IMG/VR virus record: IMGVR_UViG_3300022661_000051
DNA length: 64,000 bases
Direction: 5' to 3' (one strand)
Origin: a virus
Lineage: Duplodnaviria > Caudoviricetes
Numbering within the stretch: position 1 is the first letter of the stretch; the number at the start of each line of letters is the position of its first letter. The position numbers were made by a program, and so were the translations under genes. This document shows positions 1 to 64,000 of this stretch, piece by piece. The notes beneath the pieces are model-generated. The model searched no databases and was not told the DNA's origin. It saw nothing but the letters and a program-made list of their open reading frames with translations.

Positions 1-1
1 A

Positions 2-1222
2 AATATTGAAACTATTCCAGAATTAAAGGTTAACGGATTTTTTGATTTTAACGGACATTCTTTTAAAAATATTATCTTTAGAAATATGTCTGGCACTTGT
101 GGAAACAGAGTCAATGTTAATAATGGTTCTACTAATTTTTTAGGATGTCTAATACAGATATCCGCAGCTTCAGTTACAGACGATTTGGGTAATTTAAAGC
201 CTTTGATTATTAAAAATGCAAAAATCGAAAACTTTATAATTAATGAATCATACCCTTCTAATTATACAAGTGGATACAATGGATATAGTTGGGCTGGTCA
301 AGGTTGCAGTATTTTTTATATATTGCAACCTAATAGCGGCAATGGTGGCACAACTATTATCGAAAATACAGATATTAATGTTACATTTAATATGACTAAT
401 TATGCCAAAACAGAATTAATTACTGCTGAGTGCGACTATGCCAATGCGATCGAACATTATAAATTATACTCGTGTGGAGTATTCAGATTTGGCTATCCAG
501 GTTATCCCATTCTTTTTAAAAACGTATTCGTTAAGTGTTCTGGTATAGTTAAACATGCTTTTGCTGCTACTTCTAGTAGTAATACTCTTAATATGTATGT
601 GACACATGGATATCCATTAAATATATTATCTCCAAACGGAGGAAATACAAACAGATCAAGCGATTCCGACTATTTACACAAGTTCTCTATCAACGCTCAA
701 TATGTAGATTGTACTTTCGATTTTAACGATTTTATAATTCAAATACCAATTGACTTAGCATCTGGAGATATATTAACTAGTAATAACTATGGATTTACGG
801 ATAGATGTGAAGTATTTAATAATACTGCATTATTTCCTTACAGTAAAAATTCATCGGATTCTATTCATATAACAGGCCATCTTAAAATTCTTCTTCCTAC
901 TAAAGAAGAAATCGATGCTAATCCATTATCATTTGGAGTTTTATATTTGTTCAGAAGTTCTACTAATACAAATGTATTATGGGATGCAAGAATTTCAATT
1001 ATAGATGATATAGAAACTCCTAATTTAAAAATAAGATCTAGTAGCGGAACCAAGTTATTTATGAATAAAGACAAAATCGATCAAATTGTTCTTGATAATA
1101 ACTTGATGGTAGACGATGATCCAAGCGAAAGTGGAAGCGGTATATTTATGTGTACTACTGAACAGCTTAAAGATGAAGATTTCTTAAACAAGAATGGATT
1201 CTTTTATTTGCGTACGACATAA
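2..1222 (+). CDS. 5'-truncated putative tail fibre / receptor-binding-type protein
   Basis: Frame is open from nt 2 (NIETIPELKVNGFFDFNGHSFKNI...), upstream of the ATG at 86. Asn/Ser/Ile-rich; DFNGHSFKNI resembles the FDGNGHTI motif of beta-helix surface proteins. Confidence 0.35.
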   Translation, partial: NIETIPELKVNGFFDFNGHSFKNIIFRNMSGTCGNRVNVNNGSTNFLGCLIQISAASVTDDLGNLKPLIIKNAKIENFIINESYPSNYTSGYNGYSWAGQGCSIFYILQPNSGNGGTTIIENTDINVTFNMTNYAKTELITAECDYANAIEHYKLYSCGVFRFGYPGYPILFKNVFVKCSGIVKHAFAATSSSNTLNMYVTHGYPLNILSPNGGNTNRSSDSDYLHKFSINAQYVDCTFDFNDFIIQIPIDLASGDILTSNNYGFTDRCEVFNNTALFPYSKNSSDSIHITGHLKILLPTKEEIDANPLSFGVLYLFRSSTNTNVLWDARISIIDDIETPNLKIRSSSGTKLFMNKDKIDQIVLDNNLMVDDDPSESGSGIFMCTTEQLKDEDFLNKNGFFYLRTT

Positions 1223-1226
1223 TAAG

Positions 1227-1251
1227 AAGGGTAGGGAAAATCCCTACCCTT
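1227..1251. terminator. bidirectional intrinsic terminator
   Basis: AAGGGTAGGGA-aaa-TCCCTACCCTT between convergent genes. Confidence 0.8.
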
Positions 1252-1255
1252 ATCT

Positions 1256-2476
1256 TTATTCTTCACCGAATGCTTTAAGTAAATCAATCTTTTGATATTT
1301 GTCGGTACTATCGTGGAATGCTTTCATGCTTATATTCTTTACACATGAAGCGAGCTGTGGCGTCGCAGTTCCAACATTTTGAACATCAAGAATATAATAC
1401 AAATCTCCGATACATTTATTACATATATGATCATGCTCACATAAGCTAGAGAATCTCATCTTTACAGTTTTTCCTCTATACTTATCCATAGTAGTGCTGT
1501 CTAAACGTACCAGTTTAGACCCTTCTACGATATAGGAATACATCATTAACGAAAGCATATTATCATCAAGTGTGATTGTAATAGTTCTTTTAGTTCCGCA
1601 GTCTGAGCCGCGTTTTCCGACTTGTACATGTTGAAATGCTTGTAAGAAAAGCTTCTCCATGTAACCGCCCTTAGCTGTATTACAAGCACGAGCATATGGA
1701 CCTGCAGCAAGAGAATTTGCTACATTAACATAGTCTTCTTTAGATATGCCTTCAGAATAGCATGATGTTATGATGTTAAATCCCTTTGTCGGGTCAGGGT
1801 CTTTACAAGCGCCCTTCATTACATACATATTCTTGAAGTTATTTCCCCAATCTCCTCCTGCACCTGCACGGATATTATCCATTGCAGGTTCATCTTTGAG
1901 TTTCTCTTCACAATAATCGAGAAGTTCTTTTTCGATCTTACTTACTGTAAGAGCATCTCCAGCTTCGATTTCAGCCTTGTATTTTTTAATAAGTTCTTTC
2001 TTCTTACCTTCGATAGTATGAGAAATAAGAAGCATCTCTTCAGATGTCGTAGGACATATTACTGTACTATAAGGCATAAATTTCTGAAGACAGTTTATAA
2101 AACGTTTATACTGCTCGGTCGTTACTCTGTCTTCAAGTATGGCATATGAGAGCTTGTTTCGAATTTTTCCATATGCCTTTTTAGTAATCGCACTATTGAT
2201 ATAACCGAGCTCGTCAAATAATCCAGGTTCATCGATGCAAGCTTTATTCACAAACCATAATCCGAGTGTTGTAACGAATTTGTTCTTGTTATTATGGTAT
2301 GTTCCTGGGGGAACTTCTATTGTATCGTATACATGGAATCTGGTCTTACCATTAAATTCTCCAAAACATTCCATGAATACAGACGTCTTTAAACAATCTA
2401 TGTTAGACAATCCTAAAATATATTCGACATCTTTAGGATCTGTAATCATTTTAGCTTTACGCTTAGGTGTTGCCAT
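1256..2476 (-). CDS. phage multisubunit RNA polymerase beta' C-terminal half (probably virion RNAP)
   Basis: Bridge-helix-like ARACNTAKGGYMEK, DCGT, Zn site CEHDHICNKCIG, trigger-loop-like NVGTATPQLAS..SMKAFHD; preceded by the late-type motif. Confidence 0.88.
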   Translation of the reverse strand: MATPKRKAKMITDPKDVEYILGLSNIDCLKTSVFMECFGEFNGKTRFHVYDTIEVPPGTYHNNKNKFVTTLGLWFVNKACIDEPGLFDELGYINSAITKKAYGKIRNKLSYAILEDRVTTEQYKRFINCLQKFMPYSTVICPTTSEEMLLISHTIEGKKKELIKKYKAEIEAGDALTVSKIEKELLDYCEEKLKDEPAMDNIRAGAGGDWGNNFKNMYVMKGACKDPDPTKGFNIITSCYSEGISKEDYVNVANSLAAGPYARACNTAKGGYMEKLFLQAFQHVQVGKRGSDCGTKRTITITLDDNMLSLMMYSYIVEGSKLVRLDSTTMDKYRGKTVKMRFSSLCEHDHICNKCIGDLYYILDVQNVGTATPQLASCVKNISMKAFHDSTDKYQKIDLLKAFGEE

Positions 2477-2506
2477 CTTATATTCCTCCTTTATAATAAA
2501 ACCTAA

Positions 2507-2519
2507 TTATTATTAAGTT
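2507..2519 (-). promoter_or_regulatory. late-type promoter AACT-N6-TAA
   Basis: AACTTAATAATAA upstream of the beta' C-half; motif recurs about 16 times upstream of genes. Confidence 0.7.
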
Positions 2520-2545
2520 AATCCTATAAAACTTTGTTATAAATA

Positions 2546-2553
2546 TATATTAT
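2546..2553 (+). promoter_or_regulatory. early-type promoter TATATTAT
   Basis: Recurrent octamer resembling the phiKZ early promoter TATATTAC; followed by a CAGATGAA...TTCATCTG hairpin and an SD. Confidence 0.65.
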
Positions 2554-2611
2554 TTTTATGACAGATGAAGATAGCTAGTTCATCTGATTATATTTTAAAA
2601 GGAGGCTTTAC

Positions 2612-3121
2612 ATGAAAGTCAAAATTTCTGGCAACGGAGGAGAAGACAGTAGAGTTCAGTCTATTCAGTCCGAAGCCGCAGGACAAAAAAGATATGTAAT
2701 GATGAAAGGAACAGTACCAAATGAATTTAATGGGGATATTAAGTCGCCTCCCAAATTCAAACCTACTGAACCTGAAATTGTTAAAAGCAAGGTTCTTGTT
2801 ATTGATAAGCTTATCGTAACAATAACGGAAAAATTGAATGAGGAGTTCACATTTAAAATTGATACAAAATTCGCTCCAGTGAATGGTATCATTCCAGAAT
2901 TCGATATCTGTTCAAAAGAAGATATTGAATTCACTCCAGAAACTCGATTAAGCGATATCGAGTCGATTATCAGACGTTGCGGTATACTTGAAAAGTATAA
3001 TAAATACTTTACTCGAGATCCCGAAATTATTATCAATAGTTTTAAGATCAATATCGAACGAGAGTTGGGTTATTTTGCAGAGTTTAATGCTGCTATGATG
3101 ATCGCCCGAGATATATTCTAG
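2612..3121 (+). CDS. hypothetical protein
   Basis: 169 aa ORF with AAGGAGG SD. Confidence 0.75.
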   Translation: MKVKISGNGGEDSRVQSIQSEAAGQKRYVMMKGTVPNEFNGDIKSPPKFKPTEPEIVKSKVLVIDKLIVTITEKLNEEFTFKIDTKFAPVNGIIPEFDICSKEDIEFTPETRLSDIESIIRRCGILEKYNKYFTRDPEIIINSFKINIERELGYFAEFNAAMMIARDIF

Positions 3122-3168
3122 TAAGATATTACTTCGTCAAAAACTATCCAATACAATAAATTAGGGAG

Positions 3169-4779
3169 ATGAAAACAATGAAAACACAGTATATACCTGA
3201 AATCGATGATATCGAAGCGCGCCGTGTTAATATAACCGCGCACTATCCAGACTCTCCGGATTATGAATATGAAGTTCGTTTGGAGAGATTAAATCTCGAC
3301 GAGGAAAGAATGAAGGATATTAATAGTAATAATGGCTTCATCATTACTACTCGTCAAAACATTAAAAAGGATCTTAAAAGTGACGATTCAATCTTCTCAT
3401 CTAGATTTGGTCAGACTCTTCAAGATCTTAATCCGTTCGCATTCAGATATCACTGTAAATGTCAGAAATATCAGGGTCGTCTGAACAACGGAAAGATGTG
3501 TGAAGTATGTCACACTCCAGTAAAATACATCGGAGATAACTTTGAGTATTTTGGTTGGATATGTATTAAGGACCCTTATGTCCTCATCCATCCGAACTTA
3601 TTCAAATCTCTTGAATGTCTTATCGGTCCTAAGGAATTAAACAATATTATCATGTGCGACGATAAGGTCGACGAAAATGGTAATATCATTCCAAAGGAAC
3701 CTTCTAAAGATTCTCCATTTGTTGGTATCGGAATTATGGGACTCAAGGAAAGAATTATGGAAGTTCTTGATTTCTATAGAGCTAAGAAGCCAGCAAAGAA
3801 AGAATATTACGAAGATATTGTTGCTAATCTTGATAAGTTGTTTACACATTCAATTCCTGTATATACAACTCACTTAAGACCTTACAATATCGATGAGAAT
3901 AATTTCTCATTTGAAGGAAATAACGCTATCTATAACGTTCTTGCTGCTCAGGCAACCAAGATCAACAAAGATAAGTTATTTATAAATCATAAAGGAAAAC
4001 CTCAGAAAGAAATTCTTTATGCGATGCAGAAGAATTTCAATGAAATCTATGCTGATATGGAAACAGTAATGGCTGGAAAGAAAGGCTATGCCAGATCTCT
4101 TATCGGCGGTAGATTTAATTTCTGTTCAAGAGTAGTAATTGTTACAGGACCTGATCTTCACATCGATGAGATTGGGCTTCCATATGCTACTCTTATCGAG
4201 TTATTCCAGCAGAGGCTTGTTAATATCCTCAGAAAAACATATAGCCCAGCAGAGGCGTATATGATATGGAATAATGCGAGAAACAATTACAATCCGATCA
4301 TTGGCGATCTCATTGAATCTATTCTCGCTTCAGAATATGTAGGAGTTCTCTTTAACAGAAACCCTTCAATTCATTCTGAATCTATCAGACAGATGAGGGT
4401 TGTTCGTATGAACAAGGATTATACATGTACAGTACCTCTTCAGGTTCTTGCAGGTTTTAATGCAGACTTTGACGGCGATACTTTAAATGTAATGTATATC
4501 CTTGATCAGGAACTTCTTAACGCTGCAATGAAGGTATTCAATCCTAGATATGCTGGTCAGATATCTAGAAACGATGGAATGTTCAATTCGAATGTTCATC
4601 ATCAGACAGACACAATGATCTGTTTAAATTCTTTCGCTCAGCTCGGAAGAGATTCATATTCAGATCAGGAATTCGATGCTATTAAGGCTATTCAGAAAGC
4701 TGATGATATTATCAATCTTGATGAGTTACCTTACAGAATCGATCCTGATTTAAAACGTATACTTTCTATGTGTGCATAA
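3169..4779 (+). CDS. phage RNA polymerase beta' N-terminal half, catalytic (probably non-virion RNAP)
   Basis: SIFSSRFG, Zn ribbon CKC..CEVC, GKKGYAR, FNRNPSIH, catalytic NADFDGD; lies in an early-motif operon. Confidence 0.93.
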   Translation: MKTMKTQYIPEIDDIEARRVNITAHYPDSPDYEYEVRLERLNLDEERMKDINSNNGFIITTRQNIKKDLKSDDSIFSSRFGQTLQDLNPFAFRYHCKCQKYQGRLNNGKMCEVCHTPVKYIGDNFEYFGWICIKDPYVLIHPNLFKSLECLIGPKELNNIIMCDDKVDENGNIIPKEPSKDSPFVGIGIMGLKERIMEVLDFYRAKKPAKKEYYEDIVANLDKLFTHSIPVYTTHLRPYNIDENNFSFEGNNAIYNVLAAQATKINKDKLFINHKGKPQKEILYAMQKNFNEIYADMETVMAGKKGYARSLIGGRFNFCSRVVIVTGPDLHIDEIGLPYATLIELFQQRLVNILRKTYSPAEAYMIWNNARNNYNPIIGDLIESILASEYVGVLFNRNPSIHSESIRQMRVVRMNKDYTCTVPLQVLAGFNADFDGDTLNVMYILDQELLNAAMKVFNPRYAGQISRNDGMFNSNVHHQTDTMICLNSFAQLGRDSYSDQEFDAIKAIQKADDIINLDELPYRIDPDLKRILSMCA

Positions 4780-4789
4780 GAAACAAAAG

Positions 4790-4818
4790 ATTGGTAGGAG
4801 CATTGCGCTCCTACCAAT
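4790..4818. terminator. bidirectional intrinsic terminator
   Basis: ATTGGTAGGAGC-attgc-GCTCCTACCAAT followed by a T tract. Confidence 0.8.
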
Positions 4819-4954
4819 TATTTTTTTATTTTTTGTATAAATGTTCAATCTGTAAATTTGGTTGAATTGTAAGTATTTACTCACAATAGTTTTTGCTTTA
4901 AGGGCTATGCACTATAGGGATTGGATACGTTGAATTGTGGCCAAATTTACAACG

Positions 4955-5989
4955 CTAACTTGCAAAAGTGTTATAAATGTTCTGAGCCTGTGGAGATCTC
5001 AATCCTAACTGATAGCTATAAGAAGAACCTGGACGTTCATACCACTTAAGGAACATACCAGTTGCATCTACTACAGATAATGAATTGAGATATTCAAAGC
5101 TGCCTACATTATTTCGGATCTGGTTATATGTATAGTCGAGAACTCCTGCTCCACTATGACCAAACCCGCCGGGATCGCTAGTGTTAACTGCACAATGCAT
5201 GTCTATTCCCTGAAGACCTGCATTAATATATTCAAGCTGACCAATTAAAGAATCAGGTGAATATCCATGAGCTAAACACCAATTATATAAAGCGGCATGG
5301 CCGTATCGATTTGTCCACTGACAAATACCATAACCCTGACCGCTTGAAACTGTAACTAGAGAACCAAGACGACCACCGCCACACATATTTGGGTGGAAAG
5401 TATTGTCTTCTATAGCAATGTTTCCCATAATTCCTGCAGTAAGGCTTGCAGAATAGCCTTTATTAATAAAATAATTCCAAATGGCCTGTTTTCTACCCTC
5501 TACAGTGCTTGTATCTCCAAGATCAGCATCACTTGAATATGTAATGTTAGCAGGTGGAGCTACAGGAGCATTCGTAGGAGCTTCTGTTGCAGGCTCTGTC
5601 GGAACTTCGATAGGTTCAGTAATTTTTTCTGTTTCTGTACAAAATACTGCTGTTGTAGTTGTAGGAGCTACAGTAGTGGTTACTACAGTAGGCTTAACAG
5701 TAGTATCTGACTCGATTGTACTTGTTGTGTTTGTAATAGTATTTGTTGTTAAGGTTGTTGTTGTTTCCTCTGTAGTAGTCGTGCTACTAGCAGTTGTAGA
5801 AACAAAAGTATAAATTGTTGTAGTGCCCTTATTAGGATTTTCCGAATAAGATAATAACTTTGTTGTCTGTACTCTGGGCTTAGTATTATTAGCCACAATA
5901 GTTATACCCAGAATTAGACAGATACTGAAGATTAAGATAAACACACGGCTTACCTTTCTTACGTTTAAATTTTTGAACTTCATATTCAT
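4955..5989 (-). CDS. membrane-anchored cell-wall hydrolase, phage tail lysozyme (Phage_lysozyme2)-like domain
   Basis: N-terminal TM helix, Thr/Pro-rich linker, then IWNYF..KGYS...AGIMGNIAIE, GYGICQWT, QLEYI, YERPG. Confidence 0.8.
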   Translation of the reverse strand: MNMKFKNLNVRKVSRVFILIFSICLILGITIVANNTKPRVQTTKLLSYSENPNKGTTTIYTFVSTTASSTTTTEETTTTLTTNTITNTTSTIESDTTVKPTVVTTTVAPTTTTAVFCTETEKITEPIEVPTEPATEAPTNAPVAPPANITYSSDADLGDTSTVEGRKQAIWNYFINKGYSASLTAGIMGNIAIEDNTFHPNMCGGGRLGSLVTVSSGQGYGICQWTNRYGHAALYNWCLAHGYSPDSLIGQLEYINAGLQGIDMHCAVNTSDPGGFGHSGAGVLDYTYNQIRNNVGSFEYLNSLSVVDATGMFLKWYERPGSSYSYQLGLRSPQAQNIYNTFAS

Positions 5990-6050
5990 GTTATAGATTT
6001 CCTCCTTATTATTTCTTTTGGGAACTTTACAGATTGACTATAACATTTAT

Positions 6051-6058
6051 ATAATATA
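6051..6058 (-). promoter_or_regulatory. early-type promoter TATATTAT
   Basis: ATAATATA on + strand, upstream of the lysozyme-like gene. Confidence 0.55.
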
Positions 6059-6136
6059 CTGTTCGCATTATTGTTAAAAATAATGGAAGTATATGGAAAG
6101 ACTTCGCTTTTTTACTTTTACAAGCACTATAAAAGA

Positions 6137-6162
6137 GACGGGTAGGCAAATGCCTACCCGTC
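6137..6162 (-). terminator. intrinsic terminator
   Basis: GACGGGTAGGCA-aa-TGCCTACCCGTC followed by TCTTTT on the minus strand. Confidence 0.75.
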
Positions 6163-6174
6163 ATTATTTGTAAT

Positions 6175-7002
6175 TTATTCGTTTTCTTCATCATCCTCAA
6201 GAGAATCAATTTTAGCACTATAACTCTGATAATCAGAATACTCGAGGATTGGAGCTAATCGTGTTGTCTCTTCGACAAGCTTATCTTTAAGTATCTCGAG
6301 ATCGACCGCAGCTTGAAGTTTCACAAATTCTGCAACAAGGATTCCAAGAACATTATTATCCTGGTCATACACAGCGACACCAACACCGGATACAATTCCA
6401 GTATCTTTGCACATATTATAGATAACGGGATAAGTGTTCTTATAATCTTCAATGTTATGAATGACAAGACTACCCTGACGGTAGACATCCTTGATGCTGT
6501 CGTCAAGGAACTGTAACGGAATACCAACATGATCCATTCCCTTTCTGATAATTCCACAGTTCTTTCTGATATGCTCGCTTACACAAGTAGTCTTAATAAA
6601 TGGAAGACCGTGACTTGTTTGAACACCATTATGGATAGCATAAACCGATAATCTGTCGGGCTTTGTCTCGTCAGATATCTTTTTAATGACATCTTTGGTG
6701 CTATCATCGACCTTAACGAATATCTTCATAAGGTCCTTTTCTTTCTTGTCATTGCATTTTTTGACTTCTTTTTCTGTAGCTAGAAGCTTATTGATGATTA
6801 ACTCATTCTGCTTGGCTTGATTCTTCTGTCCGCTATATATCATTTTAAAGAATAGGACAAACATCGCAACAACTATGGCTAAGAATACTGCTATTGTAAC
6901 AATAGCAACACCATAATCATTCAATAATTCCGCAAAATGATCTATTTCATCAACATTATTATTTGCTGCTTCTGTAGTAGTTGCTAATATTGTATTAGAC
7001 AA
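6175..7002 (-). CDS. putative holin (single TM plus GAF-like domain, T4 gpT-like architecture)
   Basis: TM helix near residues 30-55, coiled segment, then a GAF-like domain (SVYAIHNG...CVSE...GVAVYD...GILVAEF); late-type motif at 7027-7039; adjacent to the lysozyme-like gene. Confidence 0.55.
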   Translation of the reverse strand: MSNTILATTTEAANNNVDEIDHFAELLNDYGVAIVTIAVFLAIVVAMFVLFFKMIYSGQKNQAKQNELIINKLLATEKEVKKCNDKKEKDLMKIFVKVDDSTKDVIKKISDETKPDRLSVYAIHNGVQTSHGLPFIKTTCVSEHIRKNCGIIRKGMDHVGIPLQFLDDSIKDVYRQGSLVIHNIEDYKNTYPVIYNMCKDTGIVSGVGVAVYDQDNNVLGILVAEFVKLQAAVDLEILKDKLVEETTRLAPILEYSDYQSYSAKIDSLEDDEENE

Positions 7003-7042
7003 AAATAAACACCACCTTTCATTTATTTAATATATTGTTACT

Positions 7043-10000
7043 TTAAACCTTAGCGATCCAATCGCTTGGGTTCGAAGAAATGACATAATTCGACATTAAT
7101 ATATCTAATAACTGAGCTTTCGACTTGTAGTTTGCATCTACTACAGCTTCATTTCCTGTAGCTCTTGAAGTTGTTGTATCGAATAAAACATTTAATTCTT
7201 CATCGTCGGAGCCGTTAACTAACAGATCTAACTTTGAAGGTTTTGTATAAGACTCAAGTTCTCTCATGTCTGTAGATATTATCTTATTATCGTCATGAGA
7301 TAATCCATCTCCAGAAACGATAAAGCTATTAGTATCTACATCGACATGACTATAAATCTCAAGACGTTCAATAGATTTTATATTCTTTGTGATCTTGATT
7401 ATAGTATTCGATATATCTTCCATAAAGTGATTAGGTATCTTTTCACCATTAATAAATGTAAACACTGAATGTTTACTGCTTACACCATATAATGGACTCT
7501 CGAAACGAATATAACCAGTTGTAGGAATCTGGTCATATTCTTCGTCATTCTCATTAACAACCTTTGTGGTATTTATCAGCTCCGGATTGAGATTTGTTAA
7601 CGCATCAGGAACATAGAATATCGCAATAACGTCTCCTGTTTCTACTGGGACGTTAATATATAATTGTGGTTTATATATAGGAGTGTGGTTAGTCGCTTTA
7701 ACAAATACAAATGTATCTGGTATAATACGACCATTCTTAAAGATCATAAACTGTGTAGAGTTTTCACAATATAAGAAATCGGTCGGAAGATCGATCACAG
7801 GAGAATCGTCATTTTCTATCGCTGTGTGGAAAGTATAACGGAATTGTCTTCTAGAGCATAGAACGACATCTCCTAGTTCCTGAAGAGGCGTAAATGGATC
7901 GGTTGAGGAAGCAAAATCTGAATAAGAAAGTGAAGATGGACGAATAAAATACTCTCCTCCATTATATTTAGAGATTCTATACATATTGTTTTTCTTCTCA
8001 TCTTTAGTGATAATAGATGTAGCTTTCTTGGTAACAGAATCTACTATTCTAAATTCAGAATCTATCTCGTAACCCAAAGCATAAGCTGTTTTCTCTTCAG
8101 CAAAATTAATCTCTGAATTATACTCGTTGTCAGACATTTGTTTTACATACACCATTATATTCTCTGGATCTAAGACTGATGTATTGCACGCAATAGCATT
8201 TTCTGTATAATCCCCTACAGTATATTCCTTATACTGAGTTTCCAGAATGCTATTTCTTACATTAAGGAAGAATACAAATTCGAATTCATCGTATAATGTA
8301 AAGTCGACATCTAATGTCATTGGTATCTTGAAGTATATACCGTCATAAACAATAGCATTCATCTTTTCAAACAGTTTACCGTTTCTGAACACCATAACAT
8401 AATTCTTGTCTTGTGATACACACCAACGAGTCATCTTAAGTTCACTGATCTGGATAGGTTTTCCTACACCATCTACAGTATCTGTAACGGTAACATAGCG
8501 CTGATTAACCAGATCAAGACCGCTCTTAAATATAGATACTACTCTTCTGTTGATAGAAGCTTCGAGTTTATCCGCATCGTATCCAATTATGTAATCTGTA
8601 GCTCTCTTAAGGTTCTCTTCGTATGGTAATGTATCATAAAAATGGAAGTCAAATACTTCGTCTATAATACTCATATCGTCAAGACCATAGTTTTCGGATT
8701 CAGTATACAAGAACATTTCAGGAAGGTTCTTTCTAATAAACCATTCTGATCTGAATGACTTATTAAATTCTGGATCTTCTGCATTGAAGTTTTCATAATA
8801 TGCTCGATCGATCAGCTCATCGATTGTCGATTTAACCTCTTCGTCATCTTCTCTGAATACTTGACTAGCAATTTCTCTTAAGAAATCTGCACATTTAGGT
8901 TCCATATAATAAATAAACTGATCAGAAGGTGTAGCAGCTTCATCCATGTTTGAGAGATATGCGAATTCTGTTCTTATCTTAAGCTGGTCGCATATCTGGT
9001 CAGGATATTTGAGTTTTAATTCTTCGGTATCCGGAAGTATTGTGTTTTCTTCTTCATATATTGTGGTATTTATAGAATAGACAGTATCTGTCGAATCCGA
9101 TTTAAATGTATTAGTATCGGCATCATAGTAAAACTCATTTCCAGAAGAGTCCTTATAATATCCTATATCCTTCTTCATCAGAGTATAAATTTCTTCAATA
9201 AATGTCTTTACTGAAGCGGTAACATCTCTCATATAAAGCTCGAACTGGCGTTCAATCTCGGTTCTGTGTTTAATTCTAAGAGCATTATCCTGGTCATATA
9301 TTACTCTAGTATTATAGAATATTTTGAAGTGGCGTTTATTAGTAAGAACTCTGTCGATCATGATTCGAAGAATATTGTAAGCATGAGACTTTACATCAAA
9401 GTCTTCACGAATCTTACCTTCTTCAAAACAAAGCATATTACATCTTTTAATCTTATATCGATATTCAAATTCAGAGAATCGTCTGTTTAAGAGAGTTCCG
9501 TATTGAGTGGTCGTGAGACCGCCATCGTCATTCTCATCCATTTCAAATTCTTCATAAATAATATTAGGATCATCACAGAATATTCTCGAGAATCCGTTCG
9601 ACTTTTCCCAGCCTTCAATATTTATAAGCTCATTATATACCTTATCAGTATTAACAATGCCGTCAGTATCTCCATACCAAAAGATTGGCATTTTACCGTA
9701 AAGGTCGTCAGGAAGCTCGGTAAAACGTTGAACGTATCTTACCTTAAATGGAATATCGAGATATGTCATTGTATTTTCTGACGGTTCAGAGCTTATAATT
9801 CCATCTTGTAAATTCGCTACATTGAAGATAATAAATGTATCAATATTATCTGTAGCAATTCGGCATCTTTCCCAAGACATGGCTCTATCATTTATAAACA
9901 GAATAAACGGATTTACATAATTAAATGAAACCATGTTCATAATAGTGGTCGGAACACCAGTATCGATATCATATCCAGCCTCAACCACTGTATCTTCATC

Positions 10001-10528
10001 AGCGTCTTTATATTCGAAGTTTAATCGGCAAAACTTTTGAAGATTGGTCTTGTCTGATTCTCTATTTTCAAGGTGACGATTAACATACTCGATTATATCA
10101 TGAACAGTTTCTCCCTTAGATAAAAGATGAATAGTTCCATGATGACATAATCTTCTATAATCATCAGATTTGAATCTGATCATATTACATGCCATAACAT
10201 AATCGTTAATTCCTATATTATATAAAGAATCAGAAAAGACGTACTGTCCTGATTCTACTTTAACATGTCCCTTTATAATAGATGGAACAAGAGCAGATTC
10301 AAGAGCTTCATTCATGCATTCTGTTCTAGAATGTAATTGATCGATCACATTTCTGTAATCATTATAATACGAACTATCTTTCTGAGAAATTGGATTGCCT
10401 GTGTATAAATTCTGATTAAAGGGAGAGTCGGTTGAACGACTCTCCCCATTTATTGAACCAGAATTATACTTTGTTATAACTTGATTTATTGGGTTATCAA
10501 CAAATCTACCCTGGTTATTGATAATCAT
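7043..10528 (-). CDS. large putative virion structural protein (baseplate-like)
   Basis: 1161 aa with repeated (L/I)F.NG/D beta-strand motifs; late operon. Confidence 0.5.
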   Translation of the reverse strand: MIINNQGRFVDNPINQVITKYNSGSINGESRSTDSPFNQNLYTGNPISQKDSSYYNDYRNVIDQLHSRTECMNEALESALVPSIIKGHVKVESGQYVFSDSLYNIGINDYVMACNMIRFKSDDYRRLCHHGTIHLLSKGETVHDIIEYVNRHLENRESDKTNLQKFCRLNFEYKDADEDTVVEAGYDIDTGVPTTIMNMVSFNYVNPFILFINDRAMSWERCRIATDNIDTFIIFNVANLQDGIISSEPSENTMTYLDIPFKVRYVQRFTELPDDLYGKMPIFWYGDTDGIVNTDKVYNELINIEGWEKSNGFSRIFCDDPNIIYEEFEMDENDDGGLTTTQYGTLLNRRFSEFEYRYKIKRCNMLCFEEGKIREDFDVKSHAYNILRIMIDRVLTNKRHFKIFYNTRVIYDQDNALRIKHRTEIERQFELYMRDVTASVKTFIEEIYTLMKKDIGYYKDSSGNEFYYDADTNTFKSDSTDTVYSINTTIYEEENTILPDTEELKLKYPDQICDQLKIRTEFAYLSNMDEAATPSDQFIYYMEPKCADFLREIASQVFREDDEEVKSTIDELIDRAYYENFNAEDPEFNKSFRSEWFIRKNLPEMFLYTESENYGLDDMSIIDEVFDFHFYDTLPYEENLKRATDYIIGYDADKLEASINRRVVSIFKSGLDLVNQRYVTVTDTVDGVGKPIQISELKMTRWCVSQDKNYVMVFRNGKLFEKMNAIVYDGIYFKIPMTLDVDFTLYDEFEFVFFLNVRNSILETQYKEYTVGDYTENAIACNTSVLDPENIMVYVKQMSDNEYNSEINFAEEKTAYALGYEIDSEFRIVDSVTKKATSIITKDEKKNNMYRISKYNGGEYFIRPSSLSYSDFASSTDPFTPLQELGDVVLCSRRQFRYTFHTAIENDDSPVIDLPTDFLYCENSTQFMIFKNGRIIPDTFVFVKATNHTPIYKPQLYINVPVETGDVIAIFYVPDALTNLNPELINTTKVVNENDEEYDQIPTTGYIRFESPLYGVSSKHSVFTFINGEKIPNHFMEDISNTIIKITKNIKSIERLEIYSHVDVDTNSFIVSGDGLSHDDNKIISTDMRELESYTKPSKLDLLVNGSDDEELNVLFDTTTSRATGNEAVVDANYKSKAQLLDILMSNYVISSNPSDWIAKV

Positions 10529-11460
10529 ACTATCATCGCTCCTCTATTCAATACATTTTTTGAATAGCTTATAAGTGTATTGCCGACAACCTTTTCGATT
10601 GTCTTCTGGTTATTAAGATATGCTCCAATATATGCGTCAGTAAGTGTAGCAGAAAGTGCTGGGAAGTATTCAAGAGAGAATACTGTATTTGACCCGAATA
10701 AGAACATCCATCTATCTACAACATTATCAACTTTAAGACTTGGGATCTTAAGAGTTTCAGACAATGCTTCAACGAATGTTTTAATATTAACAAACGCATC
10801 ATCGTCGACCTGAGCATATATCATATCCTGTTCTCTGGACGAGATATCTACTATCTTACCAGCAATAGACTTATAATTACCATCAAATTCTCTTCCAAGA
10901 ATATTCTCGACAAAATAAATACATGAGAGATACTGGCACTTGTTCTTTGTTGAAGGTATTGTAGAAATTTTAAACATATAATCTATAATATATGTAAACA
11001 TTGAAGAGAATGCCTGCATAGCATCAGAGATTGTCTGAGTATTAACGATTTCTTTTTCTGCCTTATGATATATCATACATACCATTGCATTAATAACATG
11101 AGCAATGAGTATATCGATATACCTACAAACGTACTTACCATCTTCGTTCTTTGTAATAATACCAGTGCAGTCAATAAATACCTTATAGTCCGGAGATTTG
11201 GATTTAGGGTCTTTAGAACAGAATACACGGAACTGCTTATTGAGAGGAACGTTATCTTTTGCAATCATAAGTATAACGTTCTTAGATGTAAGAACCTTAA
11301 GAAGACAACCATTCACCTGTCTCTTTTTGAATTCGAACTTGATATCTTCAAATGAATCATCGACTGTGCTTATCTGGTCCGCTGACATTATAAATTTAAA
11401 TAACTTTTCCTCATATGGAAATTTGTTATACAAATAAGTATTAGAATATGACTTAGGCAT
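10525..11460 (-). CDS. hypothetical protein, probably structural
   Basis: 311 aa, SD, late-type motif at 11488-11500, ATGA overlap with the next gene. Confidence 0.6.
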   Translation of the reverse strand: MPKSYSNTYLYNKFPYEEKLFKFIMSADQISTVDDSFEDIKFEFKKRQVNGCLLKVLTSKNVILMIAKDNVPLNKQFRVFCSKDPKSKSPDYKVFIDCTGIITKNEDGKYVCRYIDILIAHVINAMVCMIYHKAEKEIVNTQTISDAMQAFSSMFTYIIDYMFKISTIPSTKNKCQYLSCIYFVENILGREFDGNYKSIAGKIVDISSREQDMIYAQVDDDAFVNIKTFVEALSETLKIPSLKVDNVVDRWMFLFGSNTVFSLEYFPALSATLTDAYIGAYLNNQKTIEKVVGNTLISYSKNVLNRGAMIV

Positions 11461-11540
11461 AATATTACCTCCTTATATCTATATTGATTAATATAAAGTT
11501 CAGCTACTCAATTATTTATCATATAATAAACATATAAGTA

Positions 11541-11678
11541 AAGAAATTACCTGACAAGAAATTTCTTTGGCGTTATTGGGCGGGCGCAATAGTGTCCGAA
11601 GCAGTGTCGTCACCTCCAAAAAAATAAATACAACGCAAAAAAGAAAGGGCAGTGCGTAAGCACTGCTCTCTCTTTTGC
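11541..11678 (+). ncRNA. candidate small structured RNA
   Basis: Late-type motif AACA-TATAAG-TAA at 11529-11541, two hairpins, an exposed CACCTCC, then terminator GGGCAGTGC-gtaa-GCACTGCTC-TCTCTTTT; no SD-led ORF. Confidence 0.5.
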
Positions 11679-11683
11679 CTTTA

Positions 11684-12454
11684 TTAATCATCCGCTGTTA
11701 AAGCGTTTAATGCATTTTTACTCGACGCAATTTTTTTATTCGCTTCGCTAACGAATTGATCTACCTGATTTGTCATATCATCATGAAGCTCAATCGATTC
11801 GGATAACGTTGTCGACAAGGTTGGAAGCCCAAATACGATATAAGTATCATAATGCCCGATTCCAGGAGAATACTCTTTATTAACGAAGCCGTTTTCGGCA
11901 AGTATACTAGCTTTTATGCTCACGAATCTCCCTGCAGTTCGCTGCTCTTCATAATATTCTTCTGTACCGGCATGCGAATGTTCGTGATATCCTACCGATT
12001 CCATTTCTTTCGTAGTAGCGTATACTGCTACTACGGGTTCAGTAGTTATATTGTTAGAAAAACAATAGAACCTCACATTCTTTTTTAATTTGTCGAGCAT
12101 ATCAATCAGCTGACAATTAAATGTTCCATTCTCATACGAGTGTTCTGACAGATAGTTCATGAATGTTCCGTCAAAAATTCCTACGAAACGAATTGATATG
12201 GGATTATCATCATTAGTTGGTCTTTTATTCCTCTCTTTATCTAAGAGGAGAGCCGCATAATCACCATAGATAAAAGGTAAAGAGTGAGCCATCTTATCTA
12301 TACTGTCATATACAGCACTATTGTCATCGGTAGCAAGAGGGGCAAGAACAAAACCACTGCAGTTTGGTGTTGATTCTATAATCGTAATATCATCCATATA
12401 AATTTCTGGATCAGACGAAATCAACACTCTATTCTTAATAACGTTATAATACAT
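11684..12454 (-). CDS. hypothetical protein, divergent GNAT-like fold (paralog of 12482..13126)
   Basis: Shares YC..NNIT..P.V.VY.T...L...xFVN..Y...P.L.T with its neighbour. Confidence 0.4.
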   Translation of the reverse strand: MYYNVIKNRVLISSDPEIYMDDITIIESTPNCSGFVLAPLATDDNSAVYDSIDKMAHSLPFIYGDYAALLLDKERNKRPTNDDNPISIRFVGIFDGTFMNYLSEHSYENGTFNCQLIDMLDKLKKNVRFYCFSNNITTEPVVAVYATTKEMESVGYHEHSHAGTEEYYEEQRTAGRFVSIKASILAENGFVNKEYSPGIGHYDTYIVFGLPTLSTTLSESIELHDDMTNQVDQFVSEANKKIASSKNALNALTADD

Positions 12455-12481
12455 AATTTAAATCTCCTTTATATAAATTAA

Positions 12482-13126
12482 TTAACAATTGCCAGGTAAT
12501 GATCTGATAAGATCAGCTACGGCATAATTAATACCCTTTACCGGATCACCGATTGTCATAAGTCTTGCAGTGTCAGCTGCTCTTTTAATCTGTGTTCTGA
12601 GCGATGGAAATTCATAGTATCTCATAATACGATCAGAAACTGAAGGGTAGGTTCTGTTCACGAAATTATGAGATTCAAGAAATTCACAGATTCTATTCAC
12701 AGTCTTAGTGGTATCACAAATAGGCTTATTAGAATCGTTAGTATCGTAGACACATACGATCGGATCTCCTGTAATGTTATTGCGATTACAATAATCAAGA
12801 AGAGAACTTTTGAAGAAGTCCATTCCGATACCATCAGACATTTCATCTGTCGATTCTCCTGCAGATATTGTAGCTAAGGCATTCATCAAATTATCCGCGT
12901 GGACAATAACAAATGTTAAACTGTTCTTATCCGGATACTTGTCTAAGAGCTTATCCGTATGATATTCTACTGGATAAGGCATCTTGCCCACATCCAAGCC
13001 CTGCTCTCCCTGAATAAGGGTTCTCTTTACCTTAAAGAATTCGATCTCGAATTCAAAATCGTAAAACTGTCCCAAATATGGAGCGCATAATGATTCTGTT
13101 CTGTGCTCAACAATAAATCCTTTCAT
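12482..13126 (-). CDS. hypothetical protein, divergent GNAT-like fold
   Basis: DGIGMDFFKSSLLDYCNRNNI..IVCVY..N...FLESHNF resembles the GNAT motif A/B layout. Confidence 0.45.
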   Translation of the reverse strand: MKGFIVEHRTESLCAPYLGQFYDFEFEIEFFKVKRTLIQGEQGLDVGKMPYPVEYHTDKLLDKYPDKNSLTFVIVHADNLMNALATISAGESTDEMSDGIGMDFFKSSLLDYCNRNNITGDPIVCVYDTNDSNKPICDTTKTVNRICEFLESHNFVNRTYPSVSDRIMRYYEFPSLRTQIKRAADTARLMTIGDPVKGINYAVADLIRSLPGNC

Positions 13127-13138
13127 AAGTGACCTCCT

Positions 13139-14731
13139 CTAGTCAATTTTTATCTGATTGATTGAAAGTTTATCTATGAGAAAATCATACTGTACTTCTG
13201 CCATAGATTTCTTAGCAGACTCTATTTCAGATTTCTTAATTGTTTTACGATTTTCTCCACGACAATTTTTTCCATCATCCATATCAATTGTCGTCTTTGT
13301 TATTTTAACAACTCGACCGATCTCATCAAATTCTTTTACGATTTCGGTAGTGAAATTGAGATAGGAGAGTTTTGATTCTGATGAAAATGTCATACGAGAA
13401 AAATCGACCATACTTTCAGAATCGTATGAATAGGTTCTTGACTTTTTACAGTCATTACTTGTAATGATATGAGTTTTTAACCTACCATACTCATCGAATG
13501 TCTTTTCGATATTCTCAAGTCCGTGCTTAATATCTTTAATATCCGGACAGTATATTTTTCGACTAACTATGCCGTCGTAATACGTTTTATATTCATTATT
13601 GAGCATAATGAAATAAAAATTAGGCTCACCTAAAATATAATCAAAATGTCTCAAGTTAGGGCTAGAGTCGACATCATCGAAGCATACTCTGTTGAATCTA
13701 TCACTTAATTCCCTTATAGAATTAACACGATAAACAGTCTCAGTCCTACATTCATCATACTTTGTAGATACTGTATTATTCGTTTGATCAAAAGCCATAA
13801 TATTAGCTCTGTAATTGTCTTTAGCCATATACAGAACTTCATCTTTTAAAATATGGTCATACTTGATCGCAGAATATTCGATATCCAATTTCCAATTAAC
13901 GACTTCATCTATCGTTACTTGATTGGTTAAGGATATACCTGTATAGTTTTTAACCAATCCTTTGATTGATGTTAGAATTTTTGATCCTTCTATCTCTTGA
14001 TATGAGAATTTTATATCGACTTCTTTATAAGGAACACAAAGATCTCCGCATTTCTTATAAATTCTTATCGATCTTTCGATAATATTATCATCATCGTCAT
14101 ACCTTACAGAATCGCAAAGATGATTATTTTCGTCTTTATCAACGCAATATTTAATAAGACGATTTTTGCTATCGTATTCACGAGTAGATTTTACTTCAGA
14201 TTCGGTTCTACTCAGAGAAACTAATTTGTCTACTGTTTCGATAAGTTTTTTGCCATTGTAAGAATTTGAAATTATTCTATTATATAACCTACCGTTTGAT
14301 CCGTATCTTTCCGAATTGGCCGATGTTAATATTCTACCACATGTATCTCTACAAACCGTTAATTGACGATACAAAGGTTTGTATTTGTTGCAGCTTTTAT
14401 CCACAACTCTTATAAGAGACGAATACAGCGACCCATCAATTATATTACCAATATCGGTCTTCTTATAATCAGGATACTCTTCAACCTCCTGAAAGGTTAA
14501 TTCGTCTAAGTCGACTGTTCTGGTTCTCTTTACGATCAGATTGTTTTCTTCATCTGTAGTTGTAAGAGTCATAGTGTCGTCTGTCAGGGCTACATCTGTT
14601 ATCGCTTTAACGTCACTATAGCAATAGTCACCCCTTCTATTAGCGGTAGTAACTACCTTTCCAATCGTATTACCGTTATATTCAACCTCCATAACTGTTG
14701 TTGTAACGATTGGTGTTTTCTTCTTACTCAT
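13139..14731 (-). CDS. YD/RHS-repeat-like protein 3
   Basis: RDTCGRIL, EYDSKNRLIK, RYDDDDNIIE, TFDEYGRLK, EFDEIGRVVK. Confidence 0.6.
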   Translation of the reverse strand: MSKKKTPIVTTTVMEVEYNGNTIGKVVTTANRRGDYCYSDVKAITDVALTDDTMTLTTTDEENNLIVKRTRTVDLDELTFQEVEEYPDYKKTDIGNIIDGSLYSSLIRVVDKSCNKYKPLYRQLTVCRDTCGRILTSANSERYGSNGRLYNRIISNSYNGKKLIETVDKLVSLSRTESEVKSTREYDSKNRLIKYCVDKDENNHLCDSVRYDDDDNIIERSIRIYKKCGDLCVPYKEVDIKFSYQEIEGSKILTSIKGLVKNYTGISLTNQVTIDEVVNWKLDIEYSAIKYDHILKDEVLYMAKDNYRANIMAFDQTNNTVSTKYDECRTETVYRVNSIRELSDRFNRVCFDDVDSSPNLRHFDYILGEPNFYFIMLNNEYKTYYDGIVSRKIYCPDIKDIKHGLENIEKTFDEYGRLKTHIITSNDCKKSRTYSYDSESMVDFSRMTFSSESKLSYLNFTTEIVKEFDEIGRVVKITKTTIDMDDGKNCRGENRKTIKKSEIESAKKSMAEVQYDFLIDKLSINQIKID

Positions 14732-16407
14732 CTTAATACTTCCTTTCTATAATCCATGACAGAACGATCTCCTGCACAGAACATTGGACGTTTAAAGTCA
14801 ATATGACTCTCTATAATGCCTCTATGGTAATCAGCGAGTTCATTATATACTGAAATCTTATAATAATCATCACGTTCCAATGCGGGTTCGTCACTCATAT
14901 CGACACTTTCGACAATACGAATAATATTTCCTTTGGTATCATAATAACGCTCGGAATTATATTCAGTATATTCTTCCATACTTTTTGTTACGGAATTGTC
15001 TTCGTTTTTTATATATTCGGTATTTTTATAAAGATGATAAATAATGTCTTTACCATCTTCGTATTCATATTTCATATGGTCCTTTGCTGTATGGCTAACA
15101 TACAAGAGGTTGGAATTATTTGATAATGATTCGTAGTTCTTAGTTTCGGTAATTCTTTCTACGATTCGTCCCAAATCATCTCTTTTTATCCTCTCTGTTG
15201 TTTCATACGATGGGCGTGCATCGCATGTATTATATATTCGCTTTTCATTTAACAGAGTATTAAAATTTCCATTAAGCATAACGCCTAATGCTCTGGGGTT
15301 ATTTAATACTCTTGTCTTGAGCACGTTCTCATCTTCCAAAAGTTTATCATCATATATATTAACATACATTGTTTTGGTTTTATGTGTAATCGTGTTGAGT
15401 TCGAGCTCACCTCTGCTGTTTCTATTTCTATATCTAGTAGTCTTGCGATTAACACTGATTTTTTCAGTAAGAATATGCTTATCCGGATCGTGTTCATACT
15501 TGAAGTTCATCGTATCAATATATTCGGATGCAATTGCTTTTGACCCTGATAAAGCGTAATACGTTCCAGATTCGGTTACTCTTTTAACATGACCTTTTCT
15601 ATAGTACGAAATATCATATATGATTTCATTCGTTCTCGCTGATCGATTATTTGCACGATCAATAGAATACGTATCAACATGCTTTCTCGTCATTCTACCG
15701 AATTTATTGTATATACATGTTATTATATGCTCATAATTGTTGTTTCGTAATACGCATCGATATATGTTTCCATTTTGATCATAATCCACATAGTTATGAT
15801 AATCGCTTTCAAATATATCGTTATTATCCGTATCCAGTGCAGTGGATTTACGACGATGTGAAGTTTCTCTGTATGCACTTTTCAGACCATTCTTATCAAA
15901 CGACATATCAATGTCATATCCAAAGACTTCAGATGATTCTCTTTCGATAGAGCCTGTCTCTTTTGATGTCGTATATGAATATGACGATAACAATCTACCG
16001 TCAATGGCGCTATGAGTATATTTAGTTTTGGTGACGTTATTATAATCTGTACACGTCATGTCTGTATACAGACATTTTCCGGCGATTATTGCGGCGTTAG
16101 CCTCATATTCAAGACTACCGTCTGTTATATCAAAAATCGCTTCTCCTAACAGAAAGTTATTTTCATTGATTTTATAGTGAGATGATGTCTTCATCTCATC
16201 GTCAAATACTGTATCACAGAATAATACAATATTTGATGTATCTTTTGAAGCTGTCATATTGGTGCTTGATTTATAAATTGTCGTGGATGCGGTATGATAT
16301 CTCGGCTGATCAGATTTTGAAACTGTCTCAGTATAATTTGTTGAAACTTTACGGATTGTATTGTCATCCTTGTTATACTGTACGGTTGTTTCTTTTATTT
16401 TTTTCAT
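14728..16407 (-). CDS. YD/RHS-repeat-like protein 2
   Basis: DYDQNGNIY, YNKFGRMT, YYRKGHVK, RDDLGRIVE, YYDTKGNIIR. Confidence 0.6.
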   Translation of the reverse strand: MKKIKETTVQYNKDDNTIRKVSTNYTETVSKSDQPRYHTASTTIYKSSTNMTASKDTSNIVLFCDTVFDDEMKTSSHYKINENNFLLGEAIFDITDGSLEYEANAAIIAGKCLYTDMTCTDYNNVTKTKYTHSAIDGRLLSSYSYTTSKETGSIERESSEVFGYDIDMSFDKNGLKSAYRETSHRRKSTALDTDNNDIFESDYHNYVDYDQNGNIYRCVLRNNNYEHIITCIYNKFGRMTRKHVDTYSIDRANNRSARTNEIIYDISYYRKGHVKRVTESGTYYALSGSKAIASEYIDTMNFKYEHDPDKHILTEKISVNRKTTRYRNRNSRGELELNTITHKTKTMYVNIYDDKLLEDENVLKTRVLNNPRALGVMLNGNFNTLLNEKRIYNTCDARPSYETTERIKRDDLGRIVERITETKNYESLSNNSNLLYVSHTAKDHMKYEYEDGKDIIYHLYKNTEYIKNEDNSVTKSMEEYTEYNSERYYDTKGNIIRIVESVDMSDEPALERDDYYKISVYNELADYHRGIIESHIDFKRPMFCAGDRSVMDYRKEVLR

Positions 16408-16442
16408 AATAATACTTCCTTTCAGTTTAAGTTTAAATAAGT

Positions 16443-16469
16443 AATAGAGGAGGATAACCCTCCTCTATT
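16443..16469. terminator. hairpin between YD-like genes (terminator or processing stem)
   Basis: AATAGAGGAGG-ataac-CCTCCTCTATT. Confidence 0.55.
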
Positions 16470-17974
16470 TACATTGTCATCTTATCGTTGTCGAATCTAA
16501 GACCTAAACTCGATATTATTTCTTTAATATGGTCTTTAGATACTGACTGAATTGTCGACATTACTTTGTCAAGAGCATATTCTTCCGAAGACTTGTCATT
16601 TAACGTGCATGTGACGAATTTAGATATTAACTGACCATTAATATCATTATACACATACTCTGTCTTGGTTGTGGTTTCGAACATGGCATTCTTATCCGAA
16701 TATTCGATCATTGTTGGCTTATCAGAGTTAGAATTATACTCATATTTGAAACTTTCTGAAAAAGTCTCTCGATCAGTTTTACCCTCAATAAGTTTTCCAT
16801 CATCAGAAAATGTGTTACTTTTATTGAGAGTAAACGTATCATTATTATCCTCCGACTCAGTCTGGCTTATGATATATGGCTGAGTTTCGTGGTTGTCATT
16901 ATAAATTGTTCCACTAAATCCTTCCCTTGTAACAAGTAACGAATTGTTAAATGTCTTAGAAAGTAGAGCTCCTGGTCTGTACTTTGTAGTAATGATAACT
17001 GGTCTCCTTGGTCTATTTTTGTCCATAGCCTCATTATAATAAACCAGTTTTCTCGTCTCGGTAACTGTATCATCAGAATGTGTTACATAATGAACATCCA
17101 TCTGACAAGTGACAGTGTTTCTTACCGAACCATCAGGTCTATATGTCTTATCGTCAGAAACCATTTTTATAACTCTGCCATCATAATCGTATTTTATATG
17201 AACAACAATATCCGAATCTCGATGTCCATTATTTAATACTGATGAAGTTTTTTCGACAAGACGGTTTTTATGATCATACGCTCCTGTCTTTATTACCTTA
17301 AGCCTCTCTCCATCAGTGATTGGAACGCAGGTTTTAGTAACTTTTATGAGATTATTTTTGTCGTCGTATTCATAATCCTCGATAAAATTATCAAGAAACG
17401 ATGCTTTACACTGACCATTTACTGCAACTGTGTACTTTTCTATATAACCAATCTTTCCAAAACTTGTATATCTATATGAAGTTTTTTCAGTTTTTGGAGC
17501 TGTCGGCGCCTCGTTTGATTCTTTATAATTATATTCAATTGTCTCTTCAATCAAACGGCCTTTATCATCATATTCATAGAATTTACTCTGATCGTTTGTT
17601 CCTATAAATACTACTTTATTTGCACCGTTTATCTCTTTGAATTTTGTCGATGATAAACGTGTAAGTGACGGAGTCTTACCGCATATCTCATGTGTCTTTT
17701 CCTTTACTGCTTTGGTCTTCCTGTCGAATTTTATCGACAGGTTTTCTACTGCCAGACTTTCTGAGCTGTGTGCGACAGAATTAATATGGACGAGCTCAGT
17801 ATTTTCGTCCATAATAACATGATTTGCTGTAGTGGTTATGTTTGTATTGTTTGATAATTCAATACCTTTAGCTACTTCGAAAGTGTTAACCACCTCTGTA
17901 GAAATGTTTTCTACATCAGGGAATTCCTCTGTGTATCTCTTAACGTTTGTGTGTTTAGTTGTTATACATTTCAT
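16469..17974 (-). CDS. YD/RHS-repeat-like protein 1
   Basis: YEYDDKGRLIE, YTSFGKI, YEYDDKNNLIK, YDHKNRLVE, YDYDGRVIK, YRPDGSV, YNDINGQLIS. Confidence 0.7.
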   Translation of the reverse strand: MKCITTKHTNVKRYTEEFPDVENISTEVVNTFEVAKGIELSNNTNITTTANHVIMDENTELVHINSVAHSSESLAVENLSIKFDRKTKAVKEKTHEICGKTPSLTRLSSTKFKEINGANKVVFIGTNDQSKFYEYDDKGRLIEETIEYNYKESNEAPTAPKTEKTSYRYTSFGKIGYIEKYTVAVNGQCKASFLDNFIEDYEYDDKNNLIKVTKTCVPITDGERLKVIKTGAYDHKNRLVEKTSSVLNNGHRDSDIVVHIKYDYDGRVIKMVSDDKTYRPDGSVRNTVTCQMDVHYVTHSDDTVTETRKLVYYNEAMDKNRPRRPVIITTKYRPGALLSKTFNNSLLVTREGFSGTIYNDNHETQPYIISQTESEDNNDTFTLNKSNTFSDDGKLIEGKTDRETFSESFKYEYNSNSDKPTMIEYSDKNAMFETTTKTEYVYNDINGQLISKFVTCTLNDKSSEEYALDKVMSTIQSVSKDHIKEIISSLGLRFDNDKMTM

Positions 17975-18588
17975 TAGTCATTCTCCTTTTCATCATCATG
18001 GTTGTCAGTTTCGGTTTCTTTCTTTGGTTCCCATTTGTACTCTTCTACTTCAATAGCAGTTTTCTGCTTCATAGATTCTGTACAATCAAGATACCTTTGA
18101 TTATAAGATCCCATGAACGGGCAATCAAGGGATTTCTTATCTATCTTAAACGGACCATCAATCAAAAAGTCTGTTACTGTTAACAGACGAAGATAGTCCA
18201 TATCTTTTTCGCTTTCTTTGAGCAAGTGCTCAAAGACATAACCAGAATAGGTTATGATAGAAAGGTTAGGATCGTAGTCCTTGATCTTTCTTCCAAGTGT
18301 AGCAAGCACTCCTGCTTGCTGAAATGGTTCGCCTCCGCTAAATGTTACTCCATCAAGCAGAGGATTCTTTTTTATTTCGTCGAGGATATCTTCAACCGAC
18401 ATGAATTTACCCCCAAGTGGATCATGAGTGTGCTTATTATGACACCCCTCACAATTATGATAACAGCCCTGGACAAATACAACATATCTCATCCCAGGAC
18501 CGTCTACAATTGAATCGTTTACAATTCCGGATATTCTTAAACGATTATCCGGATGTATTGCGTTTAATGAACTACTCATTATTTTCAC
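17974..18588 (-). CDS. nrdG: anaerobic ribonucleotide reductase activating enzyme (radical SAM)
   Basis: SIVDGPGMR, CYHNCEGC (CxxxCxxC), GVTFSGGEPF, LIDGPF, GSYNQR. Confidence 0.95.
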   Translation of the reverse strand: MKIMSSSLNAIHPDNRLRISGIVNDSIVDGPGMRYVVFVQGCYHNCEGCHNKHTHDPLGGKFMSVEDILDEIKKNPLLDGVTFSGGEPFQQAGVLATLGRKIKDYDPNLSIITYSGYVFEHLLKESEKDMDYLRLLTVTDFLIDGPFKIDKKSLDCPFMGSYNQRYLDCTESMKQKTAIEVEEYKWEPKKETETDNHDDEKEND

Positions 18589-19054
18589 CTCTTTCTTTTG
18601 CTTTTAACCTTCTTTTAACCACCATCAGGCAACAACTATCTTCAATATCTTGATCTACCTGAAGAGGATCAGTATAGTCATAATCTCGGAGATCACTGAT
18701 GATATCTTCAGCATACCAACATTCTTCAGGGATAGTGAAAGTTGCGATTTTAGCCTCATTACCTGTTTCTGAATGAGTTCCTCTTAATATAATTAAGAGC
18801 TGACGTCTTTGTAATACCTTACAGTGTAAGGTAAGTCTATGCTTGCCAGTCTTTTCTTTTTTGTTATCGTACTCATAGACAAAGAACTTTACTTCATGTA
18901 ATTTGTCTATTTTGCTATCGTTACTCTTGATAATAGTATCAAGCTTACCTATGATAGCAGGAAATATATCGTTCGAGGTTTCTACGTCTTTTCTTTCGTA
19001 ATAGTACGAGCCATGATACTCGTCTATTCTGAATGCAGTTTTAACTTCTTCCAT
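18572..19054 (-). CDS. hypothetical protein
   Basis: 160 aa ORF with SD. Confidence 0.7.
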   Translation of the reverse strand: MEEVKTAFRIDEYHGSYYYERKDVETSNDIFPAIIGKLDTIIKSNDSKIDKLHEVKFFVYEYDNKKEKTGKHRLTLHCKVLQRRQLLIILRGTHSETGNEAKIATFTIPEECWYAEDIISDLRDYDYTDPLQVDQDIEDSCCLMVVKRRLKAKERGENNE

Positions 19055-19093
19055 TTTAGAATTCCTCCTTATTATTGAATAGTAATCGGAACA

Positions 19094-19894
19094 TTATTTT
19101 TTGTAATCTGTTCCGTATCCGATTAATTCTTTATACCTCTGAACAATTGCGCTGTTCAAAAGGTATTTTTTATAATACCTTGAATCTTCGAAATCTTTTG
19201 ATCTTCTTATATCTATCGATGTAAGGAAATCATAGTCTTGAGATTCGAATGTCGTGTCTTCTATATCGTCATACTCGCCATTACGGTAATTATCAATATA
19301 GTAGGTGCAGAGTTTATCAACCCTATCATTGAAATCACAAATGAACTTTGCTTCTTCCATTGTAATAGAGTCCGTATTCGTTTTATTGTAGTAATTCATC
19401 TGATATTCGACATCGGACGAATTACTTTTGTTCGAATGTCCCTTAACGTTCTTGAAACGAACTTTAAGGTTATTCTGTACGATATGATTGATTATCATAC
19501 AGAGAAGTTTACAATTCTTAACCTCGCTCTTGCTTTTAGTAAGCATTTGAGGTATTATTAATGAATTGCGTTTTGTTTCCTTGTAAGTCTTAACCCAATC
19601 GATTATCCAGTTGGTAAGACTCTTTACATTATACTCCGAATCGGAGTATATTATATATGGCTCGTCATTATTAGGCTTTAAAGCTTGAAGTGCCATATAA
19701 ATACCAAATAGCTCTCCTTCATTATTTGTAGATTCGACACATAACTTAACCTTAGCAGAATCTACATAGTAGTTATCTGGATCTGAAAAATTAACAATCA
19801 GGGAACCTCCACACGAGGTTCCCTGTTGAATTCCGCCATCTGTAAACACTTTATACATGGGCCAATATTTCCTTTCTCTTGATAATTCCACCAA
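19094..19894 (-). CDS. rnhA: ribonuclease HI
   Basis: VFTDGG, TNNEGELFGI, IYSDSEY, VKGHS, NDRVDKL. Confidence 0.9.
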   Translation of the reverse strand: MVELSRERKYWPMYKVFTDGGIQQGTSCGGSLIVNFSDPDNYYVDSAKVKLCVESTNNEGELFGIYMALQALKPNNDEPYIIYSDSEYNVKSLTNWIIDWVKTYKETKRNSLIIPQMLTKSKSEVKNCKLLCMIINHIVQNNLKVRFKNVKGHSNKSNSSDVEYQMNYYNKTNTDSITMEEAKFICDFNDRVDKLCTYYIDNYRNGEYDDIEDTTFESQDYDFLTSIDIRRSKDFEDSRYYKKYLLNSAIVQRYKELIGYGTDYKK

Positions 19895-20129
19895 CTATGC
19901 GGCTGAATTTATCAACGAAAATCTCGTATGTCCTTACATCGACGGTAAGTTTTAGCTCATCGTATTCATATGCTCCGAGCATCACTTCACCGTCGCTTTT
20001 ATATATTTTTATAGTATGGTCACCATCTGTATTTTCGAAGATAACCATACTATCAGAATTTCTGGGCCAATTGTATACGACATCTTTGTAGATTGTCCTT
20101 AGTTCTTTGGCCCTATAGGTTTTTGCCAT
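19851..20129 (-). CDS. hypothetical protein
   Basis: 92 aa ORF with AAGGAGG SD. Confidence 0.65.
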   Translation of the reverse strand: MAKTYRAKELRTIYKDVVYNWPRNSDSMVIFENTDGDHTIKIYKSDGEVMLGAYEYDELKLTVDVRTYEIFVDKFSRIVGGIIKRKEILAHV

Positions 20130-20144
20130 TGTTTAACCTCCTTA

Positions 20145-20915
20145 TTATAAATCGGTAATTTCGCGGAATGAGTAAGGTTCCGCAATTATACTAATGTTTT
20201 CCATATTAGCCGTTTCTTCGAGCGAAGTTATAGGCATTGAGAAAACATAATCATTCAGATAATCTATTATCTGATTTGTGTCGGTGAAGTTACATGTATC
20301 ATATTCATGTATATAAAATGATAACTTCCCGTCGTCACTGTATCGTTTATTTAAACCGATATCCCCTTCTGATAAAATCTCCTGATCGATTCTGAGGAAA
20401 GGATTGTTCGGTCTCTTTTCAATAAACTTCAATGAATTATCATATTCTGTTAAAGGTGTATAGATATCCATATAGAAATTTATAGTGTCCGTATCTGGGA
20501 CGTACAAAGATTCCGGATCGTTTGTTAGAAAAACATCACAACCAGGCTCTTCCGCCTTATAGTATACTTCTATAAGCGGTTCACCGTTCTCGCTATAATA
20601 AGAACTAATTATATCGATCCAAATTTTACAATTCGGTAACCACTTATCTTCCTGCGATATATAGAACTGTGGCATAGATGGGTTATCGCTAATATCTTCT
20701 ACGAAGTATAGCTCTCCATTAACATGTTCATAGCCATATTCGTCGCCATACGGAATACCCCATTCTCGGGCTATTGCTGTAAGGTGAGGAAATTTTCCCT
20801 CGGTCATGAACAAGTTTAATAATTTCTGATGGAATTGTCTTAATGCGTTCATACAAGGTTCATATGATGATTCCTTTGCAACGAACACAATATCTGTTCC
20901 GCACATGTTTGCCAT
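20145..20915 (-). CDS. DUF1281/YubB ferredoxin-like family protein
   Basis: MANMC start, EDKWLP and YYKAEEPGCD motifs. Confidence 0.45.
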   Translation of the reverse strand: MANMCGTDIVFVAKESSYEPCMNALRQFHQKLLNLFMTEGKFPHLTAIAREWGIPYGDEYGYEHVNGELYFVEDISDNPSMPQFYISQEDKWLPNCKIWIDIISSYYSENGEPLIEVYYKAEEPGCDVFLTNDPESLYVPDTDTINFYMDIYTPLTEYDNSLKFIEKRPNNPFLRIDQEILSEGDIGLNKRYSDDGKLSFYIHEYDTCNFTDTNQIIDYLNDYVFSMPITSLEETANMENISIIAEPYSFREITDL

Positions 20916-20927
20916 TTTAGTTTCCTC

Positions 20928-21284
20928 CTAACTAAATATCTTTTTATTATTTCTTGGAAATCGAGGTTTGATATAATCTAAATTCATATCAAACTCTATT
21001 TGCGCTATCATAGTATGATAGCATTCATATAAACCGTCTGTTACATTTTCTATATTGCCATCATTAATACTAGAACAAGTAATGATGGTCGGTTCTATTC
21101 CAGGATGGTCAATTATAATAGATATCATACTATCTCCACCCTGTATTTGAATAGTATGTTTTTTGCCGTTTACAGTCTGAAACTCTTGTATCAGACTAGG
21201 TTTAATAACTCCTTTCTTAAATTCTTTTAATTTTTGTCGGATGATTTTTTCGAACTCATCGTGACTGATTTGATAGTACACCAT
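20928..21284 (-). CDS. hypothetical protein, first gene of a long early operon
   Basis: 118 aa, SD, TATATTAT motif at 21312-21319. Confidence 0.7.
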   Translation of the reverse strand: MVYYQISHDEFEKIIRQKLKEFKKGVIKPSLIQEFQTVNGKKHTIQIQGGDSMISIIIDHPGIEPTIITCSSINDGNIENVTDGLYECYHTMIAQIEFDMNLDYIKPRFPRNNKKIFS

Positions 21285-21311
21285 ATAAGATGCACCTCCT
21301 TTTCCATCACT

Positions 21312-21319
21312 ATAATATA
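21312..21319 (-). promoter_or_regulatory. early-type promoter TATATTAT
   Basis: Heads the 11.7-21.3 kb minus-strand gene run. Confidence 0.65.
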
Positions 21320-21337
21320 TAAATTCAGAAAATATTG

Positions 21338-21360
21338 TCGGTAGGGAATTTCCCTACCGA
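21338..21360 (-). terminator. intrinsic terminator
   Basis: TCGGTAGGGAA-t-TTCCCTACCGA. Confidence 0.75.
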
Positions 21361-21368
21361 CTCGTATA

Positions 21369-21839
21369 TTAATTCTTCTTAACGCATTTTATTCCCTTGT
21401 TAAGGAAATTCTTGATACAATTTGAGTATCTTCTCATAATACCGTAGTTATTAGAGCTTTCGAGCTGAGGAGATGTGAGTTCCTTAGCAAAACCCTCGTT
21501 CTCGAATACTACAGCAAGCTGTTCCTTCTCGAGACTATAATGCTCGCAGATAGAAGCGTGTGCATCATATTCATCCTTGATATCTTCATAAGATTCAATA
21601 AGTTTATAAAGCACATCAAATTCAACGAGATATGATTCGCAGCATGAATCAGAACCTTCGTCGCACTTCAGAATCGGAATAGCGTCGATTGTATAGTTCA
21701 TTTCTGTTGTATCAAGACCAGCAAGTGTGTCTTCGAAATCGCTTACGATAACATCGTTATCGATACAGTCTGTTGTACATACATCAGCCTTTGAAGCTTC
21801 CTTAATAATCATCATTGATGTCTGATTAAATATACTCAT
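21369..21839 (-). CDS. hypothetical acidic protein (possibly virion)
   Basis: 156 aa, SD, late operon. Confidence 0.6.
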   Translation of the reverse strand: MSIFNQTSMMIIKEASKADVCTTDCIDNDVIVSDFEDTLAGLDTTEMNYTIDAIPILKCDEGSDSCCESYLVEFDVLYKLIESYEDIKDEYDAHASICEHYSLEKEQLAVVFENEGFAKELTSPQLESSNNYGIMRRYSNCIKNFLNKGIKCVKKN

Positions 21840-21852
21840 AGTCGTTACCTCC

Positions 21853-23325
21853 TTAAGGTAAAATTTTATAGATATGTTGACATATACTATTTAGATGGGT
21901 TTTGTTTATTTCATAAATACTTTCAAAGCCTTTTGTTCTTTGCCCTGATATCGTATTTATAGCAAAATATTTATGATCCTTGAAAGATTGTACAATAGCA
22001 AGATTTTCAGTACCTTCAAGTAATGATTTCTTAAACTCGTACTTCTCTGGATCAAGAACAGGGAATAATATAGGTTTCTGTTTTATACATTCCAATTGGA
22101 ATTGTAATGTAGCCATATCGGTTTCATGTTGAACATATATCTTTTCAATGTCAATCTCTTCAAGTATTGAACTGAGTTTCAGTTGATCATCTGATAATAT
22201 TTCATCGAACTCGGTTAATAGAGTTGCAAAGTAATCTTCAGGAACTTCTTCTTCGTTTTTATACTTTGAATATACTTCTTTAAGTATAGAGCAAGAATCT
22301 CCGAGATATTTATATGAAGTCATAACAGTATTCTCGTCAAAGATATCTTCAGCTTTTTCTCTTTTAATCTTACCCTCATCCGATACAGTAAGAATATATT
22401 CTGAAGTTATATCATTTGACAGCGCATACTTTGACTTCTTTCGAGTATTTCTTTCATTTGACATATAATTAATGACATATGTATGCATAGGAGTATCAAC
22501 GCCGACGGGCATTCCACCAATAGCTCCAACAGCCATATGTTCATGAATACGAGATATAGTCTTAGGATCTTCGTCTCCCATATACGCTTCTTTCAGTTCA
22601 GCAAATATAGTAAGAAGTTGCACGAATTCATTATTAGTAAGACGTATATAGTTATATACACCTTGATCAGTAATGAACTTCTCTTTCTGTTCCTGTTTAG
22701 CTCTATATTCCGGCATTTCTCTGTTGTTCTTATTATCTCCACCATCTTTAATATCGAATACGAGATTATATGGGAGATAAATAGCATCAGTTATCCAAGT
22801 TCTTTTAACACCATTGATTTCATATTCAATCTTTGGTCCTGGAGTTAAAAGATCTTCCGAATCTATATTCAGAACAGTATCGCAAAATTCTAAGAACTTT
22901 CGTTCATAAGATCCTACATATGTTTTATAAGTTCCATCAGACCATCTATACTTACCAGAGATTCCTCTATTGGCAAGCATCTTATTTTCTTGCCATTCAG
23001 GATCATCCAATAGTGTAGTTTTACCATGAACTCTAAGCATATTCTTTTCATATTGCTGTCTAGCTTCTGCTTTACAGGCATTGGAGCAATATGCTTCATA
23101 TCTTACATTCTTTTCATCCCAGTTTGTATGCTTCTTACAGATTCGACATAATCCGAATCCTGCTCCAACTGGTTCTTTCTTATTACATAAATCAAACACG
23201 ATTCTATTAGCAGTATAGCCTTTATCATTATTCAGCATATCAGAATGGTGTTTATCTATATGAGAACTTAACTTGTTCCGTTCTGCCATTTTACCACAGT
23301 ACGGACAACGATATTTTCGAGCCAT
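21853..23325 (-). CDS. zinc-finger plus PD-(D/E)xK nuclease (TnsA / T4 gp4 head-completion-like)
   Basis: C2H2 CPYC..HIDKHH, second CRIC..YCSNAC, then GSYERKFLEFCD..KIEY..WITD..FDIKDG; late-type motif at 23354-23366. Confidence 0.6.
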   Translation of the reverse strand: MARKYRCPYCGKMAERNKLSSHIDKHHSDMLNNDKGYTANRIVFDLCNKKEPVGAGFGLCRICKKHTNWDEKNVRYEAYCSNACKAEARQQYEKNMLRVHGKTTLLDDPEWQENKMLANRGISGKYRWSDGTYKTYVGSYERKFLEFCDTVLNIDSEDLLTPGPKIEYEINGVKRTWITDAIYLPYNLVFDIKDGGDNKNNREMPEYRAKQEQKEKFITDQGVYNYIRLTNNEFVQLLTIFAELKEAYMGDEDPKTISRIHEHMAVGAIGGMPVGVDTPMHTYVINYMSNERNTRKKSKYALSNDITSEYILTVSDEGKIKREKAEDIFDENTVMTSYKYLGDSCSILKEVYSKYKNEEEVPEDYFATLLTEFDEILSDDQLKLSSILEEIDIEKIYVQHETDMATLQFQLECIKQKPILFPVLDPEKYEFKKSLLEGTENLAIVQSFKDHKYFAINTISGQRTKGFESIYEINKTHLNSICQHIYKILP

Positions 23326-23443
23326 GAGATTTCTCCTTTCTCGAGTAATTTAATTATTTAAATGTTCTTGGGTTAAAATATTGAGCGTTTGATAAAGTCA
23401 AGAGTTTAAGTTGTATATTATAATAGTGTAAAGGAGGTATATT

Positions 23444-23611
23444 ATGAATTTATTCTTAAACATTTTGGCAGGATGTAGCCTGCTAGTGCTAATTATTGCC
23501 TTTATATGGGCATTAGCGCTAAGCGCAAATCCTGGATCTGCCGATCCAGAATTTGATGAAAGGATCAAGGAGTTACAAAATCTCCTTGATTCAAGAGAAG
23601 ACCTGGAATAA
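23444..23611 (+). CDS. small membrane protein (55 aa; not in ORF track)
   Basis: TATATTAT at 23414-23421, AAGGAGG SD, MNLFLNILAGCSLLVLIIAFIWALALS... Confidence 0.65.
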   Translation: MNLFLNILAGCSLLVLIIAFIWALALSANPGSADPEFDERIKELQNLLDSREDLE

Positions 23612-23658
23612 TCCGGGTCTTTATTTTTTCTCATTTAGTAATTTTTTATTATAAAATA

Positions 23659-23737
23659 AACATCTATGTAATAGAGGAGCAGGGGATGGAGGGAGCATAT
23701 AATTAATTACAATAATCAGGAGCGGAGGAAAGAGGGA
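23659..23737 (+). promoter_or_regulatory. late-type promoter plus two period-8 GGA leader elements
   Basis: AACA-TCTATG-TAA, then GGA at 23676/23684/23692 and 23719/23727/23735. Confidence 0.55.
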
Positions 23738-23739
23738 CA

Positions 23740-23844
23740 ATGATAACAATTGCAGGAATAGGTACAATAGTATTACTTAATGCATTACCCCTAATACCAT
23801 TACTTAAAATATTGATCAATAAAAAAGATAATATAAACGAATAA
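23740..23844 (+). CDS. putative 34-aa hydrophobic peptide
   Basis: MITIAGIGTIVLLNALPLIPLLKILINKKDNINE*, followed by terminator GAAACAGGGA-tta-TCCCTGTTTC-TTTTTT. Confidence 0.4.
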   Translation: MITIAGIGTIVLLNALPLIPLLKILINKKDNINE

Positions 23845-23939
23845 TATTTAGAAACAGGGATTATCCCTGTTTCTTTTTTGTTCCTTCAGATAGAGGAACT
23901 TTATAATAAATCAATCCCTATATAAGGAGGTCAGAATAT

Positions 23940-25136
23940 ATGGGTGGTAAATTTATCAATAAATCTTATGTCAATGCTATAGATACTTTAACCAAAGGTA
24001 CTATTGACAGAGTACAAAATGCCAATTATATTTATAATAATCACAAACCAGTAGTATCTACTTGGTTTAATATGAATAAAGAAGGAACAACTTTCGATGA
24101 AGCTACCAGAGCTGAATATGTTCAGCTTGGTAAATTAAGCCCAATTAAATTCAATCAGATATCCGATGCAGTATTCTATTCTTCAGGTATTAAGATTGAA
24201 CTTGATGTAGATTATAATGAAGAAGGTTTAGGAGTAAATAACCTTCCAAATATCGGAGGAATTGTTCTTCCTAATACATGGATACCATATGCAGGAGATT
24301 ACTTTATTATCAATCATATGCAAAAAGATTGGTTATATAAAGTCACTGCAGTATCTTTTGATACTATCGATAATGGTAACAACATCTACAAGTTCGAAGC
24401 TTCTCTTGATCAAATGGATTCTTCTCAATTACGTTCTCAAGTTGTTTCTAAATACAGGATGGTAATAAACAATGTTGGAACGTCATATAATGCTGTAATT
24501 ACTGAAGAGGTTTATAACAGTGTCGAAACTATAGATACTATATTAGACTCTCTGAAGGATTACTATATAGCATTATTTTACAATGAACGAGTTCAGACAT
24601 TTACATATCAAGGATATTATGGAAAACTCTATGATCCTTACATGATTGAATTCATTATGCGTAATAATCTTCTGGAAGGATCTTCTCAATACATTTATGC
24701 ACAACATGAAGTTCCGGTCCCTAAAACATTTTGTATAGATTATAATCAGACCTATTTCCGTGCACTTGAGAACAAGTCTTTAGATTTGTTTAACAATAAT
24801 TTCTGTTCTGCATCTCTAATAGACAATCAATATAGCCTTTTCTCTTGTGTAATGGATGATTACTTTATGATATCATACTCTGGTCTTGGAATTCAAAAAT
24901 TCCAAACTCTTGATAGTGAATTAGTATCAAGAGTTAAGGAGAATAAAGAATACACAGATGGAGAACCTGAATCTTATTACAATATCATTATCAGATATTT
25001 CAATTCTGAGAATATTGGAAACGATATAATCTCTTATCTGGAAAATATAAAGTTCGAACCAACAAGTAAACTTTTCTATGCTATTCCAATGATAATATAT
25101 ATCCTTGAGAAAAACGTTGAAAATCTAATGTCGTAA
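23940..25136 (+). CDS. putative virion neck/head-completion protein
   Basis: IPYAGDYFII..LYKVTAV motif reminiscent of T4 gp14-type neck proteins; late-type motif at 23897-23909. Confidence 0.45.
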   Translation: MGGKFINKSYVNAIDTLTKGTIDRVQNANYIYNNHKPVVSTWFNMNKEGTTFDEATRAEYVQLGKLSPIKFNQISDAVFYSSGIKIELDVDYNEEGLGVNNLPNIGGIVLPNTWIPYAGDYFIINHMQKDWLYKVTAVSFDTIDNGNNIYKFEASLDQMDSSQLRSQVVSKYRMVINNVGTSYNAVITEEVYNSVETIDTILDSLKDYYIALFYNERVQTFTYQGYYGKLYDPYMIEFIMRNNLLEGSSQYIYAQHEVPVPKTFCIDYNQTYFRALENKSLDLFNNNFCSASLIDNQYSLFSCVMDDYFMISYSGLGIQKFQTLDSELVSRVKENKEYTDGEPESYYNIIIRYFNSENIGNDIISYLENIKFEPTSKLFYAIPMIIYILEKNVENLMS

Positions 25137-25173
25137 CATACTAATAATTTAATCTCTATAAAGGAGGGTTAAT

Positions 25174-25590
25174 ATGAATAGAATATGTGAAGATATGATC
25201 GAAGAATGTCTTAACGAGTTCGACGAAATAGATGATGAAATATATTCAGAATCTGTGCTTTGGCTCGTAGACGATTATATCGATTCTCATATCACTGAAT
25301 GTATGAGCAATATATTTACATCTGACAGTGAAACTACTGTTTACGATGCATTATCTAATTTTGTATCGATACTCAACAATACAGATGATTCTGGATCCGA
25401 TACAGACTCTGACTATAGCATGACAGCCATAGCTCCAGAGGTTTATACAGATGATACCATCGATGTCGAAGATTTAAGAGATGAGTTTGTACAGAATACT
25501 ATCTACACAAGCGTTCATGCAAATGTAATCGATGGAGAATTCTTCGAACCCGATCATAGTTACGATTCAATATTTGGCGACAGCCAGTAA
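25174..25590 (+). CDS. highly acidic hypothetical protein
   Basis: 138 aa, D/E-rich, late-type motif at 25135-25147. Confidence 0.7.
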   Translation: MNRICEDMIEECLNEFDEIDDEIYSESVLWLVDDYIDSHITECMSNIFTSDSETTVYDALSNFVSILNNTDDSGSDTDSDYSMTAIAPEVYTDDTIDVEDLRDEFVQNTIYTSVHANVIDGEFFEPDHSYDSIFGDSQ

Positions 25591-25602
25591 GGAGGAAATA
25601 AT

Positions 25603-25965
25603 ATGGATGAATATATTGCAGATATTTTAGATAGCCAGAGATTTCTGGCTCTTGAAGAAGCAGTAGACGAATACATATCTGGCGAAAATGATCTTATAGC
25701 CGAATGTACTACTGCAGCTGATAGATTCGTTGATACAGCAATTGACGGTATCAGCAATGAAGAGCTCGACGCTATGATTGATGCAGATGCGGACGGGCTT
25801 GAAGATTATATAGAGGGAGAGACCGATGCTCTTGTCGAAATGGACGATGAAATCGGATTAACTCCTGAAGAAGCTGCGGAGCTTAACGATGTAAATGCAA
25901 TGCTCGATCTCGAGCCTGAAGTTGATGTTCTTGCAGATGAATACGACGACTGTGATGTCGAATAA
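25603..25965 (+). CDS. highly acidic hypothetical protein
   Basis: 120 aa, very D/E-rich, no Lys, SD. Confidence 0.7.
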   Translation: MDEYIADILDSQRFLALEEAVDEYISGENDLIAECTTAADRFVDTAIDGISNEELDAMIDADADGLEDYIEGETDALVEMDDEIGLTPEEAAELNDVNAMLDLEPEVDVLADEYDDCDVE

Positions 25966-25979
25966 GGAGGAAAAATAAA

Positions 25980-26486
25980 ATGGTAAGATATATGAACCCA
26001 GACGAAACTAAGTACTGTAAGGTTGTCGTAAGACATATTCCTATAGTACTTGAAAATATCCTTGCAAAATTTTCAACAGTATATCGTCATCTTACAGCTA
26101 GTCAGATTCTTATCTGTCTTACAAACGGAGCTTTTGTTGGCGAAGTTATTAATGGTAAAATTGTAGAAATCACAAAAGAGAACTACAATATCATTGAAGT
26201 TAATGACGAGGAAGAAATAATAGCTGAAGAATCTGTTGATGATGAGGAAGTTGATGACGAAATTCTCGAAGAGTCAGATAAAGAAGACGCCGAGGAAGAG
26301 ATCGAAACTCCTGAACCTGTAACAACAGCAGCAGAGCCTATTAAGATCATTCCTGTCATAAAGCAGGAAGAACCTGTTCCTGCCGAGGAAGAGGAGGAAG
26401 AAATCGGCGAGACCGATGAAGAAGAATTCGAAAGACTTTTCGAAGAAGAACTCGCCAAAGAAGAAGCTGAAAAGGATAACGAATAA
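25980..26486 (+). CDS. hypothetical protein with acidic C-terminal tail
   Basis: 168 aa, SD. Confidence 0.7.
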   Translation: MVRYMNPDETKYCKVVVRHIPIVLENILAKFSTVYRHLTASQILICLTNGAFVGEVINGKIVEITKENYNIIEVNDEEEIIAEESVDDEEVDDEILEESDKEDAEEEIETPEPVTTAAEPIKIIPVIKQEEPVPAEEEEEEIGETDEEEFERLFEEELAKEEAEKDNE

Positions 26487-26490
26487 AAAA

Positions 26491-26827
26491 ATAAAGGTGG
26501 GATCGATCCCACCTTTATTTCTTTCGGTTGAATTCTAAGTTTATAAACTTAGAATTCGGCTCCGATACAATCGAAATCACCCATATCCTATCCTCCTTTC
26601 TTTTTGGATTTTGGGGATTTCGATTGCGCTACCAATCGTCAAAATTTATATAGTACCCTACCCTGATAGGGTAGGGTACTTTTTCATATACCATATAACA
26701 CCTCCTTATGGTATATAAATTTACTTTCTGCTGGGTTCATTTCGGTCTACCCAGAAAGCAGAAAGCATTGAATAGAATATATATAGAAAGATTTACATAT
26801 ATTCTATTATTACACTTTTATAGTATA
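26491..26827 (-). other. hairpin-dense locus: candidate structured RNA carrying two SD-led micro-ORFs
   Basis: About seven consecutive inverted repeats; TATACTAT early-like motif at 26820-26827; micro-ORFs 26629..26694 (21 aa) and 26549..26584 (11 aa). Confidence 0.45.
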
Positions 26828-26848
26828 TAATTCAAATAACGAATTTTA

Positions 26849-28666
26849 TCAAAATACCGGATCTACCAATTTAACCGACGGATCTGGCTGGTTAGTTATT
26901 TCATATATTGCAAGGAGACACTCCTTTGAAACAGTTCTTGGCGATTTACCATCCATACCAATCATCTGAATCTTTGAAGTTGCAACTTTTCGACATTCAG
27001 CATTCGCTTCAACCGTATATACTGGTTTGATAATAGCGGTATCTCCATCGTAGTCAAGGCTCATTACTTCAATGAGACCATTTGAAATACTAAGAGTATC
27101 ATCAAATAATGGAGATGTATTAGAACCGATATCTTCTTTTTTAATACTTGGATACCAGCGATAAAGTTTACCGTTAATAACAACAGGTTCTGTTTTAACA
27201 GTAGATTTAATATTTACTTGACTTGGGAACTGGTTAAGATATGAATCTATAGGGAATCTAGTAATAAGAACCATCTTATCTTCAGTCATTTCACAAGCAG
27301 CCATATAGAACAGATCACACCATGTAAGAGGTCTTTCAAACCCAGGAGTATCCTCTATATTCACTTTATTTTCTAGATAATCCCTTGGATCTACTCTATG
27401 ACCTATAAGCTGAAGATACAAATTGTCGAGATTAACATTTAGCTTCTTTTCTTTTAATATTTTAACACAAGCTGCTCTATCCAGAGGAATAGAGATAGGA
27501 ACGAAACGATTAGAATAACCATGGATAAATCTCTCAATTTCTTTATCTATCTCTATATCAGAGAATTTGATCTGATAATCTTCAAGAGGAAGATTAATAA
27601 CCTCGCCAGATTTGAGTTTAACAGGATACTCCATAACTCCAGCAAATTGATTTTCGAAGAATCGTCTTAACCAGAAAACGATAAATGGCTTAAAGTTACA
27701 TAATGCTGCAGCTAATGGAAGAGCAGCATGATCCATATCAACCATCATATCATCGATATCTTCAACTTTAAGCTGAGGAGCAGACATTACAAGACGTACT
27801 GAATAGTCTATAGTCTTATACATAATACCCTTCTTAATAAGACCAGTTTTACCAGGAAGGTTACCAGAAGTTTTATTACCTCCAATAGTCGTACCAGTTC
27901 CAAACCAATCATATATTTGAGTAAGTGTTGTTTGTATACGTCCCTTAGTAGAGTCTGCTAACGACAATCCATAATCGGCATTTTCTTTAACCGCTTTAGA
28001 AGCGATAATAAGCTGGGAATATAATTTGTTTATTTCTCCAACGCCTATACTTGCCTGTTTAGTATCAACGTCTCTATACGCTGCAGGAATTACGATATAT
28101 TTATTAATCCACATCTTATCTTTATTAGCTTCAATGAATTTGATCTTGGTGTTTCTAGCGGTCGATTCGGTCTTCTTCCATTTAATCTTATCAAAGTTCT
28201 TTTTAAACCAATCGATACCAGTATCACCATCATCATCCTGAACAATTTCTCCATTACTATTGATAATGAATGCATCAGTACCATGAATAATCTCTCCGAC
28301 TTTAGAATTAAGACGAAGAAGTGTTTTATAACATAATGGATTAATATACCATCCACCAAGATCTATATAACCGAATATACCCTGTCGTTCGGCTTTTGTT
28401 ATACCAAATATTTCGTTAGATAAAAGACCTTCTGGTGATGGAGTAGGACCGTTGAAAAATACCGGATCTGTTATGGGCTTAAGATCGTTCGCTTTAACGA
28501 ATCGATCTACATCGATAATTTCAATACGAAATTTTTTATTACTGGAATCAACACCGGCTTCATTCATTATTACATTACCGTCGTCATCGACAGTAGAGCT
28601 TTCGAATATAGCATCGACATCTGTATTTCCGAGATATACCATATCTCTCATTAATGAACTTAACAT
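26849..28666 (-). CDS. second phage RNA polymerase beta' N-terminal half, catalytic (probably virion RNAP)
   Basis: EGLLSNEIFG, FGYIDL, VIPAAYRD, GKTGLIK, ITRFPI, catalytic SLDYDGD; lacks the Zn ribbon; late-like motif at 28696-28708. Confidence 0.92.
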   Translation of the reverse strand: MLSSLMRDMVYLGNTDVDAIFESSTVDDDGNVIMNEAGVDSSNKKFRIEIIDVDRFVKANDLKPITDPVFFNGPTPSPEGLLSNEIFGITKAERQGIFGYIDLGGWYINPLCYKTLLRLNSKVGEIIHGTDAFIINSNGEIVQDDDGDTGIDWFKKNFDKIKWKKTESTARNTKIKFIEANKDKMWINKYIVIPAAYRDVDTKQASIGVGEINKLYSQLIIASKAVKENADYGLSLADSTKGRIQTTLTQIYDWFGTGTTIGGNKTSGNLPGKTGLIKKGIMYKTIDYSVRLVMSAPQLKVEDIDDMMVDMDHAALPLAAALCNFKPFIVFWLRRFFENQFAGVMEYPVKLKSGEVINLPLEDYQIKFSDIEIDKEIERFIHGYSNRFVPISIPLDRAACVKILKEKKLNVNLDNLYLQLIGHRVDPRDYLENKVNIEDTPGFERPLTWCDLFYMAACEMTEDKMVLITRFPIDSYLNQFPSQVNIKSTVKTEPVVINGKLYRWYPSIKKEDIGSNTSPLFDDTLSISNGLIEVMSLDYDGDTAIIKPVYTVEANAECRKVATSKIQMIGMDGKSPRTVSKECLLAIYEITNQPDPSVKLVDPVF

Positions 28667-28756
28667 GAGGGTTCCTCCTATTCAATAAAATTCTATTATT
28701 ATAATGTGCAAAGTTTTTTAAAAAAATAGGAGAGGGAATATCCCTCTCCCATATTT

Positions 28757-29077
28757 TTAACTACACTGTTGTATACGAATAGAAAACGAATTATTATCTG
28801 TATTCTCAGGAATACTGATATAGTAATTGATACCATATAATTTTATAATCGGCTCTTCTTTGATTTTATTACGAAGATTTTGTAATACATCATGATCAGC
28901 TTCTGATATAGATGCAATATTATAATTAATAGTAGTATCGTTTTCCTTTATCGACTGCACTTCTCTATCAAGATTTCCTAAAAATGAATATGCAATTATA
29001 TGCTGATCGATAAAATTGATTATATAATCCGCAAGGTCCATACCAACAGTAGTTTTTGCAAAAGTTATAAGTGACAT
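28757..29077 (-). CDS. hypothetical protein
   Basis: 106 aa ORF in the baseplate operon. Confidence 0.65.
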   Translation of the reverse strand: MSLITFAKTTVGMDLADYIINFIDQHIIAYSFLGNLDREVQSIKENDTTINYNIASISEADHDVLQNLRNKIKEEPIIKLYGINYYISIPENTDNNSFSIRIQQCS

Positions 29078-29078
29078 G

Positions 29079-29318
29079 TTATGGTATTAACCCTCCTTCT
29101 TCTAAGGCATCTTGTGCAGCATCAGCTTGGATCTCTTGTTGTCCTTCTTCAGACTGGCTCTTTTCATATGCAATCTTATATAATATCTGAAAAATATCAC
29201 ACGGCATATTTAAGAGTTCCATAAACGATATTCGTCCTTTGTAGAACGTTGAGAGACGTTCTACTTTTTCGATATCTGATAATAGCGACCCAGCTGATGA
29301 CGAGTAAAAAGCATAGCT
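29079..29318 (-). CDS. -1 frame extension of the tail/baseplate chaperone (gpGT- / gp51-like)
   Basis: Open frame ...EKVERLSTFYKGRISFMELLNMPCDIF..., overlaps the end of 29261..30982, has no start codon in the overlap and stops just before the next ATG. Confidence 0.55.
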   Translation of the reverse strand, partial: SYAFYSSSAGSLLSDIEKVERLSTFYKGRISFMELLNMPCDIFQILYKIAYEKSQSEEGQQEIQADAAQDALEEGGLIP

Positions 29319-30982
29319 TCAGGTGAAGTAACTTCTTCAGGAATTTCCTTACCACACTTTTCACACTTTTCTGAAGGGTAGATATACTGAATGTCGACAA
29401 TAACGTTACCATCATCGTCATACTCGCCAGGATCATACTTATCAGACTCAACCATAAGAACCTGAAGCTGATCAGAAGTGAGAGATCTGATGATAGATGC
29501 GTATGTCTTAATCTTTCTCTTAGCTGTCTTAGCCATATCGAATCTATCAGGTTTTGTATCGATAGGAATAAGCCTTCCTGAACCACGATCAATAACGTAG
29601 ATATTATCGATATATGAGATAAGAAGTAAGAAGTCAGAATACTTTGTATAGAAATCCTTATCGAGATAAGAAGGTTCGATAAGAGAATTATAAATAGATG
29701 GCTGTCTGAGAGCTACAACATAATCATCAGAGATCTGGAAAATATCTGTATTATAATCATGTGAAGATGTATTCACATTACCAGTTCTGAGAATATTGTA
29801 GTATTCTTCCTTAGTAGCATCATCCTTAAACTTAATCATATCTTCAGTGCTCTTATGACGCATAAAGATAGAAGGGCAATCATCGTCTACGCAACGATAT
29901 GTGATGATGTTAGATCTGCCGAATGTAGCCTTGTAAGCCGTGAAGAAATAATCTGAGATTGCGTCACGAGGAGTAAGCTTAGCCCACTCTTCAAATGTCT
30001 TAGGCTTATTAGCATCTTCCAGATGATTATATATAAGCTTAAACTTCTCAACGATAGCTTCAGTTGCACTGAGACCCTTGTTCTTAATAGCTTCAGGATC
30101 AAGAATTGTTGCAATTTCAACAGCACTGAACGCAGACATTCTTATAGCTCTCTTGAGAGCATATACAACACCGTCAGCCTTATTAACTTCTGCCTTTGTA
30201 ATGTGTGACAGAACCTTAGAAGCTGAAATAGGCTTATTAGCAACAACGAACTTAGTAAGATCAACCTTATCATTCAGATATGTAAAGTTCTTATCATATT
30301 CGTTCTGAATAGTGTTGATGACATCGTTCTGAATCTTCTTAGCCTCTTCGATAAGCTCAGGATCTTCGGGTTCTTCCTCTACAGGTTCTGTATCAAGAAT
30401 AGAAAGGTCTTCTCTTTCTTCATCTGATACTTCTGCAGTTTCGTTCTTAATAAATGTAGCTTTAGGAATATCATTTGTAGTTATTGTCGGCTTAGCTTTA
30501 AGAACAACGTCGTCCTCCTCATCGAAGAGATTATCGTCATCATCTTCAGGAATGGCGAGACCATTATTATCTGATATAGCAGGCTGATTCGGAATAGTTT
30601 CAGATGGAGCTACAGTATCGTCCGAATCGAGGATATCAGTATCGTCATCTTCAAGAAATTCTTTTTCAGCTCTTTCTTCTTCGCCCTTCTTAATAACCTC
30701 AAGAGATTCCTGACGAAGTCTTTCTGTTGCTTCATCAAGTGACTTGAATGCCTTGTCAACGAGAGGCTGACCGAGTCCTTCCTGTGGGATATCTGCATCT
30801 TTAGGTCTTACAACTTTTGATACGTCGACTGGTTTTACATCATTTGCCTTAAGTTTAGGAAGAGGAGCAGAAATAGGTCTTGCTCCTGGCGGGAGTTCAT
30901 GATTTACTGATGGAGCTGCTGTAGGAATAGCTCCATTTGAAAGGTCTGATAATGAAACATTGTTATTTTCGATATTTGACAT
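29261..30982 (-). CDS. baseplate hub / tail assembly chaperone (T4 gp26-like) with acidic N-terminal extension
   Basis: YKATFG..ITYRC..C, VALRQPS, CEKCG, PEAMLFT; adjacent to the gp25-like gene. Confidence 0.6.
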   Translation of the reverse strand: MSNIENNNVSLSDLSNGAIPTAAPSVNHELPPGARPISAPLPKLKANDVKPVDVSKVVRPKDADIPQEGLGQPLVDKAFKSLDEATERLRQESLEVIKKGEEERAEKEFLEDDDTDILDSDDTVAPSETIPNQPAISDNNGLAIPEDDDDNLFDEEDDVVLKAKPTITTNDIPKATFIKNETAEVSDEEREDLSILDTEPVEEEPEDPELIEEAKKIQNDVINTIQNEYDKNFTYLNDKVDLTKFVVANKPISASKVLSHITKAEVNKADGVVYALKRAIRMSAFSAVEIATILDPEAIKNKGLSATEAIVEKFKLIYNHLEDANKPKTFEEWAKLTPRDAISDYFFTAYKATFGRSNIITYRCVDDDCPSIFMRHKSTEDMIKFKDDATKEEYYNILRTGNVNTSSHDYNTDIFQISDDYVVALRQPSIYNSLIEPSYLDKDFYTKYSDFLLLISYIDNIYVIDRGSGRLIPIDTKPDRFDMAKTAKRKIKTYASIIRSLTSDQLQVLMVESDKYDPGEYDDDGNVIVDIQYIYPSEKCEKCGKEIPEEVTSPEAMLFTRHQLGRYYQISKK

Positions 30983-30996
30983 TTAGGGTTCCTCCT

Positions 30997-31398
30997 TTAA
31001 TTTTTAATATCTTCTAAGACTTTACCCGTCTCAGTATTGATAGGTATAACAGCACTTAACTGGTCAGATGTGATAAAGATTCGAAGGGCTTTCGCATCGT
31101 TATCTATTTCACAAGCAACCTTAACGTTAGTGAACTGTGGTAAATATGTATTAATTTGATTAGATATGCGAGACGTTAGATCATTCATATCTACATCAAT
31201 CGTATATCGGAATTTAGATACAATTCCAACACCACAATCAGGATGAGTCTGGATAGTTCCAGGCTCTAATAATATAAGACGGAGAATTTTCATAATAGCA
31301 GCATCTGTACCTTTTAATACGACCGGCTTATATGTCTTATTTATTGTCATAAGCGGTTCATCCGATTCAAGTACATATTTATACTGATCTGCTGGCAT
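30997..31398 (-). CDS. baseplate wedge protein, T4 gp25-like
   Basis: LILLEPGTIQTHPDCGVGI...ISNQINTYLP; late-type motif at 31429-31441. Confidence 0.75.
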   Translation of the reverse strand: MPADQYKYVLESDEPLMTINKTYKPVVLKGTDAAIMKILRLILLEPGTIQTHPDCGVGIVSKFRYTIDVDMNDLTSRISNQINTYLPQFTNVKVACEIDNDAKALRIFITSDQLSAVIPINTETGKVLEDIKN

Positions 31399-31503
31399 AT
31401 ATTCTCACACTCCTTTATATAGATTACATTACTAAGTAGTTTAGTATATTAAAAAATACTTAAAAAAATAAAGGGTACTTTAAAGTACCCTTTATTATAA
31501 TTA

Positions 31504-31968
31504 TTAATTATCTAATTCATCGTTAGATACGGCAAAGCCTAATCCGTTCTCTATTGTTACTATCATAATGTCAATAATTTCTCTATCCTTGAACAGTGCG
31601 GCTGTGTACTTTGGAACAACCAATGCTGAAAAAACATATTCGGTTTCATCTGGTTTTTCAAAATGAATTTCAAATGAATTATAAATTTCTGACGGCTTGG
31701 TACCGTTATCTATTAATTCTGTTGATAACTCTAGTAAAGTACTAAAAGGAATGATTCCATAATCACCTCGGGGAGATACACTTATTGTATATCCTTCTTC
31801 GCTAAATATAATAGCTGTTGTTTCATTTTTGTTCATTACACTGCCCAGACCTTTTTCAAAACAGAGTAGTAATTTCTCAGTTATAATATCTGAATATTTT
31901 TGGAATATATCCTTAAATTCCTGTAAAGATATTTTCTTCTCAATATTTTTCATAGTAATACAACGCAT
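31504..31968 (-). CDS. hypothetical protein
   Basis: 154 aa ORF with SD. Confidence 0.65.
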   Translation of the reverse strand: MRCITMKNIEKKISLQEFKDIFQKYSDIITEKLLLCFEKGLGSVMNKNETTAIIFSEEGYTISVSPRGDYGIIPFSTLLELSTELIDNGTKPSEIYNSFEIHFEKPDETEYVFSALVVPKYTAALFKDREIIDIMIVTIENGLGFAVSNDELDN

Positions 31969-31974
31969 AATACA

Positions 31975-33027
31975 CTATCCTCCTATTCGACGTAAGCATA
32001 TTGACGAATCGATTATTCTTTGTACTGGAACTCCAAAGTCTTTTTCATTTTGATAAGTGTTCCTGTGTAAATAAAAACTAAATCGAAACGGACTAAGATA
32101 CTTAACCACATCTTCAATTTTATAATTCGGAACGTCTTTATCTACATAGAAATGTACATCTCCCTTTGTGATTCCGTAATTCACAATAAGAAATTCTACT
32201 ATTGAGCAATATGCTTTACCTTTACCTGCAACATATATGCTGTTATACTTCTTGGGTGAGCTATTAAAAATACCCAAAATATCAAAAGATCCCTCTGCTA
32301 CATGAATAGATACATGCTCAGATACATCTAATTGTGTGGGTATAATATAATAGTCATTCGCTATAACGTTTTGAAATATGTTATAGTTAACATACTTACT
32401 TCGTAAGTTCTTTGGAAGCTTCTCGAGCCTCTCTGGTCGATTCTTATCAAATAATAGGTTACGCATCGCTATTACAGAATTAGCTCGACCTAAGAATCCA
32501 ATAAAGTAGTTGTTTAACATATCAGAATCAAGTTGAGATCTTGTAGTGTACTTGATCCCATTATTCTGAAGAATATCATAGAGATTAAGAACAATCTTAA
32601 GATTGTTACAATCTTGTATTGTAAGATTCGTACCTAATCTCTTATTGACATATTCGAGCTTCTTTCTAGTTACTGGCGAGTCATTGTTTATACATCTTAT
32701 ATTATAAACAGTATCACCTGTTCTAGAATATACCCTATAAGAAGAACCCTTATTCGCAGATGAGAGTTCTTTAATAGTCTGAGGATCTAAGTTGATCCCA
32801 TTGTAGGACTCGAAAAATTTCTGTCCTACTACTCCACTGTTTCCACACTTGAAACAGTTATAGTAAACAGGTTCATCGCTATTTTCAAACGAACCAATGT
32901 ACAGATGTTGTTTCATATCTGTACATCCAGGTAAATGGCAGCGACAGACGATTTGACGTCCAGCACTGCCTTCTTTAGCATTATCTAAAGATGCGAGAAG
33001 AAAAGACTTAAGTTCTTGTCTTGTCAT
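31975..33027 (-). CDS. DNA primase (Zn finger plus TOPRIM)
   Basis: CRCHLPGC..YNCFKCGNSG; TOPRIM HVAEGSFDIL, FYVDKD, EKDFG. Confidence 0.85.
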   Translation of the reverse strand: MTRQELKSFLLASLDNAKEGSAGRQIVCRCHLPGCTDMKQHLYIGSFENSDEPVYYNCFKCGNSGVVGQKFFESYNGINLDPQTIKELSSANKGSSYRVYSRTGDTVYNIRCINNDSPVTRKKLEYVNKRLGTNLTIQDCNNLKIVLNLYDILQNNGIKYTTRSQLDSDMLNNYFIGFLGRANSVIAMRNLLFDKNRPERLEKLPKNLRSKYVNYNIFQNVIANDYYIIPTQLDVSEHVSIHVAEGSFDILGIFNSSPKKYNSIYVAGKGKAYCSIVEFLIVNYGITKGDVHFYVDKDVPNYKIEDVVKYLSPFRFSFYLHRNTYQNEKDFGVPVQRIIDSSICLRRIGG

Positions 33028-33604
33028 TTTCCATTCTCCTTTTCTTTAAAGTGCTATAATAGATAACAATGTAGAAGAAGTTATCTACACAGTTACCAAG
33101 TACAGCAATCCAGATCATTATTATTATATTATCAAGATTTAGTATCATTGCGATACACGATCCGATTATTGTAGAAAGAGCAGATGCTGAATTTATATTA
33201 TTACCAAACTGCTCTCTAATCGTTTCGTTATTATATCGTATCGCTACCAATTTATTATATCCACAACAGATATTTCTTGCTATCGTTGCAAATATAACAG
33301 TGTCTAATATATAGTATAGTGCAATGTTATGATTGAAACTTATTAAAGTTGCCAAGCTAACATTAAGTATTACTTCTGCCATGCATAGTATAGGGTAAAA
33401 TTTAAATATTTTTTCGGAAGCCTTATTCCAAAGGCTTCCGAAAATTATTATGCTTATACAATTGACGATCTGATTAATAGCCAACCAGTTATCAGATACT
33501 GTTGATACTACAATCTTATGAATGTAGGGATAAGTTGCGGAGTAAAATACTCCGCAGATAAATGTTGCGAGAATAATACCATCAATTTTTCTTTTCATAA
33601 ACAT
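33008..33604 (-). CDS. multi-pass membrane protein (half-MFS-like)
   Basis: About six hydrophobic segments in 198 aa. Confidence 0.6.
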   Translation of the reverse strand: MFMKRKIDGIILATFICGVFYSATYPYIHKIVVSTVSDNWLAINQIVNCISIIIFGSLWNKASEKIFKFYPILCMAEVILNVSLATLISFNHNIALYYILDTVIFATIARNICCGYNKLVAIRYNNETIREQFGNNINSASALSTIIGSCIAMILNLDNIIIMIWIAVLGNCVDNFFYIVIYYSTLKKRRMENDKTRT

Positions 33605-33606
33605 CT

Positions 33607-33861
33607 CTATCCTTTATAGTCAATGATTTCTCTCTTTTTAATAGAAATTTCGTACCCCAAAGATTCTGCATACATTATCAGACTTCTCATAGTGTACGAA
33701 TTCTCTCCAGATTCAATATTAGATATTGTAGCGGCAGAGAGTCCACTACGTTCAGCAACGTCCTTTTGAGTCAACCCTCGAGAACGTCTTATATCTGCAA
33801 GTTTCATTCGAATGAACTTATCTTGCAGAAACGTTTCAGTGTTGTTTAGTTTTCTGCTCAT
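33607..33861 (-). CDS. XRE-family HTH protein
   Basis: LADIRRSRGLTQKDVAERSGLSAATISNIESG. Confidence 0.9.
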   Translation of the reverse strand: MSRKLNNTETFLQDKFIRMKLADIRRSRGLTQKDVAERSGLSAATISNIESGENSYTMRSLIMYAESLGYEISIKKREIIDYKG

Positions 33862-34928
33862 TATTCATCCTCCTCTTCAGCAAGTTGCATATCTTCCCAA
33901 AGCTTTTCGGATATTGGAATTATTAATGTTTTACCATATATTTTGGCTACGCTTTTATCATCTGTGATTCTAAAGAATCCTTTAATGATATCGATACATT
34001 CATCCATGTTATTCTTGATATAATCAGAATGTGGTAATGGAGTAATGTCCATAGTATTATTGGAATTGATCTTAAACAATATTGCTCGATCAAAATCCAC
34101 CCGACCGACAGAGCCTTTTATTATATTATAGACATCTTTGGAAGTTAAACTGGATAAATTATTATCGTTATATGTCATGATAGTCTTGACAATATCAAAA
34201 ATACCATATCCTAATCTGTCGCTTCTAAAATGACTAATATGATTAGCGATATCATCATGTATCTCTTCTCCGGTACGAAAAGATAATTCATCCCCACTAA
34301 GGTCAAGCTCTTCGAAATAATAGTGGTTAATCATCGCAGTGACGGTAGATATAGCGTTAGAGATCGATCCGAAGTCCTTATCTATATCAACCGTTTTAAC
34401 TTTTGATGGCGATGTACTACTATTAAACTTTTCGAGCTTATCTTTCAAAGCTAAAGTATTTTTGAATTCTTTGTTATATATTCTCTTTAAAGTGGAAGAC
34501 TCATTCTGATTATGAATAGAAAGGGATATTCTACATAATAAAGAATCCATTGAATGATCGAAAGCGCTTTTAATATCCTTAATAAACGCCTTATCTTTTA
34601 GTGCTTCTTCTGGATGGGCCAAGATTGAATCGATAACGCTCTTCATATTTTCAACGATATCAATATCGACAGCATCAAAAAGTGAGTTGTTTGCATTTCT
34701 CAGGATAATCATATCTTTCATATCCTGACAATCGGAATATGGGGTGAGGAGTTTTGTTGGACATTCGAATGTTACATTTGTATTATTTGAAGTTACAACG
34801 TAAAGATCTTTGCGCAGCTTCTTAACTACAGTAACGATATATGTATCGTATATATCGCTCTCTCCGAAAACATCGAAGAAACATCTGTCTCCTGGTTTAA
34901 AAACATTGTTCATTTGTACAACCTCCAA
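33861..34928 (-). CDS. hypothetical protein (N-terminal SH3/KOW-like)
   Basis: FKPGDRC..VVKK..YVV; probable true start is the ATG after GGAGG. Confidence 0.6.
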   Translation of the reverse strand: MEVVQMNNVFKPGDRCFFDVFGESDIYDTYIVTVVKKLRKDLYVVTSNNTNVTFECPTKLLTPYSDCQDMKDMIILRNANNSLFDAVDIDIVENMKSVIDSILAHPEEALKDKAFIKDIKSAFDHSMDSLLCRISLSIHNQNESSTLKRIYNKEFKNTLALKDKLEKFNSSTSPSKVKTVDIDKDFGSISNAISTVTAMINHYYFEELDLSGDELSFRTGEEIHDDIANHISHFRSDRLGYGIFDIVKTIMTYNDNNLSSLTSKDVYNIIKGSVGRVDFDRAILFKINSNNTMDITPLPHSDYIKNNMDECIDIIKGFFRITDDKSVAKIYGKTLIIPISEKLWEDMQLAEEEDE

Positions 34929-34973
34929 AAAAGTATAAGATACCCCGATAGACTTTCATCTATCGGGATAAAT

Positions 34974-36536
34974 TTATATGATAGACAAGAACATTAAGAA
35001 CTCGTCAATGATGAAATCCGACATCGGTCTGATAGGCATCCCGTTTATAGAAGCATCGTCATAGTCTATAGCCTCAAAATCAGATGATAAGATAATGGCT
35101 ATAACACTATGTATATGCTTCTCATTCTTTTCAGAAGGATACTTACTTCTGACCGCTTCATAATACTGACTATTCTCGATTTTATTCATTTCTTTTTTAT
35201 TGATCGAGTTTCTAGTCACGTATTTCATAAGTCTTCCGGAAATGATATATGGTAAGACTATCATTCCCTGTTTTAATAATTGCCGTTTTGCGGCAATCAT
35301 TAAAATAATATAATCTCGCGAAGTTATATTTTTCATCGTGATTGGATCACCAAATTCTTTGGCGAATAAACACGTTATCAATTGAAGCTGGAATTGAGTT
35401 ATGATTGGTTTTCCATGTTTCGATAACTCTTCAGCATAGAAATTAATCTCTTTTTCAGAGAATGGACCATATCTGTCAATGATATCTTCCAATATAATTC
35501 TACAAGAAGTTTCATTTTGCAGATACAGGGCTTCGTTTGTCTTTATCATTGTAGCTTCGTATTTATCAAATTGTGAAGTGTTATCTTCACCATCTCGTTT
35601 TGAAGCTGATAATGATACGAAATCATATTCGTATTCGATTGCGGTTACTGAATAACCAAGCATCTTTCTCGTAGCTGCGAGGTTATACATAATGATATTT
35701 TCGTTATACTTATACTTAGGCATAACCTGTATAATGATAGTATCAATAATACTGTGAATACTAGTCATAGGATCTATTCCGCGTATCGCAGACATTGACC
35801 ACAATTGACTGTTTTTCTTCACATCGTTAGCTACAGTTGTAGAAACGGTTTCATATAACTTAAGATATATATTTACACCTGGAACGAGATCGAAGAGATA
35901 TCTATATATCTCAAGAAGAAACGACTCTACGTTCGAGGTGTATCTGTTTACGTGTAGAAAATGCATGATTAATGGTATCATCATATTCTGAAATACACTA
36001 ACCATCATAAAGAACTTAGCATGCTCATCATTATATTGAAGAGCTTCGTTCACTTTGTTCTTATATTTAAGCTCAAGATGATATTCTTCATCAGTCATCG
36101 TCTTGACTTTGTTTATCATACTTTCAGACAAGATATGTTTTCGTATGTCGTAGATAAACATGTCTTTAGAATAAGGGTATACATTTCCTTGTTTATCCCT
36201 CATACCAAAGTCAATCATATACTTCATTCGATAATAGATCAACAGAAGTTCATTATCTATATCGAAATACTTTTCGAAGAAGTTAAGGTACTGACATATA
36301 TGCATCTTAACTTCTGGTGAATTGTAACATCTTTTGGATGATACTAATATGAAGCTGTCGAAGGCTCTCGTTTCGTCCTCTGACATGTTTAAATTATAGT
36401 ATTTTGCTACCGGTAATTGTATAGCGGTTTTTGTCATCTGGAATATATCATCTTTTTGGTTTATCGGCAACCAATCATCTATATTCGCATATTTCTTGTT
36501 TGTATCCGGTTCAAAATGATTAAATAAATTAACCAT
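34974..36536 (-). CDS. candidate non-virion RNAP promoter-specificity (sigma-like) subunit, phiKZ gp68 / AR9 gp226 type
   Basis: About 520 aa, helical; start moved to the ATG after AAGGAGG. YNDEHAKFFMMVSVFQNMMIPLI recalls that family; first gene after the early motif at 36572-36579. Confidence 0.45.
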   Translation of the reverse strand: MVNLFNHFEPDTNKKYANIDDWLPINQKDDIFQMTKTAIQLPVAKYYNLNMSEDETRAFDSFILVSSKRCYNSPEVKMHICQYLNFFEKYFDIDNELLLIYYRMKYMIDFGMRDKQGNVYPYSKDMFIYDIRKHILSESMINKVKTMTDEEYHLELKYKNKVNEALQYNDEHAKFFMMVSVFQNMMIPLIMHFLHVNRYTSNVESFLLEIYRYLFDLVPGVNIYLKLYETVSTTVANDVKKNSQLWSMSAIRGIDPMTSIHSIIDTIIIQVMPKYKYNENIIMYNLAATRKMLGYSVTAIEYEYDFVSLSASKRDGEDNTSQFDKYEATMIKTNEALYLQNETSCRIILEDIIDRYGPFSEKEINFYAEELSKHGKPIITQFQLQLITCLFAKEFGDPITMKNITSRDYIILMIAAKRQLLKQGMIVLPYIISGRLMKYVTRNSINKKEMNKIENSQYYEAVRSKYPSEKNEKHIHSVIAIILSSDFEAIDYDDASINGMPIRPMSDFIIDEFLMFLSII

Positions 36537-36584
36537 GGGTATTTTGACCTCCTTTGTCATTAGTCGCTACTATAATATATAAAC

Positions 36585-37376
36585 TTAAATCTTTTTAGAT
36601 CTTTTTACAGTTGGCGACTTCTTAATTGAGCTTGTTTTAGGCATTATACGTTTCGTTAATTTCGCAATAGATGGAGGATTACTAATACCTCCTGTAAAAT
36701 TGAAAGATTTTGATACTTTATTGGCTTCTTTTCTTTCAGTTTCTTTTTCACCCTTTAATTCTCGTACACGTTTATCTCTACTAGCCTCTTTATTATCGAA
36801 GCTCATAACGTCTCTCATTATAGTACTGAGACCGCCGCTTTGAATCTTTCGAGATAAGACAGCTTTATCGAAAAGATTATCTCTTTTCATTACAAGATAT
36901 GCAAAATAAATATTCTTTACATATCCTACAGAATTATCAGGATTTCGAATTTTCGCCTTTGTTATTAAAGCTCTTAAGTTAATCTTCTTTTCAAATTGAG
37001 TGATTAGGAGCCCATGGGTTTTATATGCATATGCATAAGTATAAACAAAGCTTGGATCGTTAGAGAAGAATCGAACTGTATAATTTCTAAGATCCCCGCT
37101 TGATACACCTTCAGAAGTTGGAGCTGTAAACTCGACTACAGTTTCATATGTAAAGCCCTGTACAGACTCTGAAGGAATAAAAAATAAAATGTAGAATATC
37201 TTACCATCATTGCTACGAACACACTTATATTTAACAGGTCCGTTCTTTTCAGTAAGCTGGCTAAGTTTAGCCTGATAAATTGAATCGGATGAAGAACGTG
37301 CGGTAGTATTTACCGCACTACCTTTTCCCGACGGGTTGTTAATATACTCATCAAAAGTATATGTTATTCTTGACAT
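36585..37376 (-). CDS. basic hypothetical protein, SWIM-like fold lacking Cys ligands
   Basis: IPSES..YETVVEF..VRFFSNDPSFVYTYAY..RNP; late-type motif at 37405-37417. Confidence 0.5.
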   Translation of the reverse strand: MSRITYTFDEYINNPSGKGSAVNTTARSSSDSIYQAKLSQLTEKNGPVKYKCVRSNDGKIFYILFFIPSESVQGFTYETVVEFTAPTSEGVSSGDLRNYTVRFFSNDPSFVYTYAYAYKTHGLLITQFEKKINLRALITKAKIRNPDNSVGYVKNIYFAYLVMKRDNLFDKAVLSRKIQSGGLSTIMRDVMSFDNKEASRDKRVRELKGEKETERKEANKVSKSFNFTGGISNPPSIAKLTKRIMPKTSSIKKSPTVKRSKKI

Positions 37377-37474
37377 ATAATATTGCCACCTCCAACGGTA
37401 ATATTTATAATTAAGTTCTTGAGGGTGTGAAATTCAAAAAAATAAAACGGATGTAGAGTCCGTTTATTTTTTGA

Positions 37475-37627
37475 TTATCTGGAGATAATGAAGTCATTAT
37501 CTTCGATAATCTTCTCGACCTGCCCGAGATCCTCGTCGGGCAGAATCCCCATTAATAACTCGCTCATGAGAGCGAGTTCCTGGTCACTTAAGTGATCAGG
37601 AAGATCCTGAATGGAACGGATAACCAT
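37475..37627 (-). CDS. 50-aa acidic protein with a hairpin-tiled coding sequence (not in ORF track)
   Basis: AAAGGAGG SD; MVIRSIQDLPDHLSDQELALMSELLMGILPDEDLGQVEKIIEDNDFIISR*; own terminator and early-like motif. Confidence 0.65.
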   Translation of the reverse strand: MVIRSIQDLPDHLSDQELALMSELLMGILPDEDLGQVEKIIEDNDFIISR

Positions 37628-37758
37628 ATGTATTTTCCTCCTTTAAAATTATTAAGGACACTATACCAAATGTCCTTATTCACTATAATTATATATAATC
37701 AAAAACTTAAAGTTTTACAAAATAATGGAGTAGGGAAATTCCCTACTCCGAATATATA

Positions 37759-39462
37759 TTAATAGTTATTGATATTGAGTGTAGGAAGCATGAACTGGTT
37801 AGCTGTCGCCATAAGTGTGATAATCTTTGAAATAGTGTCAAGAGTATAGATATCAGTATCGATACTTGAAAGTACCTTCTTGTCATATTCCTTAGTTATA
37901 AGATTAAGAGGACAGCCCTGTCTTCCAGACTCAACAACAACATCCTTAGCAGGCTGTTCTTCAAGGCCAGAACTCATATAGAGAAGAGTTGCAAGCTCGA
38001 AGAATGAATTGTATATAATACGATGCATATCGTTTTCATTCTTAAATTCAGCCGATGCGATAAGACCTTCATAGTTCGCTCCGTAGCCAACACCAGATGC
38101 AACTGCAGAACGACAGTTAAGAACAGCGTCTTCCATAAGATCTCTTGCCTGATCTCTGTCTGCAACTGTTACGCCACCGACAAATACTTCAACCATATTA
38201 CCATCAAGAGAGTTGAGTCTCTTCTTGAGCTCGTAGATTTCTTTACTGTTTTCTCCTTCAGCTTCAGCCTTAGCAATTTCCGCATTAAGCCAACTGATTG
38301 TCTGACGATACTTGTCAGAATGTTCGCCGTTTTCATTGTACATTTCAGCAGGACTCATAACTGTTGTCTTTGAAAAGTCTGAAACTATTCGAGCTGCAGA
38401 GCCGGCCATTTTATGAACACTTGAAGGGTTCTTATAATCTACAGCAAGACCAAGCTGAATATCAGATTCCTGCATCTCAGGATCGATATATTTCTTAATC
38501 ATCTTGCATCCGCAGAATGAACAAATGTCTGCATATGCGGTCATATCAGAAGGAGCGATATTTGTAACGATAAGAAGAGGCGGCTTTGTATTATCCTTAC
38601 ACTGAGCAAGCATCTCGACAATTGAATCGATATATCCAGAACAGTCTCTTGAGAACTTAGGCGCAAAAATAACTGTAGGAACAAAGTCGCCAGACTTATT
38701 GCGAATAGGTTCAACGATGTTATCATTGATAATAGCGTCAAAAATAGAAGCCATTTCAGGCGTATCGATAGGATCTTCGAATGCATAAATTAAAGGAGAT
38801 GGAATAGTACATGTATTGTCGGCCGTATTGTTCACAAGGACCGTATCCATATAACCACATTCCATAACCATGCCGTTGATTTCCTTGACGAAGGACTGGC
38901 CGTTGGTAGATGCCTTTACATCAATATATACATTTTTACCGTATTCATTAAAGATCTGATAAAGCTGATCTGCAAGATTCTTATCACCATTTGTAGAGAT
39001 GAGACAGATATTATAAAGATCATCGATTGTCGCTTCTGTAGCACGTGAAGCAATCTTGTCTTTAATATTTTCAACCGCTTCTTTGAAACTTCTTACAATA
39101 GAAACAGGTGTAATATTAGGATTTCTCTTTTCGTAAGCAACAAGATTCTTGAATATGATAGCTGAAAGAATTGTGATTGAAGTTGTAGAGTCCCCAACCT
39201 TAATAGCCTGACGACGAGTCTGAGCTTCAACATCTTCAAGTACAGAACGTTCGATAGCTCCGCCGAACTGAATGCTTGAAAGAATTGTATGACCATCCTT
39301 GGTATATCTAGGAAGTCCTCCGTCTTTAGATATTACAGTATTAGAACCGAAAGGTCCGAAAGAACAAAGAAGAGCATTTTTAAGATATTCCATAGTATTA
39401 ACCTGGACTGTTCTTAATGTTTCCTTATTCACAATATTGCTTGTAATGTTTGAGTTTGACAT
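37759..39462 (-). CDS. groEL: phage chaperonin, GroEL-like
   Basis: SFGPFGSN, TKDGHTIL, VGDSTTS, ISTNGD, EDAVLNCRSA. Confidence 0.92.
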   Translation of the reverse strand: MSNSNITSNIVNKETLRTVQVNTMEYLKNALLCSFGPFGSNTVISKDGGLPRYTKDGHTILSSIQFGGAIERSVLEDVEAQTRRQAIKVGDSTTSITILSAIIFKNLVAYEKRNPNITPVSIVRSFKEAVENIKDKIASRATEATIDDLYNICLISTNGDKNLADQLYQIFNEYGKNVYIDVKASTNGQSFVKEINGMVMECGYMDTVLVNNTADNTCTIPSPLIYAFEDPIDTPEMASIFDAIINDNIVEPIRNKSGDFVPTVIFAPKFSRDCSGYIDSIVEMLAQCKDNTKPPLLIVTNIAPSDMTAYADICSFCGCKMIKKYIDPEMQESDIQLGLAVDYKNPSSVHKMAGSAARIVSDFSKTTVMSPAEMYNENGEHSDKYRQTISWLNAEIAKAEAEGENSKEIYELKKRLNSLDGNMVEVFVGGVTVADRDQARDLMEDAVLNCRSAVASGVGYGANYEGLIASAEFKNENDMHRIIYNSFFELATLLYMSSGLEEQPAKDVVVESGRQGCPLNLITKEYDKKVLSSIDTDIYTLDTISKIITLMATANQFMLPTLNINNY

Positions 39463-39510
39463 TTAAGATTCCTCCTTATATTTGTTTATTAATAGGTTAT
39501 TTCGTTATTT

Positions 39511-40161
39511 TTATAATATTCGAATACCCTCTTTGCGGTCATATACATCGATAGTACCGACACGATTAGAAGGGTATAATACTCGAGCTATAGCAGGGTT
39601 TGGTATATAGTCGCCCTCTGGGGCTTTAAAAAGGCTATACATATATTTCAAGATAAATATATGCTTACCTTCAAATTTTCCATTAAACACAAAGACTCTA
39701 ATGATGTTCTTTAAAAAGAATACATCATAGTCTTTAGGATTAATGGTATCATGTTTTTGAACAGTTGTATTGATATTGGGATTGTATAATTTTATGATAG
39801 ATGCTTCTCTATCGTTAGAGCACAATACCGTAACATCAATGTCACTTTTTGTTCGATAGATTTCGATAACCTTCATAATTCCAGTTGGAGAGTGATTATC
39901 AAGAATCTCATCATACTTAGTTTCAACAAGCTCTTTATATATAGAATCGGCGAGAGACTTATCCTCTATACAAATAGACAAAGGATTTTCTACTTGACGA
40001 TTAATAAGGGCTTGTTTTACTTCTTTGAGCGTAAGATTCATAACATCCTGATTTATATATGTAGGATTGTTATATTTTTCTTGGACGAGTTTAAGTAGGG
40101 CCAGGTCCATGTCTATAACAGCATCAAACTCGACCAGCATTTTAATATGATTGCTGCCCAT
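39511..40161 (-). CDS. degenerate HAD-fold-like protein
   Basis: N-terminal LVEFDAVIDMD resembles an altered HAD DxD motif. Confidence 0.4.
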   Translation of the reverse strand: MGSNHIKMLVEFDAVIDMDLALLKLVQEKYNNPTYINQDVMNLTLKEVKQALINRQVENPLSICIEDKSLADSIYKELVETKYDEILDNHSPTGIMKVIEIYRTKSDIDVTVLCSNDREASIIKLYNPNINTTVQKHDTINPKDYDVFFLKNIIRVFVFNGKFEGKHIFILKYMYSLFKAPEGDYIPNPAIARVLYPSNRVGTIDVYDRKEGIRIL

Positions 40162-40216
40162 AACTCCCTCCTAAGCAAAAAAATAAGGGAGAGTTAACCT
40201 CCCCCTTTATATAGTA

Positions 40217-41035
40217 TTAACCGACATCGGAAAGATCGTCGATTAATTCATTGTAGTTCTCATAATCACTTCCCTGAACGTTGTTATTGTTAAGAGATGA
40301 TGAAGATGAGCCGTTATTATTCCAGAATGATGACGCATTACTCTTTGGAGCGTTACCATAGGATTTATTAGTCTCGATACCAAGACTCTCCTGGATCGAT
40401 GTGAGTTTACTCTTGATTGAGTTAATATCGTAATGCATAGCTTCTGCAACAGAACCAGCAATAGCATTATTTGCAGAAGATACATAACTTGCAAGAGTTT
40501 TGATAAACATATCGAGTTCGATAGTATCTGCATAATCATAATTTTTCTGGAAATTTGTTCCTCCATTGTAATCTGTAATACCGAAATATCCAGATTTTCC
40601 GAATTCGTATGCGATACTACTTGTAACATTACCAGACTCGTCTACAAGTTTAACAACGATAAATGCTGTATCTTCTGTCATGTTGAATTCGGACTTGCCG
40701 TTTGTGATGTAAATAATACCCTTATTTGTAGTTACGCCGGAATTGGCATAAAGAGAAGGGTCTTTCTTAAACGCCTCAACATACAGCAGAAAAAGTAATG
40801 CCTTAATTGGTGAGAGATAAATCTCCGTAACGTTATCTCTGTCAATCTCTGGAGATGATCCCTGCGCCACCTTTATAGGCGAAAGAGAAATCTTCATAAG
40901 ACCTCTCCAATAAGAAAAACTCATTGCTGAAGGGTCTACCTTCGAATCAGGATTGAAAAACCTTACCTGAGAATATGTCTCCGGTGAGTAGTTTTTCTTC
41001 TGTGATGATTTGTTACTGTAGGTTCCGAGTGCCAT
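40217..41035 (-). CDS. putative single-stranded DNA-binding protein
   Basis: Beta-rich core, Asn/Ser linker, acidic tip (ELIDDLSDVG); early motif at 41091-41098. Confidence 0.4.
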   Translation of the reverse strand: MALGTYSNKSSQKKNYSPETYSQVRFFNPDSKVDPSAMSFSYWRGLMKISLSPIKVAQGSSPEIDRDNVTEIYLSPIKALLFLLYVEAFKKDPSLYANSGVTTNKGIIYITNGKSEFNMTEDTAFIVVKLVDESGNVTSSIAYEFGKSGYFGITDYNGGTNFQKNYDYADTIELDMFIKTLASYVSSANNAIAGSVAEAMHYDINSIKSKLTSIQESLGIETNKSYGNAPKSNASSFWNNNGSSSSSLNNNNVQGSDYENYNELIDDLSDVG

Positions 41036-41144
41036 TTTAGTTTCCTCCTATAAAATAAATATTTCAATAGACAACTAGTCTATCATATGTATAATATACA
41101 ATCCAATAACCATTTAATGGATTTATTCAATTGTTGCCAGAGCT

Positions 41145-41933
41145 TTAGTTTACTACTCTTAACAATATAGGGATCGGAGTTCTGAAGTTTTCGTCTTGCG
41201 CGATAATTGGGTGCGTTATCCATTTATACCCATATGCTGTCAATTTTTTGCCTTTAACTACAGAACGTATATTTCTTTCCGCTGTTTCTTGAGTTCCTTG
41301 AGCAACGCGGTGATACATGAGAAATCTAGCTGCATCAGCAAAAGAGTAAAATCCCATAATGATTTGGTTCGTATTTATATCTAATGCATATACATGAACA
41401 GATTGTACATGCTTAGAATCTCTAATATAAGTACATTCACTATTATTTATTATAGCTCTAGCGGTTTCTCGACTTATTCCAATTTCTTTTTCGATATCTC
41501 TTGTACTCATTCCTGACATGTATAAAGACTCGACCTGATTCAAAATATCGATATTGGATACAATAGACTTTCCTCCGATCATTTTATTACATCCAAATGG
41601 AACTAGAGTATTATATCTTTTAATATATTCTCTCTCAAGTTGATCTCCCTCTTGTTGATCATATGTCGTAGCAATTTCAAAAATTTTAAAATTATTAAAA
41701 TTAGGGTCGTTGTCCATTTGACTTTTATTTCTCATATATACTGCCATAGGAGTATAGTAATGTCGATCTTCAGAAATGTCTATTTTTTTAGAATTAGCTG
41801 CTCTGACGCAATGATAATACATTCTATGCGATAGCGTATTAGTTGTTTGACCAACATAAATGCATCTGTTTTCAGGTATATATAAGATACCATAAATTGT
41901 ATATATAGTATTGTCATTATTATTCATAATCAC
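41145..41933 (-). mobile_element. free-standing GIY-YIG homing endonuclease with HTH and NUMOD1-like C-terminus
   Basis: YTIYGI..IYVGQT..R, EREYIKRYNT..GCN, FYSFADAAR..NIRSVVKGKKLTAYGYKW. Confidence 0.88.
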
Positions 41934-42013
41934 ACCTCCGATAATTTAATAACAAGCGTTTGTATCGAACTTTTTAATAAAATCTAAAATCTCTAGAAAG
42001 GAGAATTATTGAT

Positions 42014-42589
42014 ATGAAAGCTACATTAGGTATTCGTGAGATAAACGATATCGTTGATAATAAGGATATAGAATATCCCTCTAATATTGTACCTCCAGCA
42101 TCTCCTATAAATAATATACAGCAGCAGAGACGATATATTCCATTAGTAGATTCACTGATGAATCGACAGCGTCAACAAAATGCAGTATATGCAAACCCTT
42201 CTGGGCTAACAAGCGAACAAATGGTCGATCCGGCCACAGGCCAGATCGTTACTGTATTTTTTCAAATGAATACAAAAAACCAAAGCTTCTTAGATATGCA
42301 TTATTATCTTAAAGCTAAAGGTATAAGGAATAACAAATTTCATCTCCTATTATTTGATCAGGATTTGGCTATGGTGGATCCCTATGATCCTGGATTACCT
42401 TTATATCTCAAACAAAAGATCTTTGTCGAATGTCAAAGAAACTTTTTCTATTATATAAGAGAAGTAGTTAGAGTACAAAGCCAGGGTGGACCTTATGTAA
42501 GATATAAGCTCGACCCAGGAAACTTAGCTCTAAACTTCTGTTTCACATTAAACCTCAATATATACGAGGAGCAACCACGTCAGACAGGT
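42014..42589 (+). CDS. terL: terminase large subunit, exon 1
   Basis: ECQRNFFYYIREVVRV, ends in Walker A PRQTG; late-type motif at 41968-41980. Confidence 0.88.
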
Positions 42590-43047
42590 TGTCAAGGCTG
42601 TTCTCTCTTTTATAATAAAGTTATATAATTATCGGATAAAATGATCGTATTTTCGTTTCGACTATAATATAAATCTCGATAGAACAACCTTTTCATGACA
42701 GACCTAGTATAATAGAAATATTATACCGTAACTGGGCAATATCGGTGGAGTCTTCCTAGTACAATACTAGATGATGGTACCGAGATAACTATTGGTTTAA
42801 CAAACCTTTAGTATCGTAACGCGTAGGGATTGAAACTCAAAACCAGAGAATATAATATCCCCAAGAGTGTCCGGCACGTAATATGATTAGTATTACTATA
42901 TAGGTATCGTGGACCTATATACCTAACGTTATACGAGGGTGGAAATGTACGCTGAGCTGGTCTGAATTAACAGACGTATCTCTAATAATTAGAGTATGGG
43001 CGAAAGCTCCAGAAGTATAGATAAAAAGCTATACGATAACATAACTG
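42590..43047 (+). mobile_element. ORF-less group I intron (458 nt) in terL
   Basis: Exon ends in U, intron ends in G; removal restores PRQTG|KTVG. P3 CTGGGCA(42732)/TGTCCGG(42868), P4 TCGGT/ACCGA, P7 GCGTA(42821)/TACGC(42948), GNRA-capped GGGCGAAAGCTC. Confidence 0.9.
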
Positions 43048-44805
43048 AAGACTGTGGGAACTGAAGTTTGGTATTCATGGGTATATAACTTCGGTTCTAG
43101 AAATGCTAATATGATATTCTTAAATAAGAAGCATGACGACTCTAAGAGAAACTTAAATGATTTAAAACAGTTGATTCAAGCATTACCTTCTTATTTAAGA
43201 TTCGACCAGGCTTTTGGTGTAGATGGTAAGAAATTAAAAGCTAGAAATACTGTACAGTATATTCAGCATAAGATAAATTTCAATAAAATTGAAGCGTTAC
43301 CAATGGCTACAACAAGAACTAGTGCTATATCTCTTCTTAGAGGTCGTACTATTACAAACTGTTGGATCGACGAGTCCGCGTTCTTTGCATACCTTGAAGA
43401 AAGTCTTCAGAACGGAATGCCTGCATTAACAAGAGCGTTTAAGAACTGTAGAGATAATGGTGCTCCTCACGGTTTATGTTTAACCTCTACACCTGGATTT
43501 ATATCTACTGAAGAGGGTAGATATATGTATGAGATGAAATGTAACATGACACCTTTCTCTGAATTGTGGTATGATAAATCTCTTAAAGAGATTGGTGACA
43601 TACTGAATTCTAATGAAAAGTCTGTATTCGTTTATATAAGATCTACATATCAACAGCTCGGTTATTCTGAACAGTGGTTAAAAGATCGTATCAGAGAACA
43701 AGGACAGAAATGGGCCGATATCCGTCGAGAGTTCTTATTGGAATGGGCTACAAGTGCAGAGAATTGTCCATTTACTCAGGAACAGCTTCTAAATGTATCT
43801 AAGTTTGTGCGTCAGCCTAAGAAACAGATTTATATCGGAAACTTCTTGTTTAACTTATATGAAGAATACGATCCTAGAATAATCCCACTTATCGGAGTCG
43901 ACGTAGCCGCTGGTTATAGCAGAGACTCGTCTGCAATATCATGTGTAGACTCTACAACAACAAAATTATTCGCAGATTTCAATTGTAACTATATTAATCC
44001 TGTTGAATTGGGTAAGCTGATATACATGCTTGTTACAATGCATATGCCGAATGCGCTTGTTACGATTGAACGTAACGGTGTTGGTACAGGTTGTTTGGCG
44101 ACATTGATGAAGTCTAAGATAAAAAATAACTTGTACTTCGAAATCAAAGAGCGTTCTATTGAAGAACAACTTGGTGGCGGATTAAGAATTGGAAAGAAAA
44201 AACAATGGACTAGAGTTTATGGTCTTGACAATACTAAGAACGTAAGAGAGCAGTTAATGGATCTATTAGAATCTAGAGTAGAAGATCATTACGATAAATT
44301 CATATCCCCTGTAATTTTAGAAGAGTTGAAGAATCTTGAAGTTAAGAAGAATGGAAAGATTGATCACTCGGCTAATAGCCACGATGACGCCACTTTCTCA
44401 TATCTTCTTGCATTGTATCCATTATATTATGGAAAGAATATTCGAGAGAATTGGAATATCAAAGTTCCAACTCTAACCACTGCAAGAGAAGAAGCTGAAG
44501 AAATCTTCACTGATTTAGAAGCTACAGACAGTTTCAATGTAGTACCTGAAATTGAATTTGCTGATGATGATATGGTTTCTGATCAGCTCAAAAAAATAAA
44601 CGATGGTACGAAGTTATATAAAGAATTCCTCGACCAGCAGAATGCTGAAAATGATGAGGCTATGAAACAGCTATTATCTACAAGACTCGGTCAAATGGCA
44701 TATGCTCAGAAGTGGAATGTCCCATTAGAATCTTTACAAGATAATAACTCTCAATATGATATGACTGCTGCAATAAACAGCTTCTATTCAGAACAGAATT
44801 ACTAA
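43048..44805 (+). CDS. terL: terminase large subunit, exon 2
   Basis: KT completes Walker A; Walker B CWIDES, LTSTPG, nuclease IGVDVAAG and HDDA; spliced product 777 aa. Confidence 0.92.
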   Translation, partial: KTVGTEVWYSWVYNFGSRNANMIFLNKKHDDSKRNLNDLKQLIQALPSYLRFDQAFGVDGKKLKARNTVQYIQHKINFNKIEALPMATTRTSAISLLRGRTITNCWIDESAFFAYLEESLQNGMPALTRAFKNCRDNGAPHGLCLTSTPGFISTEEGRYMYEMKCNMTPFSELWYDKSLKEIGDILNSNEKSVFVYIRSTYQQLGYSEQWLKDRIREQGQKWADIRREFLLEWATSAENCPFTQEQLLNVSKFVRQPKKQIYIGNFLFNLYEEYDPRIIPLIGVDVAAGYSRDSSAISCVDSTTTKLFADFNCNYINPVELGKLIYMLVTMHMPNALVTIERNGVGTGCLATLMKSKIKNNLYFEIKERSIEEQLGGGLRIGKKKQWTRVYGLDNTKNVREQLMDLLESRVEDHYDKFISPVILEELKNLEVKKNGKIDHSANSHDDATFSYLLALYPLYYGKNIRENWNIKVPTLTTAREEAEEIFTDLEATDSFNVVPEIEFADDDMVSDQLKKINDGTKLYKEFLDQQNAENDEAMKQLLSTRLGQMAYAQKWNVPLESLQDNNSQYDMTAAINSFYSEQNY

Positions 44806-44841
44806 AAAATAAACCCCAGGGTGTGATCCCTGGGGTTGTTT

Positions 44842-45783
44842 TTATGCATTCTTTAATCTTTCGATAAAGTTTTTTCGAGTTTGCTGATGATTTGTGTCAT
44901 TAAATATCTCTAACATATATTCATTGATGCGAGAAGATGCTGCATAGATATTCTCAAAGATATTTTCTTTAAATTCGAATTTAGTAACATCTGAAGCGAA
45001 TTTAACATCACAGATGATATCGCCTACATTGAATATATTATTGTTTCCTACTAACGCTATAAACAGTATATAGTAACCTTTGTCGATATTATTATCTAAG
45101 CTTAAATTTGCTATGTTAGGTACTATATATGCAAATACATGTTCATATCTATCTTTAATTATAACTTTATTTCTAAATAAAGAGTGTTTGAAAAATTCGA
45201 TCAAAGATACAGAACAATCTTTGGCAAATGCACTATCAATAATATCAATATCAGGATATTGATCCAAATGAAATATAATTGGAGGTTTTCCTGGTAAAGT
45301 TAGCTCCATAACCAATCCGCCGTTAGATGATGTTTTATTGTCGCGAGAATCATTATCTGCAATGATTTTGTCTATATCAAATTCCGGGTTATTGTATAAT
45401 CTATAATAATTAAATATTAATTTTATAGTACTTGGAGTTGCTTTATGGAACGTTTTTCGACCATCAGATTCTCTGTAGATTCGTTCGAGCAGATCGATCG
45501 CATTCTTTAAATTTTCTTTATTATCTTCGATGATTACATTACCATCATCGATGATTTTTAGCCATGCGGTTCTTGATCTACAATAATTATTTTCTATAAT
45601 ACATTTCATATCAAATGCAACCGATTCATTTTCTTTATCATCAAATGCGAATGCCTTGAAATTAGTTTTCTGCCCAATGAATTCTTGATCGCACATTAAG
45701 TTTTCGATTAAATCTGCATACATATACAAGACATCGAGATCAAATTTTTCATAATTGATATCTGTTCTATTTGTCTTTTTCAT
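44842..45783 (-). CDS. hypothetical protein
   Basis: Likely start ATG 45783 after AAGGAG; coupled to the upstream RelE-like gene. Confidence 0.65.
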   Translation of the reverse strand: MKKTNRTDINYEKFDLDVLYMYADLIENLMCDQEFIGQKTNFKAFAFDDKENESVAFDMKCIIENNYCRSRTAWLKIIDDGNVIIEDNKENLKNAIDLLERIYRESDGRKTFHKATPSTIKLIFNYYRLYNNPEFDIDKIIADNDSRDNKTSSNGGLVMELTLPGKPPIIFHLDQYPDIDIIDSAFAKDCSVSLIEFFKHSLFRNKVIIKDRYEHVFAYIVPNIANLSLDNNIDKGYYILFIALVGNNNIFNVGDIICDVKFASDVTKFEFKENIFENIYAASSRINEYMLEIFNDTNHQQTRKNFIERLKNA

Positions 45784-45784
45784 A

Positions 45785-46186
45785 TTACACAACTCCTTGT
45801 TTTTTGAACATTTCGATTTTTCTTTTAAAGATATCCTTATACTCTGCACTATAGGATCTGCTTACAGTATGTAAGCGATTCTTTATATAGTACGACAGCA
45901 TAGTGATATCGTTATTTTCTTCAGAGACCATATATAAGATTCTTAGCTGGACTCCGACTTTTGTTTTATATACATAGTAATCTTTATCGATTATATTATG
46001 TATTAAAACATCATCATTGAAAATAGTCTTAATATTTAGACCGTCATCAACGTACTTTTGGTATCGATCTCTTAATCGATCTAAAGCTGTTAGGATAGCC
46101 TTCTGCACCGTCTTTTCTTCTTTCTTAAGAGAACGACGATCGAATATAAAAACTTTAATCCTCCTTTTCTTCTTAAAGTTTAACAT
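45785..46186 (-). CDS. RelE/ParE-superfamily-like protein
   Basis: Basic 133 aa; YVYKTKVGVQLRILYMV..DITMLSYYIK; early motif at 46232-46239. Confidence 0.45.
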   Translation of the reverse strand: MLNFKKKRRIKVFIFDRRSLKKEEKTVQKAILTALDRLRDRYQKYVDDGLNIKTIFNDDVLIHNIIDKDYYVYKTKVGVQLRILYMVSEENNDITMLSYYIKNRLHTVSRSYSAEYKDIFKRKIEMFKKQGVV

Positions 46187-46265
46187 AGTAACACCTCCTT
46201 TGAATTATATTTGTGCCATTGTTACACTAAAATAATATACAATTAACAAATTTTTTAACGAAAAA

Positions 46266-46291
46266 GACGGGTAGGGATTAACCCTACCCGT
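46266..46291 (-). terminator. intrinsic terminator after Tad1
   Basis: ACGGGTAGGG-attaa-CCCTACCCGT then CTTTTT on the minus strand. Confidence 0.8.
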
Positions 46292-46295
46292 TATT

Positions 46296-46664
46296 TTACT
46301 TCTGATATGTTCCAAGTACATTTCTCTCAATTCTGTCTTCAACACGACGATTGAGATACATAAGAGCAAGTTCGATATGTCCAAGCGCCTTTGCATTATA
46401 CTCTGAAGCAAAAGGTCCACTCTGGAATGAAGTTATTCTGTCACGAACGATCTCGAGAAGATCCCCGTCAAGAACGCCAGGAATGCTATCCGCAGATTTA
46501 CGAGGACCGTTCTGAAACTGAACATTGAGAAGAACCTCGCCTGTTTCGGAATTTACAATATCATAATTATGATGAGCTGTGCCAGGACCCAGCACATCCG
46601 TTGAGTACACTCTGTTGAGATTTTCTCTCTTCTGAATTGTTGAAAGTTTTCTTGCGTTTTCTAT
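46296..46664 (-). CDS. tad1: Thoeris anti-defence 1 (Tad1) immune-signal sponge
   Basis: LSTIQKRE, GPG.AHH.Y, FQ.GPRK, DLLEIVRDR..SFQ.GPF, NRRVEDRIERNVLG closely match clostridial Tad1 as I recall it; the AAGGAGG SD is followed by ATT/ATA rather than ATG. Confidence 0.88.
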   Translation of the reverse strand: MENARKLSTIQKRENLNRVYSTDVLGPGTAHHNYDIVNSETGEVLLNVQFQNGPRKSADSIPGVLDGDLLEIVRDRITSFQSGPFASEYNAKALGHIELALMYLNRRVEDRIERNVLGTYQK

Positions 46665-46665
46665 T

Positions 46666-47095
46666 TTAATTTTCCTCCTTAAAAAGAAATTCTTTTATTA
46701 ATCGTTCAAGTCCATCCTTTGGTGTAGCACCATCGAATACAGGAGCTTGACTTCTCTCAGGTAAGTTCTTAAATAAACGCCAGTATGATTTATCGATATG
46801 ATAACATACCCATCCGTCTTCCGTAAGAATACCTGCGATAAACATGTCTTTAAACATAGTACCGTCAGAATGTTTCGTTGACCAAAAAAACACGTTCTTC
46901 ATGTAAAGAATGCATTACACTACACAAACTAGCGAACAATACCGTTCTGTGTTCGTATAATTCATCAAATGTATGATATCCATCTGAAATATGTCCCAGA
47001 TTGAAAGATCCATCCGAGTTATATTTGTCTCCACAGATTGTCATCTGCCATGGTTCGCGTTTATTTTTTGGATCTTTTTGTGTGAATATGCCCAT
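46666..47095 (-). pseudogene. WDGH-family protein interrupted by one extra base in a T7 tract
   Basis: SDGYHTFDELYEHR..LF | WSTKHSDGTMF..FIAGI..YH..W..F..APVFDGAT..ERL; deleting one A at 46884-46890 gives one 142-aa ORF. Confidence 0.8.
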
Positions 47096-47118
47096 TAGCA
47101 ACCTCCAATATATTTATT

Positions 47119-47520
47119 TTATCTGAACTGCTCGATTTTTCTTACATCTTCGAATACAGTATTATCGTAACAAGTTACAGATCTGATGTCAGAAATATTT
47201 ATTGTTACGACCTTAGAATGTTCTGTTTCAGAGCAGTCAAGTTTTAATGTATCAACTACCCAGAAGTCCTGAACGTTTCCGTCGATATCAAAGTTTACAA
47301 AAGATCTAGCATCGGGCTTGTTCGCCATAGTAAATCCTGTAATTTTACAATCGTAAGTAAGCAATCCCTTAGACTGATCGAATACTACAATTTTATATGA
47401 TTTCGAAGAGTCTATTGGTATGATAGACTCTTCTACTCCGTTTTCTCCCTGGTTCTTTACGACAAGACGCATAGCAAAATACGCCTCGCCGTTACATTCT
47501 AAGAATGTTGTTGCTGACAT
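47119..47520 (-). CDS. hypothetical protein, Sm-like fold candidate (paralog of 55635 and 56248)
   Basis: KITGF..LKLDCSETEHSKVVTINISDIRSV; late-type motif at 47548-47560. Confidence 0.55.
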   Translation of the reverse strand: MSATTFLECNGEAYFAMRLVVKNQGENGVEESIIPIDSSKSYKIVVFDQSKGLLTYDCKITGFTMANKPDARSFVNFDIDGNVQDFWVVDTLKLDCSETEHSKVVTINISDIRSVTCYDNTVFEDVRKIEQFR

Positions 47521-47568
47521 AGTATAACCACCTTTCTAATTAATAAATTATAAGATAGTTAACCCACG

Positions 47569-49134
47569 TTATCTTCTCTTATTTTTCTTCTTGCCCTTCT
47601 TCTGAGGCTTTTCAGCATTTACCTTTTCAATATAATTTTCCATCTCGATCATGATTCTATAAATAGATTCACAAAGAGTATTTGTGATAGATGACTGTTT
47701 TGCGGTCATATTGATATTAGCAAATGCACGAATTGTGAAGTATGCATATACATGAGCATCTACAGTATCGCTCTCATTAATAGCTACCATGATAGAATTA
47801 CCTACCAGAACTGCAAGTGATCTTGCTCCGACCTCACTATAACCAAGTCTGTTCATAAGAGGAATAACAATAGTATCGATAGACTTAACCTTAGGATTGA
47901 TATGAGAAACCTTTTCGTCAAATATCAGTCGATATTTAGTCCAAGAATCTCTCGCTTCCTTATAAGCCTTGTTAAGAAGGCTAGGACGCTTCATAAACGT
48001 ATCAAATACCCTTTCAAGAGTATATGATGCACGGAAACTCATTGAGATGTTTTCGAGCTGTTTAGCCTTCTCAGGATCTTCCTCTTCAACCTTCTTAGCG
48101 AGCTCAAGCATCTTATCCTCGAACTTTTCCTTAAGTTCATCGTTATAAGAGTCGATAACAAAGCCAGGCATATTATCAAGACCGGCAGTAATATTACCGA
48201 GTTCGGTCTGGAAATCTGTAAACTCCTTATCCAGATAAGCATCAGAGATAAGGTCATTGATGAAGTTTTTAGCGAAGAAATTAATGATCGATCTATCCTG
48301 AACGCCGTTCTCGATAGCAGCCTTATTAATCTCTGCCTGAATAATGGGCGGAAGTTCACTATATACATTAAACTTCTCTCCAGCTTTATATCTCTTTATT
48401 ACATCGAGAAGCTTCATTACATCATCGGCGTCAATATTAGACCCAATGTTTTTCTTGAGTTTTGACGCTATTTCTTCATCTGCAACTTCAAGAGTAGCTG
48501 CAGGAACGTCGTTGAGATTGTCGATAGTTTCCTGAGTACGGCCTTCTGAGTCTACATATCCAGATTCAGCAGTTTCCTGAACATTATCTTCAGTAATGTT
48601 ATTAACGTCCTCTGCTTCTTCCTGAAATGTAGGTGTTTCGTTTTCGATCATATTAGTTTCCTCCTCCTGAACAACATGCGCTGATGCGTTATTGATTCTC
48701 TGATCAACGATTTCCATATCTCTCATGATTTCTTCCTCCATACTTTCCATAATATCATCGCCCTGAATTTTAGGGCGCATCTGTTCATATCTGTTATATA
48801 TACCGTTAGCTTTGAGCATATTCATTTCTTCGATGCTGATATTAGGATTTTCTATCAGATCTTTGACGATTTCATTTTCAATATCCATCGCAGTTTTAGT
48901 TTCTTCAAGTTCGCTATTATAATATGGTGCTTCGTTCGGGATATTACCTGAATGGATATCATCCAATAACTTAGCATCGGGATTATCGTTACGAGCTTCA
49001 CATAACTTATCGATTAAATTATCGACGTCTTTGTCTGACATTGCAGAACCTCTTGCCTGGATCTCGAATAATGAGCGACCATACGAACCAACGTCAGTAT
49101 TGAGGGTATGTCCTCGCTGTCCTATAATTGCCAT
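47569..49134 (-). CDS. hypothetical protein (acidic N-half, helical C-half)
   Basis: 521 aa, SD, late operon. Confidence 0.7.
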   Translation of the reverse strand: MAIIGQRGHTLNTDVGSYGRSLFEIQARGSAMSDKDVDNLIDKLCEARNDNPDAKLLDDIHSGNIPNEAPYYNSELEETKTAMDIENEIVKDLIENPNISIEEMNMLKANGIYNRYEQMRPKIQGDDIMESMEEEIMRDMEIVDQRINNASAHVVQEEETNMIENETPTFQEEAEDVNNITEDNVQETAESGYVDSEGRTQETIDNLNDVPAATLEVADEEIASKLKKNIGSNIDADDVMKLLDVIKRYKAGEKFNVYSELPPIIQAEINKAAIENGVQDRSIINFFAKNFINDLISDAYLDKEFTDFQTELGNITAGLDNMPGFVIDSYNDELKEKFEDKMLELAKKVEEEDPEKAKQLENISMSFRASYTLERVFDTFMKRPSLLNKAYKEARDSWTKYRLIFDEKVSHINPKVKSIDTIVIPLMNRLGYSEVGARSLAVLVGNSIMVAINESDTVDAHVYAYFTIRAFANINMTAKQSSITNTLCESIYRIMIEMENYIEKVNAEKPQKKGKKKNKRR

Positions 49135-49156
49135 TTAGATTCCTCCTTAAAAATAA

Positions 49157-50029
49157 TTATAAATTATCTGTAGGCGTATCTGATTCGATACCCTGCTGGT
49201 TATCATCAGATGCTAGTTTCTGATTTTGATAATCTGTATTTATTAACTGCTGCATAGTAGCAGAACTCATATTAACCCCAACAATCTGCTGGATTGCAAG
49301 TCTTATTTCAGTAAGAACTGTAGGATTTTCACAATACTTACAGAATAAAGTATTGAAAATATTTTCGGTTGGAGTTACAATTGAATATATGAAATCTCTT
49401 GTCTGTTCGTTGTAGTTATATGAAAGAATAGTATAGAGATTCAGATCAAATCCGGATATGTAATATATTACATTCTTTATTTTACTGATAATAGATGCGA
49501 TAGTAATATCATTGTATGCACTTTTTGCATACATTGTAGTAGAATCGCGATCTTTCTTATACTTGTACAGTTCAAGATTGTTATATAACGCTTCTTTGTT
49601 CTGTACAATGTATTTGGCAAAGAAATTTACAGTATTTCTCATAAGACCAGAAATAAATATATCATACAGATAGTATGCTGCATTGTATCGATCAACTCCA
49701 TAACCAGAGTCTGATTCGTCTCCAGCATTGAATTGAAGTTTAAATGCATTGCAGATATTTGTTATGATTTCGTTATAAGTTTCCTGTCGAGCCTGCATAA
49801 TATTTTCAGTATCGTTAGGATACTGAGTAAGAAGACTCTTAAAGTTTATTTCGAATGCTGTAACGATATTCGTAGATTCGAGAGATATATCGGCGCAGCT
49901 AAGTCTATTTGCTATGTTTTCTTTAATTATGCTCATAATATAATCAGAATTATAATGAGCTAATATATCAGCAACTTCACCTTCAGCGACCATATTGTAT
50001 ATGCCACTGTTTCGATGATAATCGATCAT
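49157..50029 (-). CDS. hypothetical protein
   Basis: 290 aa, SD, late-type motif at 50056-50068. Confidence 0.7.
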   Translation of the reverse strand: MIDYHRNSGIYNMVAEGEVADILAHYNSDYIMSIIKENIANRLSCADISLESTNIVTAFEINFKSLLTQYPNDTENIMQARQETYNEIITNICNAFKLQFNAGDESDSGYGVDRYNAAYYLYDIFISGLMRNTVNFFAKYIVQNKEALYNNLELYKYKKDRDSTTMYAKSAYNDITIASIISKIKNVIYYISGFDLNLYTILSYNYNEQTRDFIYSIVTPTENIFNTLFCKYCENPTVLTEIRLAIQQIVGVNMSSATMQQLINTDYQNQKLASDDNQQGIESDTPTDNL

Positions 50030-50142
50030 AAATAAATCCTCCTAACATTATAAAATTATTTATTAGTTACCGTTCAGGTAGAATTTGACAAAAAATGAAT
50101 GGGGTATATAATACCCCATTCTATTTTGTTGATTATGATAAT

Positions 50143-53100
50143 TTACGCTTTATGCTTCACTCGATCTTTTTCTTCAGCTTTCTTAGCAGAATTCCATCTG
50201 GTAAGCGTTCCTACAAGATAACCAGTGATACGTCTGATACGTTCAAATTTGGAATCTTCTGTTTCTTTACGCTTACAGTTAGGACATTCGTCATTAATAA
50301 CACCAGTGTAACCGCAAACAGGATCTCTATCTACAGGATGGTTGATAGATCCATAGCCGATACCTGCATCGTGCATGCAACGAATAATCTTTTCAAATAC
50401 ATCAATATTCTTTGTTGTATCTCCATCGAGTTCTACATATGTAATATGTCCACCATTAGTAAGCTCATGGAATGGAGCTTCGAGACGGATCTTATCATAT
50501 GCACTGATAGGATAATATACAGGAATATGATTACTGTTAGTGAAATACTCTCTATCAGTAACACCTTCAATAACTCCGAATTTATCTCTTGTCTTCCTCA
50601 GAGCACGCCCTGCGTACGATTCGGCAGGAGTGCCTATGACAGCGAAGTTTAACTTTGTTTCTTCTGCAGCTTTATCTGTATATTCTCTCATATACTTGAT
50701 AATATTATAACCCTTCTTCCAATACTCTTCACCTTCACCGTGATGATGTCCATAAAGCGCAACAAGAGCTTCAGCGAGTCCAACAAATCCGATAGCTAAT
50801 GAACCGTGCTTAATAACTTCACGAACTTCATCGTCCCACTTAAGCTTCTCAGAATCAAGCCATATACCCTGACCCATAAGGAATGGGAAGTTATAGACTT
50901 TACGTTTAGCCTGAATTTCAAATCTTTCAAGAAGCTGTGATTTTACTACATCAAGAGCCTTATGAAGATTCTGATAGAACTTCTTTTCATCGCCTTCAGA
51001 CTCAAGAGCAATCATAGGAAGGTTGATTGAAGTGAATGAAAGGTTTCCTCTTGAATGGCTCTGTTCTCTACTAGGATCATGTACATTACCCATAACACGT
51101 GATCTACAGTTATGAGAAATAATTCCTGAAACATCAAATCTGTCTGATTCTGTTTCGACATCGTAACTATCCTCATTAACATAAACAGGTTCGATAGACA
51201 TGACTGTACATGTGGTATCAATTATAGGATGGCTTGGACGTGTAACGCCATTATTCCTTTTAATTTTCTTATTAGATGTCATAAAACTATACAGAATTTC
51301 TGAAGTTTCAAATTCTATTCTATATCTGTATTTATCGTGATATGAAGAATAATGACTAACGTACATTTTACAAGGATATCCTAAAGACTGAACCAAAGCC
51401 ATCTGTTGAAGAGCGAGTTCTTTATTTGTAGAACCGAGCATTATTCTTGTAGATCTACAAGCGCCTTCAGAACAGTATCCATCTGCATCTATCATACCAG
51501 CAAGGAATGAATATTTTGCAGCTGTATCCCAAGAAAATACTTCATTAGGAATATGTCTTTCAGATTTTTTATTTCCTCCGAATATTGAGAAAAGATATGA
51601 CTTGAATGATTTTAATTTTTCTCCAAGATTAATCCTAACCTGATAATAGTTTTCATTTGTCTTTTCTCTCATGTCTGTTAATGCTACATTGCCACCGAGC
51701 TTAGTTTCTACAACATACTTCACTTTCTCGATAATATCCATCTCGTCGATACCAAGACTAATTGTAATTGTTCCACTATAGTTAGAATCACATAATAAAA
51801 CTCCTAATAACCAAGAAATATCCTGATCATACATTATTGTATTTTCAGAATATTGATTATAAGTAACAGGAACTTTGTCTCCTATCTTCATATCCGAAAC
51901 AAAGGTTCTATTAAACTGTCCGAATTCATCCATTACAGGAAGTGGGTGATCAAGAGTACAAAGTAAACTTCTTCCGTTATTAAATTTAACCCTAACCCAA
52001 TTATTCTTATTGGGGTTCTTAATAAGTTTCTTACAATCAACAAATCTTCCGGATGAAGTATCATAGATCTGAACAATTCCGGATGTTATAATATACTGAG
52101 ATTCTCCAAATAAACGAATTACGTTGCATCTTATCATTCTTTCCCAAAATCTCTTAAATGATTCTACGAAAAGATGACCATTAAATTTATAAGTTATAAT
52201 TTCGTCTCCCTGAACACATCCCATGTAGGTCACTTCAGACTCTGGAACTCCTTCTTTATAATACTGCTTATTGAAAGGAGCATCAAGGAAAGCGAAGTTA
52301 GGGAAAAGTCTCTTAGCAGAAACTCTACATGCGAGTTTAAAGAGATCGTAGTTTGGATCTTCTGGATAGTAATTAACTCCTTCTTTTACCTTAAAGATAG
52401 CAATAGGGAATATTGCTGTTTCTCCATGTCCAAGACCAGCTTCAATAGCCAAAAGGAGATTTTCTATAACCATACGGCCAGCAGTCGAAATATCAGTTCC
52501 GAAGTTGATTGAACTGAAAGGCACCTGTGCGCCTGCTCTTGAATGCATACTGTTAAGATTATGCACAAATCCTTCCATGGCCTGATATGTCTGTTTATTT
52601 ACTTCTTTATATGCCATTGTTACGATTTTATCAGTAACATTTTTTTCTTCTCCATGATGAAGAATTGCTTGATTTAATATATTATCAAGGTCTTTATCTG
52701 TATAAGTATCATCATAAAAAGCAGAAAGTTCATTCTTTTCAGTTTCGGAAATTTCAAGACCGAGAGTTTTGATTCGATCTATATTTTCTTTAAGAGATCT
52801 ACGGAATGACTTAAGAACTCCTGGAGCCATAGAATAATCAAAATTAGGAATACTTTGACCACCATGACAGTCATTCTGGTCTGATTGTATAGCGATAGCT
52901 GCAAGTGCTGCGTATGTAGAGATCGGATTAGGTTCTCTGATATATCCATGTCCAGTATCGAATCCGTTTTTGAATAATTTTAAACAGTCTATCTGACAGC
53001 ATGTTACAGTAAGCTTATAAAAGTCGAGATCGTGAATATGAATTCTACCACATCTATGATTATCTGCAGCTGTTTTATTTATATCATTTTCGAGATAGTA

Positions 53101-53565
53101 TGCCTTAGACACATTACTTCCAATCTGAAGCATTGTGCCCATAGCACCATCTCCGTTAACATTACCATTGTCTCTTTTGAGATCGCTTTCAGAAGAGTCT
53201 TTTCCAAGAAGTTCTGATATAGCAGATGAAATAGAATCTCTGGAGTTTCTGATCTCATTTCTTTTCTGTCTGTAAAGAATATATTCTTTAGCGGTATCTG
53301 CAAAGCCAGCTTTGATAAGTTCTCTTTCTACGAAGTCCTGTATTTTTTCTACGCCGATACCAGTTGTTTCAGGAAGGGGGTCAATCCAATTCTGACAATC
53401 CTTATATACTTCATATACAAGATCGATAAGAATATTGTTGTCGATCTGATCATATGTCATGTTTTCATGAGATGCTATAATAGCTTTCTTAATAGCATTC
53501 TCAATTCTCGAGGGGTCAAAAGGAACAACTGTTCCATTACGTTTGATTACATTAAAATCTGGCAT
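50143..53565 (-). CDS. nrdD: class III anaerobic ribonucleotide reductase with ATP cone and intein
   Basis: VIKRNG ATP cone, IHIHDLDF, GGQS, YMG|CR, TPAES, CPVCG/CPNC, glycyl-radical RRITGYL. Confidence 0.97.
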   Translation of the reverse strand: MPDFNVIKRNGTVVPFDPSRIENAIKKAIIASHENMTYDQIDNNILIDLVYEVYKDCQNWIDPLPETTGIGVEKIQDFVERELIKAGFADTAKEYILYRQKRNEIRNSRDSISSAISELLGKDSSESDLKRDNGNVNGDGAMGTMLQIGSNVSKAYYLENDINKTAADNHRCGRIHIHDLDFYKLTVTCCQIDCLKLFKNGFDTGHGYIREPNPISTYAALAAIAIQSDQNDCHGGQSIPNFDYSMAPGVLKSFRRSLKENIDRIKTLGLEISETEKNELSAFYDDTYTDKDLDNILNQAILHHGEEKNVTDKIVTMAYKEVNKQTYQAMEGFVHNLNSMHSRAGAQVPFSSINFGTDISTAGRMVIENLLLAIEAGLGHGETAIFPIAIFKVKEGVNYYPEDPNYDLFKLACRVSAKRLFPNFAFLDAPFNKQYYKEGVPESEVTYMGCVQGDEIITYKFNGHLFVESFKRFWERMIRCNVIRLFGESQYIITSGIVQIYDTSSGRFVDCKKLIKNPNKNNWVRVKFNNGRSLLCTLDHPLPVMDEFGQFNRTFVSDMKIGDKVPVTYNQYSENTIMYDQDISWLLGVLLCDSNYSGTITISLGIDEMDIIEKVKYVVETKLGGNVALTDMREKTNENYYQVRINLGEKLKSFKSYLFSIFGGNKKSERHIPNEVFSWDTAAKYSFLAGMIDADGYCSEGACRSTRIMLGSTNKELALQQMALVQSLGYPCKMYVSHYSSYHDKYRYRIEFETSEILYSFMTSNKKIKRNNGVTRPSHPIIDTTCTVMSIEPVYVNEDSYDVETESDRFDVSGIISHNCRSRVMGNVHDPSREQSHSRGNLSFTSINLPMIALESEGDEKKFYQNLHKALDVVKSQLLERFEIQAKRKVYNFPFLMGQGIWLDSEKLKWDDEVREVIKHGSLAIGFVGLAEALVALYGHHHGEGEEYWKKGYNIIKYMREYTDKAAEETKLNFAVIGTPAESYAGRALRKTRDKFGVIEGVTDREYFTNSNHIPVYYPISAYDKIRLEAPFHELTNGGHITYVELDGDTTKNIDVFEKIIRCMHDAGIGYGSINHPVDRDPVCGYTGVINDECPNCKRKETEDSKFERIRRITGYLVGTLTRWNSAKKAEEKDRVKHKA
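51109..52218 (-). mobile_element. intein with LAGLIDADG endonuclease (370 aa) in NrdD
   Basis: Starts CVQGDE, block B TLDHPL, FLAGMIDADG, ends YDVET..SGIISHN followed by +1 Cys (CRSR). Confidence 0.95.
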
Positions 53566-53701
53566 ATTAATTACCTTCCTTTATATAAAATTTTATAAAA
53601 AAGTTATAGGGTAAGTAAAACATAAAAATGCTTAATCTTACCCATAGAGGGCAAATGGTGAAGAATACCCTGAAGATCCAAATGAATCTTCAGGGATTAT
53701 T

Positions 53702-54469
53702 TTATACACAATACATAATAGGTTGATTTTTGTTGGCTGGGTTGACATGGGACTCATCAAGTAATCTGATAATCTCTTCTCTTTTATCAGCCCAACGAAC
53801 TATTGCGTCATATTTATAGTTTACCGTGGCATATACTGTTTCGAGATCATCGAACTGTTCAAGCCAAGGTAATATAAAATTAGCAACATCCGATGTTGCT
53901 AAATCTTCAAATGTCAGCATTTGTGTTGGAGGTATAGTAGAAAGGTTTATTGGATGAGGGACAAAAACGTCCAGAGGAATTTGTTCAAGACCTCCGGTTA
54001 TATCATCACTCGTAGCACTTTGGAGTTTTATCTTATTCGGTGGTTCAAATTCAACGAATATAGAGTTGTTGAATACTGATGTCATATTAGCTCTTGCTTG
54101 AAGAAGCATAACATCATCCATAGAATAATTATTGTATGCAGATAAATAGTCATACATACCAACACCTGACTGTTGTGATAAACCACACTGGCCATACACA
54201 TCCCAGGCTATGTCTTTAACTCCAAGTATTTCTGCACCTCCAAGAAGGTCAGTATCTATCAGATAATAACCATTCTTTTTGTTTTCTTTCTTGACATCTA
54301 TCATAATCCTCACCTGATGAGGAAAAAATCTTGAAAAATCTGGAATAGTATCATCTCGTATAGGTTCTATCCATTTATCTTTGGTACAATCTTTAGGAAG
54401 TGGCAATGTAGCCGTTCTTAATCGTCTTTCAATTTTCTGGATAAGTTTGTTCATTGCATTTAATGCCAT
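53702..54469 (-). CDS. putative virion neck/adaptor protein
   Basis: KIERRL..TIPDFSRFFP..HPINLSTIPPT..F..LA; late-type motif at 54567-54579. Confidence 0.45.
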   Translation of the reverse strand: MALNAMNKLIQKIERRLRTATLPLPKDCTKDKWIEPIRDDTIPDFSRFFPHQVRIMIDVKKENKKNGYYLIDTDLLGGAEILGVKDIAWDVYGQCGLSQQSGVGMYDYLSAYNNYSMDDVMLLQARANMTSVFNNSIFVEFEPPNKIKLQSATSDDITGGLEQIPLDVFVPHPINLSTIPPTQMLTFEDLATSDVANFILPWLEQFDDLETVYATVNYKYDAIVRWADKREEIIRLLDESHVNPANKNQPIMYCV

Positions 54470-54514
54470 TTTCTATTTCCTCCTTTCCAAGGTTTTAGAA
54501 TTAATTATTAAGGC

Positions 54515-54579
54515 TCCCATATCCTCGGCTCCTTATAATTAGTTCCCTCTTTCCTTTGCTCCTCTATTATAGAGATGTT
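54515..54579 (-). promoter_or_regulatory. late-type promoter plus two period-8 GGA leader elements
   Basis: AACA-TCTCTA-TAA-TAGAGGAGCAAAGGAAAGAGGGA...AGGAGCCGAGGATATGGGA; homologous to 23659-23737. Confidence 0.55.
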
Positions 54580-54629
54580 TGTTAAAATATCAAAAAATAA
54601 ACGGGGATCGAAATCCCTGTTTATTAAAA

Positions 54630-55475
54630 TTAAAACATAGTTTCTCTTATCAGGAGATTGATCCTTGCAACCTCCTGCTCTTGATAAGATACACTATTTA
54701 TGAATTGCTGTTCAGCAATTCTATCAATAGTATTGAGGATTTTGCTGTCAACAGGATATCTTATCCCAGTTTTATTATAATATTTATAATATTCAGGATA
54801 AGATATTCCCTCATCTGAATCAAATATTTTAATTCTATCCAGGAGGGTTTTATCCTTTTTATATCCTGTACTTTTTAGTAAGGATACTATTTCTGTTGCC
54901 ATTTGGCGGCAGAAATCTTCAGATTCATCTCTGAATTTGAAGAATAAAAACTGCACCAAACCATAATGGTCAGAATATTTAATGTCCCATATGTTCGATA
55001 CATATGTAAGATAATCATTTAATATGTATCGACTTTTGGGGAGGTCAATATTTACATCCATATTTGATAATGTCCTTACCGCCATTATATAATCATACGG
55101 ACTGTCCTCATCAGATATCGGTATTAGTGCAGGACACCTTTTACGGATGAGGATATATACTATATTTGCCAAGTCCCAATATAGGCTTGACAATATTTCA
55201 TCCTCATTCATGTCAGGATTGTTTTCAATATTATCGCCGTATTTGGTTTCGAAATAACAGAATATACGCAACACATTCTGTATTTCTAAAACTATCTCAT
55301 CTTTTCTAACATAGTGTCTCTTCCAGTTAGCGTTATAGTTTATAATATCCGCCAACCTTTCAATATTATCATATTGTATATTTTCAAAATTCTTTCTAAT
55401 CATTCTATCCAGAATTTTGAAAACGTCTACTTTTTGTGTTTCGATGATAAAATCATCTATTTTTCTTTTTGCCAT
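54630..55475 (-). CDS. hypothetical protein
   Basis: 281 aa, SD, early motif at 55538-55545. Confidence 0.7.
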   Translation of the reverse strand: MAKRKIDDFIIETQKVDVFKILDRMIRKNFENIQYDNIERLADIINYNANWKRHYVRKDEIVLEIQNVLRIFCYFETKYGDNIENNPDMNEDEILSSLYWDLANIVYILIRKRCPALIPISDEDSPYDYIMAVRTLSNMDVNIDLPKSRYILNDYLTYVSNIWDIKYSDHYGLVQFLFFKFRDESEDFCRQMATEIVSLLKSTGYKKDKTLLDRIKIFDSDEGISYPEYYKYYNKTGIRYPVDSKILNTIDRIAEQQFINSVSYQEQEVARINLLIRETMF

Positions 55476-55634
55476 TGTTTATTCTCCTTTGTTATAAATT
55501 TTTTGACAACACTAGCATGCCGTCGATACTTACCTATATAATATATATACATAAATTTTTTTACCATGCCAAAATATCCATACTAACCTAGCTTTATACC
55601 AAAGAACATTTATATAATACAATATAGATGAAAG

Positions 55635-56234
55635 GTGGTTAATAATATGGCTACAAACGCTTGTTCAGGTAGACTTGTTAATGGATGCCACGGTAATTGT
55701 TGTAATTGCTCAAATAATTCTTCGAGCAGTTCATCATCAAATTATCCTTTTCCACGACCTGGCGGAAAAGTAAGAATTAATGGACAGATTAAATTGACAT
55801 GTACTTATGTTGATCATCATGGACATACAAGAAATTTCGATATCGAAACTGGAAAGATGTATCTCATTGAAGCTATATCTTCCACAAAAGGTCTATGTAC
55901 TTTTTCCGGTAAAATAACGGATTTCGATACCGTTAAGGGTATCGAGAATATTCTCACTGCTCCACATACTGTAAGTATTGGAGCTATTATTGTCGACTAC
56001 TCTACTGATTACGAATCAAAGGTTATTCGTATTGGAGTAGAAAATATTACAAGTATTCGTCCGATGGAATCTGTTGAGGATGTAGAATCTACAACTCCTA
56101 ATACTTATTTCATCGATGATCCTTTCGCAGAGAATCAGCTTAGCGAAGCTATTTCTACTGCTGAAATAAATGCAGACGGAACAATTACTCCATGCTGTAC
56201 AACAATAGACGATCCTTTCGCTAATAATAATTAA
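55635..56234 (+). CDS. hypothetical protein, Cys-rich N-terminus plus Sm-like candidate domain
   Basis: GKITDF..IIVDYSTDYESKVIRIGVENITSI; late-type motif at 55605-55617. Confidence 0.6.
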   Translation: MVNNMATNACSGRLVNGCHGNCCNCSNNSSSSSSSNYPFPRPGGKVRINGQIKLTCTYVDHHGHTRNFDIETGKMYLIEAISSTKGLCTFSGKITDFDTVKGIENILTAPHTVSIGAIIVDYSTDYESKVIRIGVENITSIRPMESVEDVESTTPNTYFIDDPFAENQLSEAISTAEINADGTITPCCTTIDDPFANNN

Positions 56235-56247
56235 GGGAGGAATTTCT

Positions 56248-56586
56248 ATGGGTACTATTGTTGGAACGACTGGTTATGTTAGACCAGTTCTTATAATTAC
56301 TCTTCACGATCTTCAGGATACTGGAGAGGTATTATATTTAAATTTTGAAATTGACTATAATACAACATATGAATTCCAAGTATATAATACTTGCGACGGA
56401 ATGTTGTATAAGGTTAAGGGAAAACTTACAAGATTTGGATCCGATCCTGAGTCTTGTAAGTGTAAATGTGAAGCTAACAAAATTGACTGGATTATTATAG
56501 ACCAGTCTACTGACAAAGAAAGTAAGTTGACTAAAATAAATATCGCAAATATTAAATCTATAACTCAGATTAATGAGTTAAATTAG
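56248..56586 (+). CDS. hypothetical protein, Sm-like candidate domain
   Basis: GKLTRF..IIIDQSTDKESKLTKINIANIKSI. Confidence 0.6.
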   Translation: MGTIVGTTGYVRPVLIITLHDLQDTGEVLYLNFEIDYNTTYEFQVYNTCDGMLYKVKGKLTRFGSDPESCKCKCEANKIDWIIIDQSTDKESKLTKINIANIKSITQINELN

Positions 56587-56605
56587 TACAAAGGAGGTAA
56601 ACACG

Positions 56606-59600
56606 ATGGCGACTTTGAATCTTAGTTTTCGTGTCGGTTCGGATAAGGCTATTATGGCAGCGCCTATCGTAGCTGGCACTATATATCTCTCATTAGATGG
56701 AAAGATATATTTTGATAAATCGGAAACAGAACGAATTCTTTGTGGTGTAAGCACCTATACCAAAAAAGAAATCGAAGATCTTGTCGGATCTGGCGAAGGC
56801 GGTGAAGGAGCTAGCACTGCAGCTCACGTTTTATATTCTAGCGACAAACTCGTTGGAGTTGAAAACGTTCAGCAGGCTCTTGATAAAATAATCGATCAGA
56901 TCGGAAATATGAATGGAAAGTTCCAGTATACAATAATGCCGAATCCTTCTACGGTAACTGGTATTGTTCAGTATATTGGTACAACAGATGACAAATATAC
57001 AAACGGATATTTCTATATGCCGAAATCAACTACAGAAGAGCCTGAAGAGGGCGGAGAACCTGTTACAACTTATTCATGGGAACAGGTAAACGTTCAGCCT
57101 CAGCCGGAAATTCCTGAAGTTGATCTTTCTAAGGTAAATTCAAAGTTCCAGTATGACGAAATGCCTGATGCGGAAACAACATCTGGTATTGTTCAGTATA
57201 CTGGAGAAACTACTGAAGATTATATAAAGGGCTACTTCTATGTGTCAACATCTTCAACAACTACAGATGAAGAAAGTGGAGAAGAAGTAACCACTTATTC
57301 ATGGGAACAGGTAAACGTTCAGCCTCAGCCTGAAACTGAAGATGTAGACCTTTCTGGTCTCAATACCAAGTTTCAGTATACGGAAATGCCTGACGCTAAA
57401 AATATTACTGGCGTTATCCAGTATATTGGCGAAACCACTGAAGATTATATCAAGGGTTATTTCTACGTTTCTAAAGCTACAACAGAAACTGTTGGAGAAG
57501 GAGACGAAGCTCAGGAAGTAACTACTTATTCATGGGAAAGAATCGATACACAGCCTGACGATCAGGCTCTTGATCATCTTAATCCGAAGTTCCAGGTAAC
57601 AGAAATGCCTGCAGCTGCTGAGAGAACTGGCCTTGTTCAGTATCTCGGTGCAACTAATGAAGATTATGTGTTCGGTTACTTCTACGTTTCTGACAGAATT
57701 TCATGGAAGCAGGTAGACGTTCAGCCTAACTGCGATCTCGATGGAGTAAATCCTAAGTTCCAGTATACAGAAATGCCTGATCCTACACTTGTTACTGGTC
57801 TGGTTCAGTATATTGGTGAAACAAATGAGACTTATACTCGTAACTTCTTCTATGAATCTAACGGCGAAAGCTGGACACAGATAAATGTGCAGCCACAGCC
57901 AGAGGGTGCAGATCTTTCTGGTCTCAACTCAAAGTTCCAGTATACAGAAATGCCTGAAGCTTCTGAAGTAACAGGAATAATGGTTCAGTATATTGGTGAA
58001 ACGACTGAAGACTATATTAATGGTTATTTCTACGTTGCTGAAGCTTCAACTTCTACAGATGAAGAAAGCGGAGAAGAGGTAACTACTTATTCATGGAAGC
58101 AGGTAAACGTTCAGCCTCAGCCGGAAATTCCTGAAGTTGACCTTTCAAATGTTAACACAAAGTTCCAGTATACAGAAATGCCTGACCCTGAACAGGTTAA
58201 AGGTATAGTACAGTACATGGGCGAAACTACTGAATCATATACTAAGGGATATTTCTATGTATCTACTGAGAGATCTATCATTGATGAAAACGATGAAACA
58301 GTCTACTCATATTCATGGGAAAGAATAAATGTACAGCCGGAACCTGAAAAGGAAGACCTTTCTGGCCTCAACACAAAGTTCCAGTATACAGAAATGCCAG
58401 ATGCGACTACAATGAACGCTATGGTTCAGTATATGGGTGAAACTACTGAAGATTATGTCTTTGGTTATTTCTATTATTCAGATGGTCTTGAAGACTCTAC
58501 TTGGGTTCAGATTGATATTCAGCCAGAGCCTGAAGTTGATCTTTCAAGCGTAAACTCAAAGTTTCAGTATACAGAAATGCCTGAAGCTTCTGCTGATATT
58601 AAGGGACTTATTCAGTATATTGGCGAAACTACTGAAGACTTCATTAAGGGTCATTTCTATGAATGTAAGACAACTTACAGCATAAACCCTGAAACTGGAG
58701 AGACAAGCAGTACATCTGAATGGCTTACTGTTGACCTTTCTAAAGAAACAGATCTTTCTGGTCTCAACTCAAAGTTCCAGTATACAGAAATGCCTGATCC
58801 TACAGATCATGTTGGTATTGTTCAGTATATTGGTATTACTGATGATGATTATACTCACGGATTCTTCTATGAGCCTTATGTTGTAGACGAATCAACTACA
58901 GTATGGTCAGTTGTATCTATCCAGCCTTCTGATAAAGCTGCAGATGCATCTTCAGTATATTTTACAGAAGCTGTTCCCGTTACAGAAACTATCGGAGGTA
59001 TCGAAGCTGGTACAGTATTCGACGGTTCTGTAAATGTACAGGAAGTTTTTAAGAGATTATTCTATAAATATACACCTCCTAAGGCTTCTATTACTATTGA
59101 TCCTTCACCTGAAAATTATATGACAGGAATCAATATTGAATCTCTGACAGTTAATATTAAAACTATCAAGACTGTTGATCCTATCACATCAATAGAATTT
59201 ACTAAGACAGTCGAAGGAAGCGAGCCTGAGATTATACTCTCAGAAAATTCAACAGATAATCCTAGTATTAGTGCTGGAGGCACTTTCCAGGAAATTATCG
59301 AAAATATAAACACTAACACTACTCTTACTGTCAAAGTATCTGACGGTAAAGAAACTAATACAGTATCTAAAACAATTAAGTTCGTCGATCCTGTATTCTG
59401 GGGTGTTCTTGGAACTAACGTTGTTACTGAAGAAATAGCTACAAGCTCTCTCGATAGAAAGCTTATGACAAGCTCTTCAGATACTATTGTTGTATCAGCA
59501 TCAAACGAGTATATCGTTTACATGACAACAAAGACAGTAACATCTATTCTTGATAAGAACGGATTCGATAACATGGATTCATTTGTAATGAATACAGTAA

Positions 59601-59683
59601 TTATCAATGACGTTCCATATAATTGCTATGTATCAAGTACAACAGTTACTTGTACAGATTTCAGCTATAAATTTATTTTCTAA
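56606..59683 (+). CDS. repeat-containing fibre/decoration protein
   Basis: Ten KFQYTEMP..VQY.GET..Y..GYFY..W..V.VQP repeats, then an Ig-like C-terminal region. Confidence 0.7.
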   Translation: MATLNLSFRVGSDKAIMAAPIVAGTIYLSLDGKIYFDKSETERILCGVSTYTKKEIEDLVGSGEGGEGASTAAHVLYSSDKLVGVENVQQALDKIIDQIGNMNGKFQYTIMPNPSTVTGIVQYIGTTDDKYTNGYFYMPKSTTEEPEEGGEPVTTYSWEQVNVQPQPEIPEVDLSKVNSKFQYDEMPDAETTSGIVQYTGETTEDYIKGYFYVSTSSTTTDEESGEEVTTYSWEQVNVQPQPETEDVDLSGLNTKFQYTEMPDAKNITGVIQYIGETTEDYIKGYFYVSKATTETVGEGDEAQEVTTYSWERIDTQPDDQALDHLNPKFQVTEMPAAAERTGLVQYLGATNEDYVFGYFYVSDRISWKQVDVQPNCDLDGVNPKFQYTEMPDPTLVTGLVQYIGETNETYTRNFFYESNGESWTQINVQPQPEGADLSGLNSKFQYTEMPEASEVTGIMVQYIGETTEDYINGYFYVAEASTSTDEESGEEVTTYSWKQVNVQPQPEIPEVDLSNVNTKFQYTEMPDPEQVKGIVQYMGETTESYTKGYFYVSTERSIIDENDETVYSYSWERINVQPEPEKEDLSGLNTKFQYTEMPDATTMNAMVQYMGETTEDYVFGYFYYSDGLEDSTWVQIDIQPEPEVDLSSVNSKFQYTEMPEASADIKGLIQYIGETTEDFIKGHFYECKTTYSINPETGETSSTSEWLTVDLSKETDLSGLNSKFQYTEMPDPTDHVGIVQYIGITDDDYTHGFFYEPYVVDESTTVWSVVSIQPSDKAADASSVYFTEAVPVTETIGGIEAGTVFDGSVNVQEVFKRLFYKYTPPKASITIDPSPENYMTGINIESLTVNIKTIKTVDPITSIEFTKTVEGSEPEIILSENSTDNPSISAGGTFQEIIENINTNTTLTVKVSDGKETNTVSKTIKFVDPVFWGVLGTNVVTEEIATSSLDRKLMTSSSDTIVVSASNEYIVYMTTKTVTSILDKNGFDNMDSFVMNTVIINDVPYNCYVSSTTVTCTDFSYKFIF
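56918..58926 (+). repeat. ten in-frame tandem coding repeats (about 55-76 aa each)
   Basis: Recurrent AAGTTCCAGTATACAGAAATGCCTGA-like units. Confidence 0.9.
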
Positions 59684-59707
59684 TATAATGAAAGGCGGTA
59701 AATTATT

Positions 59708-60622
59708 ATGAATGGAATTAATATTAATGCTGGTTTTAACGTAGGTGCTCCTGTAGCTCTCGACGCACGTACAGTTCTTACAAAGGCAGAAATGCTTGCT
59801 ATGAACGACAATGTAATGCCTGAAGTATATCAGGCTACATGTAAGGATGACGGCGCAATCTATATCTACAACAAGGCTAATGAAGCTAATGAAACAACTG
59901 GTAAGTTCAGAAAGCTCACATTCGATGGCGTTGATAGAATGCCTGATGATGTTCCGTCTAACTGCGAAGTTGGTGGTATTCTTCCTGGAGATGTTGTAGC
60001 AGCAGAAACTCCTGTTACAGAAGTTATTGCTATGCTTCTTACAAAGTATTATCCTGCTACTGTTAGCCTTACAGTCGACTGTCCTGTAGTGGTTAAGAAG
60101 GGTACAACTCTCGATACTGTTACTCTTACAGCTGACGTTGAAAAGAAGTCAAATCCTATCGTTGAAGTTACATTCACTGCTGGTGAAGAGACTTCTACTG
60201 TAACTGAAGATATTGCTGACGGTGGCGAAATCACATATACAACAACAAATTCTATTACAGAAGACACAACATTCTCTGTAACAGTTAACGATGGTAAGAA
60301 GACAACAACAGATACAACAACTGTTACATTTGTAGATCCTATCTACTACGGTACAAATGCTACAGTTGATATTACTTCAACGGAAGATCTTACAGAACTC
60401 GTTGAAATTCCTGGTAATAAGACAGTTAAGTTCACTGCAGATAATGAATATCTTGTATTCCTTACAACAGCTGATATCGTTTCTATTAAGGACGTAAACG
60501 GCTTCGAGAATATCAATTCGTTCAACAAGTACGAAGAACTCCTCGGTGAGACAACATACAATCTCTACATTTCTGCAACTCCGATTACTGCAACTGATTA
60601 TCAGTACACATTCTTCATCTAA
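59708..60622 (+). CDS. fibre/decoration protein with an Ig-like domain
   Basis: N-terminus paralogous to the 60693 ORF; C-terminus paralogous to the 56606 ORF. Confidence 0.65.
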   Translation: MNGININAGFNVGAPVALDARTVLTKAEMLAMNDNVMPEVYQATCKDDGAIYIYNKANEANETTGKFRKLTFDGVDRMPDDVPSNCEVGGILPGDVVAAETPVTEVIAMLLTKYYPATVSLTVDCPVVVKKGTTLDTVTLTADVEKKSNPIVEVTFTAGEETSTVTEDIADGGEITYTTTNSITEDTTFSVTVNDGKKTTTDTTTVTFVDPIYYGTNATVDITSTEDLTELVEIPGNKTVKFTADNEYLVFLTTADIVSIKDVNGFENINSFNKYEELLGETTYNLYISATPITATDYQYTFFI

Positions 60623-60692
60623 TCAATAATGCCATGTGGGACGATTTGATAATCGTCCCACAATATTATAAATAAAGAAGGAGGAATATAAT

Positions 60693-63600
60693 ATGGCAAT
60701 TCCTGTTAATACCGGATTTAATGTAGGCGCTCCTATCTCTATCGACCAGAGACTTGTGCTTACTAAATCCGAAATGCTTAATATCGACGATAATATCATG
60801 CCTGATTATTACTTTGCTGTATGTAAAGATGACGGTGCATTTTATATATATGATAAAAATCTTGATATTACCAAGATCTCTGAAGTTACTGGTAAGTTTA
60901 AACCTGCTACTGAAGAGGAAATTGAAGAGGTTTTCCAGTTCAATAAGATCAACAACTACGAAGTATCCTCTATTACAAATAAGAGCTACATTGCTATTGC
61001 TGATGAGAACGGAGAAAATAAGAAGGTTCCATGGTCATCTGTTGCTGGATTCCTCATGGACCAGAACAATATTTCAACAAAAGACTATGTTGACTCAAAG
61101 ATCGCCTCTGTAATGAACACAGTAGGTACATCATTCACTATCATTATCGACGAAGATGTTATCGGAGAGATAAACGATGTTGCATCTAGCGGCGCTACAA
61201 TCGTTGTAACATGTAACAATGAGACAACTCCTATCGCTTATTCTGATGATGACGGAAAGACATGGAAATATTCTGTTTTCGTTAACGATAAAGAGACAGG
61301 TCCTATCGTAAAGGCGACTAAGATTATGAGTGCTTTCGGTAAGTTCTTTACTATTATTGAACACGAAAACGGTAAGTTCTTGTATGTATCAGAGTCTGTA
61401 GGTTTATCATTTACAAACACTGGTATCGTTGTAGATGATATTATCTTAAAGAATAATATCCTTTATTATATCTATTCATCATATGTATTCTACACAATGG
61501 ATGGAACTGTATGGAACAACGCTTCCGTAAGAAAGAACCTCGAACCTGTAAATACATTTATCATCGAATCAGAAGATAAGTCTATGCTTCTTACTGAAGA
61601 TGCGTGGTCCGATGACGGAGGATATATCTGGAACGCATTCAGATACTTCGACCCTGTAACAAATACCGCTATCGAAATTGCTGAGTCTAAGATTACAAAG
61701 ATCGTTGAGATTCCCAATCTCAATATCTGGCTTGCTCCTTTATCTACTGGTGGAATGTACTATTCGACTGACGGTAAGATTTGGAGAGATGTATCATTCA
61801 ATCCTAACATTCAGGAATTCAGTAAGGAAATTACAGACATCTGTGTTACCGATAATGTAATTGTAGCATCTAACTACAATCTCGGCGCTGAGCACTATCG
61901 TCCAATCTATTCAACAAACGGTATTGATTGGCTTCTTTGTGCTATGTATGACAAAGATGGAAATTCTAAGAATTATCTTGACGATGCCGAAGGTATCGGT
62001 AAAGTTTCATACAACGGCTCTATCTTTGTATACGGTGGTGCTGAATACTACTCTACAGACGGTAAGAACTGGTATCCTTGTTCATTCGAGACGAATGTTC
62101 TTTCATTCGATTATGACCATCCGATATATGATAACGGTATTTGGGTTGCTACACCTAATACTAGACTCAATGTATCAGGCCCTATTATTAAATCTACTGA
62201 TGGTAAAGTTTGGTCAATGAATGACACTAAACTTAGTGGTAAGATTGGTAATCTGATGTTCGAGTATGGAATTTTCCTTGCTAGAACTACAGAACTTCAG
62301 GGTAATACTCTTTATTATTCTCTGAATGGTCTTACATGGAATGAATGTAACTTCGACTCTGAATATAATATTACACAGAATCCTGTATTCAACGGTGATG
62401 TTTGGGTAATGGTAACGTCTAACGAATCTGGCGACGTAGTATTCATGTACTCTGTTGACGGTATCAACTGGAACTTCGGTGGTACAGAAGTAAACTATAA
62501 GATCGATTTCCAGAAGAGTCCTGTATGGATTGGAACGGGTTGGCTTTTTGTTATCAAGAATAAGACAACTGGTTCTTCGAAGCTTGTTTACTCAAGAGAC
62601 GGTATCAGATGGTCTGAAAAGGCAGTCTCAGGACCTGATATTGATATTAACGACGAGAATAACTATTCTATTCTTGTATATCTTCAGAAGAAGGTATTCC
62701 TGACATCTGTGTCTAAACAGCAGACATGGTATTCAGATGATAAGGCTGCATCGTTCTATCTCTGTAAGAAGAATACTATTCTTGAGATAAATCATCCTGC
62801 AGCAAGTATCGAATTCAACAACGGTAAGTTCTATTCAATGAATAAGAACTATCCATACAATATTATTCAGTCATCAGACGGTATTTTCTGGTCAGTAATT
62901 GACGCTGTAGGAACATCTACAAATGCCGATGACTTCTCTGTAAACTTCAGTACAATATACAATGGATGTATCTCATTCAATAATATTGTATTCTATACAG
63001 CAACAAACGGCAATACTTGGGAAAGATCGGATCTTACTACTACAGAATCTAGTACGATCGTATCAAATCCATATGTATTCCTCATCAAGTCTGATTCTAC
63101 TCTTAAGTATTCATACTTAGGTGAAAACTGGCTCGATCCTGTATTCGATATCGGTGAAGAAGACACAATCACTACATTCAATACAGTACCTGTATGGAAT
63201 GGAGCTTTATGGGTTGTATTCGCTACAACTACATCTGGAAGTAATATTATTCTTACTTCTAAGGATGGTATTACTTGGGCAAAACCTGAAGGTTCTGAAT
63301 TGTGCGGAGGTTGCAATTCTGCAGTAATATGGAATAATAATGTTTGGGTCGCTACTGGTAAGTCAGGCATTGCATATTCTGAAACTGGTACTGAATGGAA
63401 TAAGTGCGACTTATATACAGCGGATGGCGTAGTAACATCATCAGCTGCTGGTTATGAAAAGATCTATATCAATGATATGGGAACTTCAATCGTTCTTTAT
63501 TCAACAAATTCAGAATATTCTCTCGGTAGTGCTATCGCTAATAGTGATAACGCTAAAAATATCGAAGAGAAGGTCTACGGTCAGTATAAATCTATTGACC

Positions 63601-64000
63601 TTACTCAGGAAGAGTACGATGCTATTCCAGAGGAACAGCGTAGTAAGACTAATCCTTATAACTGCTATGATACTGGTAGAATCTATAAGAATGGCGTGCT
63701 TTATGGTGAAAAGAAACCTGAAGAGGTTACACTTGAAGAGTACGAAGCTTTAGAAGCTGCTGGTAAGGTTGAAGCTGATAAGGATTATATTATTAAAACC
63801 GATGAAGCTGAAGGTCTTCCTTTATTCGATGCTAAGTATATCAAGTACGATAATACTGTTTCTGGTAGTGAATCAAAGAACGTTCAAGGTGCTATTGATA
63901 ATCTTGAAACAAAAAAGTTAAATAGAGACTATAAATCTGTAGAAGATGCTAATGCTGCTATTGATATTAGTGAAAACGGTATAAATTTATTTATACTTTC
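60693..64000 (+). CDS. 3'-truncated large fibre / receptor-binding protein with Asp-box (BNR-like) beta-propeller repeats
   Basis: AAGGAGG SD, MAIPVNTGFNVGAPISID...; many (Y/T)S.DG..W motifs, then LTQEEYDA / TLEEYEAL and NVQGAID fibre motifs; appears open to the window end. Confidence 0.75.
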   Translation, partial: MAIPVNTGFNVGAPISIDQRLVLTKSEMLNIDDNIMPDYYFAVCKDDGAFYIYDKNLDITKISEVTGKFKPATEEEIEEVFQFNKINNYEVSSITNKSYIAIADENGENKKVPWSSVAGFLMDQNNISTKDYVDSKIASVMNTVGTSFTIIIDEDVIGEINDVASSGATIVVTCNNETTPIAYSDDDGKTWKYSVFVNDKETGPIVKATKIMSAFGKFFTIIEHENGKFLYVSESVGLSFTNTGIVVDDIILKNNILYYIYSSYVFYTMDGTVWNNASVRKNLEPVNTFIIESEDKSMLLTEDAWSDDGGYIWNAFRYFDPVTNTAIEIAESKITKIVEIPNLNIWLAPLSTGGMYYSTDGKIWRDVSFNPNIQEFSKEITDICVTDNVIVASNYNLGAEHYRPIYSTNGIDWLLCAMYDKDGNSKNYLDDAEGIGKVSYNGSIFVYGGAEYYSTDGKNWYPCSFETNVLSFDYDHPIYDNGIWVATPNTRLNVSGPIIKSTDGKVWSMNDTKLSGKIGNLMFEYGIFLARTTELQGNTLYYSLNGLTWNECNFDSEYNITQNPVFNGDVWVMVTSNESGDVVFMYSVDGINWNFGGTEVNYKIDFQKSPVWIGTGWLFVIKNKTTGSSKLVYSRDGIRWSEKAVSGPDIDINDENNYSILVYLQKKVFLTSVSKQQTWYSDDKAASFYLCKKNTILEINHPAASIEFNNGKFYSMNKNYPYNIIQSSDGIFWSVIDAVGTSTNADDFSVNFSTIYNGCISFNNIVFYTATNGNTWERSDLTTTESSTIVSNPYVFLIKSDSTLKYSYLGENWLDPVFDIGEEDTITTFNTVPVWNGALWVVFATTTSGSNIILTSKDGITWAKPEGSELCGGCNSAVIWNNNVWVATGKSGIAYSETGTEWNKCDLYTADGVVTSSAAGYEKIYINDMGTSIVLYSTNSEYSLGSAIANSDNAKNIEEKVYGQYKSIDLTQEEYDAIPEEQRSKTNPYNCYDTGRIYKNGVLYGEKKPEEVTLEEYEALEAAGKVEADKDYIIKTDEAEGLPLFDAKYIKYDNTVSGSESKNVQGAIDNLETKKLNRDYKSVEDANAAIDISENGINLFIL

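Follow-up and report, generated by a model that had tools for sequence, protein, structure and literature searches.

Late promoters of Bacillus phage AR9 read AACA-N6-TA/G and are sense-strand elements located about 25-50 nt 5′ of start codons, where the non-virion RNA polymerase (RNAP) reads them with the subunit gp226 (PMC5312081, PMC5449584, PMC9209446; PDB 7S01). Val206 of gp226, which keeps out the methyl group of thymine, is U selective, and the V206G mutant accepts thymine, its U selectivity being abolished (PMC9209446). The AR9 early consensus is AAATATATATTAT-N6-G (PMC5312081). In phiKZ, early promoters have an AT-rich, TATATTAC-like element, while the late ones are limited to a TATG at the start site, without an AACA element (PMC7598289).

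The 64,000-nt stretch analyzed here (the window) appears to come from a jumbo phage, uncultured and ~230 kb in size, that belongs to the AR9/PBS1-S6-phiR1-37 branch and has two multisubunit RNAPs. This branch of RNAP-encoding jumbo phages is shared with phages that have dU-DNA (PBS1/PBS2, AR9, S6, and phiR1-37). The nearest named phages were AR9/PBS1, S6, LPJP1, and phiR1-37, at 28-32% protein identity, and identity to AR9 itself was only 21-43%. Split RNAP beta and beta-prime subunits were assigned by PHROG and Pfam, and resembled those of the AR9 group more than those of phiKZ, although the two-polymerase logic is common to phiKZ and the window's phage. As comparison genome for motifs and nucleotide genes we used the closest complete relative, of 229 kb (G001), with AR9 as positive control for the motif analyses. 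Overall, the best explanation is that this phage very probably uses the AR9 scheme of early and late promoters and two RNAPs.

A sequence-only reading of the window had listed 16 copies of the late motif, AACW-N6-TAA, all of which were present at those coordinates and on those strands. Enrichment of the motif was absent window-wide (41 sites versus 39.8 ± 6.2 in shuffles) but pronounced in intergenic DNA, where 21 sites were observed against 3.9 ± 1.9, and 0 of 300 dinucleotide-preserving shuffles of the intergenic DNA alone reached 21. Intergenic DNA comprises 7.5% of the window, yet holds about half of the sites. Of the 41 window copies of this short late core, 20 were within genes. Fourteen sense-strand copies were placed 30, 37, 39, 39, 39, 40, 40, 40, 41, 41, 43, 43, 43, and 46 nt ahead of a start codon; distances for antisense copies were scattered. 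This positional class included 13 of the 16 listed sites and one that had been overlooked (21866, minus strand), with 23659(+), 54567(-), and 11529(+) falling outside it, while both listed variants (39486 and 28696) were at distances that fit.

The lack of window-wide enrichment, as well as the TATAA-like strings that end many late sites, would be expected if the motifs were by-products of AT-rich intergenic composition, or -10-like boxes for the host sigma-70 polymerase. We consider this scarcely credible given the excess over intergenic shuffles, the strand and distance specificity of the sites, the invariant AAC, which is foreign to the sigma-70 -10 box, and an alignment of late sites in which no conserved -35 element was seen. 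Moreover, the motifs persist in G001, which has a similar promoter signature at 40.8% GC (about 34.5% in the window). Intergenic counts in G001 were 50 versus 9.8 for the late motif and 18 versus 1.0 for the early motif, and an unbiased count of its dyads ranked AACA-N6-TAA first (22 sense versus 5 antisense). The share of genes with the motif was similar in the three genomes: it preceded 16 of 58 genes in the window, 44 of 182 in G001, and 73 of 261 in AR9, against antisense controls of 3, 10, and 14, respectively, and the positional profile in AR9 was the same as in the window.

As in AR9, the late sites combine an AAC core with a six-base spacer and a T(-1)A(+1) start element, and are placed on the sense strand. 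Identification of the motif as the AR9 late promoter thus stands, but with position -8 relaxed to A or T, T being commoner, and with +2 fixed as A (15 of 18 late sites in the window and 39 of 47 in G001, as against 26 of 65 in AR9); G001 additionally has a purine at -2. A fixed distance to the start codon, along with a sequence block that two leaders also share 3′ of the motif, could instead signify a signal in the RNA (a processing site or leader element, for instance) 5′ of ribosome-binding sites, rather than a promoter. This is very unlikely, in that the AR9 motif at the same distance marks starts that dRNA-seq and primer extension have mapped, and is functional in vitro (PMC5312081, PMC5449584), and that late sites here come after terminator hairpins and a specificity-subunit homologue is encoded in the window.

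The second motif, TATATTAT, was likewise present at all eight listed positions and strands, and occurred 33 times in the window versus 16.8 ± 4.3 expected. The extended form TATA[TC]TAT-N6-G had eight intergenic copies (0.7 ± 0.9 expected), and the downstream G was found in 7 of 11 intergenic copies of TATATTAT versus 2 of 21 coding copies. It had been likened to the phiKZ early promoter, with which it shares an AT-rich element centered near -10 and a start 6 nt downstream; however, TATATTAT-N6-G is AR9's own early consensus (PMC5312081), from which the sites here differ in that other bases (TTTA or TTG, for example) often take the place of the upstream AAA, while G001 additionally uses TATACTAT. 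Hence both motifs support the proposed two-class promoter code, with the early class being of AR9 type.

The proposed division of genes between the classes held broadly. Early motifs preceded the non-virion RNAP beta-prime gene, the gp226 homologue, and the RNase H operon, as they do the AR9 orthologues. Late motifs preceded genes for virion RNAP subunits, structural proteins of the virion, and a baseplate-wedge orthologue, along with the large terminase, but NrdD and an endonuclease were also behind late motifs (Table 1). Promoter class was retained between orthologous genes of the window, G001, and AR9, and orthologous virion genes carry the late promoters in AR9.

Table 1. RNAP-related genes and predicted promoter sites in the window (nt distances are to the start codon of the gene named).
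Feature	Coordinates	Strand	Remarks
Virion RNAP beta C-terminal subunit	1256..2476	-	AR9 g264 homologue (32% identity)
Non-virion RNAP beta-prime N-terminal subunit	3169..4779	+	AR9 g270 homologue
Virion RNAP beta-prime subunit	26849..28666	-	
gp226 homologue, sigma-like promoter-specificity subunit of non-virion RNAP	34974..36560	-	True start probably 36536
Late promoter AACTTAATAATAA	2507..2519	-	43 nt before virion RNAP beta C-terminal gene 1256-2476; AR9 g264: AACA-N6-TA likewise at 43 nt
Possible second late-type site, uncertain	2530..2542	+	Overlaps early promoter of 2612-4779 operon; 82 nt to ATG, beyond main positional class
Late promoter	7027..7039	-	37 nt before 6175-7002; G001 orthologue: 39 nt
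Late promoter	11488..11500	-	40 nt before virion-protein gene 10525-11460, then 1161-aa gene; G001: 39 nt; AR9 g281: 37 nt
AACW-N6-TAA copy	11529	+	No + strand gene downstream; may be chance
Late promoter	21866..21878	-	Within 3′ end of upstream gene; 39 nt before 21369-21839; G001 orthologue: 40 nt
Late promoter	23354..23366	-	41 nt before 21853-23325 (endonuclease family); AR9 g233: 46 nt
Late-type site	23659..23671	+	81 nt before 34-aa ORF 23740-23844 (+)
Late promoter	23897..23909	+	Just 3′ of hairpin plus T-run; 43 nt before virion structural gene 23940-25136
Late promoter	25135..25147	+	39 nt before 25174-25590
Variant late site cACATTATAATAA (cACA-N6-TAA)	28696..28708	-	42 nt before virion RNAP beta-prime gene; orthologues: 37 nt (G001), 33 nt (AR9)
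Late promoter	31429..31441	-	After terminator hairpin; 43 nt before baseplate-wedge orthologue 30997-31398
Late promoter	37405..37417	-	41 nt before AR9 g227 homologue 36585-37376
Variant late site AACCTATTAATAA (AACC-N6-TAA)	39486..39498	-	Before GroEL; G001 orthologue: 38 nt
Late promoter	41968..41980	+	46 nt before large terminase (first piece); AR9 g121: 38 nt
Late promoter	47548..47560	-	40 nt before 47119-47520; G001 orthologue: 37 nt
Late promoter	50056..50068	-	After terminator hairpin; 39 nt before 49157-50029
Late promoter	53593..53605	-	40 nt before NrdD (50143-53565)
Late-type site	54567..54579	-	110 nt before 53702-54469 (AR9 g112 virion-protein homologue)
Late promoter	55605..55617	+	Before + strand operon 55635 to at least 64000
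Early promoter AAATATATATTAT-TTTTAT-G (with upstream bases)	2546..2560	+	Exact AR9 early consensus; before 2612-3121, then non-virion RNAP beta-prime N-terminal gene
Early promoter TATATTAT-ATAAAT-G	6044..6058	-	Before 4955-5989 (lysozyme-like)
Early promoter	21305..21319	-	Before operon 21284 to 19094, last gene RNase H; early promoter annotated for AR9 RNase H gene g241
Early promoter	23414..23428	+	Before 55-aa membrane peptide ORF (23444-23611, +)
Early promoter	36565..36579	-	Before gp226 homologue; kept in G001 and AR9
Early promoter	41084..41098	-	Before 40217-41035
Early promoter	46225..46239	-	Before 45785-46186
Early-type site TATATTAT-ATAGGT-A	55531..55545	-	Before 54630-55475; A instead of G at expected start

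The machinery that serves this late promoter in AR9 is encoded in the window in the form of the split RNAP subunits and a homologue of gp226. The latter matched AR9 gp226 in a pairwise comparison (E 2e-14), and the only match of a profile built from its clade was PDB 7S01 chain A, over nearly the full length (E 2.9e-26). Its gene order, GroEL, g227 homologue, early promoter, gp226 homologue, is identical in AR9. Within the protein, the AR9 2.1bis helix, D-x-V-I-W-x-Y/F, here reads N-x-x-L-W-x-M/K/I and so lacks both the U-selective Val and the Tyr/Phe stacking on -9G. Val206 is invariant in six cultured phages, while the equivalent position is Gln252 in the window's homologue and Asp in G001; the 122 clade members have I, V, T, P, G, D, K, Q, and other residues there. 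In 72 of them the residue is beta-branched (I, V, or T) and might still exclude thymine. Residues R363 and K375 of the AR9 beta-subunit pocket are conserved in G001. Discrimination at -11 in AR9 is by DNA backbone geometry, not by a side chain, and therefore could persist here.

These residues bear on the further proposal that the phage has dU-substituted DNA and late promoters which, like those of AR9, depend on uracils in the template strand opposite the AA. In its favor, the late consensus is shared with AR9, both the gp226 homologue and the pocket residues are conserved, and dU-DNA is known or presumed for the nearest cultured relatives (PMC8150378, PMC9209446). Searches of G001 recovered neither dUTPase nor ThyA, which dU-DNA phages also lack. 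Monofunctional Dcd would make dUTP, and the clade's Dcd-family enzyme could be such a source. However, G001 differs from the dU-DNA phages in encoding both ThyX (117 bits) and Dcd (115 bits), and the dCMP deaminase common to AR9, S6, phiR1-37, and LPJP1 was not found in it; the pattern is reversed in these four cultured AR9-clade phages, all of which lacked ThyX when tested. A third phage (L022) has ThyX and the same promoter motifs, with thyX and dcd behind late-type sites, and related ThyX proteins were on many contigs of 210-236 kb, although neither gene turned up in the window or in 18.5 kb of flanking DNA from the same phage. A match of 4 out of 101 short words may point to their presence elsewhere in this genome. 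In this clade, dTMP would be made through Dcd and ThyX. Furthermore, Val206, absolutely conserved in dU phages, is Gln in the window and varies freely across its clade, some members of which have Gly, the substitution that abolishes U selectivity in AR9 (PMC9209446). No credible Ugi was found, an absence that says little because phiR1-37 is also without Ugi (PMC8150378). The dU proposal thus did not gain support and is unlikely. Judging from these sequences, the template bases at -11 and -10 are probably thymines rather than uracils, and the phage probably reads ordinary thymine DNA, given thymidylate synthesis in its relatives and a promoter-reading subunit without the uracil-selecting valine.

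By homology with AR9, we infer which polymerase reads each motif and where transcription starts. The virion RNAP would be packaged in the particle, would start at the G(+1) of TATATTAT-N6-G, and would transcribe early genes, including those for the non-virion RNAP beta-prime N-terminal subunit and the sigma-like subunit. The non-virion RNAP, together with the latter, would then start at AAC(A/T)-N6-TAA, reading the element at template-strand positions -11 to -8, with the first A of TAA as +1 by analogy with AR9. The resulting late leaders would be roughly 20-35 nt and carry a Shine-Dalgarno sequence. Hairpin-plus-T-run terminators were also observed directly 5′ of several late sites.

The promoter code proposed in the sequence-only reading, with AACW-N6-TAA as the late motif, is very probably real and of the AR9 type, judging from motif statistics and gene positions, with start sites predicted from the motif itself. 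All of the late and early coordinates in that reading were correct. Across the whole window, AACW-N6-TAA occurred at chance level (41 sites against 39.8 expected), but it was enriched in intergenic DNA, which comprises 7.5% of the window: 21 sites lay there, and dinucleotide-shuffled versions of the intergenic sequence gave 3.9 ± 1.9. Sense-strand copies clustered 30-46 nt before the start codons of 14 genes, with no such peak for antisense copies, and several sites were directly preceded by hairpin-plus-T-run terminators. Four further late sites, at 30-47 nt, were present in 18.5 kb of the phage's own DNA beyond the window start. The site at 11529(+) was not counted as a promoter.

The same signal was present in relatives. 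Our scan of AR9, included as a positive control, likewise returned a peak confined to the sense strand, 25-50 nt upstream of start codons. In G001, a complete relative from IMG/VR (229,448 bp, GC 40.8%), 50 intergenic copies were found against 9.8 ± 3.2 expected, peaking 35-44 nt before start codons, and AACA-N6-TAA came first (22 sense versus 5 antisense) when every 4-mer/gap/3-mer dyad was counted without bias. The three genomes had similar proportions of genes with the late motif (window, 28%; G001, 24%; AR9, 28%), against ~5% in antisense controls. Moreover, wherever the orthologue was present, the window, G001 and AR9 retained the late class for the virion RNAP beta and beta-prime subunits, virion protein g281, baseplate wedge g232, and terminase. 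AR9 late promoters have the form AACA-N6-TA/G, in which the last base is the start site, and leaders of at least 26 nt (PMC5312081; PMC7598289). Relative to these, position -8 is relaxed to A or T in the window: with only AAC-N7-T fixed, the aligned sites had A at +1 in 17 of 18 cases, A at +2 in 15 of 18, and A or T at -8, and the spacer was nearly free of G.

The early motif of the sequence-only reading also held up as a promoter class, while its proposed likeness to phiKZ did not. AR9 early promoters are AAATATATATTAT-N6-G(+1) (PMC5312081; PMC7598289), and the window motif is therefore AR9's own, matching it exactly at 2546. Specifically, the window pattern was TATATTAT-N6-G, which, searched as TATA[TC]TAT-N6-G, occurred 8 times in intergenic DNA where 0.7 ± 0.9 copies were expected; in G001 there were 18 against 1.0. 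The G was present in 7 of 11 intergenic TATATTAT copies versus 2 of 21 coding copies, and in seven of the eight sites that had originally been listed. Across the genomes with orthologues, the early class was retained for the gp226 gene, where the motif is conserved upstream in the window, G001 and AR9, and for the RNase H operon.

The AR9 affiliation extended to the transcription machinery. The split RNAP subunits in the window were closest to those of AR9/PBS1, Staphylococcus S6-like phages, Listeria LPJP1 and Yersinia phiR1-37 (28-32% identity, tblastn), with phiKZ-like phages more distant. For the non-virion RNAP, the homologue of the beta-prime N-terminal subunit was located in the window and the remaining subunits outside it. 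GroEL, the large terminase, and an intein-containing NrdD were also assigned (PHROG, Pfam) in the window, which has a GC content of ~34.5% and a coding density of 92%. Its proteins had exact copies on ~21 metagenomic contigs, the longest of 230,803 bp. The window and G001 were collinear, and their virion RNAP beta-prime subunits were 63% identical. Searches of phage records with 24 kb of the window (megablast) and a 1161-aa protein (tblastn) returned no match.

Features of the window and their coordinates
Feature	Coordinates	Strand	Remarks
Split RNAP subunit	1256-2476	-	PHROG and Pfam
Split RNAP subunit (non-virion beta-prime N-terminal homologue)	3169-4779	+	PHROG and Pfam
Eight genes without G001 homologues	11684-19054	-	
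RHS-repeat-like protein	16469-17974	-	501 aa
NrdG-type radical-SAM activase	17974-18588	-	
Two small peptide units	23398-23940	+	
Leader block behind late site 23659	23672-23690	+	TAATAGAGGAGCA(R)(R)GGA
Split RNAP subunit	26849-28666	-	PHROG and Pfam
gp226 homologue	34974-36560	-	Pairwise to AR9 gp226: 23% identity, E 2e-14
GIY-YIG/NUMOD1 homing endonuclease	41145-41933	-	
Large terminase, two ORFs	42014-44805	+	204 and 583 aa
Gap between terminase ORFs	42629-43053		425 nt
NrdD gene with intein	50143-53565	-	LAGLIDADG endonuclease domain in intein
Leader block behind late site 54567	54549-54566	-	TAATAGAGGAGCA(R)(R)GGA

In AR9, GroEL (g228) and g227 are followed by an annotated early promoter and the gene for gp226, the sigma-like promoter-specificity subunit of the non-virion RNAP. 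The window had the same order, namely GroEL, a g227 homologue (32% identity to AR9 g227, E 5e-31), the early motif, and a 528-aa ORF homologous to gp226. A profile of 18 homologues from the uncultured clade to which the window and G001 belong had AR9 gp226 (7S01_A) as its only PDB match, with an E-value of 2.9e-26 over positions 10-462 of 464. At E ≤ 0.001, 212 gp226-family homologues were recovered, the best 120 of the 212 being 40-56% identical apart from one at 99%, and some were on contigs of 170-263 kb. More than 120 belonged to the clade. The true start of the window protein is probably the second ATG, at 36536, which is preceded by a Shine-Dalgarno sequence and gives a protein of 520 aa, the form that predominates in its protein cluster; the early motif then lies 43 nt upstream, compared with 45 nt in AR9.

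To our knowledge, the AR9 enzyme is the sole multisubunit RNAP whose -10-like element is read on the template strand, with deoxyuridine needed there. Uracil is thought to keep the polymerase of such non-nucleus-forming phages off host DNA. In AR9, gp226 contributes V206 and I207, and the beta N-terminal subunit R363 and K375, to the pocket for the -10 uracil; the C-beta of V206, a residue published as absolutely conserved in close homologues, leaves no space for the C5 methyl group, and the V206G variant accepts T and U equally (PMC9209446). In our alignments, anchored on the invariant Trp208, position 206 was Val in AR9, BpSp, LPJP1, S6, SA1 and phiR1-37. The residue that serves as sequence proxy for the AR9 deoxyuridine requirement (template -11/-10, Val206 excluding the thymine methyl) is not found in the window, which has Gln252 at the equivalent position, nor in G001, which has Asp. 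Among 122 uncultured homologues, this position was occupied by I (28), V (23), T (21), P (12), G (10), D (9), K (5), Q (3), and others. Tyr210, which stacks on -9G in AR9, is replaced by M, K or I in the clade, and the beta N-terminal homologue of G001 retains both R363 and K375.

Gene content separated the cultured phages from G001 in the same way as residue 206. A dCMP-deaminase-family enzyme, which feeds the dU pool, occurs in all four cultured AR9-clade phages tested but not in G001, and the AR9 enzyme as a tblastn query had no match in G001 or in the window and its flanking DNA. The absence of dUTPase is common to all five phages and thus does not discriminate between them. In G001, a weak Tmk-like match adjoins thyX.

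Thymidylate and dU gene content of four cultured AR9-clade phages and G001
Enzyme (Pfam)	AR9, S6, phiR1-37, LPJP1	G001
ThyA (PF00303)	absent	absent
ThyX (PF02511)	absent	present, 117 bits
Dcd (PF22769)	absent	present, 115 bits
dUTPase (PF00692)	absent	absent
dCMP deaminase (PF00383)	present	absent

ThyX was also present in L022, a third phage that shares these promoter motifs, where thyX and dcd are behind late-type sites, and homologues occurred on many contigs of 210-236 kb. In L022 (9240-15078), a thyX-bearing operon, a 974-aa gene, and dcd each have AACW-N6-TAA 37-47 nt upstream, and these dTMP genes appear, from their upstream motifs, to be transcribed by the non-virion RNAP. In the case of the window strain itself, homologue searches with the ThyX of G001 and with P0226 brought up no thyX of this genome, ThyX cluster look-ups gave no member on its 230,803-bp contig set, a metagenome-contig scan had a best match of 65% identity, and a look-up for the neighbouring Dcd returned another species only. 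P0226/L022 was rejected as the window's own genome, being a different species that has no sequence words in common with it.

The sequence-only reading had also suggested that the phage may carry dU-substituted DNA. This was probably wrong for the clade, given ThyX and Dcd in G001, the lack of dCMP deaminase there, and Gln in place of Val206 in the window, with a variable residue there across the clade, the gene-content basis being the relatives G001 and L022. Uracil DNA could still be accommodated in two respects: 59% of clade members have I, V or T at position 206, any of which might still keep thymine out, and at -11 it is DNA geometry that sets the discrimination in AR9, which is therefore not readable from sequence. 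We regard dU-DNA in the window's phage as unlikely because ThyX occurs in the clade, and a phage that replaces T with U needs no thymidylate synthase. A thymine-reading variant of the AR9 system is the likelier and more interesting alternative. We lean towards a large uncultured clade of jumbo phages (~210-260 kb) that would retain the AR9 template-strand late promoter and a gp226-type sigma-like subunit in combination with thymine DNA, and in which specificity, given by uracil in AR9, may come from the fixed +2 A and the -2 purine.

If this is true, nature has produced thymine-reading counterparts of the AR9 non-virion RNAP in this clade, and dependence on uracil does not belong to the promoter system itself but arose as a specialisation in the cultured AR9/S6/phiR1-37 lineage. 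Such a sister clade, which would combine the same promoter with a diverged pocket and a dTMP pathway, would provide natural variants at the very residue engineered in AR9 (V206G), opening the origin of U/T discrimination, and specificity without uracil, to work with recombinant enzymes. Additionally, both motifs make it possible to annotate transcription units and temporal classes from sequence alone in these uncultured genomes.

Several local observations accompany these results. AR9 Ugi aligned to residues 239-280 of the 501-aa ORF (39% over 44 residues; pairwise E 2e-5, tblastn E 0.006), a match judged spurious in a large RHS-like protein rich in beta-strand repeats; Ugi is missing from phiR1-37, and S6 has no known UNG inhibitor (PMC8150378). 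The first of the two small units has an early promoter, encodes a 55-aa membrane peptide and ends in a terminator; in the second, a late-type site precedes a 34-aa hydrophobic ORF, which is again followed by a terminator. An overlapping 78-aa ORF at 23398-23634(-) was rejected as a mis-call. The block common to the leaders behind two late sites may be a conserved 5' UTR element, and leader motifs also occur in AR9, according to the AR9 transcript-profiling paper.

The eight-gene block, which includes the RHS-repeat-like protein and NrdG, looks like a strain- or species-specific insertion in an otherwise conserved gene order, by comparison with G001. The presence of NrdD and NrdG suggests an anaerobic host or hosts. 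Finally, both terminase ORFs of the window match a single 800-aa ORF in G001, and the AR9 terminase annotation joins five pieces. The gap between the ORFs had no Rfam match and no unusual fold; a putative intron there is plausible, and the homing endonuclease gene adjoins the split terminase.

Follow-up and report, generated by a model that had tools for sequence, protein, structure and literature searches.

It is close to shown that two loci of a gut jumbo phage carry late promoters of the AR9 type, served by the non-virion RNA polymerase (nvRNAP) that the phage itself encodes, with predicted transcription start sites at A23670 on the plus strand and A54568 on the minus strand. The RNA from each would open with a lineage-specific polypurine leader composed of two units of about 22 nt per locus, and it is tentatively proposed that these leaders act as a ribosome-binding 5' stabiliser and loader resembling the STAB-SD. 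Among the genomes compared, the purine leader is carried by this phage species alone. The window, i.e. the whole 64,000-nucleotide stretch of DNA that was analysed, derives from an uncultured gut jumbo phage of about 230 kb that is a distant relative of Bacillus phage AR9.

The late promoter of the AR9 nvRNAP has been defined experimentally as AACA-(6N)-TA, where the final A is +1 (PMC5312081), and is read by the promoter-specificity subunit gp226 (PMC9209446). For AR9/PBS1 the motif can be written AACA-(6N)-TA/G, its last base being +1. The start shared by the two loci, AACATCTnTnTA, fits this promoter with an exact match at both. The elements concerned are:

23659-23670, plus strand: late promoter A, AACATCTATGTA, of the AR9 nvRNAP type, predicted +1 at A23670, invariant in nine strain contigs
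54568-54579, minus strand: late promoter B, AACATCTCTATA, predicted +1 at A54568, unchanged in every strain contig extending that far
23897-23908, plus strand: separate late promoter, AACTTTATAATA, which serves the 398-aa gene and is conserved in relatives
34974-36560, minus strand: 528-aa homolog of gp226, the nvRNAP promoter-specificity subunit of AR9

The 528-aa ORF matches AR9_g226 (E 2e-6) as well as genes of Staphylococcus phages that bear the annotation 'non-viral RNA polymerase specificity subunit'; the window further encodes a phage RNAP subunit at 26849-28666. AAC[AT]-N6-TA occurs at 24 sites in the 130-nt regions preceding 62 genes, where 6.5 would be expected, and most of these sites lie 19-35 nt ahead of the ATG. 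The predicted promoters are thus of a known kind, sharing with the AR9/PBS1 late promoters the exact consensus, the enrichment of the motif at a fixed distance before genes, the accompanying gp226 homolog and multisubunit RNAP genes, and the position upstream of virion protein genes; AR9 g165, the counterpart of one of these, also has AACA-N6-TA upstream. However, the proteins of the two phages are merely 23-32% identical or thereabouts, and half of the predicted late promoters of this phage read AACT where those of AR9 read AACA. The sequence of promoter B scores in addition as sigma-70-like (TTGATA-16-TATAAT). The sigma-70 reading was rejected, as promoter A lacks a -35 element, and the phage-polymerase reading is preferred because the AAC[AT]-N6-TA rule explains about 22 gene starts. 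The original prediction of a shared late-transcript leader is supported by the promoter fit, the downstream homologs of AR9 virion proteins and the gp226 homolog in the window. These assignments extend the AR9 late-promoter code (AAC[A/T]-N6-TA and a leader of about 30 nt) to a distant clade of uncultured gut jumbo phages, for whose late genes it provides a simple annotation rule.

What sets the two loci apart lies downstream of the promoters. The other 20 or so predicted late promoters in the window are followed by short AT-rich leaders with one ribosome-binding site each, whereas long leaders (70 and 99 nt) and G-rich initial transcripts are found only at these two of about 22. Locus A and its flanks, on the plus strand, are arranged as follows:

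23597-23622, plus strand: terminator-like hairpin and T-run that ends the upstream 55-aa lipobox ORF (23444-23611), a mosaic boundary in the strain comparison
23675-23696, plus strand: purine unit A1 (X-type), AGGAGCAGGGGATGGAGGGAGC, the predicted Shine-Dalgarno sequence (SD) of a 6-codon uORF, with anti-SD pairing of -8.1 and -9.8 kcal/mol
23686-23706, plus strand: uORF encoding MEGAYN and a stop, its ATG at +17 of the predicted transcript
23718-23739, plus strand: purine unit A2 (Y-type), AGGAGCGGAGGAAAGAGGGACA, the predicted ribosome-binding region of a 34-aa ORF, whose GGAs survive strain substitutions
23740-23844, plus strand: 34-aa ORF with a single predicted transmembrane helix (MITIAGIGTIVLLNALPLIPLLKILINKKDNINE), called as a gene in public assemblies
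23850-23874, plus strand: intrinsic-terminator-like hairpin and T-run closing the approximately 205-nt unit A
23940-25136, plus strand: 398-aa virion structural protein, homolog of AR9 g165

Locus B and its flanks, on the minus strand, comprise:

54604-54617, minus strand: terminator-like hairpin that ends the upstream 281-aa ORF, a mosaic boundary in strains
54542-54563, minus strand: purine unit B1 (Y-type), AGGAGCAAAGGAAAGAGGGAAC, with no start codon after it
54512-54533, minus strand: purine unit B2 (X-type), AGGAGCCGAGGATATGGGAGCC, containing the SD and ATG of a 15-codon uORF and located at the top of an AU-rich hairpin (54546-54497)
54473-54520, minus strand: uORF encoding MGALIINSKTLERRK and a stop, which runs through the SD of the 255-aa gene and is intact in all strain contigs
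53702-54469, minus strand: 255-aa virion structural protein, homolog of AR9 g112

The 23-mer AACATCTNTNTAATAGAGGAGCA is present in exactly two copies, at 23659-23681 (plus) and 54557-54579 (minus), and no further copy occurs in the 64-kb window even at three mismatches, with none expected in shuffles. Much of this identity is accounted for by the promoter consensus; over 23 nt the pair agrees at 21 positions, and other predicted late promoters in the window, compared among themselves, reach up to 19. The four purine units conform to AGGAGC-N3-GGA-N5-GGA, and each is complementary to the 16S anti-SD. They start at +6 of the predicted RNA, where the first AGGAG lies at both loci, and have three RGGA at a spacing of about 8 nt, with AU-rich spacers between units. 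The GGAs are located at 23676/84/92 and 23719/27/35 on the plus strand and at 54562/54/46 and 54532/24/17 on the minus strand (TCC at 54560/52/44 and 54530/22/15), and out-of-phase extra GGAs occur at 23688 and 23724. On either strand of the window the GGA-densest 60-nt intervals are the two leaders, with eight and six GGAs. A1 is paralogous to B2 and A2 to B1, the order being swapped between loci, and the four units are therefore not four independent events. A near-copy, CCCATATCCT-N3-CTCCTT, is shared between 54516-54534 and a third site, which has neither a late promoter nearby nor the 8-nt spacing:

26580-26598, minus strand: X-like SD/ATG unit, AAGGAGGATAGGATATGGG, leading into MGDFDCIGAEF and a stop, with AGGATATGGG common to B2

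The 23-mer, the GGA coordinates and the near-copy were all found where the original prediction had placed them, and both of its tiny uORFs (MEGAYN at 23686-23706 and MGALIINSKTLERRK at 54520-54473) read as claimed. Its 8-nt periodicity of GGA triplets holds strictly in three of the four units and fails in the fourth, which is spaced 8+7. The search it had suggested for GGA-N5-GGA-N5-GGA, run on the 64-kb window, returned three occurrences against 0.13 expected, all inside the two leaders.

On the preferred reading the units are Shine-Dalgarno mimics. SD-like sequences close to the 5' end are able to stabilise mRNA without starting translation (PMC4113751; PMC7509114). By analogy, the leader would be occupied by 30S subunits or ribosomes inside its first dozen nucleotides and again at several later sites, which would protect a 5' UTR of unusual length against decay that depends on the 5' end and maintain ribosome loading. 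Two of the units would start tiny ORFs, and at locus B translation of the 15-codon ORF, which stops 3 nt before the ATG of the 255-aa gene, would open the leader hairpin and pass ribosomes to the virion gene. Each leader contains four to five sites of predicted anti-SD pairing at -6 to -10 kcal/mol, including AGAGGAGC at +4 to +11 of both (-8.1 kcal/mol), and the SD-to-ATG spacings of the two uORFs (6 and 8 nt) are suitable. An SD of -8 kcal/mol or better precedes 79% of the genes of this phage, which suggests that the host is SD-dependent. The near-absence of predicted structure in leader A also favours this reading.

The leaders resemble the STAB-SD of Bacillus thuringiensis cry3A and the polypurine 5' stabiliser of Bacillus phage SP82: each is long and has, close to its 5' end, an SD-like polypurine stretch that can pair with the 3' end of 16S rRNA, and unit B1 at least appears not to be used for translation start. 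The STAB-SD has one SD-like site, whereas four to five per leader are found here, in repeated three-GGA units, and some of the purine units seem to start tiny ORFs, unlike the STAB-SD and SP82 sites, which start no translation. It counts against the stabiliser that one SD would be enough for the STAB-SD effect, which leaves the three GGAs per unit and the fixed AGGAGC unexplained. The RNase J1 logic would not be directly applicable if the host were Gram-negative. One contig of a relative was binned with a Succinivibrionaceae MAG.

Among strains the purine units are kept in 20 of 20 contigs with no indel, and none of five substitutions destroys a GGA, which speaks for the stabiliser. Variable sites amount to 2.0% and 5.7% of the leaders and to 3.3-3.6% of neighbouring coding sequence; this absence of excess conservation is a further point against the stabiliser. 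Conservation in relatives, one half of what the original prediction had staked itself on beforehand, was not found, since the element is absent from every relative examined. The GGA units are missing from the orthologous leaders of relatives of 64-71% protein identity, and neither 1.2 Mb of related loci nor ten complete related genomes nor AR9 contain them. When the two loci were compared at the nucleotide level with 50,697 phage records, no match was obtained. Exact-pattern scans of IMG/VR (leader start, Y-type unit, promoter plus SD) gave only unrelated chance matches, mostly in coding contexts. In JGI metagenomes the 28-nt promoter-plus-unit pattern had no match, and the two-unit pattern matched (AGGAGCNN)n microsatellites only, none with a late promoter upstream. 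In tblastn searches with the 34-aa, 55-aa and 15-aa peptides against the loci of relatives nothing significant was obtained, nor any homolog of the 34-aa ORF. The absence of the element from relatives implies that it is dispensable for these genes, another point against the stabiliser.

Such a distribution is also what might be expected if the units had no dedicated function and were decayed or duplicated copies of ordinary late gene starts (promoter, SD and ATG) that illegitimate recombination had spread at module boundaries, with an 8-nt triplication giving rise to the GGA periodicity as a by-product. Where a late promoter precedes AAGGAG at +3 to +9 in relatives, a real gene begins, and promoter A with A1 has the same architecture (SD at +6, ATG at +17) with an ORF of just six codons. 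Both loci lie at sharp mosaic boundaries, adjoining genes with 37-42% variable sites in the strain comparison, and the swapped paralogy of the units and the lack of excess conservation fit equally. However, SD-ATG spacers of real genes are AT-rich in this phage, whereas the units are G-rich purine throughout; AGGAGC-N3-GGA is kept in four copies, every unit is retained free of indels in the strain contigs, and the uORF of locus B is precisely placed for translational coupling. On balance this origin is regarded as rather unlikely.

The original prediction had proposed an undescribed post-transcriptional regulon or protein-binding RNA element. In this case the GGA units would be recognised by a dedicated RNA-binding protein, be it CsrA of the host or a phage protein, and would form a small late regulon or a sponge. 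GGAs are far denser than chance would give, leader A has almost no structure in the predicted fold (MFE -1 kcal/mol), and a plain SD needs neither a fixed AGGAGC nor a fixed spacing. As in CsrA/RsmA leaders and CsrB-type sponges, there are several single-stranded GGAs, one overlapping an SD and one atop a hairpin; the GGA of B2 (GAGGAUAUG) does both and is loosely CsrA-site-like. CsrA sites have GGA within A(N)GGA or CAGGA(U/A/C)G, the SELEX consensus being RUACARGGAUGU (PMC7652899), but none of the four units matches CAGGA(U/A/C)G or the SELEX consensus. Furthermore CsrA/RsmA targets typically present GGA in short hairpin loops, whereas three of the units lie outside hairpin loops and the apical-loop GGA of B2 tops a long AU-rich stem. 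Neither this phage nor its host is known to have a CsrA, about 60 of the proteins predicted in the window yielded no CsrA, Hfq/Sm, KH or S1 domain, and the element is shared with no relative examined, nor with AR9. Searching the whole window against Rfam 15 gave no match at gathering score and only sub-threshold noise in both leaders.

The TRAP site in the trp leader consists of nine to eleven (G/U)AG triplets that are 2-3 nt apart. A TRAP-type repeat was rejected for its wrong spacing and copy number, as each block here has only three triplets with 5-nt spacers. A type III antitoxin-like repeat RNA was likewise dropped, the units being unstructured purine tracts with no pseudoknot potential. 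Given their absence from relatives, the lack of RNA-binding domains among about 60 proteins of the window and the unmatched TRAP and CsrA patterns, the regulon claim finds no support, and a dedicated binding protein is considered quite unlikely; if the units did bind a specific factor, this would be a rare phage RNA regulon. It is improbable that the leaders belong to a dispersed family of phage GGA-repeat RNAs serving late in trans as a sponge for CsrA or free 30S subunits in addition to acting in cis, which would amount to a phage-encoded RNA sponge restricted to one jumbo-phage lineage. A search of the window for sequence complementary to the leaders turned up nothing beyond the antisense of SDs belonging to other genes and AT-rich matches due to chance.

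The non-template strand is polypurine from +4 at both loci, and the element could in principle act as DNA, with the G-rich transcript on a C-rich template forming a persistent R-loop past a strong late promoter or the repeats being bound by a DNA-binding protein, for example in replication priming or promoter control. The AU-rich spacers could be unwinding elements and an RNase H is encoded in the window. Nevertheless each purine block spans only about 22 nt and is interrupted, the 8-nt spacing does not fit the DNA helical repeat, and neither site shows an origin-like feature or a skew change. The units also overlap working SD and ATG signals, and relatives replicate without the element, so that a role of this kind is highly improbable.

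Returning to the stabiliser and loader reading, the purine leaders would represent a way for such a phage to equip a late gene with a long 5' UTR, and if it is true they would constitute a natural multi-copy STAB-SD with some use for expression design in SD-dependent hosts. Their general importance is modest, as the element occurs in a single species-level lineage and the role of the leader is a predicted one.

It is further proposed that locus A is an autonomous module, made up of promoter, leader, an ORF for a 34-aa membrane peptide and a terminator, and inserted ahead of a virion gene equipped with a late promoter of its own. This resembles the phage morons in that locus A (23659-23874) combines a promoter and terminator of its own with a single small ORF, lies between two genes each with their own signals and is missing from relatives. 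However, morons use a host promoter active in lysogens, whereas locus A would be transcribed by the phage's own late polymerase, and this phage shows no sign of lysogeny. The gene calls for the 34-aa ORF in public assemblies include two single-residue variants.

The two loci with GGA-rich leaders, locus A (plus strand, from 23659) and locus B (minus strand, from 54579), begin alike as originally noted. The 23-mer AACATCTNTNTAATAGAGGAGCA has two exact copies, at 23659-23681 (+) and 54557-54579 (-), and no third copy occurs in the window with up to three mismatches allowed. Late promoters of the Bacillus phage AR9 were defined by differential RNA-seq as AACA-(6N)-TA/G with +1 at the last base (PMC5312081) and are read by the non-virion RNA polymerase, nvRNAP (PMC5312081; PMC7598289), of which gp226 is the specificity subunit (PMC9209446). 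Both loci match this consensus exactly (AACA-TCTATG-TA in locus A, AACA-TCTCTA-TA in locus B), and transcription is therefore predicted to start at A23670 and A54568. A 528-aa ORF (34974-36560) is homologous to AR9_g226 and to Staphylococcus jumbo phage genes annotated as nvRNAP specificity subunit. Upstream of 62 window genes the motif AAC[AT]-N6-TA has 24 occurrences at distances of up to 130 nt, against 6.5 expected; most sites are 19-35 nt from the ATG, with one Shine-Dalgarno (SD) sequence between. The predicted late promoters comprise 11 with AACA and 11 with AACT (e.g. at 11489, 21867, 23355, 25146, 31430, 37406, 47549, 50057 and 53594); their very regular distance of 26-32 nt from the ATG provides a simple annotation rule for the phage clade. 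Since the AR9-type motif recurs in this way, much of the 23-mer identity is promoter consensus, and by its sequence the shared start falls within a known class of promoters. The term late-transcript leader was well chosen, as the start matches this class and the genes downstream of loci A and B are homologues of the AR9 virion proteins g165 and g112; AR9 g165 itself carries AACA-N6-TA. The two loci agree at 21 of 23 positions, other predicted late promoters at no more than 19 with each other. Peculiar to loci A and B is the stretch from +4, AGAGGAGCA, whereas the initial transcripts of all other late promoters are AT-rich.

Features of loci A and B (units A1, A2, B1 and B2 are ~22-nt purine units)
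23597-23622, plus strand: terminator of the 55-aa lipobox ORF
23659-23670, plus strand: late promoter A
23675-23696, plus strand: unit A1, SD for the tiny ORF MEGAYN*
between A1 and A2, plus strand: AU spacer of 21 nt
23718-23739, plus strand: unit A2
23740-23844, plus strand: predicted 34-aa single-helix ORF
23850-23874, plus strand: strong terminator-like hairpin
+1 at 23908, plus strand: second late promoter AACTTTATAATA, for the 398-aa virion gene
54617-54604, minus strand: terminator
54579-54568, minus strand: late promoter B
54563-54542, minus strand: unit B1, without start codon, followed by a short AU spacer
54533-54512, minus strand: unit B2, at the top of an AU-rich hairpin (z -2.4)

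Relatives at 64-67% identity conserve the second late promoter and lack all of 23659-23874, so that locus A appears to be a self-contained late unit of ~205 nt, similar in layout to a moron. Over its first 76 nt the RNA of locus A is practically unstructured (MFE -1 kcal/mol, z +0.9). In locus B, a 15-codon ORF takes its SD and ATG from unit B2, spans the strong SD belonging to the 255-aa virion gene and ends 3 nt short of that gene's ATG. Direct reading of the sequence shows that the locus B spacer GGGAACTAATTATAAGGAG is similar to the 398-aa gene's late promoter, its gap being 5 nt and not 6 nt, so that locus B may have a second, tandem promoter. In relatives at 66-71% identity the orthologue of the 255-aa gene follows a short leader, ~20-30 nt long, that holds one SD; in the 66% relatives a clear AACA-N6-TA promoter precedes it. 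The nrdD gene downstream of the 255-aa gene has its own predicted late promoter.

Several minor features surround locus A. The 55-aa ORF (23444-23611, +), with its own SD and terminator, has a hydrophobic N-terminal stretch ending in a lipobox-like LAGC and may for that reason be a small lipoprotein; together with the adjoining 34-aa membrane-peptide ORF it could form a pair of small envelope or lysis-related proteins. Directly before the second late promoter, ATAGAGGAAC (23890-23899, +) is a near-repeat of the leader start ATAGAGGAGC and forms the 3' arm of a small hairpin (23880-23899). A 66% relative (L136:2770-2960) carries four tandem hairpins of the common type ..CATTTTAA..N..TTAAAATGG.. 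upstream of its orthologue of the 398-aa gene, at the position that unit A occupies in the window.

The GGA pattern itself is real: all GGA coordinates originally listed are correct, both tiny ORFs exist, and the two leaders have the top GGA density among 60-nt windows on either strand. GGA-N5-GGA-N5-GGA occurs three times in the window against 0.13 expected, always within these leaders. The proposed 8-nt periodicity holds for three of the four units; the other is spaced 8+7, and there are additional out-of-phase GGAs. The units form two paralogous types, X (A1 and B2) and Y (A2 and B1), in swapped order between the loci, and are thus not four independent occurrences. The near-copy at 26580-26598 is also present, with neither a late promoter nor the spacing of the leader units. 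This GGA density, together with one GGA in a loop position, would suit sites for a CsrA-like or other RNA-binding protein. Against this rival reading, the units depart from the CsrA consensus and hairpin, about 60 predicted proteins of the window include none of this kind, and relatives do not conserve the element. Conservation in relatives had been proposed as a check, and the triple-GGA element is absent or only within coding sequence in every relative checked: it is absent from AR9, has two identical and seemingly coding matches in 60 related IMG/VR loci (1.2 Mb), and has four matches in ten complete related genomes, all within open reading frames. Pattern scans of IMG/VR and JGI metagenomes returned nothing related. 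On present comparisons the GGA units are a putative lineage-specific variant of SD-like polypurine leaders.

The phage relies on strong SDs, 79% of 58 genes having an anti-SD pairing of -8 kcal/mol or better. The sites complementary to the anti-SD number four to five per leader and begin with one at +4 to +11. Where a late promoter of the relatives has AAGGAG within the next few bases, a real gene ordinarily starts there, which suggests that ribosomes are normally near the 5' end of late mRNAs. With leaders of 70 and 99 nt, the 5' ends of the RNAs from loci A and B would otherwise be long and unprotected. SD-like sequences close to the 5' end, such as the STAB-SD of cry3A and the polypurine element of SP82, stabilise mRNA in Firmicutes by binding 30S subunits and blocking RNase J1 (PMC4113751; PMC7509114). 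Owing to the strong-SD reliance, the 5'-proximal sites, the long leaders and these precedents, we favour a reading in which the purine units would bind ribosomes, thereby stabilising the mRNA and loading ribosomes, and the locus B uORF would couple translation into the 255-aa virion gene. This reading does not explain the three GGAs per unit and the fixed AGGAGC. No dedicated RNA complementary to the leaders was found within the window.

Within the species the promoter and units are kept without indels in nine contigs for locus A and 11 for locus B. Among strains the units have five substitutions, with no GGA lost and one displaced by a single base; this retention is not statistically beyond chance. 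Variable sites make up 5.7% and 2.0% of the leaders, similar to the 3.3-3.6% of neighbouring coding sequence. The genes just upstream of promoters A and B (23444-23611, +; 54630-55475, -) have 37-42% variable sites (L322-L341), with alleles of 55/56 aa and 281/297-302 aa, and downstream of the terminator variation is at most 6% throughout. Because the upstream genes are hypervariable, both elements are placed at mosaic boundaries, at terminator-promoter junctions. Unit A1 has the canonical promoter-SD-ATG layout; together with this mosaic setting, the swapped order of the paralogous units and their lack of conservation, that would also fit functionless remnants of duplicated gene starts. This rival accounts less readily for the G-rich spacers and for the precise coupling of the uORF. 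It is also possible that the units act at the DNA level or through an R-loop, although nothing specific supports this. Separately, three Logan contigs of the phage (L325, L328 and L330) all start within a few bases of the locus A promoter, ~85 nt upstream of the 34-aa ORF, where the assembly graph seems to branch through either upstream strain mixture or a longer repeat shared with another locus.

The window has 34% G+C and encodes a phage multisubunit RNA polymerase subunit (26849-28666), GroEL, primase, large terminase and an intein-bearing NrdD. A nucleotide search against 50,697 phage records gave no match, and Rfam gave none at gathering score over the whole window. The window's proteins are closest to those of the Bacillus phages AR9/PBS1 and related Staphylococcus and Listeria jumbo phages (~23-32% identity), and ~230-kb metagenome contigs bear exact copies of them. 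The 398-aa virion protein has a 57%-identical homologue (P0140) on an NCBI contig of 34.8 kb that was binned into a Succinivibrionaceae MAG. As a clue to the host this is weak and may mislead, and it is at odds with the Firmicute-like SD usage. A 425-nt gap (42629-43053, +) precedes the GTG-start terminase ORF. In the window nrdD (50143-53565, -) encodes 1140 aa with a LAGLIDADG intein, that of a 71% relative encodes 729 aa without intein, and in other strains and relatives it is called as separate pieces of 350 aa and more; from these gene calls (L016, L018, L331-L334) the intein insertion appears polymorphic.
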